This document shows positions 1-64,000 of a stretch of DNA of 64,000 nucleotides, one piece after another. Under the pieces are notes generated by a model. That model did not search any database. It saw only the letters and a program-made list of their open reading frames with translations, and was not told where the DNA came from. The translations under genes and the position numbers were made by a program. Numbering within the stretch: position 1 is the stretch's first letter; every line of letters starts with the position of its first letter. Location of the stretch: contig MFBZ01000029.1 of the NCBI GenBank assembly GCA_001776545.1, forward strand, positions 11,988 through 75,987, given 5' to 3'. The stretch is from Candidatus Curtissbacteria bacterium RIFCSPLOWO2_12_FULL_41_16. GTDB lineage: Bacteria; Patescibacteriota; Microgenomatia; Curtissbacterales; GWA2-41-24.

Positions 1-297
1 CCGATTCAAGTAATCGTCTTACCAATTTCTGATAAATTTATAGATTACGCAAAAGAGGTAAAAGATGCTTTGGGCAAAGCAAACATAAGAACTGACATAG
101 ACGAAAGAAACGAAACACTGCAGGCAAAAATAAGAGATGCAACTTTGCAAAAAATTCCATACCTTGTCATCGTCGGTGCAAAAGAACAAGAATCAGGCAA
201 AATCGCTATTCGTACTCGAGACGGCAAAGACCTGGGACAAATGCCGGTCAATCAGTTTACAAACAAGATCACCGAAGAGATTGAAAATAAAAGTTAG
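1..297 (+). CDS. thrS: Threonyl-tRNA synthetase, C-terminal anticodon-binding domain (5' partial)
   Basis: Frame 1 is open from base 1: PIQVIVLPISDKFIDYAKEVKDALGKANIRTDIDERNETLQAKIRDATLQKIPYLVIVGAKEQESGKIAIRTRDGKDLG. This matches the ThrS C-terminus, and thrS-infC-rpmI-rplT synteny follows. Confidence 0.8.
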   Translation, partial: PIQVIVLPISDKFIDYAKEVKDALGKANIRTDIDERNETLQAKIRDATLQKIPYLVIVGAKEQESGKIAIRTRDGKDLGQMPVNQFTNKITEEIENKS

Positions 298-329
298 TAC
301 GTGATAAGATCATGTTCTATAAATTGACC

Positions 330-398
330 TAAATAATTTAGAAATTAGTTAATTTGAGCATTATTTAGAAATTAGAAATTAGAAATTAGAAATTCAAT
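330..398. repeat. AT-rich tandem heptamer repeat (AGAAATT x4-5) in the thrS-infC spacer
   Basis: Direct reading: ttatttagaaattagaaattagaaattagaaattcaattt. Confidence 0.6.
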
Positions 399-401
399 TT
401 A

Positions 402-965
402 ATCAGGAGGTTTGCTGTCAAGAGACATTTTAGACTAAATCATCAAATCACGGCGCCCGAGCTAAGAGTTCTTGATGAGTTAGGTAAACAAATAGGCCTT
501 TTACCACTTTCAGAAGCTTTAAAAAAAGCACTGGACGCACAGTTAGATTTGATAGAAATAGCCCCAGACGCCAAACCTCCGGTCGCCAAGATAATTGATT
601 TCAAAAAATTCAGGTATCTCGAGGAGAAGAAAGAAAAAGAAGCCAGGCGTCACGCAAAACAAACAGAATTAAAAGAGGTTCGCTTTTCTCCATTTATCGG
701 AGAACACGACTTTCAAACAGCGCTTGATAAAGTAAAAAGATTCCTAAAAGAGGGAAATTTAGTCAAAATCTCAATTGTCTTTGCGGGAAGACAAATGGCT
801 CATCAAGAATTCGGACCAAAACTTTTAGCAAGAATAATCTTGGAGCTTGAAGACGAGGCCAGGCAAGAAAGACCGGAAAGATGGGAAGGCAGACGATTTG
901 TTACTATAGTCAAAACAGTTAAATTAACCCAAAACATTAAACAGGAAACTAGAAACGAAAAATAA
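402..965 (+). CDS. infC: Translation initiation factor IF-3; non-AUG start, exact start codon unresolved
   Basis: The ORF track gives only 549..965. The same frame is open back to the stop at 387-389 and encodes the conserved IF-3 N-terminus (RLNHQITAPELRVLDELGKQIGLLPLSEALKKALDAQLDLIEIAPDAKPPV). AGGAGG lies at 405-410. No ATG precedes the conserved region and the first in-frame ATN is ATC at 402, consistent with the atypical start codons known for infC. Confidence 0.75.
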   Translation: MRRFAVKRHFRLNHQITAPELRVLDELGKQIGLLPLSEALKKALDAQLDLIEIAPDAKPPVAKIIDFKKFRYLEEKKEKEARRHAKQTELKEVRFSPFIGEHDFQTALDKVKRFLKEGNLVKISIVFAGRQMAHQEFGPKLLARIILELEDEARQERPERWEGRRFVTIVKTVKLTQNIKQETRNEK

Positions 966-1013
966 AAATTGCTCAAAAGTTTCAAGTTTCTTGTTTCGAG
1001 TTTGAAGTTCTTT

Positions 1014-1208
1014 ATGAAAGTTAAAACGAAAAAGGCAGCTGCTAAACGCTTCAAAATAACCAAAAGTGGCAAAATTTTAAGAGGCCGCCAAATGGCTGGA
1101 CATCTTAAAACTGCCAAAACTAAAAGTGCCAAGTCAAGATACAAAAAGATTGCCTATGTCTCAAAGCCGGAAAAGAAAAGGATAGAAAGGTTGATGCCAT
1201 ATAATTAA
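1014..1208 (+). CDS. rpmI: Ribosomal protein L35
   Basis: MKVKTKKAAAKRFKITKSGKILRGRQMAGHLKTAKTKSAKSRYKK is a typical L35. The internal Met at 1014 was preferred over the ORF-track start at 969. Confidence 0.85.
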   Translation: MKVKTKKAAAKRFKITKSGKILRGRQMAGHLKTAKTKSAKSRYKKIAYVSKPEKKRIERLMPYN

Positions 1209-1350
1209 GAACTGTTGAATTGTTCAATTGTTAAATCGCTATGGTGAAGCACCTTCTTCACTTGCGCGAAGCGAAGAAAGAGAGGACCACCGACTCTGAC
1301 TCGGTGGGAATCTATTTAACAATTTAGCAATGTAGCAATTAATTTAAACC

Positions 1351-1692
1351 ATGCGAGTCAAAAGGGGAGTAACATCACATCGCAGACACATACGACTTTT
1401 AGCAAAAGCGCGCGGCTACCATGGAGGCAGGTCTAAGCTTGTCAAACAAGCAAAAGAAGCTACAATCCATGCAGGAGCAGATGCCTACCGCGGTCGTAAA
1501 GAAAAAAAACGCCAAATGCGCTCTCTGTGGATTACAAGGATCAACGCGGCCCTTGAACCACATAATATCTCCTACAGCCAATTTATTAACAAATTAAAAT
1601 CCAAAAACGTTCAACTCGACCGTAAAATCCTCTCCCAAATCGCCATCGAGAACCCGGAGGCCTTCGCGGATATTGTCAAAAAGGTTCTTTGA
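1351..1692 (+). CDS. rplT: Ribosomal protein L20
   Basis: MRVKRGVTSHRRHIRLLAKARGYHGGRSKLVKQAKEA matches L20, and infC-rpmI-rplT is a conserved operon. Confidence 0.9.
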   Translation: MRVKRGVTSHRRHIRLLAKARGYHGGRSKLVKQAKEATIHAGADAYRGRKEKKRQMRSLWITRINAALEPHNISYSQFINKLKSKNVQLDRKILSQIAIENPEAFADIVKKVL

Positions 1693-1738
1693 CTTTCCTC
1701 ATGTTGACAACCAAATTTTCAATTGATATAAGTTACTT

Positions 1739-1784
1739 GCCTCTCGTTCTTAAAGCTAATTTTTAAGTTCGAGAGGTTTTTTTG
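1739..1784 (+). terminator. Rho-independent terminator after rplT
   Basis: The stem gcctctcg...cgagagg is followed by ttttttt. Confidence 0.6.
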
Positions 1785-1813
1785 AATCCGAATTGATCCG
1801 AATCAACCTAAAC

Positions 1814-1866
1814 CCGCAGGTGTAAAGCTAATCCACCCTTGGGGTGAAATACGTTTACACCCGCGG
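1814..1866 (+). repeat. REP element copy 1 (RAYT-associated repetitive extragenic palindrome, forward orientation)
   Basis: ccgcaggtgtaaagctaatccacccttggggtgaaatacgtttacacccgcgg has arms ccgcaggtgtaaa/tttacacccgcgg and an inner palindrome cacccttggggtg. The same element recurs at 7711, 34631 and 35356. Confidence 0.65.
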
Positions 1867-1928
1867 ATCAGACCCTACTGCTTCGCTTGTAAATGACAGA
1901 AAACTAAAAGTAATTTATAATTCAAGTC

Positions 1929-2951
1929 ATGGATACACAAATCAAGAAAGTTCTTGAGTTAGCTCGTGCCAAAATTAATTCTGCCAAAGTTGTCAAGGAT
2001 TTAGACCAAGCCTATATTGAAATCTTTGGCAAAGATGGCCTAATGACTGTCCTTACTAAACAATTATCCAACCTTCCACAAAAGGACCGACCAAAAACTG
2101 GCACACTCATCAACCAGCTTAAAAAAGAAATTGAAGAAAGACTAAAGAAAAAGCGCTCATCGTTAACCGCTCGACGTTCATTACCTTCAATCGACATTAC
2201 CGCCCCAGGCAAAAAACAGGAGATCGGCCATCTTCATCTCGTCTCTCAGGCTATTGAGGAAACGGTAAAAATCTTTTCAAGACTTGGCTTTTCTCTTCAG
2301 AGTTATCCTGAGGTAGATTGGGATTGGTATGCATTCGGGTCTCTGAATATGCCAAAAAATCATCCGGCAAGGGATGACTGGGAAACATTTTTCGTCAAAT
2401 CAGAAATTAATCCAAAATATGGAAGCCAAGTATTAACCCCTCATACTTCAAACGGGCAAGTTAGGGAAATGGAAAGAGTCAAAATACCACCCGTAAGAAT
2501 GCTTAATATCTCTCGTTGCTATAGACGCCAAATTGATGTTTCGCACACGCCGATGTTCCATCAGTTTGAAGGTTTGTTGATCGACGAAGATGTCTCAATC
2601 TCTCATTTAAAAGGTACTTTTGATTATTTCACGACGAACTTCTTTGGCCCAAGTCGCACCACCAGACTTCGTCCTCACCATTTTCGTTTCACGGAGCCTT
2701 CATTTGAAGTCGACGTCACTTGCGGCGTTTGTCAAGGATTAGGTTGTCGACTCTGTAAAGCTGGTTGGTTGGAGCTTGGGGGAGCCGGCATGGTTCACCC
2801 TAAAGTACTCTCTGCTGGCGAAATTGACCCTACCAGATACAAAGGCTTTGCCTTTGGATGGGGGATAGAACGGACGATTGCCATGAAAACAAATATACCC
2901 GACATCAGATTTTTTTATCAAAACGACATCCGTTTTCTCGAACAATTTTAA
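1929..2951 (+). CDS. pheS: Phenylalanyl-tRNA synthetase alpha subunit
   Basis: Class II aaRS core motifs are present (FHQFEGLLIDEDVS, GAGMVHPKVL, GFAFGWGIERTIAM). pheT follows immediately downstream. Confidence 0.9.
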   Translation: MDTQIKKVLELARAKINSAKVVKDLDQAYIEIFGKDGLMTVLTKQLSNLPQKDRPKTGTLINQLKKEIEERLKKKRSSLTARRSLPSIDITAPGKKQEIGHLHLVSQAIEETVKIFSRLGFSLQSYPEVDWDWYAFGSLNMPKNHPARDDWETFFVKSEINPKYGSQVLTPHTSNGQVREMERVKIPPVRMLNISRCYRRQIDVSHTPMFHQFEGLLIDEDVSISHLKGTFDYFTTNFFGPSRTTRLRPHHFRFTEPSFEVDVTCGVCQGLGCRLCKAGWLELGGAGMVHPKVLSAGEIDPTRYKGFAFGWGIERTIAMKTNIPDIRFFYQNDIRFLEQF

Positions 2952-3036
2952 ATTTAAAATTTGAAATTTTTAATGAAGTCTAAAATTTGAAAATTAAAAT
3001 TTTAAAAATTGATTGAAAATTGAAAATTGAAAATTT
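2952..3036. repeat. AT-rich GAAAATT heptamer tandem repeat in the pheS-pheT spacer
   Basis: Direct reading: aaatttgaaatttttaatgaagtctaaaatttgaaaattaaaattttaaaaattgattgaaaattgaaaattgaaaattt. Confidence 0.55.
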
Positions 3037-5073
3037 ATGAATATACGTGTACCCGTTTCATGGCTTCGAGAATATTTAAAAACTGACCTTGCCGCCAAAA
3101 CCATCGCCAATTATCTTTCGGCCTCGGGCCCTTCGGTCGAACGGATCCAAAAAAGCGCCACTGACTATATTTTTGACATCGAAGTCACCGGCAACAGACC
3201 GGATGCTTTGTCTGTCTTTGGGATAGCCAGAGAAGCAAACGCCATTCTCACAAATGAGAACCAAAACTCCCAGCTTGTGGCACCTTCCGGTCTAAAGTTA
3301 GAACTTGAGCCAGACATTTCAAATCCCTTAAATCTCGAGGTAATTATCAAAAATCACAGCCTTTGTCCGCGATTCGCCGCAATTTGTCTTGATAACGTTA
3401 AAATTGCGCCATCTCCGGCCTTTATTAGAAACCGACTCAGCGCCTCTGGAATTCGCGCCATCAATAATATCGTCGATATCACAAATTACGTAATGCTTGA
3501 ACTGGGCCAGCCAATGCATACTTTTGATTATGACAAGATCAAAAAAGCCCGAATGGTTCTGCGGGAATCCAAAGATGGCGAAAAAATAAGGACCCTGGAC
3601 GGCAAAACTCGAAAATTACCCAAAGACACTATAGTCATCGAAGATGAAAACCGCTTGATCGACCTATGCGGTATTATGGGAGGTCAAAACTCGGAAATTT
3701 CCCGACGCACCAAAAGGGTTGTCCTTTTTGTCCAAGCTTACGATTCAACAAGAGTCAAAAAGACCGCTCAATTACTGGCATTTAGAACAGAGGCGGCGGC
3801 CCGTTTTGAGAAAGGCGTGGACCTTGAAGGCATTATTCCCGCTCTCTCTCGAGCCGTTTACCTTGCCCAAAAAACTGCCAGTGCCAAAATAGCTTCGGAA
3901 TTGACAGACATCGTCCACGCGGAAACAAAAAGGGAAATCATCACTCTAAACATGACAAAACTCAACGATTATTGTGGCACCGAAATACCAAAAGACCAGG
4001 CTGCAAAAATTCTGGGGCTTTTGGGCTTTGGCACAAAAATAACACCTCAAACAATTGCTGCCACTCCTCCCGGCTGGAGAGCAAACGACGTGCAAAATGA
4101 TGTTGATCTGATTGAAGAAATCGCCAGAATTTACGGCTATTGGCGCCTACCTGCCAAGCTGCCTTCTGGACAAATTCCACAAGGAGCAGAAAGTGAACTT
4201 GCTAAAGTTATTGAACTTAAAAAGGCAATTAAATACTTGGGCCTCACTGAAATTATTTCCTATTCAATCATTTCAGAAGATTTTCTAAAACTCACGGGAG
4301 TAAAAATGGAAGACACGGTAGAACTGGCCAATCCCTTAACGTCTGACTGGCAGTTTATGCGCCCCACCATTTTAGTTTCACTAACTGATATCATCGCAAA
4401 AAATCAAAATCTCGCGTCGGAAATTAAAATCTTCGAAGTCGCCAAAACTTACCTTTCTCAAGAAAATGATTTACCAAAACAAGATCTAATGCTAGGAATT
4501 ACCCTGCAAAATGCAGATTTTTACGGGATCAAAGGACTTGTGGAAAACATTTTTGGGGTTTTGCAAAGGGATGTAAAGTTTGAAAAATTAAGTAATTATT
4601 CTTCTGAACTTTTCGATAAATCTCAGTCAGCCCGGGTCAAAACTGCAAATACCGAAGTGGGTACAGTCGGAATCCTCAACTCAAAAATCACCGATTATTT
4701 TCAAATTGAGGGACAAATTGCTGCCTGTGAACTTAATCTTTCTATAATCTACGGTCTGTCAGCTATCCAACGATCCTACCAGCCTATTCCCAAATACCCG
4801 CCGCGCGTTGAAGACATTTCGGCAATTTTTAGTAAAAAGGTTCCCGTCACAGATATCATCTCCGAAGTCAAAAGGTCAAATGAACTCGTCAAAAAAATAG
4901 AAGTTGTGGATATTTTTCTGGGCCAAAATTTAGGGGAAGGTAAAAAATCAGTAACTTTGCGCCTAACCTATCAAAATCAGGCAGGCACCCCGACCGCTAC
5001 CGAAGTAAAACAGGCAAAAGACAAAATCATCGATGTACTCAGTAAATCTTTTGCCGCAATCGTCAGAAGATAA
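3037..5073 (+). CDS. pheT: Phenylalanyl-tRNA synthetase beta subunit (short form, 678 aa)
   Basis: The N-terminus MNIRVPVSWLREYL is PheT-like, B3/4 and B5 regions are present, and it sits downstream of pheS. It is shorter than typical bacterial PheT (about 800 aa). Confidence 0.85.
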   Translation: MNIRVPVSWLREYLKTDLAAKTIANYLSASGPSVERIQKSATDYIFDIEVTGNRPDALSVFGIAREANAILTNENQNSQLVAPSGLKLELEPDISNPLNLEVIIKNHSLCPRFAAICLDNVKIAPSPAFIRNRLSASGIRAINNIVDITNYVMLELGQPMHTFDYDKIKKARMVLRESKDGEKIRTLDGKTRKLPKDTIVIEDENRLIDLCGIMGGQNSEISRRTKRVVLFVQAYDSTRVKKTAQLLAFRTEAAARFEKGVDLEGIIPALSRAVYLAQKTASAKIASELTDIVHAETKREIITLNMTKLNDYCGTEIPKDQAAKILGLLGFGTKITPQTIAATPPGWRANDVQNDVDLIEEIARIYGYWRLPAKLPSGQIPQGAESELAKVIELKKAIKYLGLTEIISYSIISEDFLKLTGVKMEDTVELANPLTSDWQFMRPTILVSLTDIIAKNQNLASEIKIFEVAKTYLSQENDLPKQDLMLGITLQNADFYGIKGLVENIFGVLQRDVKFEKLSNYSSELFDKSQSARVKTANTEVGTVGILNSKITDYFQIEGQIAACELNLSIIYGLSAIQRSYQPIPKYPPRVEDISAIFSKKVPVTDIISEVKRSNELVKKIEVVDIFLGQNLGEGKKSVTLRLTYQNQAGTPTATEVKQAKDKIIDVLSKSFAAIVRR

Positions 5074-5076
5074 AGG

Positions 5077-7683
5077 CTAATCCTCCCACGGCTGGCCGAC
5101 AGAAACTGTAATTTCGGCAGTATTGTCTTTGCCTGCTTCATTTACGGCTTTCACTTTTATTTTGTGCTTCCCCTTGTTGGCCGAAGCAAAAGTGAAGTTA
5201 AATTTATATGGTCCGTCAACTTTTGTGTCTTTAATCACATCATCGATGTAAAACTCCACCTTGGTTGCCCTTCGCCCGGTTTCCACCTCCGCTTCGGTTT
5301 CGAAACTAAAATCAACCTGCTTGTGGTCTTCGGGACTTTTAATTTTTACTCGAATATCATCAGGGTTAGCCGCCGGTTTATTAACCAACTCTTTAGGCGC
5401 CTGATATTTTGAATCACCCTGGCCAGCTGCCCAAGCGTCAATTCCTTCTTGCCAGCGATTCTTGCCATCTGTTGAAACCGGGTCAAACTCCGCAAAAACA
5501 TAATATTCTTTTCCGTCCAAAATCTTCTCGGCCAGGCAATCTCGCGTCGGCTCAGTCCCTTTTATGAAATATTCACTTCTTTTTGGAAAATCCCGGCAGG
5601 GAAGACCTCCGCCAAACGCATCGACCTCCAGGGCTATCACGTTGTCCGGTTTAACAAAATCACCAGAGGACTTGCCCTCAAGAACCTTTGTCATAATCCT
5701 GTTCCAAATCGGTGTTGCTCCGGTAATGCCGGAAGCGATCTTAGGATCCATTGGCGAATTATCGTTATTACCAACCCAAACTCCAACCACATAAGAGGAA
5801 TTGTAACCAACAGCCCAGTTATCACGTTTGTCATCAGTCGTACCTGTTTTAACAGCTACTGTTTTGCCGGGAATAACCAAAAGAGAAGAAGGGCCAAAGA
5901 CGGCACTTCTGGCATTATTATCAGAAAGAATATGCGAAATTAGAAAAGTAATATCCTCGCCCAAAACCTTTTTCCCTTTTGTCTCTTTTGCCTCCTCCAA
6001 AACCTTACCATTTTTGTCCTCCACTTTAAGAACCGCTACTGGCTCATGATAAACCCCGGATGTTGCCAGTGTCCCATAGCTGCTTGCCAAATCAAGAAGT
6101 TTCACCTCGCCGCCACCTAAGGTAATTGACAATCCAAAACGTTTTAAGTTCTCATCAGTTGGTTCGAGTGATTTCACGCCGGCTTCATAAGCAGTCCTCA
6201 ATATATTTTTAATACCCACAAGGGCAGTCATTTTAACTGCAGGAATATTGACAGAGTTGCCAAGCACAAACCTAATCTGCATAGGGCCACGAAACTTTCC
6301 GTCGTAATTGACCGGCTTATAAACTGGTTGACCGCCTCCGATTGGAAATTCCGTTGCGGCATCGAAAATCACAGAAGCCGGCGTGTAACCTGCTTTAAAC
6401 GCCGTTGCGTAGGTAAATGGCTTAAGGGCTGACCCGGGCTGTCGAAGTGAAAGAGAGACATTAACTTGGCCATCATAATCCCTGGCGAAATAATCCTTTG
6501 AGCCGACCATCGCCAGAATTTGTCCGTTCTTAGCATCCGTCACCACAGCCGCTCCGTTTCCGACAGCAAAACTCGCAATTTTGCCTACTTCCTCCGTCAC
6601 AATCGCCTGCGCTTTATTTTGCAGCTCAAGATCCAAGGTCGTTGTCACTTTAAGCCCGCCTGTTTCCACCATTTTCTCTCCAAATCTCTCAACTAAAAGA
6701 TCACGAACATAAAAAACAAAATGCGGAGCGGCAATCCCTTTATCGTTTGATGAAAATTTAACGCCCTGGATTTCCTTCTTCAATTTTTCCTCCTGCTCGC
6801 CGGTAATGTATTTATCTTCACGCATACGTCTTGCCACATCCTCTGCTCTGGCAATATAAGCCTTTGGATTTGTCCCGTAAGGTGAATAAAAAGAGGGTCT
6901 CTGCGGTAAGCCCGTCAAAATGGCAGCTTCTGCCAAAGTTAAATCTTTTGCCTCCTTACTAAAATAGGCCTGCGCCGCCGCCTCAATTCCCCAGGCAGTA
7001 CCACCGTAAGGCACCTCATTTAAGTAAATCTGCAAAATCTCGTCTTTGGTGTATTTTCTCTCTACCTGAATTGACAGAAGAAATTCTTTTATTTTTCTGG
7101 TTAGTGTTCGCTCCGGGGTAAGTAAAGTATTTTTGACCACCTGCTGCGTAATCGTCGAACCCCCTTCCAGTTTTTGAAATACTACAATGTTCAAAAGAGA
7201 TCTGCCTATCCCTACAGCTGAAAATCCCTGATGTTTGTAAAAATTTTTGTCCTCAATGGCAATAGTCGCTTGTTTCACATAATCAGGCAGTTGACTCCAA
7301 TTAACCAAAGCCCTGTTTTTATCACCGTAAATATCATAGAGCAGCTTGCCGTTCCTGTCGTAAATTTTTGTCGAGAGTGAAGAGTCGCGAGCAGTTAGTT
7401 TATAAGGCGAAGGCAAGTCACGGGCAAACACCAAAAAAGAAAAAAGGGTAAAAAGTATCAGAAGAACCAAAGAAAAGAAAACAACAGTCGAAAAAAGACC
7501 AAAAAAGCGAATCCAAAAACGCCTCCTGTTAAAAGAAGACTTCGCCAAAAATGGGTGATTTATCTGCTGGCGAGCCGAAAGTCTTGTCAGGCGTGAAGTA
7601 AATCTTCTTGCTCCGAGCCGATTAACCGGAAACCTCATTGAAAACCTACCGCATATTATCTCAAACTGTTTTAACAATGACAA
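5077..7683 (-). CDS. Class A penicillin-binding protein (transglycosylase plus transpeptidase) with a C-terminal Ig-like domain
   Basis: The glycosyltransferase-51 region (TITQQVVKNTLL, RKIKEFLLSIQVERKYTKDEILQIYLNEVPYG) and transpeptidase motifs (SALKP SxxK, SVN, KTGTT) are present. The tail is beta-rich (KVEFYIDDV...KIKVKAVNEAG). Confidence 0.85.
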   Translation of the reverse strand: MSLLKQFEIICGRFSMRFPVNRLGARRFTSRLTRLSARQQINHPFLAKSSFNRRRFWIRFFGLFSTVVFFSLVLLILFTLFSFLVFARDLPSPYKLTARDSSLSTKIYDRNGKLLYDIYGDKNRALVNWSQLPDYVKQATIAIEDKNFYKHQGFSAVGIGRSLLNIVVFQKLEGGSTITQQVVKNTLLTPERTLTRKIKEFLLSIQVERKYTKDEILQIYLNEVPYGGTAWGIEAAAQAYFSKEAKDLTLAEAAILTGLPQRPSFYSPYGTNPKAYIARAEDVARRMREDKYITGEQEEKLKKEIQGVKFSSNDKGIAAPHFVFYVRDLLVERFGEKMVETGGLKVTTTLDLELQNKAQAIVTEEVGKIASFAVGNGAAVVTDAKNGQILAMVGSKDYFARDYDGQVNVSLSLRQPGSALKPFTYATAFKAGYTPASVIFDAATEFPIGGGQPVYKPVNYDGKFRGPMQIRFVLGNSVNIPAVKMTALVGIKNILRTAYEAGVKSLEPTDENLKRFGLSITLGGGEVKLLDLASSYGTLATSGVYHEPVAVLKVEDKNGKVLEEAKETKGKKVLGEDITFLISHILSDNNARSAVFGPSSLLVIPGKTVAVKTGTTDDKRDNWAVGYNSSYVVGVWVGNNDNSPMDPKIASGITGATPIWNRIMTKVLEGKSSGDFVKPDNVIALEVDAFGGGLPCRDFPKRSEYFIKGTEPTRDCLAEKILDGKEYYVFAEFDPVSTDGKNRWQEGIDAWAAGQGDSKYQAPKELVNKPAANPDDIRVKIKSPEDHKQVDFSFETEAEVETGRRATKVEFYIDDVIKDTKVDGPYKFNFTFASANKGKHKIKVKAVNEAGKDNTAEITVSVGQPWED

Positions 7684-7710
7684 ACCACCAAAACTTGATA
7701 GAAAATAACA

Positions 7711-7763
7711 CCGCGGGTGTCAACGTAATTCACCCCAAGGGTGGATTAGCTTTACACCTGCGG
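7711..7763 (-). repeat. REP element copy 2 (inverted relative to copy 1)
   Basis: ccgcgggtgtcaacgtaattcaccccaagggtggattagctttacacctgcgg is the near-exact reverse complement of the 1814-1866 element. Confidence 0.65.
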
Positions 7764-7803
7764 ATTTGTTGCTAGAAGACTTAAAAAGGGCTAAGATTCA
7801 AGT

Positions 7804-9003
7804 ATGGATAAAATTGATGAACTTTTGAAAAGGGGAGTGGACAAGATTTATCCGTCTAAAGAAGCACTGGAGAAGGTTTTACGTTCTGGGAAGAAAATCA
7901 AAATTTACATCGGCGCCGACCCAACGGCACCGCAACTTCATCTTGGTCACGCAACAAACTTTCTAATCTTAAAAAAACTGCAAGATCTAGGGCACAAAAT
8001 TATTATCCTTATTGGAGACTTCACCGGCATGATTGGTGATCCTACAGATAAGTTAGCAGCAAGAAGACCCCTAGCCAAGGAGCAAGTTTTAGAAAACGCC
8101 AAAACTTACAAAGATCAACTTTCAAAAATATTGCGGTTTAGCAAAGAGAATCCGGCAGAGATAAAGTTTAACAGTACCTGGCTCTCAACCCTCACACTGG
8201 AAGATTTTATTCGCCTAATGGCTAAAGTAACTTTCCAGCAACTTATTGAACGGGATATGTTCCAAAAGCGCTTAACCGAAGGTAAAACGATTGGTCTTCA
8301 TGAACTGATCTATCCATTACTCCAAGGCTATGACTCAGTCGCAATGGATGTCGACGCGGAGATTGGCGGTACCGACCAAACTTTCAATATGCTCATGGGA
8401 AGAACTCTAATGAAAGAGTTAAAAGGCAAAGAGAAGTTCGTCATCACCACCGAGCTTCTTGTCAATCCCAAAAATGGCCAGAAACTAATGAGCAAAAGTG
8501 AGGAAAATTACGTTGGCCTAAATGACAACGCAGCTGAAATGTTTGCCAAAATTATGGCCCTACCCGACGAAACCATTGAACCAATCTTCAGATTATGCAC
8601 CACAGTCCCCATTCGGAAAGCCGAAGAAATCAAGTCCCGTCTAGAGTCCGGGGAGAATCCGATGGTTTTGAAAAAAGAACTCGCGTTTCAAATTGTTTCT
8701 GAATTACACAGTCCTGAAGCTGCCCAAAAAGCCCAAAACGAATTTGAAAGAGTATTCCAAAAAAGGGAAATACCAGAAGAAACAGCATCGATCAAAATCG
8801 CCAAGACGAGAATCAATGTTGTAGATTTCTTAGTAGAAAATAATCTCTCATCGAGTCGTTCGCAAGCCAAAAGATTGCTCGACCAGGGCGCGATCGAAAT
8901 TGACGGGGAAATCCTCAAAGAAAACGGGGTTGAATTTAAAGAAGGACAAGTGGTAAAAATAGGTAAGAAGAGATTTGTTAAAGTGATGCTTGCGTCATCT
9001 TGA
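7804..9003 (+). CDS. tyrS: Tyrosyl-tRNA synthetase
   Basis: HIGH motif (PQLHLGHATN), KMSKS (KLMSKSEEN) and a C-terminal S4 domain are present. The gene ends with a TGA stop, so the standard code is in use. Confidence 0.9.
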   Translation: MDKIDELLKRGVDKIYPSKEALEKVLRSGKKIKIYIGADPTAPQLHLGHATNFLILKKLQDLGHKIIILIGDFTGMIGDPTDKLAARRPLAKEQVLENAKTYKDQLSKILRFSKENPAEIKFNSTWLSTLTLEDFIRLMAKVTFQQLIERDMFQKRLTEGKTIGLHELIYPLLQGYDSVAMDVDAEIGGTDQTFNMLMGRTLMKELKGKEKFVITTELLVNPKNGQKLMSKSEENYVGLNDNAAEMFAKIMALPDETIEPIFRLCTTVPIRKAEEIKSRLESGENPMVLKKELAFQIVSELHSPEAAQKAQNEFERVFQKREIPEETASIKIAKTRINVVDFLVENNLSSSRSQAKRLLDQGAIEIDGEILKENGVEFKEGQVVKIGKKRFVKVMLASS

Positions 9004-9046
9004 GCGGAGCGAAGGATCTCAAACGACAATAGGAAATTCCTCAACA

Positions 9047-9163
9047 ATGAAATTATTCAAACGTTCCTACCTCAAAAAAATCTGGATCGCAATTATTGTT
9101 CTTGCAGGACTCGGTTTTATCGTTGGCCAGTTCACTCTTTACCTCTTCTACGGACTCCGCTAA
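9047..9163 (+). CDS. Possible 38-aa single-pass membrane peptide (MKLFKRSYLKKIWIAIIVLAGLGFIVGQFTLYLFYGLR)
   Basis: This is an ATG-initiated ORF below the ORF-track length cutoff, with a hydrophobic helix and a weak AGGAA 11 nt upstream. There is no homology support. Confidence 0.2.
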   Translation: MKLFKRSYLKKIWIAIIVLAGLGFIVGQFTLYLFYGLR

Positions 9164-9314
9164 AAACCTTTCGGCCTCCCTTCGACAAAACTCATGGCAG
9201 GCACTCAGGGCGGGCAATTGACATTTGAGATCTAACAATTGAAAATTAGCTTGACTTTTCACCTTGACCCGCTTCGCTCGCGAAGCGAGGCGAGCTTTCG
9301 ACTTTGACTAATAC

Positions 9315-11375
9315 ATGGACGCAGATACGCCGATTTCCCAACTTCCCGGCATTGGCAAATATTATTTTTACAAACTCAAAGGACTGGAAATAAAAACCGT
9401 TGAGGATCTTATCTACCACCTCCCGTTCCGCTACGACGACTTCGCAAAAATCGAAAAGATCCAGAGTGTCACTCCCGGCCAGAAACTTTCTATCGTGGGC
9501 ATCGTCTGGCAAATCACAAATATCAGAGCAAGATCCGGAAAATTTATCACCCGTGCAACGGTAGCAGATGAGTCTGGCACAATCGAAGTTATCTGGTTTA
9601 ACCAGCCATTTTTAACCAAAAATATCAAAGCCGGTATGCAAATTTCCTTGGCGGGCAAGGCTGACTTACAAGGATCACGAGTTATTCTTGTTTCTCCAAC
9701 ATACGAAATATTAAGACGACGGCTTGGCACCCCCGGGGGGGAAAGCAATATACACCCCGGGGGGGCCTTAGTCCATACAGCCCGTCTAGTCCCTGTTTAT
9801 CCGGAAACCGAAGGCATTACTTCCAGATGGTTAAGAGCCAAAATCGCTTCAGTCTTGCCGGAATATCTCCGGTCCCAAAAGGATTTTATCCCATATGAAA
9901 TTCTCGAAAAACAAAAATTTATCAAACTTGATAAAGCTCTCCATGACATTCATTTTCCTAATAATTTTGACGAGGTGGAGAAAGCTACCAAAAGGCTTTC
10001 ATTCGATGAGCTTTTTTTAATCCAATTAACTACCATCTTAAGAAAACAAGACTGGCAAAAGAAAAGAAAGGCACCGGCAATGAAACTCGATAAAGAAAAA
10101 ATCTCGCAGTTTGTTGAAAGTCTACCCTTCAAGCTAACGGCTGCCCAAAAAAAGGCAGCTCGCCAGATTCTTTTTGATCTAAAAAAAACAACTCCCCAAA
10201 ACCGTCTCCTGGAAGGAGATGTCGGTTCAGGCAAAACCGTAGTTGCGGCAATCGCCGCCTATGTTGCTTATTTAAATGGCTTTGACACTCTACTTGCTGC
10301 TCCCACCGAAATTCTTGCCTTTCAGCACCACCAGACACTTACAGAGATTTTATCATCCTGGGCTGTTAAAATTGGAATTTGGACCGGCAGTAAAAAAAGC
10401 GCAGGCAATATCACTTGCGGTACTCATGCCCTTCTTTCAACTTTTAAGCAACAAAGACCGATCGGCTTGGTTATTGTTGACGAACAGCACCGCTTCGGAG
10501 TAGCACAACGGGCCAAACTCTTTTTAAGACACAACTTGAGGCTCACTCCGCATTTACTAACAATGACCGCGACCCCCATACCCAGAACTCTAGCTTTAAC
10601 CTTGTATGGAGATCTCGATCTTTCGATTCTTGACGAAATGCCTCAAGGTCGCCAAAAAATTGCCACTTTTGTAGTTCCTAATCTCAAAAGGAACAACGCT
10701 TATAAATTCATCGAAAAGCAAGTTTTTGAAGGCCGCCAAGCATTTATCATTACTCCATTTATCGAACCCTCAGAAACTATGATTACAGTTAAAGCGGCAA
10801 AAGTTGAATTCGGCAAACTTAAAGACAAATTTTCTAAAAATATCAGCCTCGGCCTTCTTCACGGCAGGCTCAAGTCAAAAGAAAAAGAGGAGATAATCAG
10901 TAAGTTTAGAAAAAACAAGATCCACATATTGGTAACAACTCCGGTTGTCGAAGTTGGCATCGACATTCCGAATGCTACGGTGATGATGATCGAATCAGCA
11001 GAACGCTTCGGGCTTGCCCAACTCCACCAACTTCGCGGTAGAGTTGGCAGAGGAAAACACAAGTCATACTGCCTTCTTTTCACCGATTCAAGGTCTCCTG
11101 GCTCATATAAGCGCCTCAAAAGTATGGAAAAAATTTACGTTGGCGCGGAACTAGCCGAAATAGATCTAAAGATGCGCGGCCCAGGCGAAATCTTTGGCCT
11201 CAAACAATCGGGTTTTATCAACCTTAAGATAGCCAATCTTTCGGATCATCAAATGATAGCCAGGGCTCAAGAAGAAGCCAAAAGAATCATCGAAATCGAC
11301 CCAATTCTTAAATCATTCCCGATATTAAAACAAAAAATCTCCAAACTTTCCTCCGCCTTCGCCCAACCGAATTAG
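9315..11375 (+). CDS. recG: ATP-dependent DNA helicase RecG
   Basis: The wedge region, helicase motifs (GDVGSGKT, DEQHRFG, TATPIPRTL) and a C-terminal domain are present. It carries an in-frame palindromic insert at 9728-9767. Confidence 0.9.
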   Translation: MDADTPISQLPGIGKYYFYKLKGLEIKTVEDLIYHLPFRYDDFAKIEKIQSVTPGQKLSIVGIVWQITNIRARSGKFITRATVADESGTIEVIWFNQPFLTKNIKAGMQISLAGKADLQGSRVILVSPTYEILRRRLGTPGGESNIHPGGALVHTARLVPVYPETEGITSRWLRAKIASVLPEYLRSQKDFIPYEILEKQKFIKLDKALHDIHFPNNFDEVEKATKRLSFDELFLIQLTTILRKQDWQKKRKAPAMKLDKEKISQFVESLPFKLTAAQKKAARQILFDLKKTTPQNRLLEGDVGSGKTVVAAIAAYVAYLNGFDTLLAAPTEILAFQHHQTLTEILSSWAVKIGIWTGSKKSAGNITCGTHALLSTFKQQRPIGLVIVDEQHRFGVAQRAKLFLRHNLRLTPHLLTMTATPIPRTLALTLYGDLDLSILDEMPQGRQKIATFVVPNLKRNNAYKFIEKQVFEGRQAFIITPFIEPSETMITVKAAKVEFGKLKDKFSKNISLGLLHGRLKSKEKEEIISKFRKNKIHILVTTPVVEVGIDIPNATVMMIESAERFGLAQLHQLRGRVGRGKHKSYCLLFTDSRSPGSYKRLKSMEKIYVGAELAEIDLKMRGPGEIFGLKQSGFINLKIANLSDHQMIARAQEEAKRIIEIDPILKSFPILKQKISKLSSAFAQPN
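9728..9767. repeat. GC-rich palindromic element inside the recG coding sequence (in-frame)
   Basis: cacccccgggggggaaagcaatatacaccccgggggggcc encodes GTPGGESNIHPGGA. It contains two CACCCC(C)GGGGGGG palindromes, in sharp GC contrast to the AT-rich context. Confidence 0.6.
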
Positions 11376-11429
11376 TCGGGTTGACGATTAAAAACGATGG
11401 TTATATAATCGCAAGAACGTACCAGGACA

Positions 11430-11490
11430 AGGAATCGAACCAGCCTCGGTCAGGTATCCTATCTAACCGAGCCCGGCTGTTTTGGCTCCT
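11430..11490 (-). other. tRNA T-arm-like fragment (GGTTCGATTCC on the minus strand) without an intact cloverleaf
   Basis: Plus-strand caaggaatcgaaccagcc is the reverse complement of GGCTGGTTCGATTCCTTG. By eye I could not pair a T-stem or acceptor stem around it. Confidence 0.2.
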
Positions 11491-11567
11491 TGGCCCACAA
11501 TTAGTTCATAGTTCACAGTTTATGGTTTCTAGTTTATACTAGAACTTAAGAACCTGATTTCTTTCAG

Positions 11568-11756
11568 ATGACACCGCTTCCTAAGAAAAAACATGCCAAA
11601 AAAAGAACCCGTACCCGAAAAGCGGCTATTTCTTTGCGTCTGCCACAATTGATAACCTGCCCACGATGCCAGAACCTAAGATTCCCGCATCGAGCCTGTA
11701 CTAATTGTGGATTTTATAAAAATTCAGGTGTCACAAGTCAAAGATCAGGAAACTGA
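11568..11756 (+). CDS. rpmF: Ribosomal protein L32 (zinc-ribbon form)
   Basis: MTPLPKKKHAKKRTRTRKAA...CPRCQNLRFPHRACTNCGFYK shows the L32 signature with four Cys. Confidence 0.85.
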   Translation: MTPLPKKKHAKKRTRTRKAAISLRLPQLITCPRCQNLRFPHRACTNCGFYKNSGVTSQRSGN

Positions 11757-11758
11757 CT

Positions 11759-12166
11759 ATGAAAAAGAGAAGTGATCCAAGGCATAAGATGCGCATTCTT
11801 ACTTTCAAAACCCTATTTGAGCTGAATTTTAGACCAAACGCTAAGCTTCCCGAAAGTTCCATGTCTGCCCAGGTAATTTCCAAAAAAAAAGAAATTGACG
11901 GACTTATTATTAAAAACGCCAAGAGTTGGCCGATTGATCAAATCAATCCGGTTGACCTTAGCACTTTAAGGCTAGCTATCTGGGAACTTTTATTTAAAGA
12001 AAAAAAGGAACCATACAAAGTAATCATCGACGAAGCCGTCGAAATTGCCAAAGAATATGGTACAGAAACCTCAGGCAGCTTTGTCAATGGCGTTTTGGGA
12101 TCAATAATAAAGTCAAGAGTCAAAGCCAGGAGTCATAATTACCTGGCTTTACACTTTTCACTTTGA
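11759..12166 (+). CDS. nusB: Transcription antitermination factor NusB
   Basis: The protein is NusB-like (the ORF-track protein ends ...RSHNYLALHFSL, about 135 aa). Confidence 0.8.
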   Translation: MKKRSDPRHKMRILTFKTLFELNFRPNAKLPESSMSAQVISKKKEIDGLIIKNAKSWPIDQINPVDLSTLRLAIWELLFKEKKEPYKVIIDEAVEIAKEYGTETSGSFVNGVLGSIIKSRVKARSHNYLALHFSL

Positions 12167-12298
12167 CCCTTCGATTTACTCAGGGTCATCCCTTCGGGTC
12201 TGAGCTCCTCGAGTTACTCGAATCTGAGTGACGATCTCGGAATCGAAGATCTGAGCCTCGGAGTCGAAGACCTCAGGGTTGAAGACCTTGGCGAAGGA
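12160..12298. repeat. Repeat family 2, long copy (nusB-ACP spacer)
   Basis: ccttcgatttactcagggtcatcccttcgggtctgag...ggagtcgaagacctcagggttgaagacc; its reverse complement matches 18228-18320. Confidence 0.6.
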
Positions 12299-12319
12299 TT
12301 GACCTTGACTATCAATTTT

Positions 12320-12565
12320 ATGACAGACTTTTTAGAAGACATCAAAGAACTTATTGTCAAACAATTTGCTATTCCCGCCCAGAATATAGACGAGGACTCA
12401 CATCTGGAGAAAGACCTTGGCATCGCAGACCTTGAGATGGAAGATTTCATCACAACAATTGAGAATAAATATGAAATTAAAATCCCCCAAGACAAAATCC
12501 CCCCATTTAAAAAAGTTTCGGATATAGTTTCATTCCTTTACGAAAATGTCGACATCTCAAGCTGA
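12320..12565 (+). CDS. Acyl carrier protein-like protein lacking the phosphopantetheine-attachment Ser (Asp in the DSL position)
   Basis: The four-helix ACP pattern is present and acpP-rnc synteny matches Bacillus. The motif reads DLGIADLEMEDF, whereas canonical ACP has DLGADSLDTVEL. The start was taken at the internal Met (MTDFLEDIK). Confidence 0.65.
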   Translation: MTDFLEDIKELIVKQFAIPAQNIDEDSHLEKDLGIADLEMEDFITTIENKYEIKIPQDKIPPFKKVSDIVSFLYENVDISS

Positions 12566-13280
12566 TATCACCAATATTCAAGAACTCATAAATTTAAATT
12601 TCAGAAACGAAAAACTCTTAAAAAATGCCTTTATCCACCGATCTTATTTAAATGAGCATAAGGAGTTTAAAGGCGCCAGCAATGAACGTCTCGAATTTTT
12701 GGGAGATGCTGTTCTTTCGCTTGCCGTTTCCAAGTTCCTCTATGAAAAGTTCCAAAAAAGTCCGGAGGGTCAACTGACTCAACAAAGAAGCGCCCTGGTC
12801 AGAACCGAGACTTTGGCTAAAGTGGCCCGCACGCTCTCTCTGGGCAAATATTTATACCTTTCCAGGGGCGAGGAAGAATCTGGAGGCAGAAATAACCGCT
12901 CAATTCTGGCAAACACTTTTGAAGCGTTAGTCGGTGCAATTTATCTGGATCTTGGATTTGACCAAGCTCAAAATTTTCTAGAGCAGACAATTTTAAAAAA
13001 ATGGAGAATTTTGGCAAAAACCGCAGTTGTTGACAACAAATCAAAACTTCAGGAAATAGTTCAGCGAAAATATCACGAGTCTCCAACTTATAAACTAATT
13101 AAAAGTTGGGGTCCCGATCATGCCCGGCAATTTCAAGTAGGCGTCCTTCTGGAAAATTCTCTCCTGGGACTGGGAGAGGGACCAAATAAGCAAATAGCGG
13201 CTCAGAATGCTGCCAGAAACGCCATCGCCAAAATAAAAACTACTGATAGGCTTGAACTTCCTACTCAAAGTCTGAGATAA
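12546..13280 (+). CDS. rnc: Ribonuclease III
   Basis: The RNase III signature ERLEFLGDAVL and a C-terminal dsRBD are present. Confidence 0.9.
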   Translation: MSTSQADITNIQELINLNFRNEKLLKNAFIHRSYLNEHKEFKGASNERLEFLGDAVLSLAVSKFLYEKFQKSPEGQLTQQRSALVRTETLAKVARTLSLGKYLYLSRGEEESGGRNNRSILANTFEALVGAIYLDLGFDQAQNFLEQTILKKWRILAKTAVVDNKSKLQEIVQRKYHESPTYKLIKSWGPDHARQFQVGVLLENSLLGLGEGPNKQIAAQNAARNAIAKIKTTDRLELPTQSLR

Positions 13281-13317
13281 TTGCCAAAGTGAAATTTGAA
13301 ATTTAAAATTGAAGGAA

Positions 13318-13575
13318 ATGTCAGTCAAAATTAGACTTAGCAAAACCGGCAAGAAACACCAAATCTCTTTCCGCATCGCGGCCTTCGACACCAAAAGGAA
13401 AAGAGACGGCAAATTTTTGGAAATTTTAGGATATTATTATCCACATGGAAAAACACCGCTGCTAAAAATAAGTCAAGAACGATTTAATTTCTGGCTTTCA
13501 CACGGTGCCAAACCAACTGAGGCAGTAACCAAGCTTTTAAATCAGACGCAAAACGACAAACGACTAAAGCAATAA
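13318..13575 (+). CDS. rpsP: Ribosomal protein S16
   Basis: MSVKIRLSKTGKKHQISFRIAAFDTKRKRDGKFLEILGYYYPH matches S16. Confidence 0.85.
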   Translation: MSVKIRLSKTGKKHQISFRIAAFDTKRKRDGKFLEILGYYYPHGKTPLLKISQERFNFWLSHGAKPTEAVTKLLNQTQNDKRLKQ

Positions 13576-13597
13576 ATTAATCTTTAGACAAATTACC

Positions 13598-13831
13598 ATG
13601 GAAGATCTCATAAAAACCCTCATCGAACCGTTGGTCACCGACATTAAGAAAGTCAAGATCGAAAAAGCCCAAGAAGCTGAAAGCATCAGGTTCACCGTCT
13701 TTATCCCTAAAGAGGATATCGCCAAGGTTATCGGCAAAGAAGGCAAAATGATCAAATCTATAAAAAATCTCCTCAAAATTCGGGCCATCAAAGAAAACAT
13801 TTTTGCTACCTTAGAGGTACAGGAAATCTAA
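13598..13831 (+). CDS. KH-domain RNA-binding protein (UPF0109/YlqC-like)
   Basis: The KH GXXG motif reads VIGKEGKMIKSIKNL, and the gene lies between rpsP and trmD as in many bacteria. Confidence 0.7.
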   Translation: MEDLIKTLIEPLVTDIKKVKIEKAQEAESIRFTVFIPKEDIAKVIGKEGKMIKSIKNLLKIRAIKENIFATLEVQEI

Positions 13832-13853
13832 TTCGGGTGGTACTTTCGATAAT

Positions 13854-14525
13854 ATGATCTTCCATGTCCTCACTTTATTCCCCGAAATTTTTGAGGGAGT
13901 TTTTAGCTCAAGCATCCTCAAAAGAGCAATCCAGAAAAACCTTCTTAAAATTAACATTATTAATATCCGTGATTTCGCCCAAAATTCCCATAAAACAGTT
14001 GACGATAAGCCGTATGGAGGGGGCAGGGGAATGATTTTAAAAGTTGATGTAGTAGAAAGGGCCCTCGAGTCAATATCTGCCAGCGCCGAGCACACCATTC
14101 TTCTTGCTCCGTCCGGTAAAAAATATGACCAGAAAAAGGCCTCCGAGCTCTCCGCAAAAAACTCAGTAGCACTGACTTGCGGCCACTATGAAGGCGTAGA
14201 CGCCCGTGTAGAACATTTTGTAGATGAAGTGATCTCGCTCGGCGACTTTGTTTTAACTGGAGGAGAAATTGCTGCCATGGCCATTATTGACTCAGTCGCT
14301 CGCCTCGTCCACGGAGTAATTAAAAAGGAGTCATTACTTTCCGAATCTTTCTCACCAGCTACCAGTTTATTAGAATATCCTCACTTCACACGCCCCGAAG
14401 AATTTAGAGGCCTAAAAGTGCCTAAAGTTCTTTTATCTGGTAATCATGCCAAAATCGCCAAATGGCGCCAAGAACAAGCCATCAAAAGAACCCAAAAATT
14501 AAGACCGGACCTCATATTGAAATAG
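13854..14525 (+). CDS. trmD: tRNA (guanine37-N1)-methyltransferase
   Basis: MIFHVLTLFPEIF and the SPOUT knot motifs are present, and the gene sits in rpsP-trmD context. Confidence 0.9.
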   Translation: MIFHVLTLFPEIFEGVFSSSILKRAIQKNLLKINIINIRDFAQNSHKTVDDKPYGGGRGMILKVDVVERALESISASAEHTILLAPSGKKYDQKKASELSAKNSVALTCGHYEGVDARVEHFVDEVISLGDFVLTGGEIAAMAIIDSVARLVHGVIKKESLLSESFSPATSLLEYPHFTRPEEFRGLKVPKVLLSGNHAKIAKWRQEQAIKRTQKLRPDLILK

Positions 14526-14558
14526 GAAATAGAACTAAGGTAGCGTTTCTCGACCTTT

Positions 14559-15371
14559 TTAGAATGGAGCAAAAAGGTCTAACCTGCCAAGCGGTACCAC
14601 CGGAACTGCAGCTGAAGGAACACCGACACTTTCTTCCGTAGTTTTAATCTGCCTTAAAGTCTCTGTTTCCTGGGGAGTCAACTCGCTAATTGGCGACTCG
14701 ATTGAAGCAAGCTCTTTGGGCAAAGGTTGCCAGTAAGCATCGATCGTCAGTGAAATCCTCAGTTGTGATGACTGTCCGCTGGAACTGGAGGAAGAAACTG
14801 CCAAATCTCGAATAGCCACAACGCGGGGGAGTGAAAGAAGAAGATTTATAAATTGCAAATAAGATTTATAATCACCCGCCAGAGAAATCTTAATCTGAAT
14901 CTTAGGAATCCCAGCATCAAAAGAAGAGCCTCCGCCCGGCTGTTGGCTGACGGGCGCACTCGTCCCTTTCGTAGCAATGTTTGCCTGACCTTCACCTATT
15001 GTCCCGGGAGCCGTCTCTAGTCTTGAAAGCAGCACTCCGGACGAACGGGCGGCATTTTCAACTTGGGTCACTAAAGAAAAAACCTCTTTGTCGCTAGGCA
15101 AAAGACTCTCGGCACCCGATAGTTTCATTTCAAGATCCTCTTTATTCAAATTAGCCAAATCCTGCGCCTTTTGATTAAGGCTTGCGGCACGAGTCGCCAA
15201 TTCACGGTTTACTTCCCGCAGATTCAATACCTGGGTAAATTTAGGCCAGGCTATGAGAAAAAAGATAACCAGAGAAATACCGATTGCCCCGGCCGGTGCG
15301 ACAAAATTCGCCATTCGCAAAAAACCCCCGCCGATTCCGATCTTAGGTATGGACAAAGTAGGCAAATTCAT
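14559..15371 (-). CDS. pilO: Type IV pilus assembly protein PilO-like
   Basis: An N-terminal TM helix and coiled-coil are followed by a periplasmic domain, and the gene sits downstream of pilM-pilN in one operon. Confidence 0.55.
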   Translation of the reverse strand: MNLPTLSIPKIGIGGGFLRMANFVAPAGAIGISLVIFFLIAWPKFTQVLNLREVNRELATRAASLNQKAQDLANLNKEDLEMKLSGAESLLPSDKEVFSLVTQVENAARSSGVLLSRLETAPGTIGEGQANIATKGTSAPVSQQPGGGSSFDAGIPKIQIKISLAGDYKSYLQFINLLLSLPRVVAIRDLAVSSSSSSGQSSQLRISLTIDAYWQPLPKELASIESPISELTPQETETLRQIKTTEESVGVPSAAVPVVPLGRLDLFAPF

Positions 15372-15910
15372 TTTGTGACTGCCAGTTGACCTGAGATAGC
15401 AAAAGAAAAAACTCCGTTTTCATCAGAATTTAGAGAATCAATATTAACACTAGAAATAATCTGGGACCCGGAAGCCGAAGTCAGTGAAGAAACCAAACCT
15501 GCCATTTCCGCGGAAGTTTTTGCCTTACCGGAAATTATCACTTTATCCGAAGTAAATCTCATGTCTGTAAAATATACCCCTGCCGGAACAAGACCGGACA
15601 ACTGTCCAAAAATGTTTGCGAAATTAACCCTGGCTGTTAAAATCTTGTATCCTGCGGAAACTTTCCCCTTGATAACAACAATTAACTCCTCTGTTGCTTT
15701 CAATGAATTTATCTCATTGGAAGACGCCTCTATTTTAGTAATCAGATTCGACCTTTGAGAAGCGAACGAAGTAAAAAGGCCTAAAGTTATCAAAGTAAAA
15801 ACGGCTGTGAAAACCAAGAGAACTATAGAAACTATAGTCAGTCGTTTGCGCAAGACTTCCAGATTCTCCGCTTCCTTTTCCGCGACTGGTAATAAATTTA
15901 TGTCAGCCAT
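15368..15910 (-). CDS. pilN: Type IV pilus assembly protein PilN
   Basis: The N-terminal INLLP motif and a single TM helix are present. It overlaps pilO by 4 nt. Confidence 0.7.
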   Translation of the reverse strand: MADINLLPVAEKEAENLEVLRKRLTIVSIVLLVFTAVFTLITLGLFTSFASQRSNLITKIEASSNEINSLKATEELIVVIKGKVSAGYKILTARVNFANIFGQLSGLVPAGVYFTDMRFTSDKVIISGKAKTSAEMAGLVSSLTSASGSQIISSVNIDSLNSDENGVFSFAISGQLAVTK

Positions 15911-15978
15911 ATGAATATAAGGTCAAACTTCACACTTTTCACTTTGAGTTTGACTATCTAAACTCAGCGTATCAGACT

Positions 15979-16998
15979 TTACGACCTGAGAGCAAGGCCG
16001 GTTGCCACGGCATAGACGCTACCTTGCCCGGGAACTTTTAAAATTAAACCTTCTTTTGAAAAATCAGCCCAAGGATCACCCATGTTAACTTCAATGCTGG
16101 TTCGCTCTGCCAGAAATTCTGAGAACCCGGGCAAATATGCACCGCCGCCGCAAACAACAATGCGTGCAACTTGCGATTTTTGAAAGTAAGTATGAGTAAA
16201 TTCAATAGCTTTCAAAATCTCAGAAATTAAAATATCCATAATTGGTTTAAGTACCGCGGCCACTTTACCGGAAAGCTTGTCCTCCAAAATCCCGTAAGTT
16301 TGCTTATATTCCTCTGCCTGTTTTACCGGCAAGTTAAACTCAGCCATTATTGACTTCGTTAAGCTTAATCCGCCTGTAGCTATCGATCTTGTAAAAAGAA
16401 CGTTGCCGTCGCTGGCGACCACAAGCTCAGTCGAAACCGCCCCCATCGAAACAATGATGGTTGCCGGATCGCCGGGCCGGGTTAAGGCTCGGGTCAAAGC
16501 AGCTGATTCTGTTTCTAAGGCTTGTGGCCTAAGTTTTGCATTCCTCACAACATTTAAATATTTCTCTATAACTCTTTTGGGGACTGCTACCAAAAGGACA
16601 TTCAATTTACCTCCGGCAGACCCCTCCGGCCGTGAAACTATTTTGTATTGCAAATTCACATCGGTTATCGGCAGCGGAATATACTGCTCAGCTTCCCAGT
16701 GGATGGCGGCAAATAGCTCTTTATCTGTCAAATTAGGCAGCTCAATCAGTCTGGAAACTACTTGCGACTCAATTAAAGAAACTGCGCATTTATCAAGATT
16801 TATTTTTGCACGATCTAAACAATCAATAATCGCATCGGAAATCTTTGCCAAATCAACGGGGGACTCCGATTGAATCCCCCCTATGGGTGTCGGGACGGCC
16901 GCACAATTAGTCAGTATCTTTTTGCCGCGAGAAACATCTGTCTGGACGACTTTAATAAAAGATCTTCCAATATCAAGACCAAACAAATTAGAAGCCAT
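15979..16998 (-). CDS. pilM: Type IV pilus assembly protein PilM (actin-like ATPase fold)
   Basis: MASNLFGLDIGRSFIKVV and the FtsA/PilM fold motifs are present. Confidence 0.8.
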   Translation of the reverse strand: MASNLFGLDIGRSFIKVVQTDVSRGKKILTNCAAVPTPIGGIQSESPVDLAKISDAIIDCLDRAKINLDKCAVSLIESQVVSRLIELPNLTDKELFAAIHWEAEQYIPLPITDVNLQYKIVSRPEGSAGGKLNVLLVAVPKRVIEKYLNVVRNAKLRPQALETESAALTRALTRPGDPATIIVSMGAVSTELVVASDGNVLFTRSIATGGLSLTKSIMAEFNLPVKQAEEYKQTYGILEDKLSGKVAAVLKPIMDILISEILKAIEFTHTYFQKSQVARIVVCGGGAYLPGFSEFLAERTSIEVNMGDPWADFSKEGLILKVPGQGSVYAVATGLALRS

Positions 16999-17092
16999 AA
17001 ATCCTTTTAAAACAATCTAAAAATTTATGCCTGGAATTTACATCAGAGGAGCGCCATTGGCATGAACGAAGTATGCCAAGGCGACCTGCTGA

Positions 17093-17135
17093 TATAAAAG
17101 ATCTTCCAATATCAAGACCAAAAATTTGGGCAGCC
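17093..17135 (-). repeat. Direct duplication of the pilM start region (43 nt), forming a 50-codon uORF that ends overlapping the pilM ATG
   Basis: Plus-strand gatataaaagatcttccaatatcaagaccaaaaatttgggcagccat repeats ataaaagatcttccaatatcaagaccaaacaaattagaagccat at the pilM start. The uORF would begin MAAQIFGLDIGRSF. Confidence 0.55.
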
Positions 17136-17145
17136 ATAATTAAAT

Positions 17146-17394
17146 TTATTGTGGTGTAGCCGAAGGACTCGCTTGGAAAGCGGAACCACTCGCTTGATTC
17201 ACATTCGGAGAAATGCTGGCAACTGGTTTCTTTTTAACTGCTTCCTGGACTGCTTTAGTATCAAGTGATCTGGAATTTTGCGAAGCCCCTGATGGTTCTT
17301 TTGTACTGACAGTTAAAACTTTAAGCAAGATAGCCGGGATAATAATTGCCGAAAGTCCTATTATCGAAAGAATTAACTTTGTACGTTTACTCAT
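17146..17394 (-). CDS. Small single-pass membrane protein, hypothetical (pilus operon member)
   Basis: It has an N-terminal TM helix (LILSIIGLSAIIIPAILL) and a low-complexity S/A/Q-rich tail. It sits in operon position upstream of pilM. Confidence 0.4.
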   Translation of the reverse strand: MSKRTKLILSIIGLSAIIIPAILLKVLTVSTKEPSGASQNSRSLDTKAVQEAVKKKPVASISPNVNQASGSAFQASPSATPQ

Positions 17395-17414
17395 AATTTA
17401 CTTTACACTTTGAC

Positions 17415-18191
17415 TTACTTTTCGATTCCCTGCTCGGAAAACAAAACATAGTCAAAAACGGCGGGCAAAGCAGGCAGTGCGGTCCGTGTTATTTGAACCT
17501 TTCTGGTTACCCCAAGCGGCGTTGTCGCTGTCGATGTCACGTCATAAGTCTGCACAGGCAAGGTACCGTCCACGCTGGTCACCTGAACTGTCGCTTTCGT
17601 CCAAAACGGCCTGATTCTTAAAAACAATGCACCTGCCTGTCTTGTAATAGTAGCTTGACATAAAAAGGCTCCCGATCCGGTACAACTTCCGGCTGTGAAA
17701 CCGGTTTCATCTCTGCCGGAAACTCCCGCGGAAAAGGCAGATCTTACCTGATTGTAATTAGGGGAAGTTCCATAAACTTGGGTTACCTCAATTGAGGCCG
17801 GGTTGGGATCCTCAAGAACATCACCTTTCTTCCCCCATTCTATTCTAATCTGGGTTCCGGGAGTACATGGTGAAACACAGGTAAGATCGACTTGGCCGAC
17901 GGTTCCTTCTTCAATTGTCGCCTTATATGTATTATTTGCGGCTACATTAACAGTAGCAGTAATATCACCGACTGGAACTGAAATATTTGTACCTACAGGA
18001 ACAGTCGAAAGTCGTGACAAGACATTCTCAATACCGCCTTCCGCAGCCGAAAATGCCCTTTGAGATTGTTCTGTCTGGACGGAAGTCCTCAAATTCGTAA
18101 TATTCCTGGAGGCAACAGAAAGCCCCACCGCCAAAGCAACCACAACAACCAGAAGAACCAGCACTAAAATCTGTCCACGTTTCCTTTTCAT
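17415..18191 (-). CDS. PilX-like minor pilin (PilX N-terminal domain)
   Basis: MKRKRGQILVLVLLVVVVALAVGLSVASRN...QRAFSAAEGG resembles the PilX_N pattern. Confidence 0.55.
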   Translation of the reverse strand: MKRKRGQILVLVLLVVVVALAVGLSVASRNITNLRTSVQTEQSQRAFSAAEGGIENVLSRLSTVPVGTNISVPVGDITATVNVAANNTYKATIEEGTVGQVDLTCVSPCTPGTQIRIEWGKKGDVLEDPNPASIEVTQVYGTSPNYNQVRSAFSAGVSGRDETGFTAGSCTGSGAFLCQATITRQAGALFLRIRPFWTKATVQVTSVDGTLPVQTYDVTSTATTPLGVTRKVQITRTALPALPAVFDYVLFSEQGIEK

Positions 18192-18227
18192 TCCTAACTC
18201 CAGTTTAGGTTTGTCAATTGTCAGATG

Positions 18228-18320
18228 TCAAATGTCATCCCTCGACTTCGCTCAGGTCTTCGACCCTGAGGCTCAGACCCGAAGGGATGACCCTGAGTTT
18301 ATCGAAGGGTCAATTGTCAA
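18228..18320. repeat. Repeat family 2, short copy (inverted relative to the 12160 copy)
   Basis: tcatccctcgacttcgctcaggtcttcgaccctgaggctcagacccgaagggatgaccctgagtttatcgaagggtcaattgtc. The 22-mer gacccgaagggatgaccctgag is the exact reverse complement of 12181-12202. Confidence 0.6.
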
Positions 18321-18977
18321 TTAATATTTTCTCAACGAAATTGTCGTCTCAAACTTAGCGTTCGCCAAAAAATCAGCTCTCGATGGAGCCTTTATACCTT
18401 GATTGACGACAAAACTGACATTAACCAAAGCCGGCGAAAGAGAACCTGAGGTACTTGGAGTCGCCTTAAAACTACAGCTTTGGATATCTACTCCGGAAAC
18501 CGTGTCTGAATTCGTAAGTGTAGTATAACTGGAATCGGAAGGATTATTAGACGTTGAAACTACCACGCCCATCCATCCGTTTAGAGAACCGGTGGAGGCA
18601 AAACACTTTATGTGTAAAGGATTTTCATTTGGCCTGATAAGTTTAATATACTTATCTGAAACCGCAGCGTCTGCGCAAGAAGTTGAATTCCCGCTTTGAT
18701 TGAGGCAGTTAACATCAGTAGCGTTTCTTATCTGCCGTTCAAGCGAATCTAAAATTGCCTGACCGTTTTGTTTTACCTCCGCGGTCACATTGGCCTGATT
18801 TGTCCCGCGGAGGATTGATGTCAAAAACAAAAGTGTCGAGCCCACTCCGATAACCAAAATTCCTAAAACAACCAACAGTTCAATGAGAGTAAAACCTTTT
18901 GACAGATTGACACCTCGAGGCTTTGTGTTAATTGTTAATTTTGTTAATTGGTCAAATGTCCGCGAAGCGTAGGGCAT
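18321..18977 (-). CDS. Type IV minor pilin (prepilin N-terminus [15 protein letters not shown])
   Basis: It has a class III signal and a hydrophobic alpha-1 helix. Confidence 0.6.
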   Translation of the reverse strand: MPYASRTFDQLTKLTINTKPRGVNLSKGFTLIELLVVLGILVIGVGSTLLFLTSILRGTNQANVTAEVKQNGQAILDSLERQIRNATDVNCLNQSGNSTSCADAAVSDKYIKLIRPNENPLHIKCFASTGSLNGWMGVVVSTSNNPSDSSYTTLTNSDTVSGVDIQSCSFKATPSTSGSLSPALVNVSFVVNQGIKAPSRADFLANAKFETTISLRKY

Positions 18978-19046
18978 CTAATTCTACTTTACACCGTCTG
19001 CGCGTAATCGATCAAATGTCCATACTTCATAATTCATACTTCCATA

Positions 19047-19565
19047 TTACGGGGTCGGACAAGGTGAACCCGGTACAATCACACCCAGACACCAGGCTGT
19101 CAAAAATGTTTGGCTGGAAACAGACTGATTCCCGCCGGAATCGACCCAAGAAACAATAACCGTGATTGATCTTTCATTGGCGGTTGTAGATGCCAAGGTA
19201 ATTTTGCGTCTAAATTCAACATTTTCTAAAGTTATTGGCTCTCCGGTGGCATTTGGGCCGGAACATGTATTAAAACTCCAATTACTCGGGTCTGAATTTG
19301 ATGTATCAAGCGTAAAACAAATCCCACTACCGGGAATTGCGCTAAAGCCTTTTCGATCTCTATAAACTCTTATTTGTTCAAGATTTTGCTGAATCAACTT
19401 AGAAGCTTGTGTATTATTTTTTGCCGATCTGGATGTTCTCTGCGTAACCAGGCTTACTGTAACCAAAGAAACGGCCAAGGCAACCACCAGGGTTGTTGCC
19501 ACAATTACCTCAATTAAAGACTGCCCGCCCAATAGAATTGAAAATTTATTATGGTTTACTCTCAT
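19047..19565 (-). CDS. Type IV pilin-like protein (GQSLIEVIVATTLV)
   Basis: It carries a prepilin motif. The start was trimmed to the internal Met (MRVNHNKF) to reduce overlap with the upstream gene. Confidence 0.5.
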   Translation of the reverse strand: MRVNHNKFSILLGGQSLIEVIVATTLVVALAVSLVTVSLVTQRTSRSAKNNTQASKLIQQNLEQIRVYRDRKGFSAIPGSGICFTLDTSNSDPSNWSFNTCSGPNATGEPITLENVEFRRKITLASTTANERSITVIVSWVDSGGNQSVSSQTFLTAWCLGVIVPGSPCPTP

Positions 19566-20277
19566 TAGTTTCTCCGGAAGGCTGAATAATGACCTTATAT
19601 ACACCCGGGACTTGCTGGGATGAAAGCTCAACCGTCACCGAATCTTGAGGAATAGATCCGGTCAACTTACTCTGGTCAAGATCACCGTTGACATTCAAAA
19701 ATTGCCCTGACGGAGGAGTAAACGCGGTATTCCAAAAAGTTGCGCTTTGGGTCAGAGGTTGAAACAAAATGTTGACACTGGTCTTTGTAAAAACGCCGTA
19801 TTTTATAGCGCTTATGGTCACGCCTCGAGGTAACAAAACGGTTTTTGTGTCAAAAGATTGCTCCGTACCCGAAACATTACAATCTCTGGAAATTGTGTAT
19901 TTGTCGTTAGAACCAAGACCTGCGTCAAGTATCACGTACCAACCCACCAATAAAATTGCCGGATTGGGACTGGTTGGATTACAAGTTCCACCAACCACGC
20001 CTTTGTTACCGGACAGAGCATTGTTTTGAACAAGTCTTAGATCATTTTTGAGCTGTAAGGCTGCATTCTTAAGTCGCTGATTACGTTCAAAATTTAAAAA
20101 GGATGCGGTAATAACAGACGCAGTAATGCCGAAGATGGAAATAACAATCAGGAGCTCAATCAAACTAAAACCCAGTTTTAGTTTGAAGTGATAAGTGATA
20201 AGTGATAAGTGATAAGTTTTTACTAAATTTCTGCTTGTTGCTTGTTGCTTATCGCTTTTTACTTTAAGGAAGGGCAT
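19549..20277 (-). CDS. FimT/GspH-like pseudopilin ([16 protein letters not shown]); the N-terminal 35 codons are encoded by tandem heptamer repeats and may be leader rather than coding
   Basis: It has a prepilin motif and a conserved Glu at +5. The ATG-initiated ORF would give a 42-aa leader. Confidence 0.5.
   Translation of the reverse strand: MPFLKVKSDKQQATSRNLVKTYHLSLITYHFKLKLGFSLIELLIVISIFGITASVITASFLNFERNQRLKNAALQLKNDLRLVQNNALSGNKGVVGGTCNPTSPNPAILLVGWYVILDAGLGSNDKYTISRDCNVSGTEQSFDTKTVLLPRGVTISAIKYGVFTKTSVNILFQPLTQSATFWNTAFTPPSGQFLNVNGDLDQSKLTGSIPQDSVTVELSSQQVPGVYKVIIQPSGETNESKP
20184..20247. repeat. Tandem repeats GATAAGT x4 then GCTTGTT x3
   Basis: gtgataagtgataagtgataagtgataag...gcttgttgcttgttgcttatcgc; translated on the minus strand this gives LITYHLSLITYH. 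Confidence 0.65.
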
Positions 20278-20378
20278 TAGCTTAATATAGCATTTTCAGA
20301 TCATTTCGTCCCCACCCGAACCTCATCAGTTACTAACCTTCACCCTCAAAAGCGGACTTTTTCCGAAGTTTTCGAAAA

Positions 20379-21146
20379 TTAAAGTATCGAAAGATACAAG
20401 GCAATCAACTCTCGGCCCCAAAAAAGGGAAAGCAAAAAACCGCAGACCAAAAATGGGCCAAAGGGAATAGTCTGACCAAACCTTTTTTTACCCAAAAACA
20501 GAAGCATTATCGCAACGATTGCTCCCAGAGAAAATGCCAAAAAAACAGCCAGAATCATCTCTAAAAAGCCTAAAACCATTCCGATCAAAAAACCCAAAAT
20601 AACATCCCCCTCACCCATGCCTCGACCCCGCGTTAAAAGGACTATGGCCAGAAAAAAAATCCCTGCGCCAAAAGCCGCGAAAACATGCTCCACAAAAAGG
20701 TCGGAACGCAAAAAAAAGTAATTATAAAAAAGTGAAACAAAAGAGGCCAAAAAAACCAAAGATGTCGGAATAAGCGAGAACTTTACATCAACTGTTGCCA
20801 CTACCACTAAAACGGACACCAGAAAAAGATAAAGGAGAAATTTCGTAATTTCAAATGGATTATTGACGGAAAGCGCGTAAAAAGAAAGCACAAATAAGCC
20901 TCCCGTCACGGCCTCAACTGCCGGATACTGCCAGGATATCGGTCGCCGGCAATAACGACAACGAGCACCAAGGCCGACAAAACTAACTACCGGTATAAGA
21001 TCTATCGATGAAAGAGTAGCCTTGCAGTGATCACAATAAGATCTGCCCAAAATCGTCTCGCGGCGTATTGTCCGATCAATAACTACGTTTAGAAAACTGC
21101 CAACCGCCGTACCGATAATGAAAATTACCAAAAGCCAAAAGAACAT
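20379..21146 (-). CDS. pilD: Prepilin peptidase / N-methyltransferase (A24 family)
   Basis: The Cys-rich cytoplasmic loop (CDHCKATL...CRYCRRPI) and multiple TM helices are present. Confidence 0.85.
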   Translation of the reverse strand: MFFWLLVIFIIGTAVGSFLNVVIDRTIRRETILGRSYCDHCKATLSSIDLIPVVSFVGLGARCRYCRRPISWQYPAVEAVTGGLFVLSFYALSVNNPFEITKFLLYLFLVSVLVVVATVDVKFSLIPTSLVFLASFVSLFYNYFFLRSDLFVEHVFAAFGAGIFFLAIVLLTRGRGMGEGDVILGFLIGMVLGFLEMILAVFLAFSLGAIVAIMLLFLGKKRFGQTIPFGPFLVCGFLLSLFWGRELIALYLSIL

Positions 21147-21182
21147 TTACTTAATTAATATACTATACTATATTGCTTTGTT

Positions 21183-23336
21183 ATGATTAGTGCTCCAGCC
21201 AAATCGTGGCCATTGATAGTAATCACCTTTGTCATTTTCATTTTTTTTATAAAACTTTTCATTCCTCACCAAGCGATTTTCGTAACACCAGATTATGGCC
21301 GGAGCGACGCTTGGCATCTATCAATTGCCAATAAATATTACTACGCCCAAGAACTCAAAAAAAACCGCCTGCCAATTTGGAATCCCGCCGTCGGCACCGG
21401 CTTTCCAACTTTGGCCGAAGGCCAGACGGGCATCTTTTTCATACCCAATCTGATCCTGTTTCGATCATTACCTTTTGTTTTGGCCTACAATTTGAATTTA
21501 GTTCTGGCTTTCATTTTGGCCGCTTTCGGCGTCTATTTATTTTGCAGGTCACTTAATTTAAATAAATTTGCCTCCCTATATGGAGGCATTATTTTTGCTC
21601 TTGGTGGTTTTTTTATGGTCCACATTCCACACCTTCATCTCATCCAGACCGCCGCCATGCTTCCGTGGCTTTTCTGGGCCGCGAATGAATTTTTAAATAA
21701 CCAAAAAGTCCGCTATCTGCTTTTCTTAAGCCTCATCCTCTCGCAACAAATTTTCGCCGGATTTCCGCAAATAACAGCTTACGGTCTTTTTTCTTTATCA
21801 ATTTATGTAATTCTGCAGAACTTTTTTAAAAACAAAAAAGGACTCAAGTCGTTCATGATAATTAACTTGTCAATCATCCTCGGACTTTTAATCGCAACTA
21901 TTCAAATAGCACCAACTTACGAACTTCTCAAAGTTTCAAACCGCCACAATGACCCCCAATTAATCCTAAACCAGTTTCCTTACAAAGTGAAAAATCTTCT
22001 GCAGTTTTTAAATCCTTCTATTCTTGGATCTCCAAAAGACGGAACATATCCGAGGTGGGTTCCGGGTCAATGGGGAATATACTGGGAAAGTATTGCCTAC
22101 ATAGGAATCATTCCCCTCGCGCTATCGGCAGCGTCGACAGTTTTACTTTATTTTAAAAAAACCAGGGATAAAAAACCGATTGTCATTTTTGCCTCTCTGG
22201 CGACTTTAAGCATTTTATTATCCCTGGGATCATCCGCGCCTTTTCACCCATTGTTCTCTTTTCCACCCTTCTCGATCTTTAGAGTTCCTTCTCGTTTCTT
22301 GATAATCACTCAATTCTCGCTATGCGTACTCGCAGCAATTTATATCAACAAAATAACAAGGAGGCGTTTTTTGTATTTTTTGGTTTTGATTATCTCAATC
22401 GCGAATCTCTTTTTTGTATTTAAAAATTACAATCCTGTCGGCCGAGCTCCAGACTGGTTCGCAAGTCCTGAAACTGCAAAATACCTAAAAAGTCAAAATC
22501 CGGGGCGTATCTATACATTCGGCCAATTCACAAAATGGACCGAGCACTTTCTTTCCAGAGGATGGAAAGACCCCGGCTATTATTATTTTGCCAGAAACAG
22601 CCTTGACCAGAACTCCAATCTGATTTTTAATCTCTCGCAGGTTTTAAGTTACGAAAGCCTGCCAACACAGCGTTCATCAATTTTTGCTGCTTCAATATCC
22701 TCCGCCTTTAAAAGGGAAGACTCTGGTTATTCGGCCACAGCAAATCTGGCAAATTTTCTGGCCGCTGCCGGCGTGAGCCACGTGATCTCGACGGAAAACA
22801 TAGAAAGCGGCGATTTTCGAAAAGTTTTTGAAACGGCAGAAACAGAGAATACTTCATTCAAAATTTACAAATTGGCAAAAGATCCCTCACGCCTCTTCGT
22901 AACAGATCAGCTAAAAACTGCAAAAACCGTTCCGCAAATTACAAAAACCATAGAGAATAGAGAATTTGATCCGAAAAATCAGGCAATCGTCGAAATGGAT
23001 TCCAATCCTCCCGTTCTCAAACTTAGAAGTTGGCAAGCAAAAATAGTCGAAGAAACTCCTACAAAAGTTAAAATCGCCGCCAGGCTTGACGGCAATGGTT
23101 TCCTGATCCTTTCGGATAGTTTTTCCCCGGGCTGGTCAGCCAAAGTCAACGGCGCAAAAGCAAAGATTTATCCTGCAAACATAAACAGCCGGGCAGTTTT
23201 TTTAGACAATGGAGAAAACAAAATAATTTTTGAGTATAAGCCGAAAAGTCTTTATTACTTTTTACCAATCTCAATCATCTCGCTGGCTCTAACGCTAGTT
23301 TCTATATTTAAATTTTCAAAAGCAAAAATTATTTAA
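21183..23336 (+). CDS. Large polytopic membrane protein, YfhO-like GT-C-type putative glycosyltransferase
   Basis: It is 717 aa with about 12 or more predicted TM helices at the N-terminus and a large C-terminal extracytoplasmic domain ending in a TM anchor. The family assignment was made by eye. Confidence 0.4.
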   Translation: MISAPAKSWPLIVITFVIFIFFIKLFIPHQAIFVTPDYGRSDAWHLSIANKYYYAQELKKNRLPIWNPAVGTGFPTLAEGQTGIFFIPNLILFRSLPFVLAYNLNLVLAFILAAFGVYLFCRSLNLNKFASLYGGIIFALGGFFMVHIPHLHLIQTAAMLPWLFWAANEFLNNQKVRYLLFLSLILSQQIFAGFPQITAYGLFSLSIYVILQNFFKNKKGLKSFMIINLSIILGLLIATIQIAPTYELLKVSNRHNDPQLILNQFPYKVKNLLQFLNPSILGSPKDGTYPRWVPGQWGIYWESIAYIGIIPLALSAASTVLLYFKKTRDKKPIVIFASLATLSILLSLGSSAPFHPLFSFPPFSIFRVPSRFLIITQFSLCVLAAIYINKITRRRFLYFLVLIISIANLFFVFKNYNPVGRAPDWFASPETAKYLKSQNPGRIYTFGQFTKWTEHFLSRGWKDPGYYYFARNSLDQNSNLIFNLSQVLSYESLPTQRSSIFAASISSAFKREDSGYSATANLANFLAAAGVSHVISTENIESGDFRKVFETAETENTSFKIYKLAKDPSRLFVTDQLKTAKTVPQITKTIENREFDPKNQAIVEMDSNPPVLKLRSWQAKIVEETPTKVKIAARLDGNGFLILSDSFSPGWSAKVNGAKAKIYPANINSRAVFLDNGENKIIFEYKPKSLYYFLPISIISLALTLVSIFKFSKAKII

Positions 23337-25365
23337 AAGTAGGCTCGAGTTTTCTTTGTTGCTCATCCAAAAGCATTTGATATCTTGCAGCTGCTGCTTC
23401 ATCCAAATCGCAGTCTTTGGCAATTTTGACAAGTTGATTTAAGACATATTGATTCCGTTCGTTAATCGAATTTGCCCTGACAAAATTATTCTTTGCGCTC
23501 GTACAGTCACCTTTCTCCAGAAAAACTCGAGCCTTGCCTATGTAATAATCCTCGCTTTCGCCAATAATGGTGTTAGCAATAAAATAAAACTTCAACGCAT
23601 CATCATAATATTTCTTGGAAAGTAATTCATCGCCGATTTTTTTGTAGGATTCAAAGTAAAGAGCCTTAATATGCTCACCGATAAAATTTCTATAGCCGAC
23701 AGCCAGAGCGCCATCAGTAAACTTTAACCTGGGAAATATCGAGGCGACTGAATCAAAAATTATTCTCCCGTCCTCGATTTCATCTTTTTTAAAAAGTTCT
23801 GTCAAAAGCCCCGTTGTCGCCCATGATCCGTCTTCTATTTGCGGGACATAACCCCGGGCATAAATTTTAAAACGGGCTTTATTTGCGTTTATAAGTTCTT
23901 GCATAAAAGTAGCACTATCAAGTTGCCTGTCTTCAAAAAATTTCTCCGGGAAAGTTAAGTCCGGGTATGCTTCGACAAGTGAGAGACGATATTCTAAATA
24001 TCTCAAAGACCCGCCCTTTACTAATTTACGGTTTTGATAAATAGGATTCGTATAGTAGACGTATTGAGTGTTGAAAACGAGGGTATCGTCATAAACAAAA
24101 ATTATCGAATTAGGCTCTGACGATTCCAAAGTATCTCGCCCCAAAAGATCACCCAAGTAAAACTTTGATAAATCGCTTTTTGGCCAATTGATCAAAAACA
24201 ATGTCAGCGGAAAAATTAAAAATGATAATTTAATAGTTAAATCAAGAGTTTCTATCCTAAAAACCCAGGCTTTTTTCAAAAGATTTAGGCTTTTAAAAAA
24301 TTTCAGTAATCCCAGGCGTACCGCTGCAAAACCGAACCCTAAAAATATTGCCGTTAAAAAATAGCTAACTAGTAGAAAACGTTCCCAAATTCCTAAAAGA
24401 AAGTCTGTTGACAGTGCGAAGCTGGCGTAAGCTGCAAAAAAAGGCCCGGACAAAATCATTCCGGCAAAAAGCATCCAAAACAAAGACCTTTTTTTGATAA
24501 AGGCATAGAAAGACCCAAAAATAGCCAAAATTACTCCGAAAACAGTAAAATCATTTTTTACAAAATAAAAATAACTGATAATTTCCCAGGCCCTTTCGGA
24601 AAGTCTTGTGCCGATAAAACTCTTGGATGCCAAAAAAGTACCGTAATCGGCTCGGGTCAAAAGCCGCAAAAAGTTCCTCAAATTTTCAGGGTCATTCCAA
24701 TTTATAGGCGTATGGCGGCTTGCCGCATACGGGATAAAAAGATATGGTAAAAAACCGATGGCTGCAAGTATTGCAAGCTTTAAAAAAGATCTCCGGTTTT
24801 TGAAAATTTTACTGTCAGTCTTATAAACGAAATAGGCTAGTCCGGGCAAAATCAAAACGGCGGTCTGATGGTGGAAAAAGGCCAGTCCGAAAAAAATAAT
24901 AGACCAGTACAAAAACTTAATTTTGGGCTTTTTTTGACTGACTGAGTCATTCCACAAAATTAAAAAATAAACGGTTAAAGCAGTCAAGAGAACCAAAAGC
25001 TGAAAAACTTCTGTGACATGGGCATATAACCAAAATAGGGGAGTAAAGGCTAAAGTCAATGACGCGGCAAGTGAAAGAATTGCACTGCTTGTCAATTTTT
25101 TAACAATCAGAAAAACCACTCCAATAGACATTGCCTGTAATACCGCCGACATTAAATTAGACCGATAACTAACCGTATCCCCAAAAGGCAAATGGGTAAA
25201 AATATATCCAATCATTGTGTTTAGGGGATAACCGGGCGGGTGCGCAACCCCGCCAAACCAGTTAGCAAGAGTTATATCACCGGCATCACCACCATAAACT
25301 CCATGCGAAATACCCAAAAAATAAATAACGAAAGTAAAAAGCGAAACAAAAAGAAAACTGGTCAT
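23329..25365 (-). CDS. DUF2723/TMEM260-like GT-C glycosyltransferase (PMT-like) with C-terminal TPR repeats
   Basis: The N-terminus reads GDAGDITLANWFGGVAHPPGYPL (DUF2723 signature). It has many TM helices and a C-terminal TPR-like region (YYDDALKFYFIANTI...). Confidence 0.55.
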   Translation of the reverse strand: MTSFLFVSLFTFVIYFLGISHGVYGGDAGDITLANWFGGVAHPPGYPLNTMIGYIFTHLPFGDTVSYRSNLMSAVLQAMSIGVVFLIVKKLTSSAILSLAASLTLAFTPLFWLYAHVTEVFQLLVLLTALTVYFLILWNDSVSQKKPKIKFLYWSIIFFGLAFFHHQTAVLILPGLAYFVYKTDSKIFKNRRSFLKLAILAAIGFLPYLFIPYAASRHTPINWNDPENLRNFLRLLTRADYGTFLASKSFIGTRLSERAWEIISYFYFVKNDFTVFGVILAIFGSFYAFIKKRSLFWMLFAGMILSGPFFAAYASFALSTDFLLGIWERFLLVSYFLTAIFLGFGFAAVRLGLLKFFKSLNLLKKAWVFRIETLDLTIKLSFLIFPLTLFLINWPKSDLSKFYLGDLLGRDTLESSEPNSIIFVYDDTLVFNTQYVYYTNPIYQNRKLVKGGSLRYLEYRLSLVEAYPDLTFPEKFFEDRQLDSATFMQELINANKARFKIYARGYVPQIEDGSWATTGLLTELFKKDEIEDGRIIFDSVASIFPRLKFTDGALAVGYRNFIGEHIKALYFESYKKIGDELLSKKYYDDALKFYFIANTIIGESEDYYIGKARVFLEKGDCTSAKNNFVRANSINERNQYVLNQLVKIAKDCDLDEAAAARYQMLLDEQQRKLEPTFK

Positions 25366-26795
25366 TCTCTAAAAATTGACAATTTATATTTAGAAAGAGT
25401 ATCTAAATCTTTGTGAAGCTGGGTGATGTTAGTAACCCCTCTTAAATCACCAACGCTAACTCGAGGGTAAATTGATCCCCATAGTGCAAGCTTATCGAGC
25501 GATGGATCATTCGAAAACAACTGGCCGCGAACATCAGATAAAAAACCATATCTTTCAATTGTAATCTTTGTTCCTTGCGCTGAACTATTAATTGAAAAAG
25601 CAGATATTAAGACAATGGTAAAAATTGTAAATATTTTTAACCAATTGAAACTCAGAAAATTTTCTGATTTACTTTTTTGGGAAATATTCAAGTTAAAGTA
25701 GATCATCACTACAATCACTACCCAAAATAATTCAACAACTGTTATGTAACGAGAAACTGGCTGAGTCGGTAAACCAAGTCCTAATCGTCCGGCACCCGTA
25801 ACCACCGAGTTGAAAATAGCATAAAAACCTAAAGCAACACTTGATAAAATCAAAGTATTATTAAATAATTTTCCCCGGATAAATTTCAAAAGCAAATAAG
25901 CATAAATTACAAGCCCGAATATTCCCGATGCAATTGCTCTATTTGGGCTAAATATTTCAAGCGGAGATCCCAAAAGCATCAAAACCAATTTCACATAATC
26001 AATGGGGTGCTCGAAAACCAAAGTCATGGGAATTGGAGGATTAAAAGCCGGTTTTTGATATTTAAAAAAATAAGAAATGTAAATTAATAAAGATATGACA
26101 ACCCAAATTGTCAGAAATTTCACCTTTCTTATTTTAGAAATTTTTGGATGTAAAAAAATAATTACAAACCCAATCGGCCAGTAACTCAAACCTCCTGCAT
26201 AAGAATAAGTCGCAAAAGTACCAAAAACAACCGCAGCACCGACTGCAACCCAGGAAATAATTGGGGACGTTAAAATTAACAAACCCACAAGTATCGAAAA
26301 AAGGTTCATAAAAACCAATTTCTGCATTCCCCAAGTCCAGTTTTCAAATTGGCTGAGGGAAAAAACTAAGAAAGATAAAGTAGGTAATATAAATAAAATA
26401 GAATATTTTCGAAAATGTTTTACTTCTCGGTTTAAAAAATAAACTAGAGAAAGGAAAATCCCAAAGCCTAAAATCAAATTAAAAGCTATCTCATATTTTA
26501 AATTCCAACCTGTAAGCTGCCCGAGGGCTAGGGTCAAAAGATGAGGGAAAACCAGTCGGTGTTCATTGTGCTGTGACCAAAGATCATAAAAGGTAAGTGA
26601 TCCGGAAAACATCTTTTCAAACAGAGGCACTGAATACCACTCAACCCAGGTAGGTAAATCTACTGAAAACTTCACCAATATGTAAATTAAATAAATTATG
26701 GGAAGAATGGCAAAAAGTAAAATAAAAATTTTAGTTAACAAGAATCTATTCATTGTAGAATCCCTAAATTTAATAGAATAGTTTGTCAATTTCAA
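25362..26795 (-). CDS. Polytopic membrane protein, hypothetical (possible glycosyltransferase-associated)
   Basis: It is 477 aa with at least 10 hydrophobic segments. It overlaps the upstream gene by 4 nt, which suggests operon organisation. Confidence 0.35.
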   Translation of the reverse strand: MKLTNYSIKFRDSTMNRFLLTKIFILLFAILPIIYLIYILVKFSVDLPTWVEWYSVPLFEKMFSGSLTFYDLWSQHNEHRLVFPHLLTLALGQLTGWNLKYEIAFNLILGFGIFLSLVYFLNREVKHFRKYSILFILPTLSFLVFSLSQFENWTWGMQKLVFMNLFSILVGLLILTSPIISWVAVGAAVVFGTFATYSYAGGLSYWPIGFVIIFLHPKISKIRKVKFLTIWVVISLLIYISYFFKYQKPAFNPPIPMTLVFEHPIDYVKLVLMLLGSPLEIFSPNRAIASGIFGLVIYAYLLLKFIRGKLFNNTLILSSVALGFYAIFNSVVTGAGRLGLGLPTQPVSRYITVVELFWVVIVVMIYFNLNISQKSKSENFLSFNWLKIFTIFTIVLISAFSINSSAQGTKITIERYGFLSDVRGQLFSNDPSLDKLALWGSIYPRVSVGDLRGVTNITQLHKDLDTLSKYKLSIFRE

Positions 26796-26835
26796 GTATA
26801 AAGTGTTATCTTAAATCACTAACGATTCCGGCAGC

Positions 26836-27501
26836 ATGCAAGTTATCGAAGACATAAAAGAATTGTACATTAATCGTTTTTCAAAAGACGAACGAAAAGA
26901 AAGAAATGATATCTGGGAAGTTTTATGTTCAAGTTTTTTCCAACAATACATCGACCCGAAAAACAGTGTACTCGATTTAGGAGCAGGTTACTGTGAATTT
27001 ATTAACAATATCAAAGCTAAGCGCAAAATTGCGGTAGATCTTAATCCTGAAACCAAAAAGTTTGCCGATCATAATGTCAGAACTTTAATTTGCTCATCCA
27101 CAAAACTTCCAAAACAGCTGACTGGAAAAATCGACATCGTGTTTGCCAGCAATTTTTTTGAACACTTGCCGACAAAAGAAGATATCGTCAAAACGCTTGC
27201 ACAAGTTAAAAAAGCACTTGCAAGAAAGGGCAAAATTATAATCATGCATCCCAATATTAGATATTTAGGCGGTTCCTATTGGGACTTTTTAGACCACCAG
27301 CTTCCCTTGTCAGAAAAAAGCCTTGTAGAAGCGCTTACTCTTTCTAATTTCAAAATCATAAAAGTTATTCCTAAATTTCTTCCCTATACAATAAAATCTA
27401 AAATTCCAAAATATAAATGGTTAATTCGCCTTTATTTAAAATTTAAACTGGCTCATTTTATTCTCGGAAAACAAAGTCTGATTATTGCCCAAAAAATCTA
27501 A
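26836..27501 (+). CDS. Class I SAM-dependent methyltransferase
   Basis: Motif I reads VLDLGAGYCEF and motif II-like reads DIVFASNFFEH. Confidence 0.65.
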   Translation: MQVIEDIKELYINRFSKDERKERNDIWEVLCSSFFQQYIDPKNSVLDLGAGYCEFINNIKAKRKIAVDLNPETKKFADHNVRTLICSSTKLPKQLTGKIDIVFASNFFEHLPTKEDIVKTLAQVKKALARKGKIIIMHPNIRYLGGSYWDFLDHQLPLSEKSLVEALTLSNFKIIKVIPKFLPYTIKSKIPKYKWLIRLYLKFKLAHFILGKQSLIIAQKI

Positions 27502-28802
27502 TGCCTTTTAGATTCTTCACCAAACCTTAAAATGGCGGCAAGTAAAATTAATAAGCTAATTAGAAAGTAGTAGTGGATAAATGCTAATTTATTAAAAAAG
27601 AAAAATGTAAAAAGAAAAAAAGCAACCGCAAGTACAAACCTTGACCAAATTCTACTTGCTGCCCATATTAAAGAAAAAATTCCGACTACCGTCCAGACAA
27701 AATATAAAAATATTTTCGGTATATCTCGTCCCCAAAGAAAATAGAAAAAAGTATTAACTGTAATACTATCGTACCTTGCGGGATAGTTTAAAAAAAATTT
27801 TATCGTATCGTGATAAAAATCAGAAAAAGACCATAAGGCAAATGGCAGAATAGAAACCCCAATCAACAAAAGTGCCCGAAGTATCACGGTTTTTTTTAAT
27901 TTTGTAAAAATCAGAAAAAAGGGGATCAATATCAGCAAGCTCTGTTTCAGGCTCAAGAAAAAAGCCAGTATTATGTAAGAATATAAGTCTTTTGCGCGTA
28001 CCCTAATCTGTAAGAAAATTAAACCCGCTAAAAAAGCAAAAATTAAGCCGTCAATCCAGGACTGTTCAAGAATAAAGGATCCGGATGGATGATATAAAAA
28101 CACAAGCGGCAATATAAATTTCAGGGATTTTGCTTTTGATTTCAAAGACTCAATTATTTTGTAAATTATAAAAGCAGTTACCAGGTCGCTGATTATAAAA
28201 GCTACTCTGGGGTCGGAAAACAAATAATCAATTGGCGCAAAGACCAAAAGAGTTAACGGAAAATAGGTAAAATAATCAGGAATGACACCGACATATCTTT
28301 GAGGATAAAGTTGACTATAGGGGTTTTCCCCGGAAAATAAATATCTCGGGCCTTCTTTTAACATATCAAAAACATCTATCCTTGGAGATGGTGAAGAAAT
28401 CAGAACCATCACCCTAAGAACAATCGCCAGAATAATCATCGCCAAAAATGACAGTTTTTGTATGTTATTTTTTTTGCCTGAACTTAAAACCAGAAAAAGA
28501 GAGAAAATCAAAACAAGAGGAATGGCCAATTTAATAAGATTAAACGCCGGTCCCGGTTCTTGATAAATACCGCCAAACAAAAGGACAAAAAGCAAACTAT
28601 TAATTATAAATACAAACGGAGCGATTAGCTCAAAGCCGATATTGTCAATGAAAGTTCTCTTTTTCAAAAAAAACGAAAAGCCAAAAAGCATGTAGGTAAA
28701 AGCGAGGACTAAAAATGAATGGTATGAATAAAAACCTCGGGATAAACTGTAGCCAAAGATCGAAATCAAGTACAAAACCAACAGAAAAGAAGCACTCTGC
28801 AT
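27498..28802 (-). CDS. Polytopic membrane protein, hypothetical (possibly GT-C/DUF2029-like)
   Basis: It is 434 aa and highly hydrophobic, with no soluble domain recognised. Confidence 0.35.
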   Translation of the reverse strand: MQSASFLLVLYLISIFGYSLSRGFYSYHSFLVLAFTYMLFGFSFFLKKRTFIDNIGFELIAPFVFIINSLLFVLLFGGIYQEPGPAFNLIKLAIPLVLIFSLFLVLSSGKKNNIQKLSFLAMIILAIVLRVMVLISSPSPRIDVFDMLKEGPRYLFSGENPYSQLYPQRYVGVIPDYFTYFPLTLLVFAPIDYLFSDPRVAFIISDLVTAFIIYKIIESLKSKAKSLKFILPLVFLYHPSGSFILEQSWIDGLIFAFLAGLIFLQIRVRAKDLYSYIILAFFLSLKQSLLILIPFFLIFTKLKKTVILRALLLIGVSILPFALWSFSDFYHDTIKFFLNYPARYDSITVNTFFYFLWGRDIPKIFLYFVWTVVGIFSLIWAASRIWSRFVLAVAFFLFTFFFFNKLAFIHYYFLISLLILLAAILRFGEESKRH

Positions 28803-28949
28803 TAAAAAACGGGCAGGAAAAATATTCTTAGGGTATCAGTATAAAACCAAAACAATCAAAATCCAATAGCAAAAGTAGTCTTTTTAAATCCTGGCTCTCT
28901 CAAGCCGGCAGACTCGACTTCTTATACAACAACTTATGGCTTATGTTAG

Positions 28950-28988
28950 ATGAAAAAGAGCACAATGGATATCCCGATTGTGCTCTTT
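28950..28988 (-). terminator. Rho-independent terminator downstream of pilA
   Basis: The minus strand reads aaagagcacaat-cgggatatcc-attgtgctcttttt, a 12-bp stem followed by a T-run. Confidence 0.55.
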
Positions 28989-29014
28989 AAATTTCAAGGC
29001 TTCTCAAACCTCAA

Positions 29015-29518
29015 TTATGGCGTACAGGAACCTTGTGTAATTTCTTTAGCCTTGCCTGTTGTTGATTGCCAACAGAATAGGAAAGTACCAGTACCTGAAG
29101 TTGGATCCTCCAGCGTGGCGTAAACTGACGCTTCTGTGGCGCTGCCACTCGTGTTGTAGCAATAACCATCTGCTGTTGGTCCGTTAGGAACTTGCTTAAC
29201 ATCACCGCTACCCGTCAAAGTCGTAAAACCGCCAACGGCAGTTCCGCAACCAGACCCCGTTGTTGGAAAATTCCCTTGTCCTGGAGTTGTGTAATATGCC
29301 TGAAGTGCCGTTGCCAACTGTCCAATGTCGCTTTTTCGGGCGGCATCTCTTGCCTGTCTTTGACGCTTTCCAGGATTCACCGCCACTAGAACCGCGGCCG
29401 CTAAAATCCCTAAAATTGCAATAACAATAAGAAGCTCGATTAAGGTAAAACCTCTAAATAAGCGGGCTTCTTTTCTCACTGTACTCGAAAATAATTTCTT
29501 TCGGGCAGTTACAATCAT
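29015..29518 (-). CDS. pilA: Type IV major pilin (PilA-like); a GTG at 29479 would give a typical short leader [10 protein letters not shown]
   Basis: [22 protein letters not shown] follows a class III signal. The C-terminal region is Ser/Thr/Gly-rich with two Cys pairs. The gene has its own terminator. Confidence 0.75.
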
Positions 29519-29743
29519 TAAACTTATCTCACCCCCTTTTCAGGGATAAACTCTAAAAATATTCCCTACTAAAATTAAGTATCGAGTATTTGTTTTACGG
29601 TTGTCAAGGGGCAAGGAAACTCCGGCTAAAATCTGCTTTATCAGCTAAAATCAGGAGACAACTTCTCACTTCCAAATCAAAACTGACTCGTTAAATTTAG
29701 CCCCGCAGCGGAGCGAGGAGCGCAAGCTTACTTCCTTAAGTTA

Positions 29744-30952
29744 CTAAAATTGAGACGTAAGATTATATATTGGCAAAATAATCGAAATAACCAAAATGCC
29801 AACCCCTAAACCCAGAACAACCAAAATCACTGGTTCCAATGCTGTTGTCAGATTACGGATTGAATTTTCGCTTTCTGCTTCGAAATAAACAGAGAGTCGT
29901 CCTAAAACCTCGTCCATTTTGCCGGTTTCTTCCCCGACTCTAACCATCTGTCCGATAATCGGCGGGAAATCTGGATTCGCTGTCAATGGCTGATAAAGCG
30001 GTGATCCGCGTTCTACCCGCCCGATTGCAAACTCAATCCCTTCACGATATGAAGGACTAGCCAAAATATCGGCAACGACCTTGAGAGCGACGATAATTGG
30101 AATCCCGGTACCAATCAAAAGCCCTAGAGTCCTGGTAAATTGCGACAAAATAAGGCCTTTTCTGATTTTTCCCCAAATAGGCAAAATTAAAACAACCCTG
30201 GAAAGAAGTTGAGACCCGCGCTCGGTCTTTGCAAAAACTCTAAAAGCGTAAACGAATCCGAAAATCAAAAGAAGCAGTAACCACCAAAAACCGCGCATAA
30301 AGTTTGAGACCGCGACCAGAATTTTGGTTGGTAAGGGCAGCTCCGCTCCAATTTCCGTATACAAACTGGTTAATTTCGGAATCACAAAAATCATCATTAT
30401 GGTAACAACCAAAACCATCACCACCACCACAATTGCCGGATAAATAAAAGCTCCTCGGGTTTTTGCCTTAAACTCTCTTTCTTTTTCTAAAGACTCCGCG
30501 AGTTTATTAAGAACCTTATCCAAAACTCCACCGGTTTCTCCGGCCTCAACCAGCTTAATATAAATGACGTCAAAAATCTTAGGGTGGCGGCCAAGTGCCG
30601 CAGAAAGGGAGGTTCCTCCCTCGACGTCAGCCACAATTTCTGAAATTACATGGGCGAAGTTTTGATTTTTTGTTTGTTTTTCTAAAATAACTAAAGCATC
30701 GGTCAGTGGCAAACCTGCCGAAATCATTGTCGAAAGTTGCCTGGTAAAACCGAGGGTCTCAGATGAAGAAACGCCGGAGCTTGGCAAAAAAGTTCGTATC
30801 ACAGAACGGCTGGTGTTGCGTTTTCTAATTTCAACAGGAACCAAACCCTGGCCTTGCAGTGTTGTCACCAAAGCCTTTTCGTCAAGGGACTCAACATCGC
30901 CTATGAATTTTTTCCCGGTTAAATCTTTGGCAACATAGTGATAAAGAGACAT
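29744..30952 (-). CDS. pilC: Type IV pilus platform protein PilC (GspF family)
   Basis: It has two GspF repeats and three TM segments. Confidence 0.85.
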   Translation of the reverse strand: MSLYHYVAKDLTGKKFIGDVESLDEKALVTTLQGQGLVPVEIRKRNTSRSVIRTFLPSSGVSSSETLGFTRQLSTMISAGLPLTDALVILEKQTKNQNFAHVISEIVADVEGGTSLSAALGRHPKIFDVIYIKLVEAGETGGVLDKVLNKLAESLEKEREFKAKTRGAFIYPAIVVVVMVLVVTIMMIFVIPKLTSLYTEIGAELPLPTKILVAVSNFMRGFWWLLLLLIFGFVYAFRVFAKTERGSQLLSRVVLILPIWGKIRKGLILSQFTRTLGLLIGTGIPIIVALKVVADILASPSYREGIEFAIGRVERGSPLYQPLTANPDFPPIIGQMVRVGEETGKMDEVLGRLSVYFEAESENSIRNLTTALEPVILVVLGLGVGILVISIILPIYNLTSQF

Positions 30953-30967
30953 AAAGAGACACTTTGA

Positions 30968-32029
30968 CTAACTACTGTTGTTCCCCACCAACCGATCCAG
31001 TTCCTCAGGCCTCATACTGTAAGTCTTGGCAATATCCAAGGATATTCGTCCGGCACGCACTAAATAGGCAAGCGACGCATCCAAAAGAATCATCCCTGCC
31101 TCGCCCGATGTTTGAATAATATTATCGATTTGATGGGTTTTACCTTCACGAATTGCCGTCTGAACAGCTCCCGAAGAAAGAAGAATCTCGCAAACCGGAA
31201 GCCTGCCCCCGCCGATTGCCGGAACGAGTCTTATGGAAATAATTCCGGCAATTGTCGCAGCCAACTGCAATCGAACCTGCATCTGTTGATTTTCAGGAAA
31301 AACATCAATTATTCGGTCAATTGATTGCGCGGCCGAATTCGTGTGCAGTGTCGCAAAAACCAAATGGCCTGTTTCGGCAACCGTAATTGCCGAAGCGATC
31401 GTTTCAAAATCACGCATCTCACCGACCAAAACAACATCCGGATCCTCTCTTAGCGCTGAACGTAGTGACATCTCCCAGGAATGAGTGTCCAAATGCATCT
31501 CCCTCTGGGAAATCAAGGATTTTCCCTTCGGATAGACATACTCGATAGGATCTTCAATCGTCACAATGTGCACAGCACGCGTTAAATTAATTTCATTAGT
31601 CATCGAGGCAATAGTCGTTGACTTTCCATGACCTGTCGGGCCGGTCACTAAAATAAAACCCTGCCTTAACTTTGCAAAATTGTGGCAAATCTTGGGTAAG
31701 TTTAATTCCTCTATTGTTTTAATATAAGAGGGGATCAGTCTTAAAGCTGCCGAAAGATATCCTTTCTGAAAATAAGCGTTTACCCGAAAACGGGCTACGT
31801 CTCCCAGGGCAAACGAAAGGTCAAGCTCCTTATTGACTATAAGAATCTCTCTTTGCTCGGCCGATAAAAGTTCAAAGACCAAACTTTCCGTTTCCTCGGG
31901 CGTCAAAGGTGCGGATGTTATAGGCATCAGTTGTCCGTCAGAGCGCATCATCGGCGGTGATCCGGCAATTAAATGCAAGTCCGAGGCTTCCCTTCTAATA
32001 ACAATTTCTAAAAATTCCTGTATAGACAT
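30968..32029 (-). CDS. pilT: Twitching-motility retraction ATPase PilT
   Basis: Walker A reads GPTGHGKSTT, with Asp box, Walker B and His box, and the length is about 350 aa, typical of PilT. Confidence 0.85.
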   Translation of the reverse strand: MSIQEFLEIVIRREASDLHLIAGSPPMMRSDGQLMPITSAPLTPEETESLVFELLSAEQREILIVNKELDLSFALGDVARFRVNAYFQKGYLSAALRLIPSYIKTIEELNLPKICHNFAKLRQGFILVTGPTGHGKSTTIASMTNEINLTRAVHIVTIEDPIEYVYPKGKSLISQREMHLDTHSWEMSLRSALREDPDVVLVGEMRDFETIASAITVAETGHLVFATLHTNSAAQSIDRIIDVFPENQQMQVRLQLAATIAGIISIRLVPAIGGGRLPVCEILLSSGAVQTAIREGKTHQIDNIIQTSGEAGMILLDASLAYLVRAGRISLDIAKTYSMRPEELDRLVGNNSS

Positions 32030-32068
32030 TATAAATTTGAAATTTTCAATTTCAAATTGAAAATTATT
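32030..32068. repeat. AT-rich palindromic heptamer repeat between pilB and pilT
   Basis: Direct reading: taaatttgaaattttcaatttcaaattgaaaattatttt. Confidence 0.5.
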
Positions 32069-33820
32069 TTACTCTTCCGCTACTCTCAATACTTCCTCAA
32101 TCGTTGTTATTCCTTCAATAACCTTCATAAAACCGTCTTGTTTCATCGTAATCATTCCCTCTGAAACTGCCTGATTTTCAACAGCCTGGGATGTTTCATG
32201 TGCCAGGATCATCTTGGCAATTTTCTCCGAAACGACCAAAACTTCAAAAATACCGATTCTTCCCAAGTAACCTGTGTTGTTACATTCTTTACAGCCGTGT
32301 CCGGCAAAAAATGTTATTTTCCCGTCTTTTTCAAAATTATAGAGTTTCCCCAAACTCTTCTTCATAGATTCCAGAATGTCGCCGGTTACAGTCTTAATAC
32401 CTTTACAGGTTGGACAAATTTTACGGACGACCCGTTGCCCGACCACACAGGTAACGGTTGAGGCAATAAGGTAAGGTTCGGCCTGCATATCTAAAAGTCT
32501 CGGCAGAGCGCCTGCTGCATTATTAGTATGCAGTGTCGAAAAAACCAAATGTCCTGTTAGAGATGCCTGGATTGCCAACTCCGTTGTTTCCGTATCCCGA
32601 ATCTCGCCTACCATAATAATATTTGGGTCCTGTCGTAGGAACGATCTTAATCCTGAAGCAAAAGTTAAGCCGGCTTGGGAATTAACCTGAACCTGGTTAA
32701 CCCCTGCGATTTGATACTCGATTGGATCCTCCAAAGTCATAATGTTGACTCTTGTAGAATTTAACTTTGAAAGGACAGAATAGAGCGTAGTCGTTTTTCC
32801 GGAACCTGTAGGTCCGCAGACCAAAATAATTCCATGCGGCCTGGCGATATTTTCATCCAAATGCCGCAAAGCCATTCCCCGAAGCCCAAGCTCTGGCAAC
32901 GTCGGCACTCCACCGCTCTTTTTAAGAAGCCTCATGACCACCTTTTCCCCAAAGGCAGTCGGCATTGTCGAAAGCCTTAGGTCAATTTCCTCTTTGCCTA
33001 TTTTAAAGTTAAACCTTGCATCCTGAGGTAAACGTTTTTCGTCGATTTTCATATTGCCCAAAATTTTTATCCTGGAAACAATCGCATCGTGAATCCTCCT
33101 TGGCAAAATCAGTTTTTCATGCAAAATCCCGTCAATTCGATAGCGGATCCTGGTTTCGTTTTCCAGAGGTTCTATATGAATATCGGAGGCCCTGACTTTA
33201 ATTCCGTATTCCAGAAGGGTTGAAACGATCCTGGCAACTGGTGCCTCTCCCAAAACACCGCTTACGCCCGCCAGGGGCGCAAACGGGGTCACAAAAGTCG
33301 GCGTTGCTTCCTTGAGTGCTTCACCGACCTCAACTGAAAGACCGCGGGTAAACTTCTCTGCGATTGCCCTGTTTATCGTTTGAGCGGTTGCAATGTAAGG
33401 TCTAACCACCAATCCGGATTTTTTCTCGACGAATTCTAAAACCTGCAAATCCAAGGGGTCAACCATTGCCACCGACAAAGTCTCGCCTTCTTTGGCAATA
33501 GGAATAACCGTAAATCTCTTGGCAACTTCTTCCGGTAAAAAGGCCAAGACTTCGGGGGAAATTGGCTGCTGACTGGGGTCAACATAGGGAACACCAATTA
33601 CCTGGGCTTTGGCCGCTACAATTTGCTCCGGACTAACCCAACCCATCTGGGATAATACTTTTTCTGTCAGCTCTTGCCTTCTTTTCGCCTCGCTCTTAAC
33701 AAAAGTCAACTGCTCGGGGGTCAAAAGCCCCCTGGAGAAAAGCACGTCTTCTACATAAATTGCTCGGTAACCGACATTTGCATTCTGTTGTATATTTATC
33801 TTTTGGGCAGTAACGTCCAT
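32069..33820 (-). CDS. pilB: Type IV pilus assembly ATPase PilB (GspE family)
   Basis: It has an N-terminal GSPII domain, Walker A GPTGSGKTTT and a tetracysteine motif (CPTCKG...CKEC). The start was taken at MDVTAQ. Confidence 0.85.
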   Translation of the reverse strand: MDVTAQKINIQQNANVGYRAIYVEDVLFSRGLLTPEQLTFVKSEAKRRQELTEKVLSQMGWVSPEQIVAAKAQVIGVPYVDPSQQPISPEVLAFLPEEVAKRFTVIPIAKEGETLSVAMVDPLDLQVLEFVEKKSGLVVRPYIATAQTINRAIAEKFTRGLSVEVGEALKEATPTFVTPFAPLAGVSGVLGEAPVARIVSTLLEYGIKVRASDIHIEPLENETRIRYRIDGILHEKLILPRRIHDAIVSRIKILGNMKIDEKRLPQDARFNFKIGKEEIDLRLSTMPTAFGEKVVMRLLKKSGGVPTLPELGLRGMALRHLDENIARPHGIILVCGPTGSGKTTTLYSVLSKLNSTRVNIMTLEDPIEYQIAGVNQVQVNSQAGLTFASGLRSFLRQDPNIIMVGEIRDTETTELAIQASLTGHLVFSTLHTNNAAGALPRLLDMQAEPYLIASTVTCVVGQRVVRKICPTCKGIKTVTGDILESMKKSLGKLYNFEKDGKITFFAGHGCKECNNTGYLGRIGIFEVLVVSEKIAKMILAHETSQAVENQAVSEGMITMKQDGFMKVIEGITTIEEVLRVAEE

Positions 33821-33891
33821 ACTTTGATCATAACAAATAGTCAAGATAAATTGAAAATAGGGAAACATTGCTATATTGTTACATTGTTAAA

Positions 33892-34623
33892 ATGGAAAAA
33901 AAGAACAATAAAACAATGAAACAAGAAAACAACAGGTCAGTTACCAGATTTCAAAGCTACCTTGTCACTGGCCCGGAAGACTCGAGGCGCAAACAAACTC
34001 AATCTCTTGCCAAAACACTCGGCATAGATCTTACCAGGGTCTCCCTGGACATTTTTTTCATCTCTCCACAAAAAAGTTCTGTCACCATAGACCAGATTCG
34101 TGATCTCAAAAATCATATCTTCCAAAAACCTCTAAAATTAAACTACAAATTCATTCTAATTGAAAAAGCGCATAAATTAACTCATGAAGCCCAAAACGCT
34201 CTTTTAAAAATCCTCGAGGAACCACCAAGCCACGCCATCATTGTTTTGGAGGCCAAAGACAAATCCCAACTTTTACCGACAATCCAATCCCGAATTGTCA
34301 TCAAACAAGCTCGCCCGACAGATCAACCCTTTGAGACTAAGCGTATCAAAGAATCTAATCTTTTGACTGAAAAAAACATTGTTAAGCTTTTAGAAAAAAT
34401 CCCCGTAATCGACAATCCCATCCAGTGGCTCGATGATCAAATCATCCTACTACATAAAATGCTCAAGAAAAAAATCAGCGCTAATCAGCCTGCTATTTCA
34501 CCAGCAAAAATCAGCGATCTTATCGAGAAATGCGCCAAAACCAAACAAATGATTGAGGCAAACGTCAACCCCCGCTTTGCCCTCGCCAACCTAATCTTCT
34601 CCATATCATTAACCTCTAAATAG
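33892..34623 (+). CDS. holB: DNA polymerase III delta-prime subunit-like (short)
   Basis: It carries AQNALLKILEEPP, a degenerate P-loop and SRI/SRC-like TIQSRIV. Confidence 0.6.
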   Translation: MEKKNNKTMKQENNRSVTRFQSYLVTGPEDSRRKQTQSLAKTLGIDLTRVSLDIFFISPQKSSVTIDQIRDLKNHIFQKPLKLNYKFILIEKAHKLTHEAQNALLKILEEPPSHAIIVLEAKDKSQLLPTIQSRIVIKQARPTDQPFETKRIKESNLLTEKNIVKLLEKIPVIDNPIQWLDDQIILLHKMLKKKISANQPAISPAKISDLIEKCAKTKQMIEANVNPRFALANLIFSISLTSK

Positions 34624-34630
34624 CCACAAA

Positions 34631-34684
34631 TCCGCACGTGTCAACATAACCCACCCCAAGGGTGGATTAGCTTTACACACGCGG
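34631..34684 (-). repeat. REP element copy 3 (inverted, immediately 5' of the RAYT gene)
   Basis: ccgcacgtgtcaacataacccaccccaagggtggattagctttacacacgcgg; its reverse complement matches copy 1 with a few substitutions. Confidence 0.65.
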
Positions 34685-34706
34685 GGTTACATGTTTTAAT
34701 AAATCT

Positions 34707-35354
34707 ATGCCTTCAAGAATTATCCCTTTTGTCAACAATCAGTTCTATCATGTTTTTAATAGAGGAGTAGCCCAAATGCCCACCTTTAATGATAGATGGG
34801 ATTACAAAAGATTCATCAAGACATTCATCTATTATCAGATTCAAGGACCAAAACCAAAATTTTCCATTTTTAGCCCTGAGAATCATAATTTGGATACCAC
34901 TAAAAGGATTATTGAAATCATTTGCTATTGCCTGATGCCTAACCACTTTCACTTCCTCCTGCAACAAAAAGTTGATGGTGGAATCACAGATTTTGTCAGC
35001 AAAATAAGCAACAGCTATACCAAATACTTTAATACGAAAAACCAGAGGATCGGACCATTATTACAAGGGGAGTTTAAATCGGTTTATATTGAAACTAACG
35101 AACAACTCATCCATGTATCAAGATATATTCATCTAAATCCGCTAGTCTCATTCCTGACAGATAATTTAGAAACTTATCAGTGGTCTTCTTATTTGGAATA
35201 CTTGAAAGAGGTTAAAAATAACACTTGTTCGAAAGGGATTATCCTTGACCAATTTAAATCTCCGCAAGATTACAAGCAATTCGTCCTAGACCAAGAAAAC
35301 TACGGAAAAAAACTAGAGATGATCAAACACCAGCTGCTTGATTTACCAGCCTGA
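34707..35354 (+). mobile_element. REP-associated tyrosine transposase (RAYT, IS200/Y1 HUH superfamily)
   Basis: Y1 transposase motifs are present: HxH (MPNHFHFLL), a catalytic Tyr region (SRYIHLNPL) and YQWSSY. The 215-aa length is RAYT-like, and the gene is flanked by inverted REPs. Confidence 0.75.
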
Positions 35355-35355
35355 T

Positions 35356-35388
35356 CCGCAGGTGTAAAGCTAATCCACCCTTGGGGTG
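35356..35388 (+). repeat. REP element copy 4 (forward, truncated, immediately 3' of RAYT)
   Basis: ccgcaggtgtaaagctaatccacccttggggtg is identical to the left arm and loop of copy 1. Confidence 0.65.
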
Positions 35389-35558
35389 TCTCCACTTTTA
35401 AACTCTTTTATAATCCACGCCTCTCTTAACCCCAAAATAAGAAGGCTTGTTTTATTCGCTTCGCTCTCAAAATAGCTTGCTTTTGAAGCTAAAAATCTGT
35501 TAAAATTGACAGAGTGATTGCTCTTCTGTAACACTGGATTCTAACCAAATTCCTATGA

Positions 35559-37532
<1,974 letters not shown>

Positions 37533-37542
37533 CCAAACTATC

Positions 37543-38109
37543 ATGGATCCAACACCTGAAATTCAAGAACTAGACAAAGAAATCATTAAAGCCCAATTTC
37601 AAGCTTGGATGAAAGAATTAAAAATAAAGGGCGAGAAATTTTCTAATGGTTCACAATCCTTAGAACTCGCTTTTGATAGGAGTGATGATCCCGAATCAAA
37701 ATTCAACGAAGAAACAGTCCTTCTTCAACAACCTAGACCGGAAGAACTACCAGAAATACCAAGAATCAATGGCGAACAATGGTTAGGAATTACCATTGTA
37801 CCGAAAAACCCATACAACTCAAGAGTCGGTTTGATGAAAGGAGTCCATAGCATTGGCCTTAGCCCAAGCTTGAAGGGTGATGCTGCTGAAGCTCTTATTG
37901 TCTTTTTATCTAACTCTGGAAGAGATTATCAAAAAACAGTCTGGCGCCCAATTCGCAGACAATCACTAAGAGAAGAACCAGAACGGCGAGAAACTTTAGA
38001 TTTCGCCACATTTAATCAAGAACTTGAACCACTCCAACCTTTAAGTGGCCAAACCTTAGAAAGATTGAATTTTTTGTATAACCTAGCATTTAGGGGTTCA
38101 ACCACTTAA
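37543..38109 (+). CDS. Hypothetical protein inserted between gyrB and gyrA
   Basis: The ORF is taken from MDPTPEIQ. It has no recognisable domain and lies in the gyrB-gyrA operon position. Confidence 0.4.
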   Translation: MDPTPEIQELDKEIIKAQFQAWMKELKIKGEKFSNGSQSLELAFDRSDDPESKFNEETVLLQQPRPEELPEIPRINGEQWLGITIVPKNPYNSRVGLMKGVHSIGLSPSLKGDAAEALIVFLSNSGRDYQKTVWRPIRRQSLREEPERRETLDFATFNQELEPLQPLSGQTLERLNFLYNLAFRGSTT

Positions 38110-38151
38110 AAGGGTTAATATAAATCAGCCCTTTAGGTCAAAAAAAAATTC

Positions 38152-38415
38152 ATGAATAATCAACAGAAAACAATAACCGAAGAAACAGCCAAAAGACTAT
38201 CGGAGACTTTGCAACTTGCCAAAAAACCTGTTTACCACATCCGCAATAGTCAAATTGCGGCAGGCGTCACCGGCTCGATCGGTCTAATAATTTTTGCTCT
38301 GGGAGTCGAGAATCTCATGACAAACGTTCTTAAAATCTCTTCTCCATATGTTGAAATCATGCTCGGATTAATATTGCTTTCCATCTCGGGACTATTTTTA
38401 AAGAAGCTCTTGTAA
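38152..38415 (+). CDS. Small two-TM membrane protein, hypothetical
   Basis: It is 87 aa with two hydrophobic helices (GVTGSIGLIIFALGV and IMLGLILLSISGLFL). Confidence 0.35.
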   Translation: MNNQQKTITEETAKRLSETLQLAKKPVYHIRNSQIAAGVTGSIGLIIFALGVENLMTNVLKISSPYVEIMLGLILLSISGLFLKKLL

Positions 38416-38488
38416 CCAGGGCAGCTTCTCGAAGGCGGGAACTTCCGCAATTTTTTAATTTTGAACTTTTAATTTTAAATTAACCATC

Positions 38489-41098
38489 ATGGCCGACATC
38501 GGAAAAATACAGCCCGTCGAGATAATTGACGAAATGCAGCGTAGTTATTTGGACTACGCCATGTCCGTCATTGTTGCCCGCGCCCTCCCCGACGTCCGCG
38601 ACGGCCTTAAGCCTGTCCACCGCCGAATTATCTATGCCATGCAAAGAATGGGCATCACCCACGCTGCCCACTACAGCAAAAGCGCTAAAGTCGTCGGAGA
38701 AGTACTCGGAAAATACCATCCTCATGGAGATGCTCCCGTTTATGAGGCGCTGGTTAGGATGGCTCAGGATTTTGCCATGCGTTATCCGCTAATCGACGGT
38801 CAGGGTAACTTTGGTTCAGTCGATGGTGATGCTCCGGCTGCCATGCGCTATACAGAGGTGCGCTTGAGTACAATTACCGAAACTCTACTATACGACCTCG
38901 ACAAGGATACGGTCAATTTTGTCGATAACTTTGACGGCAGCCTCAAGGAACCGGTTTTCTTACCATCGGTCCTGCCAAATCTTCTAACAAGCGGTGCTTC
39001 CGGCATCGCCGTTGGCATGGCTACCAACATTCCGCCTCATAATCTGAAAGAAGTAATCGATGCCACAATTTATTTAATCGACAATCCCCAAGCCTCAGTT
39101 GAAGATCTAATGCAGCATGTCAAAGGCCCTGATTTTCCAACTGGTGCGCAAATCTTTGATATTGACGAAATCACGGCCAGCTACGCCACCGGCCGCGGCA
39201 AAATTATTATGCGCGCCAAAGCGGATATCGAAGAGGGCAAAAGCGGCAAGTTCCAAATCATCGTCACAGAAATTCCTTATCAGGTTAATAAAGCCAGCCT
39301 TATCACCAGAATCGCCGAACTGGTTAAGGATAAAAAAATAGAGGGAATCTCCGATCTGCGCGACGAATCAGACCGTAAGGGACTGCGTGTTGTCGTCGAA
39401 CTTAAACGGGACGCCCGCCCCAAAGCAGTTCTTAACAATCTTTACAAGCATACCAGCTTGCAGCAATCATTCCCGGTTAATATGGTCGCTTTAGTCGAGG
39501 GAACACCCCAAACACTCACTCTCAAAATGATCTTGGAAGAATTTATTAGCCACCGCCGGAAAGTCATAACCCGCAGAAGCCAGTTTGAACTGGACGAGGC
39601 CAAACGCCATGCCCATATTTTAGAAGGTCTTAAAATTGCCGTTGACAACATCGACGCAGTTATCGCAACCATTAAGAAAAGCCGGGACACCCAAGATGCC
39701 AAAATCAATTTGATGCGCCAGTTCAAACTTACCGAAGTCCAGTCGCAAGCGATTTTGGACATGCAACTTAAAAGACTGGCTGCTCTTGAGCGTCAAAAAA
39801 TTGAAGAAGAACTAACAATGACACAAGAGGAAATTGCTTATCTTGAAGATTTGCTTGCCCACTCCGAAAAAATCATGTCAGTTGCCAAAAATGAGCTTGT
39901 CCGCCTTAAAGAACGTTTCGGTGATGACAGGAGAACAAAGGTTTTTAAACAAAAAATAGGCGAATTCAAAGAAGAAGACCTCATCCCCAACACACCCGCA
40001 ATTGTCACTATCACGGTCGGCGGCTACGTTAAAAGACAAGACATCGGATCATTCCGCACTCAACGAAGGGGAGGTAAGGGTATTACCGGCATCACCACCA
40101 AAGAAGAAGATACGGTAAGTCAGCTTTTTGCCACCCAAACACACGACAACCTGCTTTTCTTTACAAACAAAGGCCGTGTTTTCCAGCTCAAAGTTTACGA
40201 CCTGCCGGATTCATCACGTGTCGGAAAAGGTGTAGCGATTGTCAATCTTTTAGATTTGCAACAAGACGAAAAAGTCCTTTCCATACTCCCGATTAAAAAG
40301 CAGCAGGCGAAAGATAAAAACGGTTTTGTGATTATGGCTACCAAAAACGGAGTTATTAAAAAAACCGCAACTGGCGCCTATGAAGCAATCAGAAGATCCG
40401 GGATTATCGCCATTAAACTTACCGATGGCGACCAACTGCGTTGGGCTAAGTTAACCGGTGGCCATGACCTCGTTTTTCTTGTCTCCAGACGAGGCATGTC
40501 GATAAAATTTGACGAAAAAGATGTCCGGCCAATGGCCCGCGATACTATGGGAGTTCGAGGTATCAAGATTAAACATGGCGATGAATTAATTGGCATGGAT
40601 GTCATAGGATCTGACAACGAAAAGGCCGATCTTCTGGTTGTCACCGAGAAAGGCATCGGTAAAAAAACTTCAATCTCCGCCTGGCCAAAACAACTCCGGG
40701 GCGGAGTCGGCGTAAAAGCTGCCAGTTTAGCCGATAAAACTGGTGATATTGTCACCGCTCAAATTCTAACCAAAGAAGACGAGGCATTAATTCTAACCTC
40801 TCAAAAAGGCCAGGTCATAAGAACCACCTTGCGTTCAATTCCCAGGTTAACCCGCGACACTCAAGGCGTCATTGTCATGCGGTTATCAGCGGGCGACAAA
40901 GTCGCAGCCGCCACCATTATTAAAAGAAGAAAAGAGGAAGAGAAAGATGCACCCGCCCCAAACACTGAAAAAGAAGATAGACCTAAGTCAGTGCAAAACA
41001 GAACTAAAACAGTAAAAGCAGTTGCTGCAAAAAAGCCCAAAATTGAAAAAACACCAAAACCTGAAAAGAAACTTGTGAAAAAATCCCAAAAAAGCTAG
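38489..41098 (+). CDS. gyrA: DNA gyrase subunit A with a C-terminal Lys-rich tail
   Basis: It has the active-site region ([28 protein letters not shown]), beta-pinwheel repeats and a final roughly 70 aa that are basic and low-complexity. Confidence 0.9.
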
Positions 41099-41188
41099 AA
41101 TCTAATGTGAACGACTAAATGAAATTTAAATTGAATTTAAAATATTTATACTGGAAGCCCGTCAAGGGCTTCTTTTTTAAAGTAGAAA

Positions 41189-42379
41189 TTGAAAATTATG
41201 ACAAATAACAAGGCAAGACTAATCCTTAAAGATGGCACAATATTTGCTGGGCTTGCTGCCGGCTCCCAAACTTCCGTCGCTGGTGAGGTCGTTTTCACAA
41301 CCGGCATGGTTGGCTATGACCAAAGCCTAACCGATCCGTCCTACTCCGGCCAAATCTTGGTTTTTACTTATCCATTAATCGGCAACTGGGGAGTACCACC
41401 TCAAGAATTTTGGGAATCGGAAAAAATCCATGTTTCAGGCGTTGTCATAAGCGACCTGACTACCAATCCTAGCCATTGGCAATCCCAAAAATCCCTCAAC
41501 CAGTGGTTGCAGGAAGAAAATATCCCGGCAATTGTCGGTATTGACACGAGAAAACTCACCCAGAAATTAAGGGAAAAAGGTGTCATGCTTGGCAAAATTG
41601 TGGTAGGGGATCAAGACGTCAAACTTTACGATCCTAATGCCGAAAATCTCGTCGAGCGGGTTTCTCCCAAGGAGGTAGTAATTCACAGACCGAAGTTGGA
41701 AGTGGGAAGTGAGAAAAATCTAACCTCTCACCTCAAAAATCCAGCTTCCCACCTCTCACATCGCACATCCCCAAAAGTTGGCCTTTTAAACTGTGGTGCC
41801 AAAAGAAATATTTTGAGAAATCTCCGCGCTCGCGGAGCAACGGTCTATGAACTTCCCTGGAATTTCGACCCATTCCCAGAGTCAAACACCCCCGGGGTGG
41901 GCTCTGACCCCCTGGGGGTGAGTCGAAAGATTAAAATTGATGGACTAATGATCTCAAACGGTCCAGGCGATCCAAAAATGGCCAAAGAATCTATCGCCAT
42001 CATCAAAAAAGCTCTCAAGGCGAAAATCCCCACTTTTGGCATTTGTCTTGGCAACCAGCTTCTGGCACTTGCAGCCGGCGGCGACACCTACAAACTTAAA
42101 TTTGGCCATCGGGCACAAAACCAACCGACAATAGAGGTGGGGAAGGAACGCTGCTACATTACCACCCAAAATCATGGCTTTGCGGTGGATGAGAAAAGAA
42201 TGCCAGACGGTTTTCGCCGCTGGTTCACAAACGCCAACGACAATACCAACGAAGGCATCATCCACCAAAAACTACCGTTCTTTTCAGTCCAATTCCATCC
42301 GGAAGCAAGCCCCGGCCCCACCGATACCGAATTCCTGTTTGATTATTTTTTGAACAAAGTGAAAAAAAGAGCTGCGTGA
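41189..42379 (+). CDS. carA: Carbamoyl-phosphate synthase small (glutaminase) subunit
   Basis: It has the CPSase small-chain N-domain and a class I GATase with catalytic Cys (FGICLGNQLL). It contains two GC/hairpin inserts at 41692-41770 and 41887-41922. Confidence 0.85.
   Translation: MKIMTNNKARLILKDGTIFAGLAAGSQTSVAGEVVFTTGMVGYDQSLTDPSYSGQILVFTYPLIGNWGVPPQEFWESEKIHVSGVVISDLTTNPSHWQSQKSLNQWLQEENIPAIVGIDTRKLTQKLREKGVMLGKIVVGDQDVKLYDPNAENLVERVSPKEVVIHRPKLEVGSEKNLTSHLKNPASHLSHRTSPKVGLLNCGAKRNILRNLRARGATVYELPWNFDPFPESNTPGVGSDPLGVSRKIKIDGLMISNGPGDPKMAKESIAIIKKALKAKIPTFGICLGNQLLALAAGGDTYKLKFGHRAQNQPTIEVGKERCYITTQNHGFAVDEKRMPDGFRRWFTNANDNTNEGIIHQKLPFFSVQFHPEASPGPTDTEFLFDYFLNKVKKRAA
41692..41770. 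repeat. Inverted/direct-repeat hairpin element inserted in-frame in carA
   Basis: gaagttggaagtgggaagtgagaaaaatctaacctctcacctcaaaaatccagcttcccacctctcacatc encodes LEVGSEKNLTSHLKNPASHLSH. Confidence 0.5.
41887..41922. repeat. GC-rich palindromic element in-frame in carA
   Basis: cacccccggggtgggctctgaccccctgggggtgag encodes TPGVGSDPLGVS. Confidence 0.55.
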
Positions 42380-42405
42380 CCTTTCATGGAAAAACTTAGA
42401 TAAAA

Positions 42406-45400
42406 ATGACCAATTTAAAAATCAAAAAAGTCTTGCTTCTTGGCTCCGGGGCTTTGAAGATCGGCCAAGCCGGAGAATTTGATTATTCCGGCTCCCAAGC
42501 CATCAAAGCGCTCAAGGAAGAAAGCATAGAGGTAATATTAATTAACCCAAATATAGCAACAATCCAAACCTCGGAGGGTTTTGCGACAAGGGTTTATTTT
42601 TTGCCCCTTGAGCCTTATTTTGTCGAGGAAGTGATCCGGAAAGAAAAACCAAACGGTATTTTGCTTTCCTTCGGCGGCCAGACAGCTCTCAACTGTGGGC
42701 TAGCTCTTGCCAAAAACGGCACATTAGCCAAGTATCAAGTCCGGGTCTTGGGCACACCAATTCCGGCAATTGAGAAAACAGAAGATCGGCAACTCTTCGC
42801 CGATTCTTTAATAAGAATTGGGCTTTTGGTACCGACAAGCAAAGCCGTCAGAAATCTCGCGGGCGCAAGGAAAGTTGCGCAAAGCATCGGTTATCCACTG
42901 ATGGTAAGATCCGGCTTTTCTTTGGGAGGCCAGGACTCCGGAGTTGCCAGAGGTTGGCAAGAACTTTCGGAAATCGCCAAGAAAGCTCTGGCTAAATCTC
43001 CGCAAATACTAATAGAGAAGTACCTTGGCGGCTGGAAAGAAGTTGAATACGAGGTGGTTCGCGACAGTTTTGATAATTGTATTGCAGTCTGCAACATGGA
43101 AAATATCGATCCGATGGGCATACATACGGGAGAATCGATCGTCGTTGCGCCCTCGCAAACATTAAACAATTTCGAGTATCACTCCCTTCGCGAAGTTGCC
43201 ATCAAGGTCATTAGACACTTGGGAATTGTCGGAGAGTGCAATATCCAGTTCGCCCTAAACCCTAGGCCGCTTGCGGCCGAGTCCGCCAATAATTCGCCAA
43301 TTAATCAGCTTGACTACCGCATTATCGAGGTCAATGCCCGCCTCTCCCGAAGCTCGGCTTTGGCCTCCAAAGCAACCGGCTATCCTTTAGCTTATGTTGC
43401 AGCCAAGCTTGCTCTTGGATATTCTTTAACTGAACTTAAAAACGCAGTTACCCAAAAAACAATTGCCTGCTTTGAACCGGCCCTGGATTATCTTGCCCTC
43501 AAAATTCCCCGCTGGGACCTTGGCAAATTCATAAAAAGCGAAAATCAAATTGGTTCTTCCATGCAATCGGTTGGCGAAGTTATGGCGCTAGGGCGCAAAT
43601 TTGAAGAGGCGCTCCAAAAAGCGGTGAGAATGCTGGATATCGGTTTTGAAGGAATCTTGGATGAGAAAGCTCCGGGTCTTGTTTACAGCAAACCTACTCC
43701 CTGGCGGCTTTTTGCAATCGCCAAAAGCGTCAAAGGCGGGACTTCGGTTGCCAAAATCCACAAGCAGACAGGCATAGACCCGTTTTTTATAGAAAAAATT
43801 AAAAATCTTGTCCAAATGGAGGAGAAAATCAAAAAAACTGGCCAAAATCTGACTACGGAATTATTAAGAGGAGCAAAAGAGTACGGATTTTCTGATGCCC
43901 GAATCGCCAAGTTAATAAAATCAAAAGAAGAAACTGTAACCAAAAAACGAGAAGCATGGGGAATAGTTCCTTCTGTCAAACAAATCGACACTCTGGCAGC
44001 AGAATACCCGGCCGAAACAAACTACCTCTATCTTACATATAATGGGGAGGGAGACGACATAGATAACAGAAAGTCGAAAGTCAAAGTCGAAAGTCAAAGT
44101 CAGATCAAAAATCAAAAAGACTTTTCACTTCACACTTTGACTCCACACTCCAATGACCGCAAGGTCATTGTCTTGGGTTCCGGACCTTACAGAATAGGTT
44201 CTTCTGTAGAATTTGATTGGTGCTGTGTAACCTGCGCCCAAACAATCAGCCAAAATGGTTTCGCCAGCATAATTATCAATTGCAACCCAGAAACCGTCTC
44301 AACGGATTATGACATGGCCCAAAAACTTTACTTTGAAGAGCTGACTGCCGAGACCGTAATGGAAATCTACAAAAAAGAGAGGGCATCCTGCGTAATCATT
44401 TCAATGGGTGGCCAAACTCCAAATAATCTGGCGACGAAATTAGAAGCGGCCGGCGCAAAAATCTTAGGAACCAGTACTAAATCAATAGACACAGCCGAAG
44501 ACAGAAGTAAGTTCTCAAGGCTCTGTGATGAACTCAAAATAGCCCAGCCAATTTGGGCCAAGTTTGAAAATATAGATGAGGCGGTCGGCTTTGCCGAAAA
44601 AATCAAATATCCCGTTCTAATTCGTCCTTCTTACGTCCTTTCCGGTACCGCCATGAACGTCGCTTTTACCTCAAAGGACCTTAGGGAGTACCTGGAACTT
44701 GCATCAAAAGTCTCAAGAGAATACCCGGTCGTTATTTCTAAATTCCACCAGGATGCCAAGGAACTGGAAATTGACGCTGTTGCTGAAAGGGGAAACATTA
44801 TTTGTTCCACAATTACCGAGCACGTTGAAAATGCAGGCGTTCACAGTGGTGATTCCACTGTCCTTTTACCGCCGCAAAAATTGTATTTGGCAACAGTCAA
44901 GCAAGCTGAGACAATAGCCCAAAAAATCGCAAAAACTCTTCAAATAAGCGGCCCTTTTAACATTCAATTCTTGGCAACAGACAACAATATTCTGGTAATC
45001 GAATGCAACTTGCGGGCTTCAAGAAGCTTCCCTTTCGTTTCAAAAGTCACGGGGGTTAATTTCGCCAAAATCGCAACCGAGGCAATTCTTGGCAAAAAGA
45101 TCAAACCAGTGGCGGCAAACAACATTTCCTACGTCGGAGTAAAATCCCCCCAATTTTCTTTTTCCAGAATAAAAGGCGCGGATCCGATTTTGCGGGTTGA
45201 AATGGCCTCAACCGGGGAAGTGGCTTGTTTTGGCCACGATGTTTATGAAGCTTTTTTAAAATCTTTAATCGCAAGTGGCGTAAGCCTCCCGCAAAAATCG
45301 GTTTTTGTCTCGCTGGCCGGAGAGGAAAACAAAGTCAAGTTTTTAGAGGCAGCCCGGACGCTCTCCAACATCGGACTGAAAATCTATGCTACCGAGGGAA

Positions 45401-45708
45401 CAAGTAAATTTTTAAGGGGACACCTGATCGAGGCAAACAAACTCCATAAAATTCATGAAAACAAAAAACCCAACATCCTCTCGTATCTCAACGACAAAAA
45501 AATAGACCTTGTCATCAACATTTTTGACCCTTACTTCAAAAAAGAATTTGACGACGATTATCTAATCCGCAGAGCCACAATTGATTTTGGGATACCGCTT
45601 CTTACCAATCTGCAAACTGCGGAGCTTTTCGTCAAAGCTTTAGCCAAAAAACAATTGGCAGATCTCAAAACTCTGCCATGGGATGCCTATGTCACTCCCC
45701 AAAACTAA
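42406..45708 (+). CDS. carB: Carbamoyl-phosphate synthase large subunit
   Basis: It has two ATP-grasp halves and an MGS-like C-terminal domain, and is 1100 aa. Confidence 0.9.
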   Translation: MTNLKIKKVLLLGSGALKIGQAGEFDYSGSQAIKALKEESIEVILINPNIATIQTSEGFATRVYFLPLEPYFVEEVIRKEKPNGILLSFGGQTALNCGLALAKNGTLAKYQVRVLGTPIPAIEKTEDRQLFADSLIRIGLLVPTSKAVRNLAGARKVAQSIGYPLMVRSGFSLGGQDSGVARGWQELSEIAKKALAKSPQILIEKYLGGWKEVEYEVVRDSFDNCIAVCNMENIDPMGIHTGESIVVAPSQTLNNFEYHSLREVAIKVIRHLGIVGECNIQFALNPRPLAAESANNSPINQLDYRIIEVNARLSRSSALASKATGYPLAYVAAKLALGYSLTELKNAVTQKTIACFEPALDYLALKIPRWDLGKFIKSENQIGSSMQSVGEVMALGRKFEEALQKAVRMLDIGFEGILDEKAPGLVYSKPTPWRLFAIAKSVKGGTSVAKIHKQTGIDPFFIEKIKNLVQMEEKIKKTGQNLTTELLRGAKEYGFSDARIAKLIKSKEETVTKKREAWGIVPSVKQIDTLAAEYPAETNYLYLTYNGEGDDIDNRKSKVKVESQSQIKNQKDFSLHTLTPHSNDRKVIVLGSGPYRIGSSVEFDWCCVTCAQTISQNGFASIIINCNPETVSTDYDMAQKLYFEELTAETVMEIYKKERASCVIISMGGQTPNNLATKLEAAGAKILGTSTKSIDTAEDRSKFSRLCDELKIAQPIWAKFENIDEAVGFAEKIKYPVLIRPSYVLSGTAMNVAFTSKDLREYLELASKVSREYPVVISKFHQDAKELEIDAVAERGNIICSTITEHVENAGVHSGDSTVLLPPQKLYLATVKQAETIAQKIAKTLQISGPFNIQFLATDNNILVIECNLRASRSFPFVSKVTGVNFAKIATEAILGKKIKPVAANNISYVGVKSPQFSFSRIKGADPILRVEMASTGEVACFGHDVYEAFLKSLIASGVSLPQKSVFVSLAGEENKVKFLEAARTLSNIGLKIYATEGTSKFLRGHLIEANKLHKIHENKKPNILSYLNDKKIDLVINIFDPYFKKEFDDDYLIRRATIDFGIPLLTNLQTAELFVKALAKKQLADLKTLPWDAYVTPQN
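44069..44151. repeat. Tandem repeat (GAAAGTCAAAGTC) plus a CTTTTCACTTTGAC-like motif inside the carB inter-half linker
   Basis: gaaagtcgaaagtcaaagtcgaaagtcaaagtcag...cttttcacttcacactttgactccacactcc encodes KSKVKVESQSQIK...FSLHTLTPHS. Confidence 0.5.
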
Positions 45709-45783
45709 ATAAGGTTCGCTCCAGTATCACTCATTGCCGCTTTCCTTGACTGGAATAAACAAAACCTAACATAATTAAGTCAG

Positions 45784-46373
45784 ATGAAATCTGCCCGCAA
45801 AAGGATTTTTCGCCTAATAACTTCAAAGCAAAAAAGCTTCACGCTCATTGAACTTCTTATCGTTATTGCCATTTTGGGAGTTTTGGCGGCTGCAGTCATG
45901 GTCGCAGTCAATCCGACAAAAAGAACCGGGCAAGCTCGTGACACCCAAAGGAAATCAGATCTGTCCCAAATCGTCAGCGCACTAGAAGCTTATTATGCAT
46001 TTAAAGCTAACTATCCCAATCCTTACTCTCCCAGCCCGGTGACATTGATAGTTCAACCGAATGTTGGATAAAAAATCTTGAACTCTGCGCCGGCAACCCG
46101 TTTACATTGTACGAACTAATCAAAAATCAAGACATCAAAAGATTACCATACGACCCCGGGAAAAATATCTTACCGGGAACGGGTGGTTGTGGTGTGGCCC
46201 AGGCTTACCTCTATCACGCCTCGGCAAACGCCGATTATTTCATTTTATATGGTGTTCTGGAAGAAAAGGGGAACCAAGAGTGCAAACCTGAGTGCGAAAT
46301 TACCCTAGGAGCCGAAACCTTTGGATTTCATTTTTGTTATGATTCAAGACAAAACAAATTCATCGGAATCTAA
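45784..46373 (+). pseudogene. Type IV pilin paralog interrupted by a frameshift (N-terminal ORF 45784..46071; C-terminal ORF continues in another frame from about 46011 to 46373)
   Basis: The first ORF has the prepilin N-terminus [22 protein letters not shown] and ends abruptly after 95 aa. The second frame is open from 46011 and encodes a Cys-containing pilin-like C-terminal domain. Both frames are open across 46011-46071. Confidence 0.5.
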
Positions 46374-46376
46374 AAC

Positions 46377-47309
46377 CTATTTATTCCCAGAATGAAAGGC
46401 CTTATGCACGTCGCGAAGCTGCGCGTTGGTCACGTGGGTGTAGATTTGGGTGGTAGAAACGTTTTTGTGGCCCAAAAGTTCCTGAACCGAGCGCAAATCC
46501 GCCCCGTTCATCAGAAGATCTGTGGCAAAAGAATGTCTCAAAGCATGCGGCGTAGCCTTAATCGGCAAACGTGCTTTGCGCACATATTTTTCGATAAGCC
46601 TCTGCACCGAGCGGGGAGTCAACCTCAATTTCTCTAAATTTTGGGTGGGCTCCCTGTTGCCAGCATAACGGATGAATAAAGCTTTTGACTGATCTGTTCT
46701 TTTGGCTAAATACTTCTCGAGCCAAATTGTCGCCCGGTCGGACAAAAAGACCACTCGAGCTCGTCCGCCTTTGCCGATGACCCCAAACTCTCTTCTCTCG
46801 AGATTGATTTGGTCTCGATTCAATTTACATAACTCTGACACCCTGAGTCCTGTTGAAAAAAGCATTTCCATAATCGTCTTATCGCGAATTCCTTGCTTGC
46901 CGGAAATATCAGGTTGAGCAAGTAAACGCTCAAGCTGGTCTCGATCCAAAAATTTCAAAGATCTGGATTCAACCTTTGGCAAATCAATCTTCTCTGGTGC
47001 CACCACCGGCAAATCCTTCCTTATTAAATATCTCAGAAAAGACCGCAAGGCTATTACATAATAATTTTGGGTGACTTTTTTGATTGGCAAATTACCGTTT
47101 GGACTGTTGTAATGGGCTAAATAAACCCTATATTTGCGGATTAACTCCACGGTAATATCCTGAGGCTTGGCAATGGGGGACTGGGCTTTGGACCACGAGG
47201 CAAAATTCTCAAGATAGTGCCGGTAGTCGCGAATGGTTAGGGGAGAGAGGTTGCGTTCAATCTCTAAATATTCGAGGAATTCGTTAACTAAAGCAGGTAG
47301 ATCGAACAT
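46377..47309 (-). CDS. Tyrosine site-specific recombinase XerC/XerD family
   Basis: It has an N-terminal SAM-like domain and the catalytic R..HxxR..Y (HALRHSFATDLL, HKNVSTTQIYTHV). Confidence 0.8.
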   Translation of the reverse strand: MFDLPALVNEFLEYLEIERNLSPLTIRDYRHYLENFASWSKAQSPIAKPQDITVELIRKYRVYLAHYNSPNGNLPIKKVTQNYYVIALRSFLRYLIRKDLPVVAPEKIDLPKVESRSLKFLDRDQLERLLAQPDISGKQGIRDKTIMEMLFSTGLRVSELCKLNRDQINLERREFGVIGKGGRARVVFLSDRATIWLEKYLAKRTDQSKALFIRYAGNREPTQNLEKLRLTPRSVQRLIEKYVRKARLPIKATPHALRHSFATDLLMNGADLRSVQELLGHKNVSTTQIYTHVTNAQLRDVHKAFHSGNK

Positions 47310-47575
47310 TTTGTTAATCGTGAATCGTTAATAGTTCATCGGGAAAATAAACCCCATGAACGATACACGATCAACGATCTTCATTACATTCTACGACGCT
47401 TTCAAACTAAAAATCAACAAGTAGGGAAGCCAGCCCCAAAATTGTACGACAACATAAGAAGCTTATAAGGTTGAGTCAACGCTAACCAAGCTAACGATCC
47501 CGTATCGTTAAGTCTAGTTACCGTTAAATATGGGGTCTTTACAAAAGACGATTGCCAGTTGTTATAATACCTCAC

Positions 47576-48559
47576 ATGTCACCGGTAGAAAGAAGTGTTG
47601 CAGTTGCACCCGAAACAGAACCTCATAGATTAATCGCTTTATTAGTCCCAGGGCAAGGAAAGCAAAGAGTTGGCATGGGGTGGGAATTATGGCAAAGATA
47701 TCCACCCGTCAAAGAACTTTTTTCTCTTGCGAGCGAAGTCACTGGACAAGACGTGGCAAGACTCTGTTTTGAAGGACCAGAAGGAGAATTAAATAAACCC
47801 GAGAACGCTCAAACTGCTATTCTCATTAATCACCAAGCCAATTTAATTGCTCTCCAAAAAGAGGGTAAGCTACATATAGAAGATATAAGTCTAGTCGCAG
47901 GCCATTCTTTAGGTGAATTAAGTGGTTTAGTTCCTGCAGGAGCTATTAGTGTTGAAGATCTTTTGATATTAGGCAGGGAAAGAGGCAAGGGTACACAAAT
48001 AGCTTATGAAAGACATCCAAGTAGAATGGTCGCTTTAAAGAATCCTTCAGAAGAGATTAGGAAACTGCTACAAACATTGGGTGTACAAGTGTGCATAACC
48101 AATACTGATAATCTGGTTACGTTTGGTGGACTTGAAAAAGCCATAGCAGAAGCAAAAAGATTACTTACCGAAAAAAAGATCCCCTTTGCAGAGGTAAATG
48201 TAGCAGGCGCATTCCATACTAAATGGATGAAACCAGCAGTAGAATACGTAGTTGAGGCCCTACGCAGAATTCATATACGTGACGCAAGAATTCCTCTAGT
48301 TGCAAACACAACCGGTAAACTTATCCAAACACGGGATCAAATCGAAAAGGAAATAATTGCCCAACTGACGGAACCAGTGCAGTGGGATAAAACTATCGCC
48401 CATTTAAAAGATCAACAGACGGATGAAACTATTGAAATTGGAGAAAATAATCATCTAAGTAAATGGAATACGGCAATGATAGGCGGCGGAATTACAGTTA
48501 TCACCATAGCTGGAATTACTTTAGCTTCAATTTGGCGCCGCCACCACCAAGCTCATTGA
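47576..48559 (+). CDS. FabD-like acyltransferase (malonyl-CoA:ACP transacylase family) with a C-terminal TM anchor
   Basis: LLVPGQGKQRVGMG (GQGSQ-type), the GHSLGE nucleophile elbow and a VQWD motif are present. The C-terminal IGGGITVITIAGITLASIW is hydrophobic. A TATAAT lies 6 nt upstream of the ATG. Confidence 0.65.
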   Translation: MSPVERSVAVAPETEPHRLIALLVPGQGKQRVGMGWELWQRYPPVKELFSLASEVTGQDVARLCFEGPEGELNKPENAQTAILINHQANLIALQKEGKLHIEDISLVAGHSLGELSGLVPAGAISVEDLLILGRERGKGTQIAYERHPSRMVALKNPSEEIRKLLQTLGVQVCITNTDNLVTFGGLEKAIAEAKRLLTEKKIPFAEVNVAGAFHTKWMKPAVEYVVEALRRIHIRDARIPLVANTTGKLIQTRDQIEKEIIAQLTEPVQWDKTIAHLKDQQTDETIEIGENNHLSKWNTAMIGGGITVITIAGITLASIWRRHHQAH

Positions 48560-48612
48560 CAACACAAACGCATCGACAAAACTATCTCGCTCTTGCTACA
48601 ATATTACTCTAA

Positions 48613-49329
48613 ATGCCCCAACCCAAATACAAACGCGTTCTTCTCAAACTCTCCGGAGAAACTTTTCTTGGCAAAAGAGAGTACGGAATTGACCCTGAAT
48701 TTTGCGAGTGGCTGGCCCGCGAAATCATCAAGGCTCATAAGACAGATGCCCAAATTGCCGTTGTTGTCGGCGGAGGTAATATCTTTCGCGGAACCTCAGC
48801 CCAAGAAAATGGACTTGAGAGAACGATCGGCGACTACATCGGCATGCTGGCAACAATAATGAACTCACTGGCACTTCAGGCAGCCCTAGAAAAAGAAAAT
48901 CAGGAAACTCGAGTTCTTTCCGCAATCCAAATTCCAGACGTCTGCGAACCGTACATCCGTCGCCGCGCCATCCGCCATATGGAAAAGGGCAGAGTAGTGA
49001 TTTTTGCAGGCGGCACCGGCAATCCTTATTTCACAACCGATACCGCAGCGGCACTGCGCGCCCTTGAAACCGAATGTCAGATAATTCTCAAAGCCACCAA
49101 AGTCGACGGCGTTTACAACAAAGATCCCCGAAAATACAAGGATGCTAAAAAACTGGGATCCCTAACCTTCACCCAGGCCATCGCCGATAAAGAAATAGAA
49201 ATAATGGACAACAGTGCCCTTTCTTTGTGTATGGACCATAAAATTCCCATTTTAGTCTTTGATCTTGCCAAAGAAGACAACATCGCCCGTGCCATCTTGG
49301 GTGAAAAGCTCGGCACCCTCATCTTCTAA
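48613..49329 (+). CDS. pyrH: UMP kinase
   Basis: KRVLLKLSGE and the amino-acid-kinase-family motifs are present. Confidence 0.9.
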   Translation: MPQPKYKRVLLKLSGETFLGKREYGIDPEFCEWLAREIIKAHKTDAQIAVVVGGGNIFRGTSAQENGLERTIGDYIGMLATIMNSLALQAALEKENQETRVLSAIQIPDVCEPYIRRRAIRHMEKGRVVIFAGGTGNPYFTTDTAAALRALETECQIILKATKVDGVYNKDPRKYKDAKKLGSLTFTQAIADKEIEIMDNSALSLCMDHKIPILVFDLAKEDNIARAILGEKLGTLIF

Positions 49330-50320
49330 TTAAACCCAAATCCGTCGAAAGACCTCGCCTAAAACCGTCTAAAAACCCCAATTGACCTCACCTGACCCAC
49401 CAAAGACCCTAAAACGGCTTTTTTGGCATCAAGACAACTCAATCATCATTATAATTGGTCAAAGAGAATCCAAAATAAGCAATTTGGGACAAATAGGGGA
49501 TAAATAGATCAAAAGCGACAAGTTTAAAGTTGAAAGTTAAAAGTTCAAAGTAGAGGAAATTAGCAAAAATAAAACTTTGAATTTTGAACTTTAAATTTTG
49601 AATTAATCCAGCTTCATTCCCTATCCCATGCCCGTTTTACGTCGCAAAAGTATTATTGTGCGACGCAATGACCAATAACAATAGAAACATAATCTTATTC
49701 GTAGGGAGTATAAAGGCAAATACGGTGAATAATAAATTGTCAAATGTAAATTGTTAACTGTCAACTGCTCCCCAAAAAGCCACTCCTCCCATAAATCTAT
49801 AATTGGCTTTTTTGGAGATTAGCACTCTTTTCACGCAGTCGCTAAAATTAGCTCACGTAAATTTTAGAGGATAGAGGATAAAAGAAACCTCCACCCGCTT
49901 TGCGAGGAGTATTAAATAAAATATCCCTAGGCCCGCAGTCCCGAGTTTATCGAGGGACGAGGACCGCAAGATTCATGTCCATAAATATTTCAGTTCCGAC
50001 CTGTCAAGGTTGGAATGAAATTCTAACTATGAATCTTATAATTATTTTTCACGCTTCTCACTCGCCTTTTTCACATACAATATCAAACTATATCATCTTC
50101 CACTCTACCCCGCCTCCCCTGTCACCTGTTTTTTAAAACTTTCCGAAGCAAATTTGAAGCTAAATATTTTGTTAATTGTCAATTCTTAAATATCAATTGT
50201 TTCCAAAAACACCCTCTTCCCCAAACAAAACTATAGGTTAGGTATTTCGCTTGTAAACCTCGCAATTTTAAAACTGCGATAATTTGATCTTTAATTCAAA
50301 AAAGTCTATAATTTGCGCCT
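49330..50320. other. Unusually long (about 1 kb) non-coding region with hairpins and AT-rich inverted repeats; candidate ncRNA locus or decayed gene
   Basis: No ORF longer than 78 aa is present, and the only one lacks protein-like composition. It contains a long AAAGTTN inverted repeat at 49505-49600, the hairpin cgtcgca...tgcgacg, and the pair ccaaaaagcc...ggcttttttgg. Confidence 0.4.
50284..50312 (+). promoter_or_regulatory. Sigma-70-type promoter TTGATC-17 nt-TATAAT whose -10 ends 8 nt before the ATG of the next gene (leaderless arrangement)
   Basis: aatttgatctttaattcaaaaaagtctataatttgcgcctATG. Confidence 0.5.
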
Positions 50321-50977
50321 ATGAGTAAAGAAAAACAAGGAAACCGGCTTGAAGGCAATCAGCCGACTCAAGTTATTGGTCCCGAAGGCTTATTGTTAAG
50401 AGCAGTTTTTGGGATCAAGAAAACCCCGATTCCACCGGAATTTGCCAAAGCTCGAAAAGAGGCTGTTGACGAAGCACTGAAAACGCTGACCGCAAGAGAA
50501 CGGCATATTCTTTCTCTTGTTTTCGGTTTTGCGACCGGGCGCCCACAAACACTGGCCGCGGTTGCCAAACAAACTCCCCGTATTGACAATCCAAGTATCC
50601 ATATCACATATCAAGTATCGAGTTCTCTTGTAACAAAAGCTCTCAGCAAATTACGCCACCCAACAAGAAGCAGTGCTTTAAGTCTATTCTTGCCTCTTTC
50701 CGATAACAGTTTGGGTAAAAGCGTTTGGGGGATAAATTTTGGTTACGAACTTCTAAGGCACTCTCCTTGCGTCGATATTGCAAATTTAGACGTTGAGGAA
50801 ATGAATCTTTCGGACGAAACGCTTGAGGAACTAAGAAACAAAGGAATTCTGTTTCCGGGAACCAAACTCAATCGATTAATCAGCTATCCCCCAAATCGAT
50901 TACCGCTGGCCATAAGAAGAAAACCAAACTCGTCTCTTTCCGAATCCGCCCGATCGGAACTCATCCAAAGCCTATAG
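50321..50977 (+). CDS. Protein with a sigma-70 region-4-like HTH only (no region 2); possible transcription regulator
   Basis: LTARERHILSLVFGFATGRPQTLAAVAKQ...VTKALSKLRHP matches the sigma-70 region 4.2 signature. No region 2 or 3 is present. Confidence 0.5.
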   Translation: MSKEKQGNRLEGNQPTQVIGPEGLLLRAVFGIKKTPIPPEFAKARKEAVDEALKTLTARERHILSLVFGFATGRPQTLAAVAKQTPRIDNPSIHITYQVSSSLVTKALSKLRHPTRSSALSLFLPLSDNSLGKSVWGINFGYELLRHSPCVDIANLDVEEMNLSDETLEELRNKGILFPGTKLNRLISYPPNRLPLAIRRKPNSSLSESARSELIQSL

Positions 50978-51010
50978 GGGTTAGAAGCCAAGCACAAGAT
51001 CAAACACGAC

Positions 51011-51835
51011 CTACCCTCCCCACCTCGTAGAAATCAAAACAATTACAAATACAATAGCGGCAATTGACAAATGTTCCCAGATAATCCTAGTCTTTAATCT
51101 ATTCTCAAAATTAAATTGCGCCAAACCTAAAAGAACATACATGACTGTAGCCAAAACAAGTGCCCCGTTGATAGAAACGATTGGCCAGAATGAAAGCACC
51201 AAGCCAATTTGAGTAGTCACAAGAGTAAAAATCAGACTGTACATAAAAACGCGTTTGGATATATAATCTTCAAGCTCCAACGACCATAACCCTACTAAAT
51301 ATAAAGGCGCAACAATAGCTACAACGCCTCCCGCAATTAAATAAAATGGCAAGTGCAGCGAAAAAAGCACGTTCCCCAAAAAAAATGTGGCAATTAGTGA
51401 AAACAAAAGACCAACTGCATGAGCGGCTCGAAGTAGTGCAATTGTACGAATAGCGGCAACATTGTAAATATTCGAGGTAAGCATCAAAAGATAAACCGAA
51501 ATTCCAAAGAAAAAAGCGTAAGGAACTTTTGTCAACCACCTAACCGGCAATAAGAAGTAAAAAAGACTGGCTCCCGCTACGAAATAAATCGGCAAAAGAA
51601 GCAATAAAAAGTACTTGATTCCGGCTAACTCACCCCAAAGAGCAAAAATCGCCAAAAGTACAGTTGAGACAACCATAAGCCCCATTACTTGGTATCTAAT
51701 ATTTTCACTCACGGTTTGCGTCGCAAAAAGCACAATTGTCAAGAAAAAAGACATCAGAATAAATCTTTGCCTTTTGGTTATTTCGTAAGAAGTAATCTTT
51801 AAAAAAAATTTGTGAAGAGATTTAATTACTATCAC
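51011..51835 (-). CDS. Polytopic membrane protein, hypothetical
   Basis: It is 274 aa with about 8 hydrophobic helices. Confidence 0.4.
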   Translation of the reverse strand: MIVIKSLHKFFLKITSYEITKRQRFILMSFFLTIVLFATQTVSENIRYQVMGLMVVSTVLLAIFALWGELAGIKYFLLLLLPIYFVAGASLFYFLLPVRWLTKVPYAFFFGISVYLLMLTSNIYNVAAIRTIALLRAAHAVGLLFSLIATFFLGNVLFSLHLPFYLIAGGVVAIVAPLYLVGLWSLELEDYISKRVFMYSLIFTLVTTQIGLVLSFWPIVSINGALVLATVMYVLLGLAQFNFENRLKTRIIWEHLSIAAIVFVIVLISTRWGG

Positions 51836-51856
51836 TTCCCTGCACCTTTTTTAAAA

Positions 51857-52381
51857 TCAAATGCCTTTTGAATTCTTACCGATCTTTATAACATGGCATA
51901 TCGCCACCGCCAATGCATCGGCTGCATCGTCCAAATATCCGTTTAATGGTTTTTTTAACCTTCTTTTACCCAAATACTTCATTACCGATTTTTGAATTTG
52001 TTTTTTATCAGCCCGACCAGAACCGGTCAAGGTAAATTTTACGTGCAGTCCCTGATATTCAAATACTGGAAGCCTATAGGAAGCAGCCGTCGAGAGCACA
52101 ACCCCCCTGGCCTGCCCGACAGTCATTGCAGTTCTGGAATTTGCACCAAAGAACAATTGTTCAACAATAACACAATCAGGTCTAAACAGATTTAATAGTC
52201 TTTTTAAATCTTTTTGAATACTATATAACCTCAATGGCATCTCTTTATCTTTAGGGGTAACAATACATCCATAATCAATCAACTCAATACCATTTTTGAT
52301 CTTTGATTTTTGATTTTTGCTATGTTTTATTACCCCATAGCCTGTTGTCGCCGTACCCGGATCAATGCCGAAAATTATCAT
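51857..52381 (-). CDS. ruvC: Holliday junction resolvase RuvC
   Basis: MIIFGIDPGTATTGYGVI and the RNase H-like catalytic Asp/Glu pattern are present. Confidence 0.85.
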   Translation of the reverse strand: MIIFGIDPGTATTGYGVIKHSKNQKSKIKNGIELIDYGCIVTPKDKEMPLRLYSIQKDLKRLLNLFRPDCVIVEQLFFGANSRTAMTVGQARGVVLSTAASYRLPVFEYQGLHVKFTLTGSGRADKKQIQKSVMKYLGKRRLKKPLNGYLDDAADALAVAICHVIKIGKNSKGI

Positions 52382-52445
52382 ATTTTTGTCGAATTTCCAA
52401 TTTCAAATTTCCAGTTACCAATTTCTAATTCTTCTAAACACATTT
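52382..52445. repeat. AT-rich 7-nt-period repeats upstream of ruvC
   Basis: Direct reading: gaatttccaatttcaaatttccagttaccaatttctaattc...catttgacatttgaaatttgacattgg. Confidence 0.5.
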
Positions 52446-52514
52446 GACATTTGAAATTTGACATTGGTAATTATTAAAAATTCCCGCAAAAATTTATTCG
52501 CAGAAAAGCTTTGC

Positions 52515-53261
52515 TTATTTTCGCGGGCGTGGTCCGTCATACTCCACATCTTTTTCAGAAAGTCTTCTAAAAGGTTTTTCCCTTAATGCTTCTTCAACAA
52601 CATGAGCAACCAGTCCCGGCGTTCTGGCAATAATAAATACTCCCTTTCCTACCTTCGGATTAAAACCCATCTCCAAGAGTAATGCCGCAATAATGCCGTC
52701 AATATTGATGGGCAATCTTTTGCCACCAAATAATAGTTTCCCCTCTACGGCTTCGGCAAATTTTACAAATTTGCCATAAAATCCAAGCTCCTTGGCAATC
52801 TGAACAAGCCTGATGGTTCTCAGATCAGTTTCGTAAAGTCTATGCCCGAATCCACTAACCCGCTGCCCACTTTTGGCAAAATCCTCGACTAATTTGTCCG
52901 CCCCATCCCCTGCCGGCGGACAATATCTCAAGAAATTTTCCATCGCTGCCTCAATTGCCCCGCCATGATACTCACCCAAAGCTAAAATTCCAGATGCGAC
53001 TGCCGCTTGCACTGGACTACCCCCGGAATAAACGTTTCTCGCAGCCACAACCGACGGCGGCTCTACTCCATGATCGATGGAGATAGTCAAAATTGCCTCC
53101 AGCATCTTCTCGCTGTTTTTATCCGGCATCTCGCCTTTCAAAATCAAGTAAATCGCGCGGGCAAAGGAGTTTGTTCCGGCAAGTTCTGCCAGATCATAAC
53201 CATAAACATAGGGCCTGCCGCCAACGTGGGTGGTAATTGCGCTGCGGTAAGGTTTAGGCAT
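52515..53261 (-). CDS. Citrate synthase-fold small protein (citryl-CoA lyase-like)
   Basis: It has the citrate synthase family catalytic motif GFGHRLY plus ARTPGLVAHV. At 248 aa it has only the C-terminal catalytic region, like Ccl and the AclA C-terminus. Confidence 0.55.
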   Translation of the reverse strand: MPKPYRSAITTHVGGRPYVYGYDLAELAGTNSFARAIYLILKGEMPDKNSEKMLEAILTISIDHGVEPPSVVAARNVYSGGSPVQAAVASGILALGEYHGGAIEAAMENFLRYCPPAGDGADKLVEDFAKSGQRVSGFGHRLYETDLRTIRLVQIAKELGFYGKFVKFAEAVEGKLLFGGKRLPINIDGIIAALLLEMGFNPKVGKGVFIIARTPGLVAHVVEEALREKPFRRLSEKDVEYDGPRPRK

Positions 53262-53336
53262 AAATTAAGTATAACTAAAAGGAGATAAAGTAGCAAAAAA
53301 GCAAAAGTACAACGATACAGAATTGTTAAGGTTCCT

Positions 53337-54227
53337 CTAGAGAACTTTTTTGATAAGTTTCGGGATGTCCTCAAAATTTTCGGCGACGATTGCGCCGGAA
53401 TTTTTCAAGATTTTGATCTTCTGCTCCATTGTTGCTTCCAGCCCAACAATCGCACCGGCATGCCCAAGTGCCGTATCGTGCGGCAGCTTTTCCGCAAATT
53501 TACCTGCTAAAAAGACAATAAAAGGCTTGGTGAATTTTCCCTCTTCGATTACCCTTGCAGCTTCTACTTCGGCGCTGCCCCCCACTTCCCCAAAAGCCAC
53601 CACCACTTTTGTCTGAGAATCTTTTTCAAATTCCAAAAGCAAATCAACAAAAGTTGTTCCAACAAGTAAATCGCCACCAATACCCACAACTGTTGACTGC
53701 CCAAATCCCCCATTGGTCACTAAAAGTCCAAGCTCCGAACACATCCCTCCGGACTTAGAAATAATCCCCACCGGCCCTTTGGAAAAAACAGCGTCAGGAG
53801 CAGGCCCTCCGACTGAACCAATCTTACCCTCGCCCGGGCTAATCGCCCCCACTGATGCCGGCCCCAAAACCCGTACGTTCTTTTGGGAAGCGTGCGCGAT
53901 AACGCGCGCCGTATCAAAAACCGGCATTTTCTCTACAAAAATATGCACTAGCGGAATTTGAACCTCAATTGCCTCGACTGCCGCCTCGTAAGATGCAAGC
54001 GGCGGTACGTAAATCATCGCAACGTCAACCGGTCCAGCTTCTCTGAGTGCTTCGCCGACCGAATTAAAAACCGGAACCGTATCCACCTCCTGACCTCCCT
54101 TACCCGGAGTCACACCACTAACCACACGAGTTCCGTAATCCAAAAGCTCAGAAGTAACCTGCATTCCCGACTTGCCGGTAATACCCTGAATCAATATTCT
54201 TGTTTCTCGATTTACTAAAATAGCCAT
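53337..54227 (-). CDS. Succinyl-CoA synthetase alpha-like (CoA-binding plus phosphohistidine loop GHAGAI); candidate citryl-CoA synthetase small subunit
   Basis: ILVNRETRILIQGITGKSG shows a CoA-binding Rossmann fold, and the His loop reads DTALGHAGAIV. Confidence 0.65.
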   Translation of the reverse strand: MAILVNRETRILIQGITGKSGMQVTSELLDYGTRVVSGVTPGKGGQEVDTVPVFNSVGEALREAGPVDVAMIYVPPLASYEAAVEAIEVQIPLVHIFVEKMPVFDTARVIAHASQKNVRVLGPASVGAISPGEGKIGSVGGPAPDAVFSKGPVGIISKSGGMCSELGLLVTNGGFGQSTVVGIGGDLLVGTTFVDLLLEFEKDSQTKVVVAFGEVGGSAEVEAARVIEEGKFTKPFIVFLAGKFAEKLPHDTALGHAGAIVGLEATMEQKIKILKNSGAIVAENFEDIPKLIKKVL

Positions 54228-54237
54228 GATATTAATT

Positions 54238-54262
54238 AAAAGTTCAAAATTAAAAGTTCAAA
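54238..54262. repeat. AT-rich tandem repeat (TTAAAAGTTCAAAA x2)
   Basis: Direct reading: ttaaaagttcaaaattaaaagttcaaaatta. Confidence 0.5.
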
Positions 54263-54263
54263 A

Positions 54264-55571
54264 TTATTTTTTTCCATTAACTTTAAACTTTGCACTTTGA
54301 ACCTTGAACTGATTAGATAGCTCAACCATCTTTTTGCATGCCACCGAAATTGGTGTTTCCGGCCCAAACAAATGGATATCATACTCTTCTTTTTTGGCAA
54401 CCCGCCTAAGCATCTCATACGCTTCTTTCTGTCTCGGTCCTCCCCGGCGAATCACAATTGGGTAATCCGGTTTTGGTTTTATTTGCCCAAGGCCTTGCAC
54501 AAAACCTGAAAGCGTTTCGTAAATATCAGTAAAGTTGGCGACCGCTCCCGCAACTAAACAACCTGACAAGCCTTTTCTTGAAAGTGTAACCTGCGTCAAT
54601 TTTTCGACTTTTTCCCTCGACGGGTTGCCGGAATATTCCGTGTAATTTGCCGGTCTGCCTCCAGAGGCTATCACCGCATCCATTACGAGAAGCGACGCCC
54701 CTCCGCCTGAAGCCAAAATGGCAATATCACCCGCTTCGCCACGAGGCGAGCCATCAAGTTCGATAAAAGTTGAACCCGCTGAGCCACGGTAATCTTCCTC
54801 GTCGATTTTTTTGGCCGCCAGTTCTCGCTGTGATGGAATCGCCGATATCGCTCCCTTTGACAAAACATCTAAATCTCGATGACGGGCCAGTCCAGCATCA
54901 TCAAGAATAATTTTGGCATCAACAGCTACGTAGTCAAACTCACCATTAACACTCCCACGTTTACTCTGAGCTCGTCGAAGGGCCAAAGGATTAACTTCTA
55001 TCAACCGGCAGTCATAACGCCAAAAAGCATCCCAAAGGCGCAAAATAAAATCGATAAGTCTATCTTCTTTAGGGGTCCGACCCCTATTAGGGGTTGAACC
55101 CCTAAATATCTTTTCCAAATCTTTTTTAATTGGCCCTGCCAAAGGGTCAAAATCAATTCTTATAATCGCCTCAGGATTAGCCTTTTTTACCTCCTCAATA
55201 TCAACTCCCCCTTTTTGAGAAAACAGCAAGAAGGGTATCTTCAGCGCAGTATCGTAAGTGATCGAAATATAATACTCGCTTTCGATATCAACCTTTTCGG
55301 CAAGTGCTATGAACCTTACCTGCTCTCCATTAAATTCTTTTCCTAAATGCTCTCTTGCAAAAGCAGTCAGCTGTTTTTCTGTCGTACAAACCTTTACTCC
55401 ACCACGTCTACCGCGATTTCCGGAAAGTACTTGGACTTTTGCAACGATTGGAAATTTAAGACGCTTGCGAGCCTGTTTCACCGCATCTAAATCCGAAGTC
55501 ATCACAAAAAAAGGGGTTTCTATCCCAACCTTTGAAAGAATCCGCAGACCTTCAAATTCGTATAGCTTCAT
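54264..55571 (-). CDS. Succinyl-CoA synthetase beta-like ATP-grasp subunit; candidate citryl-CoA synthetase large subunit
   Basis: It has an ATP-grasp N-domain (MKLYEFEGLRILSKVGI...VVKCQV-like VAKVQVLSGNRGRRGGVKV) and a ligase-CoA C-domain. It carries an in-frame palindromic insert at 55070-55107. Confidence 0.65.
   Translation of the reverse strand: MKLYEFEGLRILSKVGIETPFFVMTSDLDAVKQARKRLKFPIVAKVQVLSGNRGRRGGVKVCTTEKQLTAFAREHLGKEFNGEQVRFIALAEKVDIESEYYISITYDTALKIPFLLFSQKGGVDIEEVKKANPEAIIRIDFDPLAGPIKKDLEKIFRGSTPNRGRTPKEDRLIDFILRLWDAFWRYDCRLIEVNPLALRRAQSKRGSVNGEFDYVAVDAKIILDDAGLARHRDLDVLSKGAISAIPSQRELAAKKIDEEDYRGSAGSTFIELDGSPRGEAGDIAILASGGGASLLVMDAVIASGGRPANYTEYSGNPSREKVEKLTQVTLSRKGLSGCLVAGAVANFTDIYETLSGFVQGLGQIKPKPDYPIVIRRGGPRQKEAYEMLRRVAKKEEYDIHLFGPETPISVACKKMVELSNQFKVQSAKFKVNGKK
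55070..55107. repeat. GC-rich palindromic element pair (AGGGGTCCGACCCCT / AGGGGTTGAACCCCT) in-frame in the SucC-like gene
   Basis: On the minus strand it encodes RGSTPNRGRTPK. Confidence 0.6.
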
Positions 55572-55677
55572 CGATATTTTAAAATTCTAGCATAAAAGGC
55601 GCGTATAAAGTAGAATATTTTTATATCAGCAGGTCGCCAACTATTCATTATTTGAATAAAAAGGAGGTTTTGAAATT

Positions 55678-56106
55678 ATGGAAATAACCTTGGCCACCAA
55701 AGAAGACGTCGACGGCATTTTATACCTTCAAACCCAAATTTACCGGGTTTCCTCTCTACCTCAAAATTCTAGGAAGATCCTAGACAAACTAATCACGAAT
55801 CACGATTGCGATGTCTTAGTAGCAAAAAAAGATGATGAGATTGCCGGATCCGCATTTCTTTTTTACTTACCTATCCCGGCTCACGGCAAGCCCTGCGCTT
55901 TTCTGGAAGGAGTGGTGGTTGATGAAAAATTCAGAAAAAGAGGGATTGGCACCAAATTAACCCAAAAAGCAGTAGAACTTGCCAAAGAAAAAGGTGCCTA
56001 CAAAATCCTCTTTACTTCCGGATTTAATAGAAAAGATATCCACAAGTTTTACGAAAAACTTGGTTTTAAAAAATGGGGCTTTGAGTTTAGAATGGATTTG
56101 GAATAG
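55678..56106 (+). CDS. GNAT family N-acetyltransferase
   Basis: The acetyl-CoA binding motif reads VVVDEKFRKRGIGTKL. Confidence 0.7.
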   Translation: MEITLATKEDVDGILYLQTQIYRVSSLPQNSRKILDKLITNHDCDVLVAKKDDEIAGSAFLFYLPIPAHGKPCAFLEGVVVDEKFRKRGIGTKLTQKAVELAKEKGAYKILFTSGFNRKDIHKFYEKLGFKKWGFEFRMDLE

Positions 56107-56188
56107 TCTATGATAAATTTATGATTTTAACCCCGCTCAAGCCCGGGACTTGATGGCTTATTCAATCTGTCCTTAATCAAACCGGTAA

Positions 56189-56710
56189 TTATTGTCTAAT
56201 TGCCTTACTTTCCCAAATTGTCCCAAAAATTCTACTCTCACCCCATATCATACTTCTATTAAGCTCTGATAGCGCATTTTTTGAATATCGCAAAACCGCA
56301 CCTTCTATCTCATCCGGAGAAAAGAATGGCGCAATTCCCATTTTAACCGCGCAAAAATTTCTACTTTCAAAAAATTTGTTTGGATCGTCAAAACCTCCAT
56401 CAAATAACGCCAAGGAAATCTTATCCAGGTCAGTCTGTGGAGATGTTTCCGATATTAACTCGCAAATTCCCAGTTTAATTGCACTTGAAGCCTTCCGGTT
56501 GAGTTTCCTGGAAGAAACAATTTCCAAAATATTTCTTTCTTCTAAGGAAGATGGCAACATCCGCCACCAATTAAACATCCTTATGGAGCATTTTTCTCCT
56601 AGGACAAAAACTATCCCATGCCTTACGGAAAGCGAGGGCAAAATGGCAAACCCATCGCAAGAACCGATGCGAACTTCTATATCGCTACCATCATCTCTCT
56701 CCATTGTCAT
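56189..56710 (-). CDS. Hypothetical protein (downstream of yebC, same strand)
   Basis: It was chosen over the overlapping antisense ORF 56376..56879 because of its protein-like composition and operon position 20 nt after yebC. Confidence 0.35.
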   Translation of the reverse strand: MTMERDDGSDIEVRIGSCDGFAILPSLSVRHGIVFVLGEKCSIRMFNWWRMLPSSLEERNILEIVSSRKLNRKASSAIKLGICELISETSPQTDLDKISLALFDGGFDDPNKFFESRNFCAVKMGIAPFFSPDEIEGAVLRYSKNALSELNRSMIWGESRIFGTIWESKAIRQ

Positions 56711-56730
56711 GATTTTCGACTTAATTTATT

Positions 56731-57483
56731 TTACTTCCCGGCCAATATTTCGTCCGGAATGTCAAAATTTGAATAGACTTTCTGGACATCATCGAGTTCC
56801 TCCAGTTTCTCAATCAGCGACAAAACTTTTTTGGCAGTTTCGGGATCGGCAATCTCAACCGTTGTGGTCGGTTTTTTGACAAGCTCCACGCTTCCGGCCT
56901 TAAGTCCCTTCTCCAAAAGCGCTCTTCTGACAGTTTCTATCTCAGTCGGTTTGGTATAAACCTCGACCAAGTCGCCGGCTTCCTCGACATCCTCGGCCCC
57001 CGCCTCCGCCGCCATTTCAAAAATTTCATCTACCGACTTACCGTCCCTGGGAACAGTAATTAAGCCCTGGTCTTTAAACATCCAAGAGACGGCACCCAAA
57101 GACGCAAAAGTTCCCCCGGATTTTTCAATTACTCCCCTTATTTCGGAAAGTGCCCGATTGCGGTTGTCAGTTGTTGCCTCAACTATTAAACCGACTTTTC
57201 CTGGACCGTACCCTTCGTAGGCGACTGATTCCAGCTGTCCCCCGCCCCCTCCTTTTCCCAGGCCCCTGTCAATCGCCCGCTGGATGTTTTCCTTCGGCAT
57301 GTTTACCGCCCGGGCCTGGTCAATTGCCAGTCTCAGTTTGAAATTGCTGACCGGGTCCCCTCCACCGCCTTCACGAACGGCAATGGTGATCGCGTTTCCT
57401 AACTTAGTAAAAGCCTGTCCGCGTTTTACGTCTGCCACACCCTTTTGCCTCTTAATCTGCGACCACTTGCTATGTCCCGACAT
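56731..57483 (-). CDS. YebC/PmpR family DNA-binding regulator
   Basis: MSGHSKWSQIKRQKGVADVKRGQAFTKL is the conserved YebC N-terminus. Confidence 0.85.
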   Translation of the reverse strand: MSGHSKWSQIKRQKGVADVKRGQAFTKLGNAITIAVREGGGGDPVSNFKLRLAIDQARAVNMPKENIQRAIDRGLGKGGGGGQLESVAYEGYGPGKVGLIVEATTDNRNRALSEIRGVIEKSGGTFASLGAVSWMFKDQGLITVPRDGKSVDEIFEMAAEAGAEDVEEAGDLVEVYTKPTEIETVRRALLEKGLKAGSVELVKKPTTTVEIADPETAKKVLSLIEKLEELDDVQKVYSNFDIPDEILAGK

Positions 57484-57522
57484 ATCTCACCAATTTTAAA
57501 TTTTCAAAACTTATTTTGCAAT

Positions 57523-57554
57523 CATTAGGGGTCATTAGGGGTCCGACCCCTAAA
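57523..57554. repeat. GC-rich palindromic element (ATTAGGGGTC-ATTAGGGGTCCGACCCCTAAAT) in the divergent promoter region
   Basis: It is the same TAGGGGTCCGACCCCTA core as the in-gene copies at 55070 and 62932, and this copy is intergenic. Confidence 0.6.
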
Positions 57555-57691
57555 TAACGTTTTGAACAAGCCGAGTACTCAAAATATCCAATAATGTTTC
57601 AAGATTTTCACCCATTGACTTCACATACGAACTAACTTAATTTGGTTTCATGGTCAATTTATTGCCTGGGAGTTGGCAGGAAAGCAACGAA

Positions 57692-58363
57692 ATGAAGTTC
57701 CTAACCAGAACCGCAATCAAGCTGGCCATGGAAAACAACTGGCAAGAAGCGGCGAAAATCAATAAAAAGATCTTACTTTCCCAAAAAGATGATATCGAAA
57801 CTCTCAACCGCCTGGCTTTCGCCTACTCGTGTCTCAAAGAGTTTAAAAAGGCTCAAAAAGCTTACAAAAAAGTTTTAGGAATTGACCCTTTTAATATAAT
57901 CGCCGCCAAAAATCTGGCAAAAATTACCAAAGGAAACCGCAACGGCCAAACAAACGGTGAGCATCATTCAAACAATAAATTTGCATCACTTGACAATCTT
58001 TCAAGTGTCTTTTTATACGAACCCGGAAAGACTAAAACAGTCAACCTTTTAAATTTGGCCCCGCCGTCCGTGTTGGCAACTTTAAATTGTGGAGACCAGG
58101 TCCTTATCAATCTCAAAAAACACGCAGTCACGATTACCAACCTTGACGGTCTTTATCTTGGAGCCCTACCGGACGATCTTGCCCATAGGCTTCTCACTTT
58201 AATCAACGGAGGTAATAAGTATGAAGCGTATATCAGATCTTTAACGACAAAAATGTTGACTTTATTTATCAGGGAAGTTGAGAGATCAGAAAGATTTGTC
58301 AATCAACCTTCTTTCCAGAACAGCTTCAACCCTCTCCTCGAAGAGGAACGCTCTTTTGTTTAA
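57692..58363 (+). CDS. Hypothetical protein with N-terminal TPR-like repeats
   Basis: The start was taken at MKFLTRTAIK. AYSCLKEFKKAQKAYKKVLGIDPFN resembles a TPR. Confidence 0.4.
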   Translation: MKFLTRTAIKLAMENNWQEAAKINKKILLSQKDDIETLNRLAFAYSCLKEFKKAQKAYKKVLGIDPFNIIAAKNLAKITKGNRNGQTNGEHHSNNKFASLDNLSSVFLYEPGKTKTVNLLNLAPPSVLATLNCGDQVLINLKKHAVTITNLDGLYLGALPDDLAHRLLTLINGGNKYEAYIRSLTTKMLTLFIREVERSERFVNQPSFQNSFNPLLEEERSFV

Positions 58364-58376
58364 ACTTAGACAAAAC

Positions 58377-58760
58377 TCACTTTATAGAAGAATTATGGGG
58401 ATTTACCCACTCTCCGGACAGACCCTCTTGTTTACCGCCTGTTAAGACTTTGCCACGCCCGAAAAAATCATCTATCTGGTGCCTGCCGCTATCCAGCTTA
58501 TTGTCAGTTGACGACTCGTCAAAACTTAAGGATTGCGGCAATCCAAAAGAAGGGCTTTGGTCGGAACTCGCGGGCGAAATTTTTTCCGTAGTTTTTTCCA
58601 AAACGCCTGGTTTTGCCAATATTGATATGGCAGATGACCCCGACTCGGATGTTTCAGGCTGTGTTTGTTTTTTGACCTTTTCCTGCTCGCGAATCAGGGA
58701 AATTAGGGCAATCGCAAATGAAATGACAAGAATCACAAACCCCACTGCAGCAAAAATCAT
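58377..58760 (-). CDS. Small membrane-anchored protein, hypothetical
   Basis: It has an N-terminal TM helix. Its 4-nt overlap with the upstream LCP-like gene supports this strand over the antisense ORF. Confidence 0.35.
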   Translation of the reverse strand: MIFAAVGFVILVISFAIALISLIREQEKVKKQTQPETSESGSSAISILAKPGVLEKTTEKISPASSDQSPSFGLPQSLSFDESSTDNKLDSGRHQIDDFFGRGKVLTGGKQEGLSGEWVNPHNSSIK

Positions 58761-59803
58761 TCAAAGTATTTTCTGGCAAAATCTGCTCCTACCACCACAG
58801 TCGCAAGACCCGCATTCTCCTCTCCGGCTTGCGAAACTATATCACAATTAAACAATTTCGACAAATAGACGCTATCTTTGCCGCCATCACCGGAAAGAAT
58901 CACTGAACTTTCTCTCCTGTCCCCTTGGCTCTCTACACGAACAACATCAAAACCGACACTTGTAACAAAGTCCGTTGCCAACTTAGCCGCAGAGGAAGAA
59001 CCAGAAGCGTTGCGGATTGTAACTTTAAAATTCTTTCTCATTATTTCCGGCGTCTCCAAATATTTGGCGATAACCCGATTTAAAGAAACTTCATCAACAC
59101 CCAATACTTTTTGGCTGTCTCCAAAAACAATTTCCTCGCCATAACTCGAAAGGTCAACTAAATTCAACTGATTTATACTAAGACCTTTTACTTGCCACCA
59201 CAAGCGAAGCGCATCCAGTCGAGTAATATTTGTCTCTTGAACGTTAAAACTTTTAGGACGGGCCAAAATCAGAAAAGGGGTTAAAGGGGACGCAAAATTT
59301 TTAAACATTTTTTGCGCCTCTTTCTCGTTAATATTCTGTTTATCCTTATAAATAACATAGTTTTCAATTTTTGCCCCGAACGAAAGAGTCAAAATTTTCG
59401 CAAATTTTATTCCGTCTTTTTCCTCAACCACGGAAGAAATTTTGACAATTGGTTTATTTATTTGCCCGGAAGGCAAGTAGAAGTTATCATTAACCGTCAA
59501 AAATATCATTCTTTTGGGATCTTTCTGATAAATAAAAACCGAAGGCTGAGATGTTGAAAGTGCTAAAACAAACGAACCCTTACCGTCCCAGCCCGATTTA
59601 TCAAGATATTTTTTAAAAGACAACGACTTAATAAAACCGGAAAGAACTGCAAAAATCAGAACTATTACGATGAAGGCGGCAAGTAAATCTCGCCATTTTT
59701 TTTGGACTTGGTGCTTTTTCCAAGAAGATCGAGTGGCAGGATAATCCGTCATCTTTTTCGTATTCAACTTATCCTGCCCTGCAAAAAAATCCCTCACACC
59801 CAA
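58757..59803 (-). CDS. Membrane-anchored protein with a LytR_C-like C-terminal domain (LCP family-like)
   Basis: It has one N-terminal TM helix. The C-terminus VTIRNASGSSSAAKLATDFVTSVGFDVVRVESQGD resembles the LytR C-terminal domain. Confidence 0.45.
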   Translation of the reverse strand: MGVRDFFAGQDKLNTKKMTDYPATRSSWKKHQVQKKWRDLLAAFIVIVLIFAVLSGFIKSLSFKKYLDKSGWDGKGSFVLALSTSQPSVFIYQKDPKRMIFLTVNDNFYLPSGQINKPIVKISSVVEEKDGIKFAKILTLSFGAKIENYVIYKDKQNINEKEAQKMFKNFASPLTPFLILARPKSFNVQETNITRLDALRLWWQVKGLSINQLNLVDLSSYGEEIVFGDSQKVLGVDEVSLNRVIAKYLETPEIMRKNFKVTIRNASGSSSAAKLATDFVTSVGFDVVRVESQGDRRESSVILSGDGGKDSVYLSKLFNCDIVSQAGEENAGLATVVVGADFARKYFE

Positions 59804-59937
59804 AAGTCATTTCAAAACCTCTCTTGTCATCTCTTCAAGTCATCTCTTCAAGCTCAGAATGACGACGTTGAAACAGGCTCTAAATTGACTTTACTGAATT
59901 TAAAATTCCTTTATCTATTTGAAATTTTAAACTTTCT

Positions 59938-60073
59938 TAGCCCTTCTCCTTTTTCCCGATGATCTCTACTTTCGGAGGCGCAAAAACTTTGGCAATTTGC
60001 CCGGCTTGCTTTTCCAAAATCTCTTTTTTCTTCTTCCTCTTCTCACCTTTATAATAACTTCCAAAACTGCTCA
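59938..60073 (-). CDS. Possible 45-aa Lys-rich small protein (MSSFGSYYKGEKRKKKKEILEKQAGQIAKVFAPPKVEIIGKKEKG)
   Basis: This is an ATG-to-TAA ORF below the ORF-track cutoff, upstream of the LCP-like gene on the same strand. There is no homology support. Confidence 0.2.
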
Positions 60074-60182
60074 TAATTTATTCCACCAAAAACACCCGAT
60101 ATGTACAAAAGGCAACCTCCATATTCATTCTAACAACCAGACGCAAACCAGAACAAGCCCGCATGTTGTATAATCAGCCATC

Positions 60183-60902
60183 ATGGAAAGAAAAAACAGC
60201 GAAGAAGATAGCTTATCAGCTGGTCACAACCTTCCCCGAATCGTCTATCAAGAGGGAGTTAATTCAGGGCAAATTCCTTTTTTGATAAAGCTAAAAGGAG
60301 AAAATCTCTGCGCGCTTTTAGAATCAAGGTTTAGTTTCACGCAAGAGCAAATTAGGGGCCTTGCGATCACGATTTCCCCAGAAATCAAAGAGGTCAGGGA
60401 AGAATTCCAGGAAAAATTAATTCTTGGAGAAACGGCACTCAGAAGAAACCCTCAAGGAATAAGAGAAACCACCCTCTACGCCGGAAGTTTGGCCAGATTC
60501 CATGCCGGCCAAAAATCTGAGGTCGCGGAAATGGATTCAGAACAAATTATTTTGGCAAGAACTCAAAGACTGTTTAGCTTAACCCTCCTTCATGAGGCCA
60601 GACATGCTTATGACTTGGATCTTATCGAGCAAGAAGAGAAAAAACTCAAAAAAACTCAAAAAAGGGCGCTGTCTGCTGTCGGAACACGGCTTGCCAGGCT
60701 GGCAGCTAACTTGGCATTGTTGATCCTAAACCGCAAGATTATCGGATCCATGGGTTCAGGCGCTTATACGTTTATTCTCGACAGAAGGCTAAAAAAGTCT
60801 CCTGAATTTCAGGATTTGGAAAATCGCGCGCAAGAAGAAACAAATAATATTACACCCGAATGGACAGAAATCATTGAAATTACCAAAAACCCGACTTTTT
60901 AA
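60183..60902 (+). CDS. Hypothetical protein with an HExxH motif (LLHEARHAYD), putative zinc metallopeptidase-like
   Basis: A single HExxH is present and a TTGTATAAT -10-like box lies 13 nt upstream of the ATG. Confidence 0.35.
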   Translation: MERKNSEEDSLSAGHNLPRIVYQEGVNSGQIPFLIKLKGENLCALLESRFSFTQEQIRGLAITISPEIKEVREEFQEKLILGETALRRNPQGIRETTLYAGSLARFHAGQKSEVAEMDSEQIILARTQRLFSLTLLHEARHAYDLDLIEQEEKKLKKTQKRALSAVGTRLARLAANLALLILNRKIIGSMGSGAYTFILDRRLKKSPEFQDLENRAQEETNNITPEWTEIIEITKNPTF

Positions 60903-60909
60903 ACCATCC

Positions 60910-62610
60910 TTAAAATATTTTGTGAGATAAAAGTTCCTCAAAATACTGGCTTTTGGCTTTTTTAATAGCCGCGAGATTATCCCAGTGGTCGCCTAAAAGT
61001 TTGGCCAAATGCTTACCGCCTACGGTTTCCGGAACCACCACGTAATCTGCGCCAGACTCATAAAGACGAATGGCATCGTGAAGCCAATAGGCAGTCGCAA
61101 TAATTGGTCCTTTGTAATTTTTCCCCTTGGCAAACCTTATAAGATGGATGTTGTCTGAAACATCAGGATCAGTCACTACGATGAGTTTTGCCCGGCCGAA
61201 TTCTAACTCTTCCAAAACCTCTGGATCAGAAATATCACCAAAAACTGCATTATAGCCGGATGCTGTAATTTGTTTAATTATATCGGGATTAAAATCAACA
61301 ACCACGATCTGATTTTTATCGCGAGTCTTAGTTTTTAAAAATTCCAAAATGTCCCAACCCATTTGTTCACCGCCAACCAAAACTAGGTGATCTGTCAGCT
61401 TCTCTCTGTTTAAAACGTATGGTTCGCGAGCTACCTGCGGCAGAACCACTAAAAATGGCTTTTCCAGAAATCGATAGATCCTCTCCCCATAAAGAATTAA
61501 GTAAGAAGAAAGAGCAATCGTTACAATCCCAACGCCGGCCACTAAAGAAAGAGTATCGCCACTTATATGCCCAAGCGCCACCCCTGTTGTCAAAAGTATC
61601 AGAGAAAATTCTGAAATTTGCGCACCGGTCACTGAACTTAAAAAGGCAGTCCTGTTTCTGAAGCCCAACGTTTTCATAATCGCCAGCATTATAAGTGGCT
61701 TACCAAAAAGGATAAATAAAGACAAAACCAGAATATCGACAATCATCACGCGGGATGCCGAAACGGAAATAGAAGCCCCCAGTAAAATAAAGAAGATGAC
61801 GATGAAAAAATCACGAAGTGGCTTGACTCTTGCCGAAATCTGTAAGCGATATGCGGAAGATGCAATGGCCACACCCGCCAAAAATGCCCCGATGGCAATC
61901 GAAAAACCGGCTATTGCGCCTACGGCAGATAACAAAAAGGCCCAAGCAATAGCTGCAACGAATAACAATTCAGTAGAAGTTGAAGTCAACTTAAACAAAA
62001 TGGGCAAAATGAATTTTGAAGCCAAATATGTTAATCCTACTAAAAGTAACCCTTTGACGAAAATCAAAAGAATCGAAAACATCGAAGGAAGATGGCCGCC
62101 TTGACCGAATCCCGACAAAATCATCAAAGCGCTGATGGCTACAAAGTCCTGAGTCAGGAGATAACCAATGGCAATTTTCCCGTATAGGGATTGCAAATCA
62201 TGTTTCTCGGAAAGTAATTTAATGATAATTACTGTCGAAGAAAAAGTAATGGCAAAAGCAATGTAGGCTGCTTCAATTGGACTCTGTCCGAGCCCGGAAA
62301 GTAGAATAAAACCGACAACCAGCGTGAAAAAGATCTGCCCCAAACCCGTAAAAATTGCTGTCTTACCCACGTATTTAAGATCTTGGGTTTTAAGCTCCAC
62401 TCCTACCAAGAAAAGCAGAAACGCGATGCCAAGATTTGAAAGGAGATCAAAAACGGATTTATCAATGTTTTTGAAAAAACCAAAAAGAGAAATAATAATG
62501 CCTGAGAAAATATAGGCGAGAATGAGCGGCTGCTTGAAAGACCGCAGTATAATCCCGATAATTGTGGCCAAAACCAGAACGCTGGCCAGCTCTAAAAAGG
62601 CAGTGGGCAT
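60910..62610 (-). CDS. Cation:proton antiporter (CPA2, Kef-type) with a C-terminal RCK/TrkA-N domain
   Basis: It has about 12 TM helices and a Rossmann GxGxxG (LVLVGGEQMG) in the C-terminal domain. Confidence 0.75.
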   Translation of the reverse strand: MPTAFLELASVLVLATIIGIILRSFKQPLILAYIFSGIIISLFGFFKNIDKSVFDLLSNLGIAFLLFLVGVELKTQDLKYVGKTAIFTGLGQIFFTLVVGFILLSGLGQSPIEAAYIAFAITFSSTVIIIKLLSEKHDLQSLYGKIAIGYLLTQDFVAISALMILSGFGQGGHLPSMFSILLIFVKGLLLVGLTYLASKFILPILFKLTSTSTELLFVAAIAWAFLLSAVGAIAGFSIAIGAFLAGVAIASSAYRLQISARVKPLRDFFIVIFFILLGASISVSASRVMIVDILVLSLFILFGKPLIMLAIMKTLGFRNRTAFLSSVTGAQISEFSLILLTTGVALGHISGDTLSLVAGVGIVTIALSSYLILYGERIYRFLEKPFLVVLPQVAREPYVLNREKLTDHLVLVGGEQMGWDILEFLKTKTRDKNQIVVVDFNPDIIKQITASGYNAVFGDISDPEVLEELEFGRAKLIVVTDPDVSDNIHLIRFAKGKNYKGPIIATAYWLHDAIRLYESGADYVVVPETVGGKHLAKLLGDHWDNLAAIKKAKSQYFEELLSHKIF

Positions 62611-62620
62611 AAACTAGACG

Positions 62621-63466
62621 CTAGTCGCTAGACGCTAGAAAAATCATTGCATTTTTAAGATCCTTTGGCAAGTCTAGGGTAAAAGCAATTTCTTTTTTTG
62701 TCTTAGGATGCCTGAAGGCTAAGAATGCCGCGTGCAAGAAAAGCCGCGGGCACCACAAAAGATCAAATTTAATAAGTTTTCTCGGACAGTAAATCAAATC
62801 AGAAACGATTGGATGGCCAATACTTTTTAAGTGAACACGAATTTGATGAGTCCGGCCGGTTTTGGGAAAAACTTTAAGCAGTGTATAGAAAGTAGCATGT
62901 TTTTCCAAATAATTAATTCGAGATTTAGTCATCCCCTCCAGGGGTCCGACCCCTTCAGGGGTCGGACCCCTAAAGAACTTGTGCTGAAAGTAACTAACCA
63001 TTCGATATTCCGTCCTTGCCTCTCTAGCCTTAGAACCAACACCATTCCAAACCCGGTTTGGAATTGAAGCTACAAACCGGGTTTGGGCAACCCCAAACTT
63101 GCCAAATTTGCCTATCCTGCCGATCTTAGATTCAATAACCCCCGACTCCTCCTTTATTAGTCCATGAACCAAAGCCATATATTCTTTCTCAACTCTCCTT
63201 TCTTTAAATTCCCCTTGCAAGAAATCAAAGGCCTCTTGGGTCTTTGCCACCAAAAGAAGTCCCGAAGTCTCCCGATCCAGTCGATGCACAATCCCCGCCC
63301 GATCTCCAATGCCTGAATCGCCAGGTTTGAGGTGAAAATATCCCGCCAGTTGATCTTGTAACGTCTCTTCACGAATCGTCTCGCTCCGATTCACCACCAG
63401 CCCAGCCAGCTTCTCAACCACTAAAATCTGTCCATCCTCAAAAACAATGCTTGCTCTCTTTAACAT
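62621..63466 (-). CDS. RluA-family pseudouridine synthase
   Basis: The catalytic HRLDRETSGLLLVAK is present. It carries an in-frame palindromic insert at 62932-62974. Confidence 0.8.
   Translation of the reverse strand: MLKRASIVFEDGQILVVEKLAGLVVNRSETIREETLQDQLAGYFHLKPGDSGIGDRAGIVHRLDRETSGLLLVAKTQEAFDFLQGEFKERRVEKEYMALVHGLIKEESGVIESKIGRIGKFGKFGVAQTRFVASIPNRVWNGVGSKAREARTEYRMVSYFQHKFFRGPTPEGVGPLEGMTKSRINYLEKHATFYTLLKVFPKTGRTHQIRVHLKSIGHPIVSDLIYCPRKLIKFDLLWCPRLFLHAAFLAFRHPKTKKEIAFTLDLPKDLKNAMIFLASSD
62932..62974. repeat. GC-rich palindromic element pair (GGGGTCCGACCCC / GGGGTCGGACCCC) in-frame in the RluA-family gene
   Basis: cccctccaggggtccgaccccttcaggggtcggacccctaaag encodes FFRGPTPEGVGPLEGM on the minus strand. 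Confidence 0.6.
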
Positions 63467-63551
63467 AAGTTAATAGTATCGGGAAGCAAAGCCCCAAGTC
63501 AAAATTCAAACAAGTTGACTTGATAAGCCGATAGTAGTAAAGTCCATTCCT

Positions 63552-64000
63552 ATGGTTGAAACTGGACAAACTCCAAACCCATTAAATGAAAAAGCGGCTG
63601 AACTAGCCAAAAAACTTGGGATTGAAACCCGTGACCTCCAGCCATGGCAAGTAAGCCAAAGTTTGAGTGCTCTGGCAAAAATAAAACTTGCTCAGGAATC
63701 TGGAGCGCCAGATGATGTTATTTCTGACCCAACAAAACTTCATGAATGGTTAAGAAGGCGGGGTCAATTACCAAAAATTGAAACCGTCGGGCAAATTATA
63801 GAATATTTAGACCCAGAACTTCGATTACAACGACAACAGACAGAATTCGCCAGAAGAGAAACAGACTTAAAACAGGAGATAGCGCATCTAAAATTACAAG
63901 TAGATAGACTAACAGTAAGAGAGCAATACCTAGCAGACCTGACTACACAGTTAAGAAACAAGCTAGAGAGTGCTCAAAGAGAGCTAGCTGGATTACGTAT
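63552..64000 (+). CDS. Coiled-coil protein, 3' partial (runs off the window end)
   Basis: The ATG at 63552 opens a frame with no stop to base 64000. The sequence is heptad-like and charged (QTEFARRETDLKQEIAHLKLQVDRLTVREQYLADLTTQLRNKLESAQRELAGL). Confidence 0.4.
   Translation, partial: MVETGQTPNPLNEKAAELAKKLGIETRDLQPWQVSQSLSALAKIKLAQESGAPDDVISDPTKLHEWLRRRGQLPKIETVGQIIEYLDPELRLQRQQTEFARRETDLKQEIAHLKLQVDRLTVREQYLADLTTQLRNKLESAQRELAGLR

Follow-up and report, generated by a model that had tools for sequence, protein, structure and literature searches.

Short G4/C4 palindromes lie in frame within several unrelated genes of a Candidatus Curtissbacteria genome, and it is probable that they are selfish elements of the REP/REPIN type, moved in trans by a RAYT transposase and surviving only in permissive loops. 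The DNA comes from Candidatus Curtissbacteria MAGs of Rifle groundwater; with 42% GC the genome is only moderately AT-rich, so that a sequence-only reading which called it AT-rich has to be softened. The window is the whole stretch of DNA analysed, 64 kb; the sample from the source genome amounts to about 73 kb, and counts compared with shuffles refer to the 64-kb window. In the sequence-only reading the palindromes were taken for mobile or proliferating DNA and not for a protein feature. This is borne out, as one 33-nt double hairpin recurs in unrelated genes and genomes, is read in two frames, has intergenic copies and is absent from most orthologues of every host gene.

Two repeat families inside coding sequences

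Two families of G4/C4 palindromes of 13-15 nt are present in the window, nearly all as inverted doublets, each of which folds into one long hairpin. According to palindrome scan and folding, the units form stem-loops with stems of 5-9 bp, and the fold z-scores of the hairpins range from -2.4 to -6.5. Family A (consensus AGGGGTYSRACCCCT) occupies a citryl-CoA-synthetase-like (CCS-like) gene, an RluA-family gene, the 3' end of ORF 37513-38109 and one intergenic spacer. It has five exact copies (at 55071, 55089, 57537, 62940 and 62957), with 0.02 expected from shuffles, and one copy with a single mismatch (38092). Family B (consensus CACCCCSGGGGTG; search pattern ACCCC-N0-3-GGGGK) is located in recG and carA, with four sites (9729, 9754, 41888, 41907) and 8 strand-matches against 0.52 expected. 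Five of the six family A and B loci overlap ORFs, in contrast to a third repeat, REP-R, which is intergenic in 4/4 copies. The sequences cited earlier are all in place, and the copies in recG, carA, the SucC-like (CCS-like) gene and the RluA-family gene keep the frame open with translations exactly as quoted; the earlier list is correct, but it missed the fourth family A locus at 38092-38106.

The clearest insertion is found in the CCS-like gene:

54264 to 55571, minus strand: CCS-like host gene, 435 aa; Pfam ATP-grasp_2 and Citrate_bind; citryl-CoA synthetase large-subunit-like.
55071 to 55103, no strand assigned: family A heterodimer AGGGGTCCGACCCCT-ATT-AGGGGTTGAACCCCT, 33 nt, with flanks TTT and AAA.

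The heterodimer is in frame and encodes RGSTPNRGRTP, its RNA hairpin reaches -27.5 kcal/mol (z -5.1), and the best PDB match of the host protein is 6hxq_B (E 1.9e-54). One orthologue (L154) has a clean empty site, TTT CCG AAA, another (L153) a decayed copy, and most carry KIF-PKE/GKD at this position. Filled, empty and decayed sites can thus be aligned at the DNA level, which indicates an insertion. Neither a target-site duplication nor an excision footprint is visible between the filled and the empty site. A MITE was rejected, because this duplication is missing and because the whole element is palindromic instead of consisting of terminal inverted repeats around a core.

The RluA-family gene contains a homodimer:

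62621 to 63466, minus strand: RluA-family pseudouridine synthase, 281 aa; Pfam PseudoU_synth_2.
62933 to 62971, no strand assigned: family A homodimer AGGGGTCCGACCCCT-TC-AGGGGTCGGACCCCT; its two inverted units make up a perfect palindrome of 32 nt (62940-62971).

One unit has C at its centre and the other G; the element is in frame and encodes RGPTPEGVGPLEG. A partial CCCCT at 62933-62937 precedes the homodimer and lengthens the stem in the RNA fold, which comprises 20 bp and reaches -39.4 kcal/mol (z -6.5). Residues 166-179, which make up the insert, are modelled by AF2 (pLDDT 87) between a strand (148-162) and a helix (181-190), with pLDDT 72-79. The claim of an insertion is only partly upheld in this gene: the element does lie in a variable loop, but the orthologue codon alignment reveals that it largely replaces this loop (net +3 to 5 aa) and is not a clean addition.

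Two further family A copies differ in setting:

57523 to 57553, no strand assigned: half unit CATTAGGGGT followed by the full unit CATTAGGGGTCCGACCCCTAA, in a divergent spacer.
38092 to 38106, no strand assigned: single degenerate unit AGGGGTTCAACCACT, encoding the last residues, RGSTT, of ORF 37513-38109.

The first copy is intergenic, as had been stated, between yebC (minus) and a TPR gene (plus); the syntenic spacers of two relatives (L129 and L130) hold no matching element, and no copies were found in about 21 kb of each of these loci. The degenerate unit is followed directly by the TAA stop codon (38107-38109) of its ORF.

Family B resides in two genes:

9315 to 11375, plus strand: recG; Pfam RecG_wedge, DEAD and Helicase_C; best PDB match 1gm5 (E 6e-132).
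9728 to 9765, no strand assigned: doublet CACCCCCGGGGGGG-N11-CACCCCGGGGGGG, in frame in recG, encoding TPGGESNIHPGG.
41189 to 42379, plus strand: carA (carbamoyl-phosphate synthase small chain); Pfam CPSase_sm_chain and GATase; PDB 1bxr_B (E 1e-76).
41887 to 41920, no strand assigned: doublet CACCCCCGGGGTG-GGCTCTG-ACCCCCTGGGGGTG, in frame in carA, encoding TPGVGSDPLGV.

In recG, a gene which is generally not essential, the doublet (-29.1 kcal/mol) falls in a loop of the wedge domain ahead of the HTGRLVPVYPET motif. This loop has 19 aa here and 7-10 aa in most representatives at 50% identity, about 10 aa fewer, and both T. maritima and E. coli RecG display a 10-aa gap opposite the insert. The carA linker measures 20 aa, compared with the 5-aa ENNLP of about 85% of 119 orthologues, and human CPS1 has a 16-aa gap there. 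Orthologues bearing family B appear in at least six places of the carA NJ tree, among orthologues with empty sites, and in two of them (L150, L152) the DNA has the inverted centres, C then G. Residues 232-245 of the carA AF2 model are coil with pLDDT <50; on the whole, the inserts fall in coil or in loops modelled with low confidence. The idea that the same peptides would occur in repeat-less orthologues is contradicted by the ENNLP linker and by the empty CCS-like site.

Several insert families unrelated to these share the same loops. Further inserts observed are an EVGSE/LTSHL-type hairpin in the carA linker, 'YSSS...SRLRSNN' segments of about 30 aa and, in orthologues, inserts of 46-53 aa. 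Variation in length among homologues is intrinsic to the host loops.

The elements are not confined to these few sites. Doublets are in frame in at least five further gene families on other low-GC contigs, again in two frames: besides RluA and the CCS-like gene, the heterodimer AGGGGTCCGACCCCT-N2-3-AGGGGTTGAACCCCT is found in POR/OFOR (L062/L132), Pyr_redox_2 (L111/L131/L136), a GlmS-like gene (L135/L142), Cob_adeno_trans (L148) and a YfhO-like gene (L133). As had been claimed, the core is read in different frames: AGG GGT xxx ACC CCT yields RGxTP and GGG GTC xGA CCC CTx yields GVxPL. Two MAGs from NCBI and four metagenome assemblies made independently at JGI contain identical elements, which are therefore no assembly artefact. 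That the segments are native lineage-specific loops, chance palindromes or artefacts of assembly is scarcely conceivable and is already contradicted by the present data, since the variable length of the host loops is offset by counts far above shuffles, identical strings of 15-33 nt in unrelated genes, two frames and intergenic DNA, elements in six independent assemblies and empty sites in orthologues.

The RAYT-like transposase and its repeats

A transposase gene of the window carries REP-R on both sides:

34707 to 35354, plus strand: gene of a RAYT-like transposase of the Y1 (HUH) type, 215 aa; motifs NHFH and RYIHLNP.
34632 to 34684, plus strand: REP-R, copy on the upstream side of the RAYT; it forms a long hairpin (about 53 nt) tipped by CACCCCAAGGGTG.
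35362 to 35388, minus strand: inverted REP-R half copy downstream of the RAYT.
7711 to 7763, plus strand: dispersed intergenic REP-R copy, its 27-nt core identical to that of the RAYT-flanking copies.
1814 to 1866, minus strand: dispersed intergenic REP-R copy.

The perfect 27-nt core brackets the gene in inverted orientation (34652 plus, 35362 minus) and recurs at 1820 (minus) and 7731 (plus); the DNA fold of the copy at 7711 reaches -17.3 kcal/mol (z -4.5). The protein scores 30.6 bits against Pfam Y1_Tnp (cut-off 23) and 47.9 bits against NCBIfam REP_Tyr_transpos, below the cut-off of 80, and belongs to a divergent clade. Both motifs are conserved in the alignment of its homologues, and a profile of five of them matches ISDra2 TnpA (2xm3, E 6e-4) and E. 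coli TnpArep (4er8, E 3e-3). As to the resemblance suspected earlier between the intragenic core and the inner palindrome of the RAYT-associated REP, the REP-R tip hairpin and family B are identical at 11/13 bases (2 mismatches); this similarity is the only link of family B to a RAYT.

Elsewhere, family A itself is physically associated with RAYT genes. In four loci fetched only through the palindrome pattern (L007, L140, L014 and L018), RAYT homologues have GGGGTCNGACCCC singlets or doublets on both sides; identity to the RAYT of the window is 38-39% in the first two and 26-30% in the last two. The contigs are unrelated and belong to Saccharibacteria, Bacteroidota and Actinomycetota. In a further case (P0517) a doublet is translated at the N-terminus of the RAYT ORF. 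A Y1 transposase gene bracketed on both sides by the same hairpin is the defining REPtron arrangement (PMC5581495). As the GGGGTCNGACCCC hairpin brackets RAYT homologues across phyla, the two form a concrete candidate enzyme-substrate pair.

The proposal that the RAYT is the mobiliser hence gains from these loci, but the gene of the window is flanked by REP-R and not by A or B: in about 73 kb of the source genome neither family A nor family B was found beside a RAYT, the sole RAYT there having the intergenic REP-R at its sides. It is rather unlikely, though conceivable, that genuine repeats, be they selfish or neutral, owe their spread to another route. This might be gene conversion between copies, either homologous or mediated by microhomology, a switch of template at the replication fork, or another enzyme. 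The association with RAYT genes would then be hitch-hiking, because REPs accumulate beside such genes. The flanks of the window's RAYT fit this explanation, and so does the lack of the end tag of known REPs: no GTAG or CGTC is found at family A or B flanks, which are TTT/TTA...TAA/AAA, ATTG in L007, or variable. The missing target-site duplication and the replacement in RluA point the same way, and several unrelated insert families in the same loops suggest a general loop-insertion process. It is opposed by the same core hairpin on both sides of RAYT homologues on four independent contigs of different phyla, and by the heterodimer, which is kept as a unit across loci and genomes. Mobilisation of families A and B by a RAYT in this genome is the favoured assumption.

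Proposed spread, survival and maintenance of the hairpins

The non-autonomous repeats would most likely depend on a RAYT-type Y1 (HUH) transposase which works in trans and spreads copies through the genome as single strands. In a small and gene-dense CPR genome many copies would land in coding sequence, and selection would purge insertions which shift the frame, bring a stop or disrupt the fold; of the three reading frames of TTAGGGG...CCCCTAA, one contains TAG and TAA. The survivors would be copies free of stops, sited in surface loops that tolerate them or in linkers between domains. Transcribed and presumably translated, they would yield peptides rich in Gly, Pro, Thr and Arg, with RGxTP or GVxPL from family A and TPGV from family B. 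Once inserted, a copy may decay neutrally or its palindrome may be retained, possibly because the element inserts anew, because other copies convert it, or because the palindrome serves as the template for its own correction.

Retention of the palindrome can also be read in another way. Unit 1 of the RluA element is identical at 5/5 codons (15/15 nt) in three orthologues of 63-69% aa identity (P ~2e-4), and their conserved 4/6-fold codons match at only 19%; in two carA orthologues (L150, L151) C>T is accompanied by G>A in both hairpins and pairing is preserved. These observations could equally mean selection for the hairpin itself. The hairpins might then be functional cis-elements (mRNA structures at which ribosomes pause between domains, sites for RNase processing or for stability, or structured DNA bound by a host protein), and their repeat-like spread would reflect recruitment instead of selfishness. 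The very stable mRNA hairpins (-28 to -39 kcal/mol) and the position of the inserts at inter-domain linkers and loops agree with such a role. It is nevertheless quite unlikely, for the element is missing from most orthologues, decayed and non-pairing copies persist (L153 and, in the RluA codon alignment, L129), the host genes and positions are unrelated, intergenic copies exist and transposase genes are flanked by the same palindromes; moreover, the conservation is explicable by the re-insertion, gene conversion or correction mentioned above.

A wider reading, itself doubtful, is that several co-existing translated palindrome families systematically remodel the proteomes of Curtissbacteria, perhaps of all CPR, with actively maintained hairpins. 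Families A and B, the EVGSE/LTSHL-type, the 'YSSS...SRLRSNN' and the 46-53 aa inserts may repeatedly colonise the same few loops, and the hairpins may be kept by selection or concerted evolution on account of an effect in the mRNA or the DNA, such as a pause in translation at domain boundaries. If true, REPINs driven by a RAYT would have been domesticated as a source of loop diversity and co-translational control for ultra-small genomes.

Significance and comparison with known systems

The finding would place the REP/REPIN-RAYT system in the Candidate Phyla Radiation, where in a gene-dense genome the elements would survive mainly inside genes; the literature search found nothing on these repeats in this radiation. 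Inserts of this kind make proteins look more divergent than they are, produce spurious loops of low complexity and upset alignments of marker genes. They can also mislead gene callers, as in P0517, whose RAYT ORF runs on through its own REP. A natural map of insertion-tolerant sites is provided by the hypervariable loops in carA, in RluA and in the CCS-like gene.

Among the systems compared, the GC-cluster or double-hairpin elements of fungal and other mitochondria are also GC-rich, proliferate in an AT-richer genome and are occasionally found in coding sequence, some being bypassed by the ribosome and not translated. They differ in their organellar setting and in a different, largely unknown mobilisation. 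The small dispersed repeats (SDR) of heterocystous cyanobacteria, reportedly described by Elhai and co-workers in 2008, are said to be palindromic mobile repeats of about 21-27 nt, often nested or in tandem and occasionally inside conserved genes. Their sequence and lineage differ from those of families A and B, and they are not known to be associated with a RAYT.

The Rickettsia palindromic elements (RPEs; Ogata et al. 2000, 2002, reviewed in PMC10969869) had been named as a parallel. The likeness is valid in so far as selfish palindromic DNA is in frame in unrelated conserved ORFs of a reduced genome, where RPE-type insertion is tolerated because it affects surface regions. It does not extend to size, RPE-1 type elements having about 100-150 bp and a conserved peptide of 30-50 aa, whereas the present ones are REP-sized (15-nt units, doublets of 32-45 nt, 11-15 aa). 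No transposase has been linked to RPEs, whereas RAYT genes are bracketed by family A. Differences exist in lineage and in the composition of the sequence as well, and no sequence similarity is expected.

The closest system is that of REPs and REPINs. These too are short GC-rich stem-loops, mostly inverted dimers foldable into one hairpin, and their copies are dispersed, as those of families A and B are within the 64-kb window; copies flank a single Y1 transposase gene (REPtron; PMC5581495), as family A does in other genomes, and a fraction lies in ORFs, adding 10-30 residues to hosts which include repair helicases and pseudouridine synthases. Intragenic singlets or dimers encoding 20-30 aa, also in repair helicase and pseudouridine synthase genes, were described in Opitutus terrae, Thauera, Xanthomonas and Stenotrophomonas (Di Nocera et al. 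2013, PMC3733652). Intragenic REPs and RPEs are therefore already on record, and what is new here is the CPR lineage. Catalogued REPs typically end on one side in a conserved tetranucleotide, GTAG or CGTC (PMC3733652), and are mainly extragenic; families A and B have no such tag, have units of only 13-15 nt, are intragenic at 5/6 loci in the sampled 73 kb, and are found in a CPR/Patescibacteria host together with a RAYT clade which falls under the NCBIfam RAYT threshold.

Translated palindromes and their fold

The window is part of a ~96-99 kb contig. The NCBI MAGs that contain it, GCA_001775075.1 and GCA_001776395.1, are assigned to Candidatus Curtissbacteria (Microgenomates/CPR group), and the sequence is also found in several JGI Rifle groundwater metagenomes; its GC content is ~42% throughout. 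Two families of GC-rich palindromes are distributed in it. Family A, AGGGGTYSRACCCCT, is represented by five exact copies and one with a single mismatch, against 0.02 expected from shuffles of the 64 kb, and family B, CACCCCSGGGGTG, by 8 strand-matches against 0.5 expected.

Palindrome copies and their hosts (window positions)
9315-11375, plus strand: recG, family B at 9728 and 9753
41189-42379, plus strand: carA, family B at 41887 and 41907
54264-55571, minus strand: citryl-CoA-synthetase/SucC-like (CCS-like) gene (435 aa, ATP-grasp_2/Citrate_bind, most similar to the citryl-CoA synthetase large subunit), exact family A copies at 55071 and 55089
62621-63466, minus strand: RluA-family pseudouridine synthase gene (RluA), exact family A copies at 62940 and 62957
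57537: intergenic, between the divergent yebC and TPR genes, exact family A copy
38092: degenerate single family A unit encoding the five C-terminal residues of ORF 37513-38109, whose stop codon follows directly

All sequences quoted in the sequence-only reading are present, including the copy that it placed in a divergent promoter (57537), and the intragenic copies leave the frame open and encode the peptides quoted there. An assembly artefact was considered and rejected, because six independent assemblies have the elements in identical form.

Pairing of units is near-universal in both families. The two units of the RluA doublet differ in the centre base alone (C versus G) and are therefore inverted copies; jointly they make a perfect 32-nt palindrome whose RNA folds into a 20-bp stem (-39.4 kcal/mol, z -6.5). 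The CCS-like copy is a heterodimer of exactly 33 nt (TCCGA and TTGAA centres) which folds into one stem with a single mismatch (-27.5 kcal/mol, z -5.1), and family B doublets, in which the spacer is variable, fold into one hairpin too. This architecture is that of REPINs, in which a REP doublet forms a hairpin (PMC5581495). Known structured RNA does not explain the hairpins, since no Rfam family reaches the gathering score anywhere in the window.

The heterodimer AGGGGTCCGACCCCT-N2-3-AGGGGTTGAACCCCT also lies in frame in further genes, on other low-GC contigs (L numbers denote comparison loci).

Further hosts of the heterodimer
L062 and L132: pyruvate/2-oxoacid:ferredoxin oxidoreductase, peptide SGVRPLIGVEPL
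L111, L131 and L136: pyridine-nucleotide disulphide oxidoreductase, peptide RGPTPKGVEPL
L135 and L142: GlmS-like amidotransferase
L148: cobalamin adenosyltransferase
L133: YfhO-like membrane protein

Family A is read in two frames, AGG GGT xxx ACC CCT giving RGxTP and GGG GTC xGA CCC CTx giving GVxPL. The third frame is absent from real genes, because with the usual TTA...TAA flanks it would read TAG and TAA, as is seen directly in the sequence. Copies in L138, L140, L141 and L147 are probably intergenic, lying outside any ORF of at least 90 aa. A protein-level motif was considered and rejected: with the same heterodimer in unrelated genes, two frames and intergenic copies, the palindromes are a DNA-level repeat family, and the earlier description of a mobile or proliferating DNA element holds.

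The genome-collection scan for AGGGGTCSGACCCCT (596 Gb) returned at least 120 matches and supplied L007, L014, L018, L062 and L111. The matches listed are mostly single ones in GC-rich genomes, of about chance order for 596 Gb, and give no usable taxonomic census. A metagenome scan for doublets found just 18 loci and missed even the contigs of the window, so little can be read into absence from that collection. In viral collections no doublets were found, and the one RAYT (REP-associated Y1 transposase) relative there had no G4 hairpins near it.

Several observations can be added. GGGGTC(N)GACCCC doublets and singlets are multi-copy with shared flanks in the soil metagenome contigs L139, L143 and L146 (GC 66-68%) and in the high-GC Nitrospiraceae loci L072 and L085, due to which the core hairpin appears to be a REP type widespread well beyond CPR. 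The MAG GCA_964562855.1 (L111/L128, CAZLVB01), titled "uncultured Gammaproteobacteria", carries an RluA 63% identical to that of the window, a gene order syntenic with Curtissbacteria and family A elements; its title looks wrong. Just 5' of recG (9270-9295) lie GC-rich overlapping palindromes, CGCTTCGCTCGCGAAGCGAGGCGAGC, which have no sequence relationship with families A and B, and a similar string, TTCGCTTCGCTC, is found near 35448. Just beyond the window, GCA_001776395.1 (L002, 3625-4302) has a called ORF of 225 aa that matches LAGLIDADG_3 faintly, with no counterpart listed at the same position in the sister MAG (L001). A gene-call difference at a Na+/H+ exchanger was rejected as a mobile-element polymorphism, the JGI and NCBI contigs being 99.9% identical with no indel in the 3.5-kb stretch compared.

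Filled and empty sites in the host genes

It was proposed from the sequence that the encoded loops are insertions relative to orthologues. This was borne out for carA, the CCS-like gene and recG, but in RluA a native loop was largely replaced. CCS-like orthologues mostly read KIF-PKE or KIF-GKD where the window reads KIF-RGSTPNRGRTP-KE. At the DNA level the empty site is ATC TTT CCG AAA GAA (L154) and the filled one ATA TTT [AGG GGT TCA ACC CCT AAT AGG GGT CGG ACC] CCT AAA GAA; comparison of the two shows no target-site duplication. A PDB alignment of this protein suggested no insertion and was misleading, because the loop of distant homologues has a similar length; close orthologues and the DNA resolved the matter. 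The CCS-like gene is one of three clustered at 52515-55571. The other two encode a small subunit of 296 aa with CoA_binding/Ligase_CoA domains and a short protein of 248 aa with a Citrate_synt domain; the arrangement, here in a CPR genome, resembles the two-step citrate cleavage system (CCS/CCL), and the cluster is kept in relatives (L153).

At the recG insert a 10-aa gap is seen in the T. maritima and E. coli proteins, and the loop before HTGRLVPVYPET has 19 aa in the window, against a usual 7-10 aa in 106 representatives obtained by clustering at 50% identity. Among 119 Curtissbacteria-type carA orthologues (63-75% identity) the linker between PWNYDPF and IDGLVISNG has 5 residues (consensus ENNLP) in ~85%, against 20 in the window. 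Two TPGV motifs (ACC CCC GGG GTG), separated by 2-12 aa, are present in 12 of the 119. In an NJ tree these are scattered over at least six positions among empty-site sequences, and the tree, taken as a rough guide, suggests that the element was gained, or precisely lost, more than once.

RluA orthologues without the palindrome have a native segment of ~11 aa (xxFxxΦΦxxxG) at the same place, so the net gain is only 3-5 aa, and the element has therefore largely replaced a hypervariable loop. The doublet is common to five orthologues (59-69% identity); others keep a degenerate second unit only (L129: GGGGTCGGACCTC), and in related genomes the syntenic loci, L129 and L130, contain no family A or B copy in ~21 kb each. 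AlphaFold models put both inserts in coil: the RluA insert (residues 166-179) follows strand 148-162 and precedes helix 181-190, with pLDDT 72-79 (model mean 87), and the CarA insert (residues 232-245) is between two strands with pLDDT below 50, in a weak model of mean pLDDT 64. Both predictions fit permissive surface loops.

The host proteins carry other inserts too. A different palindromic insert, GAAGTGGGAAGTGAG...CTTCCCACCTCTCAC, occupies 41690-41770 (carA residues 168-194, the inter-domain linker), encodes EVGSEKNLTSHLKNPASHLSH, folds at -21.7 kcal/mol (z -3.6; AF2 pLDDT below 50) and is common to the orthologues P0124, P0126 and P0145. Among the 119 orthologues the length of this linker varies between 27 and 93 aa, with many different hairpin-like inserts, among them family A (VGVGPL, P0134) and family B (FTPGV...TPGVY, P0160 and P0222). 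Two further families of 46-53 aa, GWQSWKGS...GSTDGKETTDRTR and RGVAxxEGLP...ALAGxKxLTGP (P0130, P0161, P0170, P0183, P0211; P0162, P0233, P0237, P0176), each occur at both variable CarA sites, in different genomes. CCS-like and RluA orthologues carry ~30-aa in-frame inserts of the pattern YSSS(D/E)...GRIEK/ESRSL...SSRLRSNN(I/K) (e.g. P0243, P0257, P0267, P0283, P0297; P0038, P0040, P0083, P0112), at identical loop positions in the two proteins, which are unrelated, and in different Curtissbacteria. A repeat family of RPE size is thereby suggested for the lineage; a search of the window did not find it.

In RluA unit 1, all five codons are identical in three orthologues of 64-69% overall nucleotide identity, whereas elsewhere in the gene conserved residues with 4/6-fold degeneracy share a codon in all three just 19% of the time (P ~2e-4). 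In carA, L150 and L151 have CACTCC-S-GGAGTG versus CACCCC-S-GGGGTG, paired C>T and G>A changes which keep the stem. Both may be signs of constraint or homogenisation: selection may act on the hairpin, members of a sub-family may have been inserted independently, other copies may have served in gene conversion, or quasi-palindromes may undergo self-templated correction. Maintenance is not universal, because decayed copies are found in L129 and in L153, where the CCS-like site has lost its pairing.

Association with RAYT transposases

The window encodes a RAYT-like Y1/HUH transposase (34707-35354, 215 aa) with Pfam Y1_Tnp above threshold and NHFH and RYIHLNP motifs. It falls below the cut-off of the NCBIfam RAYT model, its homologue profile gives weak matches to ISDra2 TnpA and E. 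coli TnpArep, and a single-sequence PDB search gave no match. A third repeat, REP-R, flanks the gene as inverted copies; its 27-nt core CACCCCAAGGGTGGATTAGCTTTACAC is at the tip of a ~53-nt hairpin.

REP-R features (window positions)
34632-35388: RAYT gene with flanking REP-R
1814-1866 and 7711-7763: perfect intergenic copies (cores at 1820 and 7731)

It can be said that RAYT and REP-R make a complete, classical REPtron. In contrast to families A and B, all four REP-R copies are extragenic. The resemblance noted earlier between the palindrome core and the RAYT-associated REP is a close one: the REP-R tip differs from family B at 2 of 13 positions, and CACCCCSGGGGTG with up to two mismatches recovers the family B units (four) and the REP-R tips (four) and no other site (8 versus 0.39 expected in the window).

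The evidence is more decisive for family A. In a tblastn search of the window RAYT against loci fetched solely by the family A pattern, homologues were found in four loci, each gene flanked on both sides by GGGGTCNGACCCC units.

RAYT genes with family A flanks
L007 (Saccharibacteria, CAZWKW010000019.1): AATTGAGGGGTCSGACCCCT on both flanks; a third copy (4079-4093) in frame in the RAYT ORF, translated KLRGRTPYV
L140 (low-GC metagenome contig): heterodimer 27 nt upstream, degenerate unit downstream
L014 (Bacteroidota MAG): doublets on either side
L018 (Ilumatobacteraceae): core within longer stems

In P0517, a cluster mate of the L140 RAYT, the doublet is translated at the N-terminus. Since, by a rough estimate, far fewer than one RAYT would lie by chance within 1 kb of ~140 random loci, family A in these four loci qualifies as a RAYT-associated REP sensu stricto. 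The suggestion that a RAYT could be the mobiliser gains support from them. In the 73 kb of this genome examined, no RAYT gene has family A or B at its flanks; here a RAYT would be the likely mover of both families, or they may be relics. The initial observation is confirmed, and its interpretation, the RAYT suggestion included, is supported with the caveats above.

Relation to known REPs and RPEs

The mechanism class is already known. GTAG- and CGTC-tagged REPs were catalogued by Di Nocera et al. 2013 (PMC3733652), who described singlets and dimers wholly inside ORFs, encoding 20-30 aa, notably in DNA repair and pseudouridine synthase genes, and most abundant in Opitutus terrae and Rickettsia conorii (RPE-4, RPE-6). 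The textbook example of selfish palindromic DNA sitting in frame comes from Rickettsia, with its palindromic elements or RPEs (review: PMC10969869). A full-text literature search returned nothing relevant on palindromic insertions in CPR/Patescibacteria or on the motif strings. Families A and B behave in the same way as the catalogued REPs and RPEs; nevertheless they have no GTAG/CGTC tag, their units are shorter, and a divergent RAYT clade and a CPR lineage are involved. New here are the CPR setting, the predominance of intragenic copies, the GGGGTCNGACCCC-RAYT pairing conserved across phyla, and the fact that several translated repeat families, unrelated to one another, crowd into the same loops.

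What the first reader, a model, noticed from the sequence alone, without database searches (positions are those of the whole stretch)
21183..29518. GT-C-type glycosyltransferase-like membrane protein cluster wedged between pilD and the major pilin gene: possible pilin O-glycosylation system
The pilus locus runs pilO-pilN-pilM-PilX-like-minor pilins-pilD, and the major pilin pilA and pilC-pilT-pilB sit on the other side. Between them lie four very large polytopic membrane proteins plus a SAM methyltransferase. One has the DUF2723/TMEM260 signature (GDAGD...HPPGYPL) with C-terminal TPRs. The TMEM260 family is a protein O-mannosyltransferase family in eukaryotes (established knowledge). Another looks YfhO-like, and two are unassigned. 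The major pilin has a long Ser/Thr/Gly-rich C-terminal region ([30 protein letters not shown]...TSGSATEAS...TSGTGT) that is a plausible O-glycosylation target. The pairing suggests a dedicated pilin or surface-protein glycosylation machinery in an otherwise minimal genome.
Basis: partly seen in the sequence, partly recalled or inferred. Interest (0 to 1): 0.6.

Follow-up and report, generated by a model that had tools for sequence, protein, structure and literature searches.

The report
Pilin-linked GT-C glycosylation island in Curtissbacteria
Inside the type IV pilus gene cluster of an uncultured ultra-small (CPR) bacterium sit four membrane sugar-transferases, including a bacterial relative of the human O-mannosyltransferase TMEM260; across related bacteria that gene almost always lies directly after the main pilin gene, so the pili are probably sugar-coated, though no one has shown it.

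Summary
Between pilD and pilA (21183-28802) lie four polytopic proteins and a SAM methyltransferase, in a Candidatus Curtissbacteria MAG.

All four polytopic proteins are GT-C-type:
- TMEM260-like: Pfam 1.8e-28; solved TMEM260 structure 1.8e-37; catalytic Asp conserved.
- YfhO: above the Pfam cut-off.
- Divergent GT87-like protein.
- Member of a large family with no Pfam model, whose predicted fold matches STT3, ArnT and AftA.

Of 49 evaluable Microgenomates loci, 37 have the TMEM260-like gene directly after pilA on the same strand (median gap 48 bp), and 46 have a pilin gene close by. The link survives three locus architectures. None of 25 non-CPR homologues is pilus-linked. YfhO-like follows in 34 of 52 loci.

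The other three genes are a low-GC3 variable insert. Relatives carry GT2, DegT or RmlC/D genes at the same spot.

Best reading (confidence 0.6): a stepwise, polyprenyl-phosphate-sugar-dependent pilin O-glycosylation island, architecturally like P. aeruginosa TfpW but built from other GT-C families.

Caveats: no acceptor or donor is shown, the pilin is no richer in Ser/Thr than the minor pilins, and housekeeping flanks are also syntenic. I rate it a new variant of a known kind.

The parts
14559..20277 (-). pilO, pilN, pilM, PilX-like and three minor-pilin genes. This is the assembly half of the type IV pilus locus.
   Evidence: Pfam PilO 3.3e-13, PilN 1.6e-9, PilM_2 1.9e-52, PilX_N 1.7e-5 and N_methyl motifs.
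20379..21146 (-). pilD prepilin peptidase. Its start is divergent from the YfhO-like gene, with only 36 bp between the two start codons.
   Evidence: A24_N_bact 1.4e-27 and Peptidase_A24 7.1e-11. In relatives, GT87-like or TMEM260-like stop codons overlap the pilD start by 4-20 nt.
21183..23336 (+). YfhO-family GT-C glycosyltransferase, 717 aa, with 10 predicted TM segments and a large extracytoplasmic domain before a C-terminal TM. It converges on the TMEM260-like gene and overlaps it by 8 bp.
   Evidence: PF09586 scores 42.7 bits against a cut-off of 28.5. 13 of 13 orthologues hit YfhO, best 8.4e-25. It is present downstream of the TMEM260-like gene in 34 of 52 evaluable CPR loci. GC3 is 0.408, like the host genome.
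23329..25365 (-). TMEM260/DUF2723-like GT-C glycosyltransferase, 678 aa. It has about 10 TM segments, a GGDAGD...AHPPGYPL first loop and a C-terminal soluble, weakly TPR-like domain. It is the proposed pilin-priming O-glycosyltransferase.
   Evidence: PF11028 1.8e-28 and PMT_2 2.2e-11. The solved TMEM260 structure 9rql_A matches at E=1.8e-37 over residues 14-475, with D27 aligned to catalytic D52 (the D52A result is in PMC10214176). D27, H42, P43, G45, E119 and R238 are invariant in CPR and non-CPR homologues. The gene lies directly downstream of pilA in 37 of 49 loci.
25362..26753 (-). GT-C-fold protein of 463 aa from a large family with no Pfam match (477 aa if the TTG at 26795 is the start). 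It is part of the low-GC variable insert.
   Evidence: No Pfam, NCBIfam or PDB sequence hit. The AlphaFold model has pLDDT 93.5. Foldseek top hits are STT3, AftA, ArnT, EmbB and Pmt4 at probability about 1 and E 4e-3 to 0.1. D37, W39, Q61, N63, E64, H65 and R66 are nearly invariant. The family has 19,275 representatives at E<=1e-3. GC3 is 0.295.
26836..27501 (+). Class I SAM-dependent methyltransferase, 221 aa, with no TM segment. Its likely role is sugar or precursor methylation, but the substrate is unknown.
   Evidence: Methyltransf_23 4e-8 and Methyltransf_11 7.5e-8. No TM segment. GC3 is 0.302. It is conserved only in L005/L011; other methyltransferases occupy the island in L090 and L060.
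27498..28802 (-). Divergent GT87-like (DUF2029/PimE-type) GT-C protein, 434 aa, 12 predicted TM segments. It carries an invariant P-x-I-D-V...N-P-Y loop motif (D143).
   Evidence: The window protein itself has no Pfam hit. 4 of 11 family members hit PF09594, best 5.4e-8. It is 33% identical (E=2e-50, full length) to the Pfam-positive GT87 of L090. The model has pLDDT 86.5. Foldseek gives only weak hits to AftA, ALG3 and EmbB. Invariant residues are listed.
28955..28988 (-). Terminator-like hairpin (12-bp stem followed by a U-run) 27 nt after the pilA stop codon.
   Evidence: Read from the sequence. RNA fold of 28940-29014(-) gives -23.7 kcal/mol, z=-4.0, with 0 of 200 shuffles as stable.
29015..29518 (-). 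Major pilin pilA, 167 aa. It has a G|FTLIE class III signal, a 144-aa mature form, four Cys and a C-terminus ...GSCTP. It is the proposed acceptor.
   Evidence: N_methyl 9.3e-9 and GspG-like 1.3e-12. Orthologue alignment. Composition.
29578..29607 (-). Best sigma-70-like promoter match in the region (TTGACA-18-GATACT), upstream of pilA.
   Evidence: Consensus scan, 10 of 12 matches. This is a pattern match only.
29744..33868 (-). pilC, pilT and pilB (platform protein and the two ATPases).
   Evidence: T2SSF 1e-62, T2SSE 9.2e-42, T2SSE 3.3e-129 plus MshEN.

Best explanation
The pilD-pilA interval is a pilin O-glycosylation island that works on the outer face of the membrane with lipid-linked monosaccharide donors.

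Proposed mechanism:
1. A cytoplasmic GT2 enzyme charges a polyprenyl phosphate with a sugar. This enzyme is not in this block. It is encoded inside the island in relatives L008, L024, L090, L045 and L060.
2. The lipid-linked sugar is flipped across the membrane.
3. The TMEM260-like GT-C enzyme uses its conserved first-loop Asp (D27) to put the first sugar on Ser/Thr of the (pre)pilin. Its clade-specific extracytoplasmic C-terminal domain recognises the pilin.
4. The YfhO-like, GT87-like and 463-aa GT-C enzymes add further sugars stepwise from lipid-linked donors, or serve other pilins.
5. The methyltransferase modifies a sugar or precursor.

The conserved core is pilA, the TMEM260-like gene and the YfhO-like gene. 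The low-GC3 GT87-like, methyltransferase and 463-aa segment is a swappable module that diversifies the glycan.

What is shown: family and fold assignments, catalytic-residue conservation, operon-level synteny and island variability. What is inferred: the acceptor, the donor sugars, the order of action and the biological role (for example phage or host-recognition effects).
For: Enzyme identity
- All four large proteins are GT-C type.
- The TMEM260-like catalytic Asp and the AHPPGYPL motif are invariant in 50 of 50 CPR and 25 of 25 non-CPR homologues.

Context, from 54 CPR-type loci found in one-genome-per-species contigs
- pilA lies immediately upstream on the same strand in 37 of 49 evaluable loci, with a median gap of 48 bp.
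- In 5 more loci only other glycosylation genes lie in between.
- In 4 more loci a pilin gene converges within 3.5 kb, in a different pilus-locus architecture that lacks the gyrB and holB flanks.
- The pilA/TMEM260-like adjacency also persists where pilBTC is inverted (L053, L057, L058).
- Two MAGs each carry two copies, and each copy sits next to its own pilin gene (L029/L032 and L044/L058).
- 0 of 25 non-CPR homologues has any pilus gene within 10 kb.

Operon coupling
- The GT87-like stop codon overlaps the pilD start by 4 nt in 4 loci. The TMEM260-like gene overlaps pilD in 2 loci.

Island behaviour
- Relatives have GT2 plus DegT (L008, L024), GT2 plus RmlC/RmlD-like genes plus two methyltransferases (L090), or PMT_2-like GT-Cs (L013, L032, L039) in the same interval.
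- The window's insert has GC3 of 0.30-0.34, against about 0.41 for neighbouring genes.

Precedent
- TfpW is a GT-C protein with 11 TM segments plus a TPR domain. It is encoded directly after pilA and glycosylates pilin Ser/Thr.
- The YfhO-family enzymes PgtC2 and PgfM1 O-glycosylate proteins from Und-P-sugars.
- TMEM260 is a protein-specific O-mannosyltransferase.
Against: - No glycan, acceptor or donor is demonstrated.
- No GT2 Und-P-sugar synthase, sugar-nucleotide gene or GtrA-type flippase was found in the 64-kb window.
- The pilin's Ser/Thr density equals that of the minor pilins, so it offers no special target signature.
- A strong terminator-like hairpin follows pilA, and the YfhO-like gene and the methyltransferase are on the opposite strand, so this is not one simple operon.
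- Housekeeping flanks (gyrB and holB; trmD and RNase III) are also syntenic across most of these loci. Gene order here is generally conservative, although those flanks are on the opposite strand.
- YfhO and GT87 enzymes elsewhere mostly modify teichoic acids or lipoglycans (for YfhO; own knowledge for GT87).
Confidence: 0.6

Rival explanations
1. This is a general cell-surface glycosylation island. The GT-C enzymes decorate an S-layer protein, many secreted proteins or a cell-wall or lipid-anchored glycopolymer, as YfhO does for teichoic acids and PimE/GT87 does for lipoglycans. Its position inside the pilus locus would then be inherited gene order, not functional coupling.
For: - Gene order around the locus is conserved for unrelated housekeeping genes too (gyrB, holB, trmD, RNase III).
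- The YfhO-like gene and the methyltransferase are on the opposite strand, and a terminator-like hairpin follows pilA.
- YfhO homologues glycosylate teichoic acids in Bacillus and Listeria.
- Non-CPR homologues of the TMEM260-like and 463-aa proteins are not pilus-linked.
- The pilin shows no special Ser/Thr signature.
Against: - The TMEM260-like gene follows pilA on the same strand, with a median gap of 48 bp, in 37 of 49 loci.
- The link persists through three different locus architectures and in duplicated loci within a MAG.
- GT87-like and TMEM260-like genes are translationally coupled to pilD in 6 loci.
- The housekeeping flanks are on the opposite strand.
- The one characterised TMEM260 enzyme is protein-specific.
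Confidence: 0.25
2. Labour is split. The TMEM260-like enzyme glycosylates pilins, while the YfhO-like, GT87-like and 463-aa enzymes modify a different envelope component, for example a wall polymer that the pilus must cross or that the pilus binds.
For: - Only the TMEM260-like gene is near-universally adjacent to pilA.
- The YfhO-like gene is antisense and is absent from about a third of loci.
- GT87-like is present in 14 of 54 loci and the 463-aa gene in 2 of 54.
- The insert has a foreign-looking GC3.
Against: - The variable genes always land between pilA and pilD rather than elsewhere.
- GT87-like is translationally coupled to pilD in 4 loci.
- Multi-enzyme stepwise extension is the simpler reading of several lipid-sugar-dependent transferases in one island.
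Confidence: 0.1
3. The role is non-catalytic or structural. The polytopic proteins would be pilus-assembly or anchoring accessory factors that have lost transferase activity, comparable to TfpY-type accessory proteins.
For: Pilin accessory genes downstream of pilA are not always enzymes (TfpX, TfpY, TfpZ).
Against: - Catalytic-loop residues are invariant across about 75 TMEM260-like homologues.
- Conserved first-loop acidic residues are present in the other three families.
- Sugar-biosynthesis genes co-locate in relatives.
Confidence: 0.05

Closest known systems
TfpW of Pseudomonas aeruginosa group IV strains (Pa5196, PA7)
   Same: It is a GT-C enzyme of about 650 aa with 11 TM segments, a catalytic acidic motif in periplasmic loop 1 and a large extracytoplasmic C-terminal TPR domain. 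It is encoded immediately downstream of pilA. It O-glycosylates pilin Ser/Thr from polyprenyl-phosphate-linked monosaccharide donors, and it co-occurs with a GtrA-like component and donor-synthesis genes.
   Different: - The motifs the authors use to define TfpW are absent here: DDX in loop 1 and YX6PFX7P in loop 4.
- The window protein is a TMEM260/DUF2723 family member, whereas TfpW was modelled on ArnT.
- Direct sequence comparison was not possible because no TfpW sequence was available.
- Here up to four different GT-C enzymes co-occur.
- The host is a CPR bacterium; by my own knowledge these have no outer membrane.
TfpO/PilO (P. aeruginosa 1244), TfpM and PglL O-oligosaccharyltransferases
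   Same: They are pilin-modifying membrane enzymes. tfpO lies directly after pilA, and its target includes the C-terminal Ser next to the last disulphide. The Curtissbacteria pilins end in ...C-T/S-P.
   Different: Those enzymes transfer a pre-assembled Und-PP-oligosaccharide en bloc. By my own knowledge they are Wzy_C/O-antigen-ligase-type. None of the four window proteins has a Wzy_C match. The GT-C families here imply stepwise transfer of single sugars from polyprenyl-P-sugars.
Human TMEM260 protein O-mannosyltransferase
   Same: It belongs to the same Pfam family. The match is E=1.8e-37 across the whole transmembrane GT-C module, the catalytic Asp is conserved (D52 in human, D27 here), and there is a C-terminal partly TPR domain on the non-cytoplasmic side. 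It is specific for folded protein domains rather than disordered tails.
   Different: - The C-terminal domains do not align; the match stops at residue 475.
- The human acceptor is the IPT domains of plexins, cMET and RON.
- The human donor is inferred by analogy with the PMT-type mannosyltransferases to be dolichol-P-mannose; the bacterial donor sugar and lipid are unknown.
- No bacterial member has an assigned function in the literature searched.
Three-component extracytoplasmic glycosylation systems: CsbB/GtrB GT2, GtcA/GtrA flippase and a YfhO-type GT-C (streptococcal GtrB-PgtC2 and the Pgf system)
   Same: A YfhO-family GT-C enzyme transfers single sugars from Und-P-sugar to Ser/Thr of surface proteins or to teichoic acids. 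In the Pgf cluster the enzymes are encoded beside their adhesin substrates. The window's YfhO-like protein gave a weak PgfM2 hit.
   Different: No GT2 partner or flippase lies in this block. The acceptor here would be a folded pilin, not a poly-Ser/Thr disordered region. The YfhO-like enzyme is paired with a TMEM260-like enzyme.
Actinobacterial protein O-mannosylation (Pmt/GT39 initiation, with PimE-type GT87 enzymes as lipid-linked mannose extenders)
   Same: The logic is a PMT-clan initiator plus GT87-type extenders that use polyprenyl-P-mannose on the outer face. This comparison rests on my own knowledge and was not checked here.
   Different: The initiator family differs (TMEM260-like rather than GT39), the system is pilus-linked, and nothing shows that the sugar is mannose. 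Relatives carry DegT or RmlC/D genes, which point to amino or 6-deoxy sugars.

Membership tests
TMEM260-like / DUF2723 (PF11028) GT-C glycosyltransferases | Match to the family HMM above Pfam's gathering score | tested here: met
   99.9 bits against a cut-off of 24.2, E=1.8e-28, profile positions 1-174 of 179.
TMEM260-like / DUF2723 (PF11028) GT-C glycosyltransferases | Catalytic Asp in the first non-cytoplasmic loop (human D52; the D52A mutant is inactive) | tested here: met
   In the phmmer alignment to 9rql_A, GGD(27)AGD aligns with GGD(52)SGE. D27 is present in 50 of 50 complete CPR and 25 of 25 non-CPR homologues. The D52A result is from PMC10214176.
TMEM260-like / DUF2723 (PF11028) GT-C glycosyltransferases | GT-C transmembrane module of about 11 TM segments followed by a non-cytoplasmic, partly TPR C-terminal domain | tested here: inconclusive
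   10 TM segments by hydropathy, and a full-length TM-module alignment to TMEM260. The C-terminal domain gives only weak TPR matches (E 0.015-0.08) and does not align with human TMEM260.
TMEM260-like / DUF2723 (PF11028) GT-C glycosyltransferases | Protein O-mannosyltransferase activity with a polyprenyl-P-mannose donor | not testable with these tools
   This needs biochemistry or glycoproteomics.
YfhO (PF09586) GT-C glycosyltransferases | Match to the family HMM above the gathering score | tested here: met
   42.7 bits against a cut-off of 28.5, in two stretches. 13 of 13 orthologues from related loci match, best 8.4e-25. There is a weak PgfM2 hit at 4e-4.
GT87 (PF09594; DUF2029/PimE-type) | Match to the family HMM | tested here: not met
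   The window's 434-aa protein gives no Pfam hit even at E<=1, and a profile of its family finds no PDB chain. Homology is indirect. 4 of 11 family members hit PF09594 (best 5.4e-8), and the protein is 33% identical (E=2e-50, full length) to a Pfam-positive GT87 in L090. I therefore call it GT87-like, a divergent subfamily.
GT87 (PF09594; DUF2029/PimE-type) | Conserved acidic residue in the first extracytoplasmic loop of the GT-C core | tested here: met
   D143 in the motif P-x-I-D-V...N-P-Y is invariant in 11 of 11 sequences. In the pLDDT 86.5 model it sits in the loop helices after TM5.
GT-C fold superfamily (for the 463-aa protein) | Structural similarity of a confident model to solved GT-C enzymes, plus a conserved acidic residue in loop 1 | tested here: met
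TfpW-type pilin arabinosyltransferases | DDX motif in periplasmic loop 1 and YX6PFX7P motif in loop 4 (as defined in bioRxiv 10.1101/2020.04.19.049825) | tested here: not met
   A regex scan found no YX6PFX7P in any of the four proteins. Loop 1 of the TMEM260-like protein is GGDAGD, not DDX.
TfpW-type pilin arabinosyltransferases | [quoted passage not shown] | tested here: met
   The position holds in 37 of 49 related loci. In this window three genes are inserted between the two.
TfpW-type pilin arabinosyltransferases | Sequence homology to TfpW (AAM52060.1) | not tested
The Kus 2008 paper is not held, and the plasmid tblastn search was empty.
TfpO/PglL-type O-oligosaccharyltransferases | Wzy_C (O-antigen ligase-like) domain | tested here: not met
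   There is no PF04932 hit in any protein of the block at E<=0.1.

The most novel reading that the evidence does not exclude
The bacterial branch of the TMEM260/DUF2723 family, which has no assigned function, includes in the Microgenomates lineages sampled here (Curtiss-, Gottesman-, Roizman-, Woese- and Levyibacteria) a clade that is the dedicated pilin-priming O-glycosyltransferase. The pilA-pilD interval would be a hypervariable glycan island in which up to four different lipid-sugar-dependent GT-C enzymes build a pilus glycan stepwise outside the cell. That would be a third, mechanistically distinct route to pilin glycosylation, alongside the en-bloc PglL/TfpO route and TfpW. It may tune host attachment or phage evasion in these episymbiont-like bacteria.
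Probability: 0.45. Interest if true: 0.75.

Novelty: new variant of a known kind. Interest (0 to 1): 0.6.

Why it matters
- Type IV pili are a near-universal surface machine of CPR/Patescibacteria and mediate episymbiosis in the cultivated members. Whether and how their pilins are glycosylated is open. The one experimental study of pili in this superphylum offers only a sequence-based site prediction and names no enzyme.
- A conserved pilA/TMEM260-like/YfhO-like module gives concrete candidate enzymes and a testable acceptor.
- It also gives the first functional context for bacterial homologues of TMEM260, a human congenital-disease gene whose bacterial relatives are mentioned only as 'distant homologs'.
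- If the variable insert diversifies the glycan, it would parallel the pilin and flagellin glycosylation islands that drive phage and immune evasion in pathogens.

Tried and rejected
- Sequence and profile searches of the two unassigned families against the PDB found nothing useful. The YfhO-like protein also has no PDB relative.
- hhalign of the two unassigned families against each other showed no relationship.
- The idea that the major pilin is unusually Ser/Thr-rich was tested and rejected. It has 28% S+T, against a mean of 22% both for pilins next to TMEM260-like genes and for the other pilins in those loci.
- Simple synteny as proof of function was tempered, because gyrB, holB and trmD are also syntenic. 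The argument was moved to strand, spacing, coupling to pilD and persistence through rearrangements.
- A donor-synthesis gene was looked for in the window and not found.
- tblastn of the TMEM260-like protein against plasmids gave no match.
- The TfpW paper (PMC2576659) is not held, and the TfpW motifs are absent.
- The third homologous-protein search and the metagenome scan were not spent, because they were unlikely to change the verdict.


Full report
**What is there**

The window is contig MFBB01000015.1 of the MAG GCA_001774835.1. Its closest homologues come from Candidatus Curtissbacteria records (Microgenomates, CPR).
- On the minus strand lie pilO, pilN, pilM, a PilX-like gene, three minor pilins and pilD (14559-21146).
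- Also on the minus strand lie pilA, pilC, pilT and pilB (29015-33868).
- Between the two groups lie five genes:
  - a 717-aa YfhO-family protein, 21183-23336 (+);
  - a 678-aa TMEM260-like protein, 23329-25365 (-);
  - a 463-aa protein, 25362-26753 (-), or 477 aa from an upstream TTG;
  - a 221-aa SAM methyltransferase, 26836-27501 (+);
  - a 434-aa protein, 27498-28802 (-).
- Each of the four large proteins has 9-12 predicted TM segments. The methyltransferase has none.

**What the four membrane proteins are**

- TMEM260-like protein.
  - It matches PF11028 at 1.8e-28 and PMT_2 at 2.2e-11.
  - It matches the solved 'Protein O-mannosyl-transferase TMEM260' (9rql_A) at E=1.8e-37 across the whole transmembrane module.
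  - In that alignment the window's D27 (GGDAGD) lies on D52. Larsen et al. showed that residue to be required for activity (PMC10214176).
  - D27 and the AHPPGYPL motif are invariant in 50 of 50 CPR and 25 of 25 non-CPR homologues.
  - The C-terminal about 200 residues are conserved only within the CPR clade. They look only weakly TPR-like.
- YfhO-like protein.
  - It passes Pfam's cut-off at 42.7 bits against 28.5.
  - All 13 orthologues tested hit YfhO, best 8.4e-25.
- 434-aa protein.
  - It has no Pfam hit itself.
  - Four of its 11 homologues hit GT87.
  - It is 33% identical over its full length (E=2e-50) to a Pfam-positive GT87 in a related locus.
  - Its model has pLDDT 86.5, and it carries an invariant loop Asp, D143.
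- 463-aa protein.
  - It has no Pfam, NCBIfam or PDB sequence relative.
  - Its pLDDT 93.5 model retrieves almost only GT-C enzymes among its best Foldseek matches: STT3, AftA, ArnT, EmbB, Pmt4, DPY19 and Pmt1/2.
  - Its family is large, with 19,275 cluster representatives at E<=1e-3.
- None of the four resembles a transporter.

**Synteny**

- Look-ups of homologues of the 434-aa protein gave the first examples.
  - One other Curtissbacteria genome has the complete block in the same place, at 55-76% identity (L005).
  - Two more distant relatives (L008, L009), at 29-33% identity, have the TMEM260-like, YfhO-like and GT87-like trio between pilA and pilD.
- I then scanned one genome per species with a TMEM260-like alignment and annotated the 79 loci by phmmer with the window's proteins.
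- 54 loci are of the CPR type. They come from Curtiss-, Gottesman-, Roizman-, Woese- and Levyibacteria, with identity down to 26%. Several records are labelled 'uncultured Gammaproteobacteria'.
- Among the 49 loci with enough upstream sequence:
  - 37 have a pilin gene immediately upstream on the same strand, with a median gap of 48 bp;
  - 5 more have only other glycosylation genes in between;
  - 4 have a convergent pilin gene within 3.5 kb, in a different pilus-locus architecture (response regulator, pilB, pilC, pilins) that lacks the usual flanks and carries GT2 genes beside the TMEM260-like gene;
  - 3 have no pilin gene nearby.
- The YfhO-like gene follows, convergent and usually overlapping, in 34 of 52 loci.
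- The GT87-like gene occurs in 14 of 54 loci, the 463-aa gene in 2 and the methyltransferase in 1.
- None of 25 non-CPR homologues (Rokubacteria, Myxococcales, Chloroflexi and others) has a pilus gene within 10 kb.

**A caveat, and how I handled it**

- The housekeeping genes that flank the pilus locus are also conserved neighbours in most of these loci: gyrB and holB on one side, trmD and RNase III on the other.
- Adjacency alone is therefore weak evidence in this lineage.
- The GT-C genes differ from those flanks in several ways.
  - They lie inside the pilus gene set.
  - The TMEM260-like gene is on the pilA strand at operon-like spacing, whereas the flanks are on the opposite strand.
  - The GT87-like stop codon overlaps the pilD start by 4 nt in four loci. 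The TMEM260-like gene overlaps pilD in two.
  - The pilA/TMEM260-like adjacency survives inversion of pilBTC (L053, L057, L058) and the alternative locus architecture.
  - Two MAGs each carry two TMEM260-like copies, each beside its own pilin gene (L029/L032 and L044/L058).

**The interval behaves as a variable glycan island**

- Relatives carry different genes at the same spot:
  - a GT2 plus a DegT aminotransferase plus duplicated GT87-like genes (L008, L024);
  - a GT2, RmlC- and RmlD-like genes, two methyltransferases, a GT87, a YfhO and a 463-family protein (L090);
  - other PMT_2-type GT-Cs that replace or join the YfhO-like gene (L013, L016, L032, L039).
- In the window, the GT87-like, methyltransferase and 463-aa segment (25362-28802) has GC3 of 0.30-0.34.
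- Neighbouring genes have GC3 of about 0.41. The YfhO-like gene has 0.41 and the TMEM260-like gene 0.37.
- This pattern fits a conserved core plus a swapped-in module.

**The pilin**

- PilA has a standard class III signal (G|FTLIELL), a 144-aa mature form and four cysteines.
- Its head is 28% Ser+Thr.
- Pilins next to TMEM260-like genes average 22%, and so do the other pilins in the same loci. The composition therefore does not single PilA out as a target.
- Curtissbacteria pilins end in ...C-T/S-P. Pilins of other orders have a Ser/Thr-rich stretch before a C-terminal CYWC.
- These are candidate sites by analogy with the C-terminal Ser used by TfpO, but that is speculation.
- A stable hairpin with a U-run follows pilA (z=-4.0). 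This is consistent with high pilA expression and attenuated read-through into the downstream genes.

**Mechanism proposed**

- GT-C enzymes use polyprenyl-phosphate-linked sugars on the non-cytoplasmic face of the membrane. This is established knowledge and is summarised.
- I propose that a GT2 enzyme encoded elsewhere in this genome charges the lipid carrier.
- The TMEM260-like enzyme then primes pilin Ser/Thr, and its clade-specific C-terminal domain selects the acceptor.
- The YfhO-like, GT87-like and 463-aa enzymes extend or vary the glycan.
- The methyltransferase modifies a sugar.
- Shown: enzyme families and folds, catalytic-residue conservation, operon-level linkage to pilA and pilD, and island variability.
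- Inferred: the acceptor, the donor, the order of action and the biological role.
- Confidence is 0.6.
- The main rival (0.25) is a general surface-glycosylation island that sits in the pilus locus by inheritance.
- A split-function model (0.1) and a non-catalytic role (0.05) are less likely.

**Comparison with what is known**

- The nearest analogue is P. aeruginosa TfpW.
  - It is a GT-C protein with 11 TM segments plus a TPR domain.
  - It is encoded directly after pilA and glycosylates pilin Ser/Thr from a lipid-linked monosaccharide.
  - The architecture and gene position are the same here.
  - The TfpW-defining motifs (DDX in loop 1, YX6PFX7P in loop 4) are absent.
  - Direct homology could not be tested.
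- The TfpO/PglL-type enzymes are excluded, because there is no Wzy_C domain.
- The YfhO-family enzymes PgtC2 and PgfM1 are established protein O-glycosyltransferases in streptococci.
- Literature searches found:
  - no paper that mentions both TMEM260 and pilin;
  - only one paper that mentions DUF2723;
  - for Patescibacteria, only a software prediction of pilin O-glycosylation sites, with no enzyme named.
- I therefore rate this a new variant of a known kind. It is a pilin-adjacent GT-C glycosylation system built from different families (TMEM260-like plus YfhO-like plus variable extras), and it is conserved across a CPR class.

**Verdict**

- Interest is 0.6.
- The decisive step is mass spectrometry of the pilin or a heterologous reconstitution with a D27A control.

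Noticed in passing
window 25362-26753 (-): The 463-aa GT-C-fold protein belongs to a very large family. A profile finds 19,275 50%-identity cluster representatives at E<=1e-3 and 6,781 at E<=1e-30. It has no Pfam-A or NCBIfam match. D37, W39 and a Q-x-N-E-H-R motif are nearly invariant. Hydrogenedentes members sit next to a Glyco_trans_1_2 gene, not next to pili.
   Followed up: partly
window 52515-55571 (-): Three adjacent genes resemble ATP-citrate lyase or citryl-CoA synthetase/lyase subunits: a Citrate_synt C-terminal domain (248 aa), CoA_binding plus Ligase_CoA (296 aa), and ATP-grasp_2 plus Citrate_bind (435 aa). This is unexpected in a metabolically reduced CPR genome.
   Followed up: no
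window 34707-35354 (+); also L053 2698-3342: An IS200-like Y1 transposase gene (Y1_Tnp 4e-7, GC 0.35) sits between holB and gyrB, right beside the pilus locus. A homologue occupies a similar place in L053.
   Followed up: no
L043, L045, L060 (about 9500-20000): Roizmanbacteria-type loci show a second pilus-like architecture: response regulator, pilB, pilC, several pilin-like genes including one of about 670 aa, then pilA converging on a TMEM260-like gene. No pilT hit was found. In L045 and L060, GT2, GT4-like and methyltransferase genes lie between the TMEM260-like gene and pilA.
   Followed up: partly
L029 and L032; L044 and L058: Two MAGs each carry two diverged TMEM260-like genes, each next to its own pilin gene. 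This means either two pilus systems with dedicated enzymes or mixed bins.
   Followed up: no
L008 7996-9377; L024 8800-9664: PIN-domain toxin and small antitoxin-like genes are inserted inside the glycosylation island, between the TMEM260-like and GT87-like genes. This fits the island being a hot spot for insertions.
   Followed up: no
L018, L021, L023, L027, L029-L033 and others: Many one-per-species records titled 'uncultured Gammaproteobacteria', 'Pseudomonadales' or 'Saccharibacteria' carry Microgenomates-type pilus loci, 30-45% identical to the Curtissbacteria proteins. The record taxonomy looks wrong.
   Followed up: no
window 21146-21183 and 23329-23336: The pilD and YfhO-like start codons are divergent and only 36 bp apart. 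The TMEM260-like and YfhO-like genes converge and overlap by 8 bp. That convergent overlap is kept in most related loci, so antisense or termination interplay is possible.
   Followed up: no
L001 14220-15163: In one metagenome assembly of the same strain, pilD is split into 245-aa and 69-aa ORFs. This is either a frameshift variant or an assembly error. The other assemblies are intact.
   Followed up: no
window 41189-45708 (+): Full carbamoyl-phosphate synthetase genes (CarA and CarB) lie downstream of gyrA. This is a biosynthetic capacity I did not expect in a reduced CPR genome.
   Followed up: no

Follow-up and report, generated by a model that had tools for sequence, protein, structure and literature searches.

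A stretch of 64 kb of DNA (the window) from Candidatus Curtissbacteria, a small groundwater bacterium of the CPR (Microgenomates), carries a class-2 Y1/HUH gene placed between inverted 35-nt repeats; quite probably both form a unit of the REPtron/TIRtron type, with monomers and dimers of the repeat dispersed at low copy number and a mechanism that can be proposed by analogy. The REP/RAYT-type reading advanced in a preliminary description of this DNA holds with corrections: the kind of system is known from other bacteria, and here it is atypical, apparently low-copy and unusually conserved. The reduced genome supposed in that description agrees with the source, a CPR genome. Research on REP/RAYT systems has been confined almost entirely to Proteobacteria and a few other phyla, and CPR genomes, of about 1 Mb, have few mobile elements; in the literature searched, no description of a REP/RAYT system in CPR/Patescibacteria was found. 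The features of the window are the following:

34707-35354, plus strand: RAYT-like Y1/HUH nuclease/transposase gene (translated ORF, 215 aa)
34630-34689, unstranded: upstream flanking repeat, dimer, with a 53-nt core at 34632-34684 (33-mer scan; nhmmer matches + 34630-34666 and - 34678-34651)
35354-35390, plus strand: downstream flanking repeat, monomer, ATCCGCAGGTGTAAA-GCTAATC-CACCC-TTG-GGGTG (best nhmmer match, E 2.3e-12)
1812-1868, unstranded: solo repeat, dimer, with a 53-nt palindrome at 1814-1866, in the rplT/pheS spacer, 3' of the terminator-like rplT hairpin
7709-7765, unstranded: solo repeat, dimer, with a 53-nt palindrome at 7711-7763, in the divergent PBP/tyrS spacer
34672-34700, plus strand: promoter-like arrangement, TTTACA at 34672-34677, a 17-nt spacer with TG at 34692-34693, and TTTAAT at 34695-34700

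The 215-aa product is a RAYT-type enzyme of the Y1/HUH superfamily, as the preliminary description had claimed from its motifs. These motifs (CLMPNHFHFLL, SRYIHLNP and YQWSSY) are present in the translated ORF; the HUH motif corresponds to H80-F-H82, the catalytic tyrosine is Y140 within YIHLNP, and the three residues are invariant in 31 homologs. The WSS motif lies in the tail of the protein (residues 159-161). In a profile search, Pfam Y1_Tnp (PF01797) matched residues 68-142 with 30.6 bits (cut-off, 23 bits). For the RAYT profile, which together with Y1_Tnp had been proposed as a check, the outcome was different: the equivalog NCBIfam REP_Tyr_transpos (NF047646), the sole NCBIfam match, reached 47.9 bits and stayed below its cut-off of 80 bits. 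A PDB sequence search with the single protein found nothing, and the only match in a PDB profile search was a weak one to ISDra2 TnpA around the HUH motif (E 0.11), so a fold search was needed. The AF2 model has moderate confidence (pLDDT 78.6); it places Y140 in the helix 131-147 and shows the C-terminal ~60 residues as an extra helical region. The best Foldseek match of this model is 4er8_A, the REP-associated transposase of E. coli in complex with a REP hairpin (E 3.5e-5, probability 1.00, TM 0.63 on the target), followed by the ISDra2 and IS608 TnpA proteins (probability 0.99-1.00). The gene is flanked by holB and gyrB (identified with Pfam), has no tnpB partner alongside, and occurs once in the window and once in each of the relatives' contigs examined; in public annotation its product appears as 'hypothetical protein' or 'Transposase IS200-like domain-containing protein'.

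The tyrosine motif of the protein is YxxxNP (class 2) and not the YxxxQ of IS200 (PMC6006769, Table 1). The TIRYT/TIRtron group (Di Nocera 2013, PMC3733652) is equivalent to TnpA-Y1 subclass 2.1 (Quentin 2018, PMC6006769) and to RAYT Group 1 (Bertels 2017, PMC5581495), and by its motifs the Curtissbacteria protein seems to fit best in this group, an assignment made from motifs compared by eye with Table 1 of PMC6006769 and not with the authors' HMMs. The complete set characteristic of subclass 2.1 is found (NHFH, LQ, YIHLNP and WSS, with FQ in place of LQ in several homologs), in agreement with the NH[YF]H, Y[IV]HLNP and SS tail of TIRYT proteins and with FQ or W[EQ] at their 'W' position. TIRYT genes too have long inverted repeats at their flanks, of which some are self-complementary and others form dimers, and the 3' half of the Curtissbacteria hairpin (GGGGTGA) resembles GGGGWSAS, a motif that many TIRs carry; in the window this half reads GGGGTGAA, GGGGTGTC or GGGGTGGG, a partial fit. 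The length of 215 aa is also in line with this group, whose median is 238 aa. TIRYT proteins have a C-terminal HTH-like domain, whereas a Pfam search for one (Bac_DnaA_C, HTH_23, HTH_28) gave no match in the Curtissbacteria protein at E values up to 0.1. In RAYT Group 1 the flanking 16-mers are moderately abundant, about 12 per replicon on average (PMC5581495). In the survey of Quentin et al., REP-like structures were not found for subclass 2.1 (PMC6006769); in contrast, the flanks described here carry a conserved, covarying and dispersed hairpin, so a family of hairpin repeats can go together with a protein that bears subclass 2.1/TIRYT motifs. CPR genomes are not mentioned in these three surveys (PMC3733652, PMC6006769, PMC5581495).

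The repeats of the window were located with the 33-mer CCGCAGGTGTAAAGCTAATCCACCCTTGGGGTG, allowing up to three mismatches. Four sites were found, at 1814-1846 (+), 7731-7763 (-), 34652-34684 (-, two mismatches) and 35356-35388 (+), and none in 100 dinucleotide shuffles. The sites at both sides of the gene are on opposite strands, also by nhmmer, so that the inverted hairpin repeats around the gene, as well as the additional copies at 1814 and 7711 in the rplT/pheS and PBP/tyrS spacers, with neighbours identified by Pfam, were correctly described. A search with a 74-unit nhmmer profile detected no further convincing copies in the 64 kb or in 6 kb further upstream on the source contig; only two solo sites are thus present in the window. 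At 1814-1866, 7711-7763 and 34632-34684 the repeat forms a full 53-nt palindrome, and these three copies fold as single-stranded DNA with -13.5 to -15.0 kcal/mol and z from -3.3 to -4.2 (-13.5 and z -3.3 at 1814, -13.7 and z -3.3 at 7711, and -15.0 and z -4.2 upstream of the gene). The upstream repeat consists of two 35-nt units on opposite strands that overlap on a common hairpin, CACCC-CAA-GGGTG (34652-34664), and the arm of the minus-strand unit adjoins the RAYT-like gene. The downstream repeat begins within the TGA stop codon and is inverted with respect to the gene-proximal upstream unit; its 33-mer site (35356-35388) includes one arm and the inner hairpin only, and folds only this 5-bp hairpin, the whole fold being not significant. 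No known RNA family was found in the window with Rfam at gathering thresholds. A role of the repeats as terminators was discarded, given that no T-run follows the hairpins; a terminator scan made three 'terminator-like' calls, two of them at repeat hairpins, both followed by ATTAGCTTT, which is a T-rich tail only by the loose rule of the scanner.

Comparison with relatives reveals that the basic unit has 35 nt, ATCCGCAGGTGT(A/C)AA followed by 7 nt and the hairpin CACCC-N3-GGGTG; that is, a conserved arm of 13-15 nt, (AT)CCGCAGGTGT(A/C)AA, 7 variable nt, and a hairpin of 5-6 bp. Monomers account for 83 of the 93 distinct copies in relatives and dimers for the other 10, and the 53-nt palindrome is a head-to-head dimer with one common hairpin, a derived form. 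The ~53-nt palindrome of the preliminary description is therefore real as a structure, with three full sites and significant folds, but it is not the basic unit, and the downstream copy, which had been taken as truncated, has the standard arm-plus-hairpin form. The sixth base pair of the hairpin covaries among 89 units (C-G 38, A-T 15, T-G 9, T-A 3), with 56 Watson-Crick pairs observed versus 39 expected from the composition of the columns, which we count as a sign of selection on the hairpin. In the consensus of the same 89 units, the 5' GT[AG]G (GTAG/GTGG) is absent from the inner and outer foot of the hairpin, which is preceded by the 7 variable nt and the arm CCGCAGGTGT(A/C)AA. Arm and stem are essentially unchanged across genomes in which the RAYT proteins are 58-80% identical and TyrS 43-51%, and, as judged from these sequences, the unit is conserved clade-wide and is not species-specific; one copy is present in a Paceibacterota MAG as well. 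A unit of 35 nt also provides a defined substrate for biochemistry.

These features separate the system from the one best studied, the REPtron of E. coli (TnpA-REP/YafM and REP/BIME; 4ER8; PMC3479197). Both have a Y1/HUH gene, apparently single-copy in Curtissbacteria too, inverted hairpin flanks and dispersed repeats; the proteins share YxxxNP and a serine motif that follows the catalytic helix, and neither is accompanied by tnpB, TnpA-REP being the best structural match. Nonetheless, the proteins are 13% identical, the Curtissbacteria one is 50 aa longer and misses the NCBIfam equivalog cut-off, and its unit has no GTAG foot, with a 13-15-nt arm, 7 variable nt and a short 5-6-bp hairpin instead; E. 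coli REPs are present in hundreds of species-specific copies, unlike the unit of Curtissbacteria, which is clade-conserved and seems low-copy. The term 'canonical' applied to this REP-RAYT system has to be withdrawn on account of the missing GT[AG]G foot, the low-looking copy number, the clade-wide unit, the NCBIfam score and the subclass 2.1/TIRYT motifs. The dimers recall REPIN doublets (Bertels & Rainey 2011, PMC3116915) and the 'double-foot' REPs of subclass 2.4, the latter a fusion of an inverted dimer (PMC6006769), in that two inverted units form one long hairpin; they differ in that the units overlap on one central hairpin without a spacer and are a minority in the clade.

The same layout of inverted units around the RAYT-like gene was observed in the four independent genomes examined first (the window, L002, L005 and L007). 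At the homologous loci, 23-26 nt separate the end of the upstream unit from the start codon, and the downstream unit overlaps the stop codon or begins 2-26 nt after it. When metagenome contigs were scanned with the repeat pattern, 113 matches in 101 loci were obtained: 40 at 8-55 nt from a RAYT homolog (58-80% identical), one 1088 nt away from such a homolog, and 72 in loci without RAYT. After de-duplication, for which at least 400 nt of flank were required, 49 distinct solo sites remain in relatives, in intergenic spacers and also in-frame within housekeeping genes: 12 of the 49 are located in ORFs of 100 aa or more, and 8 of these 12 were checked as housekeeping genes. The repeat is hence dispersed beyond the gene in the window and, more convincingly, in relatives. 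Copies of the strict pattern are sparse, nine in a total of 1.15 Mb of contigs from relatives, each 100 kb or longer, a sample that is biased upward, and the copy number looks low. Canonical REPs, for comparison, number tens to hundreds per genome and lie mostly outside genes. This distribution also bears on the idea that the four copies of the window have nothing to do with the protein and arose by local duplication or as a chance palindrome. In its favour, the window shows no more than four sites, a 27-mer had no match in a metagenome DNA index (the near-identical contigs lie in a protein-indexed collection), and a 20-mer in a genome DNA index matched one unrelated Paceibacterota contig. However, no matches are expected by chance, and in dozens of independent contigs RAYT homologs are flanked by the unit, which in many other contigs occurs alone; this spread refutes the idea, to which we give practically no credit.

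The link between enzyme and repeat is suggested by their co-occurrence and by the analogy to TnpA-REP of E. coli and to IS200/IS605 TnpA proteins. By this analogy, the protein would most likely bind the hairpin and its 5' arm in single-stranded DNA, for example in the lagging-strand template; it would cut through a 5'-phosphotyrosine intermediate at Y140, with the metal held by H80 and H82, and the strands would be rejoined. Cutting and rejoining might occasionally copy or move units and, rarely, the whole cassette of gene plus flanks. The gene-proximal arm would in addition supply the -35 hexamer of the promoter of the RAYT-like gene, in which case binding of the protein is expected to autoregulate its expression.

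The promoter-like arrangement of the window overlaps the repeat arm and the sequence just after it, and its TTTAAT ends 6 nt before the ATG; the predicted promoter would yield a leaderless or near-leaderless mRNA. This -10 hexamer is weak, and a generic promoter scanner did not call the site of the window. Of 26 distinct upstream regions of homologs, all except L014 have TTGACA, or in a few cases TTTACA, within the reverse-complemented arm; 13 of the 26 have an exact 17-nt spacer and then a -10-like hexamer (TATGCT or TATATT in most cases) that in 12 of these 13 ends 7-9 nt before the ATG. Most of the remaining regions show, by eye, TGnTTTAxT or TGnTTAACT with the same spacing.

A second explanation starts from this architecture: the repeats may be host cis-elements under selection (promoter, protein-binding or structural), and the Y1 protein may have been exapted to a cellular role, as a site-specific nuclease or DNA-binding protein that no longer mobilises anything. 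It would account for a unit that is nearly frozen across genomes with TyrS only 43-51% identical, for the -35 that the arm carries at fixed spacing in the predicted promoter, and for the strong constraint on the protein. Between the window and L002, L005 and L007, the RAYT proteins are 79, 72 and 68% identical, compared with 74, 51 and 54% for PBP, 51, 45 and 43% for TyrS, 61, 39 and 36% for PheS and, in L002 and L007, 72 and 52% for RplT; RAYT is more conserved than TyrS, PheS and RplT in each genome pair, with a constant rank order, and gene and repeat are conserved across Microgenomates. Given a nuclease gene above tyrS, pheS and rplT in conservation and a constant repeat, this system offers a clean case in which to study the role of domesticated Y1 nucleases in the host. 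However, the solo units have no consistent orientation toward neighbouring genes, for which reason their use as outward promoters was discarded; the 12 sites inside ORFs, 8 of them in checked housekeeping genes, indicate insertion and not regulatory design; and presence or absence at orthologous spacers varies between relatives. For these reasons, repeats that are host elements alone seem to us unlikely. The intragenic copies provide a checkable route to insertions in proteins, and a broader proposal, somewhat less unlikely though still doubtful, is built on them: an ancient, vertically inherited Y1/HUH-plus-repeat system of the Microgenomates, whose repeat, frozen over phylum-scale divergence, would be the promoter/operator of its own nuclease gene and would have been inserted repeatedly in-frame into essential genes (LepA, PGK, ArgRS, CarA, Fmt, IscU, HolB). 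If true, the peptide insertions that characterise CPR proteins would partly originate from such copies, and a host-level function would be implied for subclass 2.1/TIRYT, thought to be without REPs.

Returning to the REPtron/TIRtron-type unit, its location differs between lineages, a sign of mobility over evolutionary time. The RAYT-like gene occupies at least four slots and is inverted in L015, and inside subclades its synteny is steady (cobO/RAYT in 8 loci, pheT/RAYT/PBP, PBP/RAYT/tyrS and holB/RAYT/gyrB). The order PBP-[repeat-RAYT-repeat] is found in L002, L067, L084, L022/L035 and L052, with tyrS next where the flank reaches. In the Curtissbacteria relative L118 the holB/gyrB site is empty, and in L002, also a Curtissbacteria relative, the rplT/pheS spacer has no repeat, unlike that of the window. 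The PBP/tyrS slot, with a solo repeat in the window, holds a RAYT homolog in the closest named relative. Because this slot coincides with the position of RAYT in relatives, the repeat at 7711 could have been left behind as a footprint instead of being inserted anew. A relic of the RAYT 3' end in this spacer was considered on the basis of a suggestive global alignment and rejected, since its local score was reached by 179-201 of 1000 shuffles. The spacers of relatives are too diverged to delimit the cassette at holB/gyrB or the repeat at rplT/pheS.

An autonomous insertion sequence of the IS200/IS605 type, with gene and ends selfish and solo repeats as scars or miniature derivatives, would explain a cassette in at least four slots and both orientations among related genomes, the empty holB/gyrB site of L118, and a solo repeat in the slot that holds the cassette in L002. 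The TnpA proteins of this family (IS608 and ISDra2; 2VJV, 2XM3) share the HUH/Tyr fold and a weak profile similarity around HUH, and in the model systems hairpin ends are recognised as single-stranded DNA, the Curtissbacteria flanks being likewise hairpin-bearing. These elements have a Y-x3-Q motif and a protein of ~150 aa (PMC6006769, Table 1), subterminal hairpins in direct orientation, multiple copies that are nearly identical and, often, tnpB. In contrast, the Curtissbacteria gene encodes a YxxxNP protein of 215 aa with an extra C-terminal region, is found once in 64 kb and once per examined contig, lacks tnpB, and lies between hairpins that are inverted and not direct on one strand; its conservation and synteny, with a position that is stable inside subclades, resemble those of a housekeeping gene. 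An insertion sequence is accordingly very unlikely, and the best explanation of the sequence comparisons is a RAYT-like gene that is domesticated, single-copy and vertically inherited. Among 11 near-identical contigs (L110-L117 and L120-L122; 98.96-99.99% identical to the window) no presence/absence polymorphism was found, so there is no sign of recent activity, a result that argues against the insertion sequence and would also agree with repeats that are host cis-elements. In one of these contigs, L115, the RAYT-like gene is split into two ORFs and gyrB is split too, probably by an assembly error.

The locus belongs to the already described RAYT/TIRYT systems; what is new is that this system comes from a phylum outside the surveys consulted (PMC6006769, PMC3733652, PMC5581495). 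The window, which has a GC content of 41.8%, the standard genetic code and about 90% coding sequence, contains the following elements:

34707-35354, +: RAYT-type ORF of 215 aa, containing MPNHFHFLL, SRYIHLNP and YQWSSY
1814, +: copy of the 33-mer CCGCAGGTGTAAAGCTAATCCACCCTTGGGGTG in the rplT-pheS spacer, within a 53-nt palindrome
7731, -: copy in the PBP-tyrS spacer, within a 53-nt palindrome
34652, -: copy with two mismatches upstream of RAYT, within a 53-nt palindrome
35356, +: copy after RAYT, one arm plus the inner hairpin

The four repeat copies reported in the preliminary description are real; shuffles predict zero matches to CCGCAGGTGTAAAGCTAATCCACCCTTGGGGTG. The neighbors were confirmed: holB (Pfam DNA_pol3_delta2) and gyrB on either side of the RAYT gene and, as named there, rplT-pheS and PBP-tyrS around the solo copies. 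Folded as single-stranded DNA, the three palindromes give energies of -13.5 to -15.0 kcal/mol (z -3.3 to -4.2). Neither the 64-kb window nor 6 kb of the source contig upstream of it gave another convincing copy when searched with an nhmmer profile of the repeat, and no Rfam family matched the unit in a search of the window. A second Candidatus Curtissbacteria MAG (GCA_001775075.1, contig MFBX01000034.1) is 99.97% identical to the window; there the RAYT protein is deposited as 'hypothetical protein' or 'Transposase IS200-like domain-containing protein'.

Against Pfam Y1_Tnp the RAYT protein reaches 30.6 bits, over the cut-off of 23. REP_Tyr_transpos, the sole NCBIfam match, is at 47.9 bits, under its cut-off of 80. 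Sequence searches of the PDB were nearly blind; the single protein as query gave no match, and a profile search gave ISDra2 TnpA with an E of 0.11. An AlphaFold model made from 31 homologs (pLDDT 78.6, pTM 0.79) has as its closest PDB structure 4ER8, E. coli TnpA-REP with a REP hairpin (E 3.5e-5, TM 0.63 (target)), followed by the ISDra2, IS608 and IS200 TnpAs. H80, H82 and Y140 are invariant among the homologs. The motif set (NHFH, LQ/FQ, YIHLNP, WSS) and the length of about 215 aa, compared by eye with Table 1 of PMC6006769 (Quentin et al., 2018), fit class 2 (RAYT-like) and, more narrowly, its subclass 2.1, which is Group 1 of Bertels et al. (PMC5581495) and largely the TIRYT of Di Nocera (PMC3733652). 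Pfam did not detect in this protein the HTH-like C-terminal domain described for subclass 2.1.

Comparison of the repeat unit began with four independent genomes: the window, Curtissbacteria L002, groundwater L005 and Levybacteria L007. In each of them the upstream flank carries (AT)CCGCAGGTGT(A/C)AA-N7-CACCC-N3-GGGTG on the strand opposite to the RAYT gene, its arm ending 23-26 nt 5' of the start codon, and the downstream flank carries a matching unit on the strand of the gene, beginning at the stop codon or 2-26 nt past it. Scanning metagenome contigs for the pattern CCGCNGGTGTMA-N8-CACCC-N3-GGGTG yielded 113 matches in 101 loci. Since 83 of the 93 distinct copies are monomers and only 10 have a complementary second arm, the single-arm copy after RAYT is the standard unit, and not a truncated form marking a processing side as had been suggested; the 53-nt palindromes of the window resemble a REPIN or a 'double-foot' form, being two inverted units with one common hairpin. 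Covariation is seen at the base pair immediately outside the fixed 5-bp stem (C-G 38, A-T 15, T-G 9 and T-A 3 of 89), with 56 Watson-Crick pairs observed against 39 expected, a figure inflated by related sequences.

A RAYT homolog (58-80% identical) is located 8-55 nt from 40 of the 113 matches and 1088 nt from one more; the other 72 are in loci with no RAYT. With duplicates removed and a minimum flank of 400 nt on both sides, there are 49 distinct solo sites, 37 intergenic and 12 within ORFs that are 100 aa or longer; the 37 intergenic sites show no orientation bias toward neighboring genes. Strict matches number nine in 1.15 Mb of contigs that are 100 kb or longer, where the sampling bias is upward, and the window has four sites in its 64 kb. 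Copy number looks low, within the range of Group 1, whose flanking 16-mers number about 12 per replicon, and far below Groups 2 and 3 (PMC5581495). A near-identical monomer, CTCCGCAGGTGCAAAGCTAATCCACCCTTGGGGTGG, was also seen in a Paceibacterota MAG of a different CPR superphylum (JANWIQ010000059.1, L001 528-560), where it overlaps the final codons (..TPQVQS*) of a 177-aa ORF; the first 2.5 kb of that locus show no RAYT ORF.

IS608 and ISDra2 TnpA act similarly to E. coli TnpA-REP, on subterminal hairpins. TnpA-REP binds the single-stranded REP hairpin with its 5' GTAG, and cuts at CT via a 5'-phosphotyrosine, strand transfer being possible (PMC3479197). The RAYT locus has in common with these systems its fold and catalytic residues, a hairpin with a 5' arm, and a tight association of gene and repeat, so the same cleavage and joining chemistry on the 35-nt unit is its most likely working; the predicted outcome would be that units, and the cassette, are copied or moved on rare occasions. 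It differs in that a long conserved arm takes the place of the 4-nt guide, the linker is 7 nt and variable, the hairpin is short, copy number looks low, and conservation is clade-wide. The REP/RAYT reading was right in kind but wrong in calling the system 'canonical'. The system stands out from routine cases by its frozen repeat sequence, by conservation at housekeeping level within a reduced genome, and by copies that lie in frame inside essential genes.

The RAYT protein of the window is 79%, 72% and 68% identical to those of L002, L005 and L007, respectively; the corresponding values are 74%, 51% and 54% for PBP, 51%, 45% and 43% for TyrS, 61%, 39% and 36% for PheS, and 72% (L002) and 52% (L007) for RplT, with no value for L005. 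Conservation of RAYT thus equals or exceeds that of the housekeeping proteins, in the same rank order, which fits vertical inheritance under strong constraint. The slot of the gene is constant within subclades and different between them: beside a cobO-like gene in eight loci (proteins about 60% identical); between pheT and PBP in L005, L007 and L068, inverted in L015; between PBP and tyrS in L002, L067 and L084, and next to PBP where the locus is shorter (L022/L035, L052); adjoining nusB in L042; and between holB and gyrB in the window and L119. The Curtissbacteria relative L118 has holB-gyrB with neither gene nor unit. In the PBP-tyrS spacer the window has a solo dimer exactly at the position of the L002 cassette; this 7711 copy could be a footprint or an independent insertion. 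The rplT-pheS spacer of the window also contains a dimer, which L002 lacks there. An apparent alignment of the RAYT 3' end to the PBP-tyrS spacer of the window (7711 copy) was not significant and was rejected as a relic. No presence/absence polymorphism was found among near-identical population contigs. In one of them (L115 2432-3063, 98.96% identical to the window) RAYT is called as two ORFs of 70 and 139 aa, more likely an assembly error than a pseudogene because gyrB there is also split. Just upstream of the dimer at 1812, gAATCCGAATTGATCCGAATC (1784-1805) repeats ATCCG, the start of the unit arm, and a similar GCGGATTCGGAT lies past the downstream unit of L002; past cleavage and joining events may have left both behind, or they arose by chance.

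Eight of the 12 unit-bearing ORFs match housekeeping-type Pfam families (ArgRS, IscU/NifU, CarA, PGK, Fmt, LepA in two scanned ORFs, and YfhO); two further ORFs had no Pfam match, that of L051 is HolB by similarity to HolB of the window, and the insert context of L077 is the same as that of LepA in L074. In 11 of these ORFs the coding strand carries the unit, which encodes SAGV..HP.G(V/G) or PQVS.Q.TPGV. In-frame units of 33-36 nt occur in the ArgRS, IscU, CarA, PGK, Fmt, HolB and LepA genes of the relatives L011, L012, L016, L028, L041, L051, L074, L077 and L091. In carA of the window (41186-42376), a hairpin-bearing stretch at 41877-41903, CACCCCCGGGGTG...CCCCCTGGGGGTG, falls in the same protein loop as the L016 insert; its similarity to the unit is weak (nhmmer E 0.09), and it is perhaps a degenerate relic.

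The reverse complement of the arm is TTGACACCTGCGGAT, and in all but one of 26 distinct homolog upstream regions the arm supplies TTGACA (in a few, TTTACA). In 13 of the 26 a -10-like hexamer, mostly TATGCT or TATATT, follows after 17 nt, and in all but one of these 13 its end lies 7-9 nt upstream of the ATG; most of the remaining regions have, by eye, TGnTTTAxT or TGnTTAACT at equal spacing. The elements in the window are:

34672-34677: -35-like TTTACA
34692-34700: TG-T-TTTAAT, ending 6 nt before the ATG

A generic promoter scanner made no call at this site in the window. From these motifs we infer that the gene-proximal unit doubles as a putative RAYT promoter, and as such it would likely be an autoregulatory site.

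Other repeats were also observed. A second repeat family, a 43-nt inverted pair, TTGACCCTTCGATTTACTCAGGGTCATCCCTTCGGGTCTGAGC, at 12163-12205 and 18271-18313 (95% complementary), has a hairpin of its own, GACCC-GAAG-GGATGACCC; in L002 the related sequence CCTGAGTTTATCGAAGGG (about 9828-9845) is found just upstream of the RAYT-flanking repeat. Four copies of the perfect palindrome AGGGGTC(C/G)GACCCCT, alike in their flanks, are present at 55066-55086, 57532-57552, 62935-62955 and 62952-62972; this short sequence may be terminator-like or another small repeat family. Runs of 4-6 TGT(C/T)Ann heptamers, possibly a regulator-binding array, occur at 35570-35611, directly upstream of and across the gyrB start (35604), at 18212-18239, and in the holB-gyrB spacer of the RAYT-less L118 (6725-6750 and 7010-7050). 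That 'empty' spacer (GCA_016183325.1) also holds, at 6740-6920, an unrelated element of about 170 nt delimited by a 14-nt inverted repeat, CACGAGTTTCGCAC ... GTGCGAAACTCGTG, which looks MITE-like.
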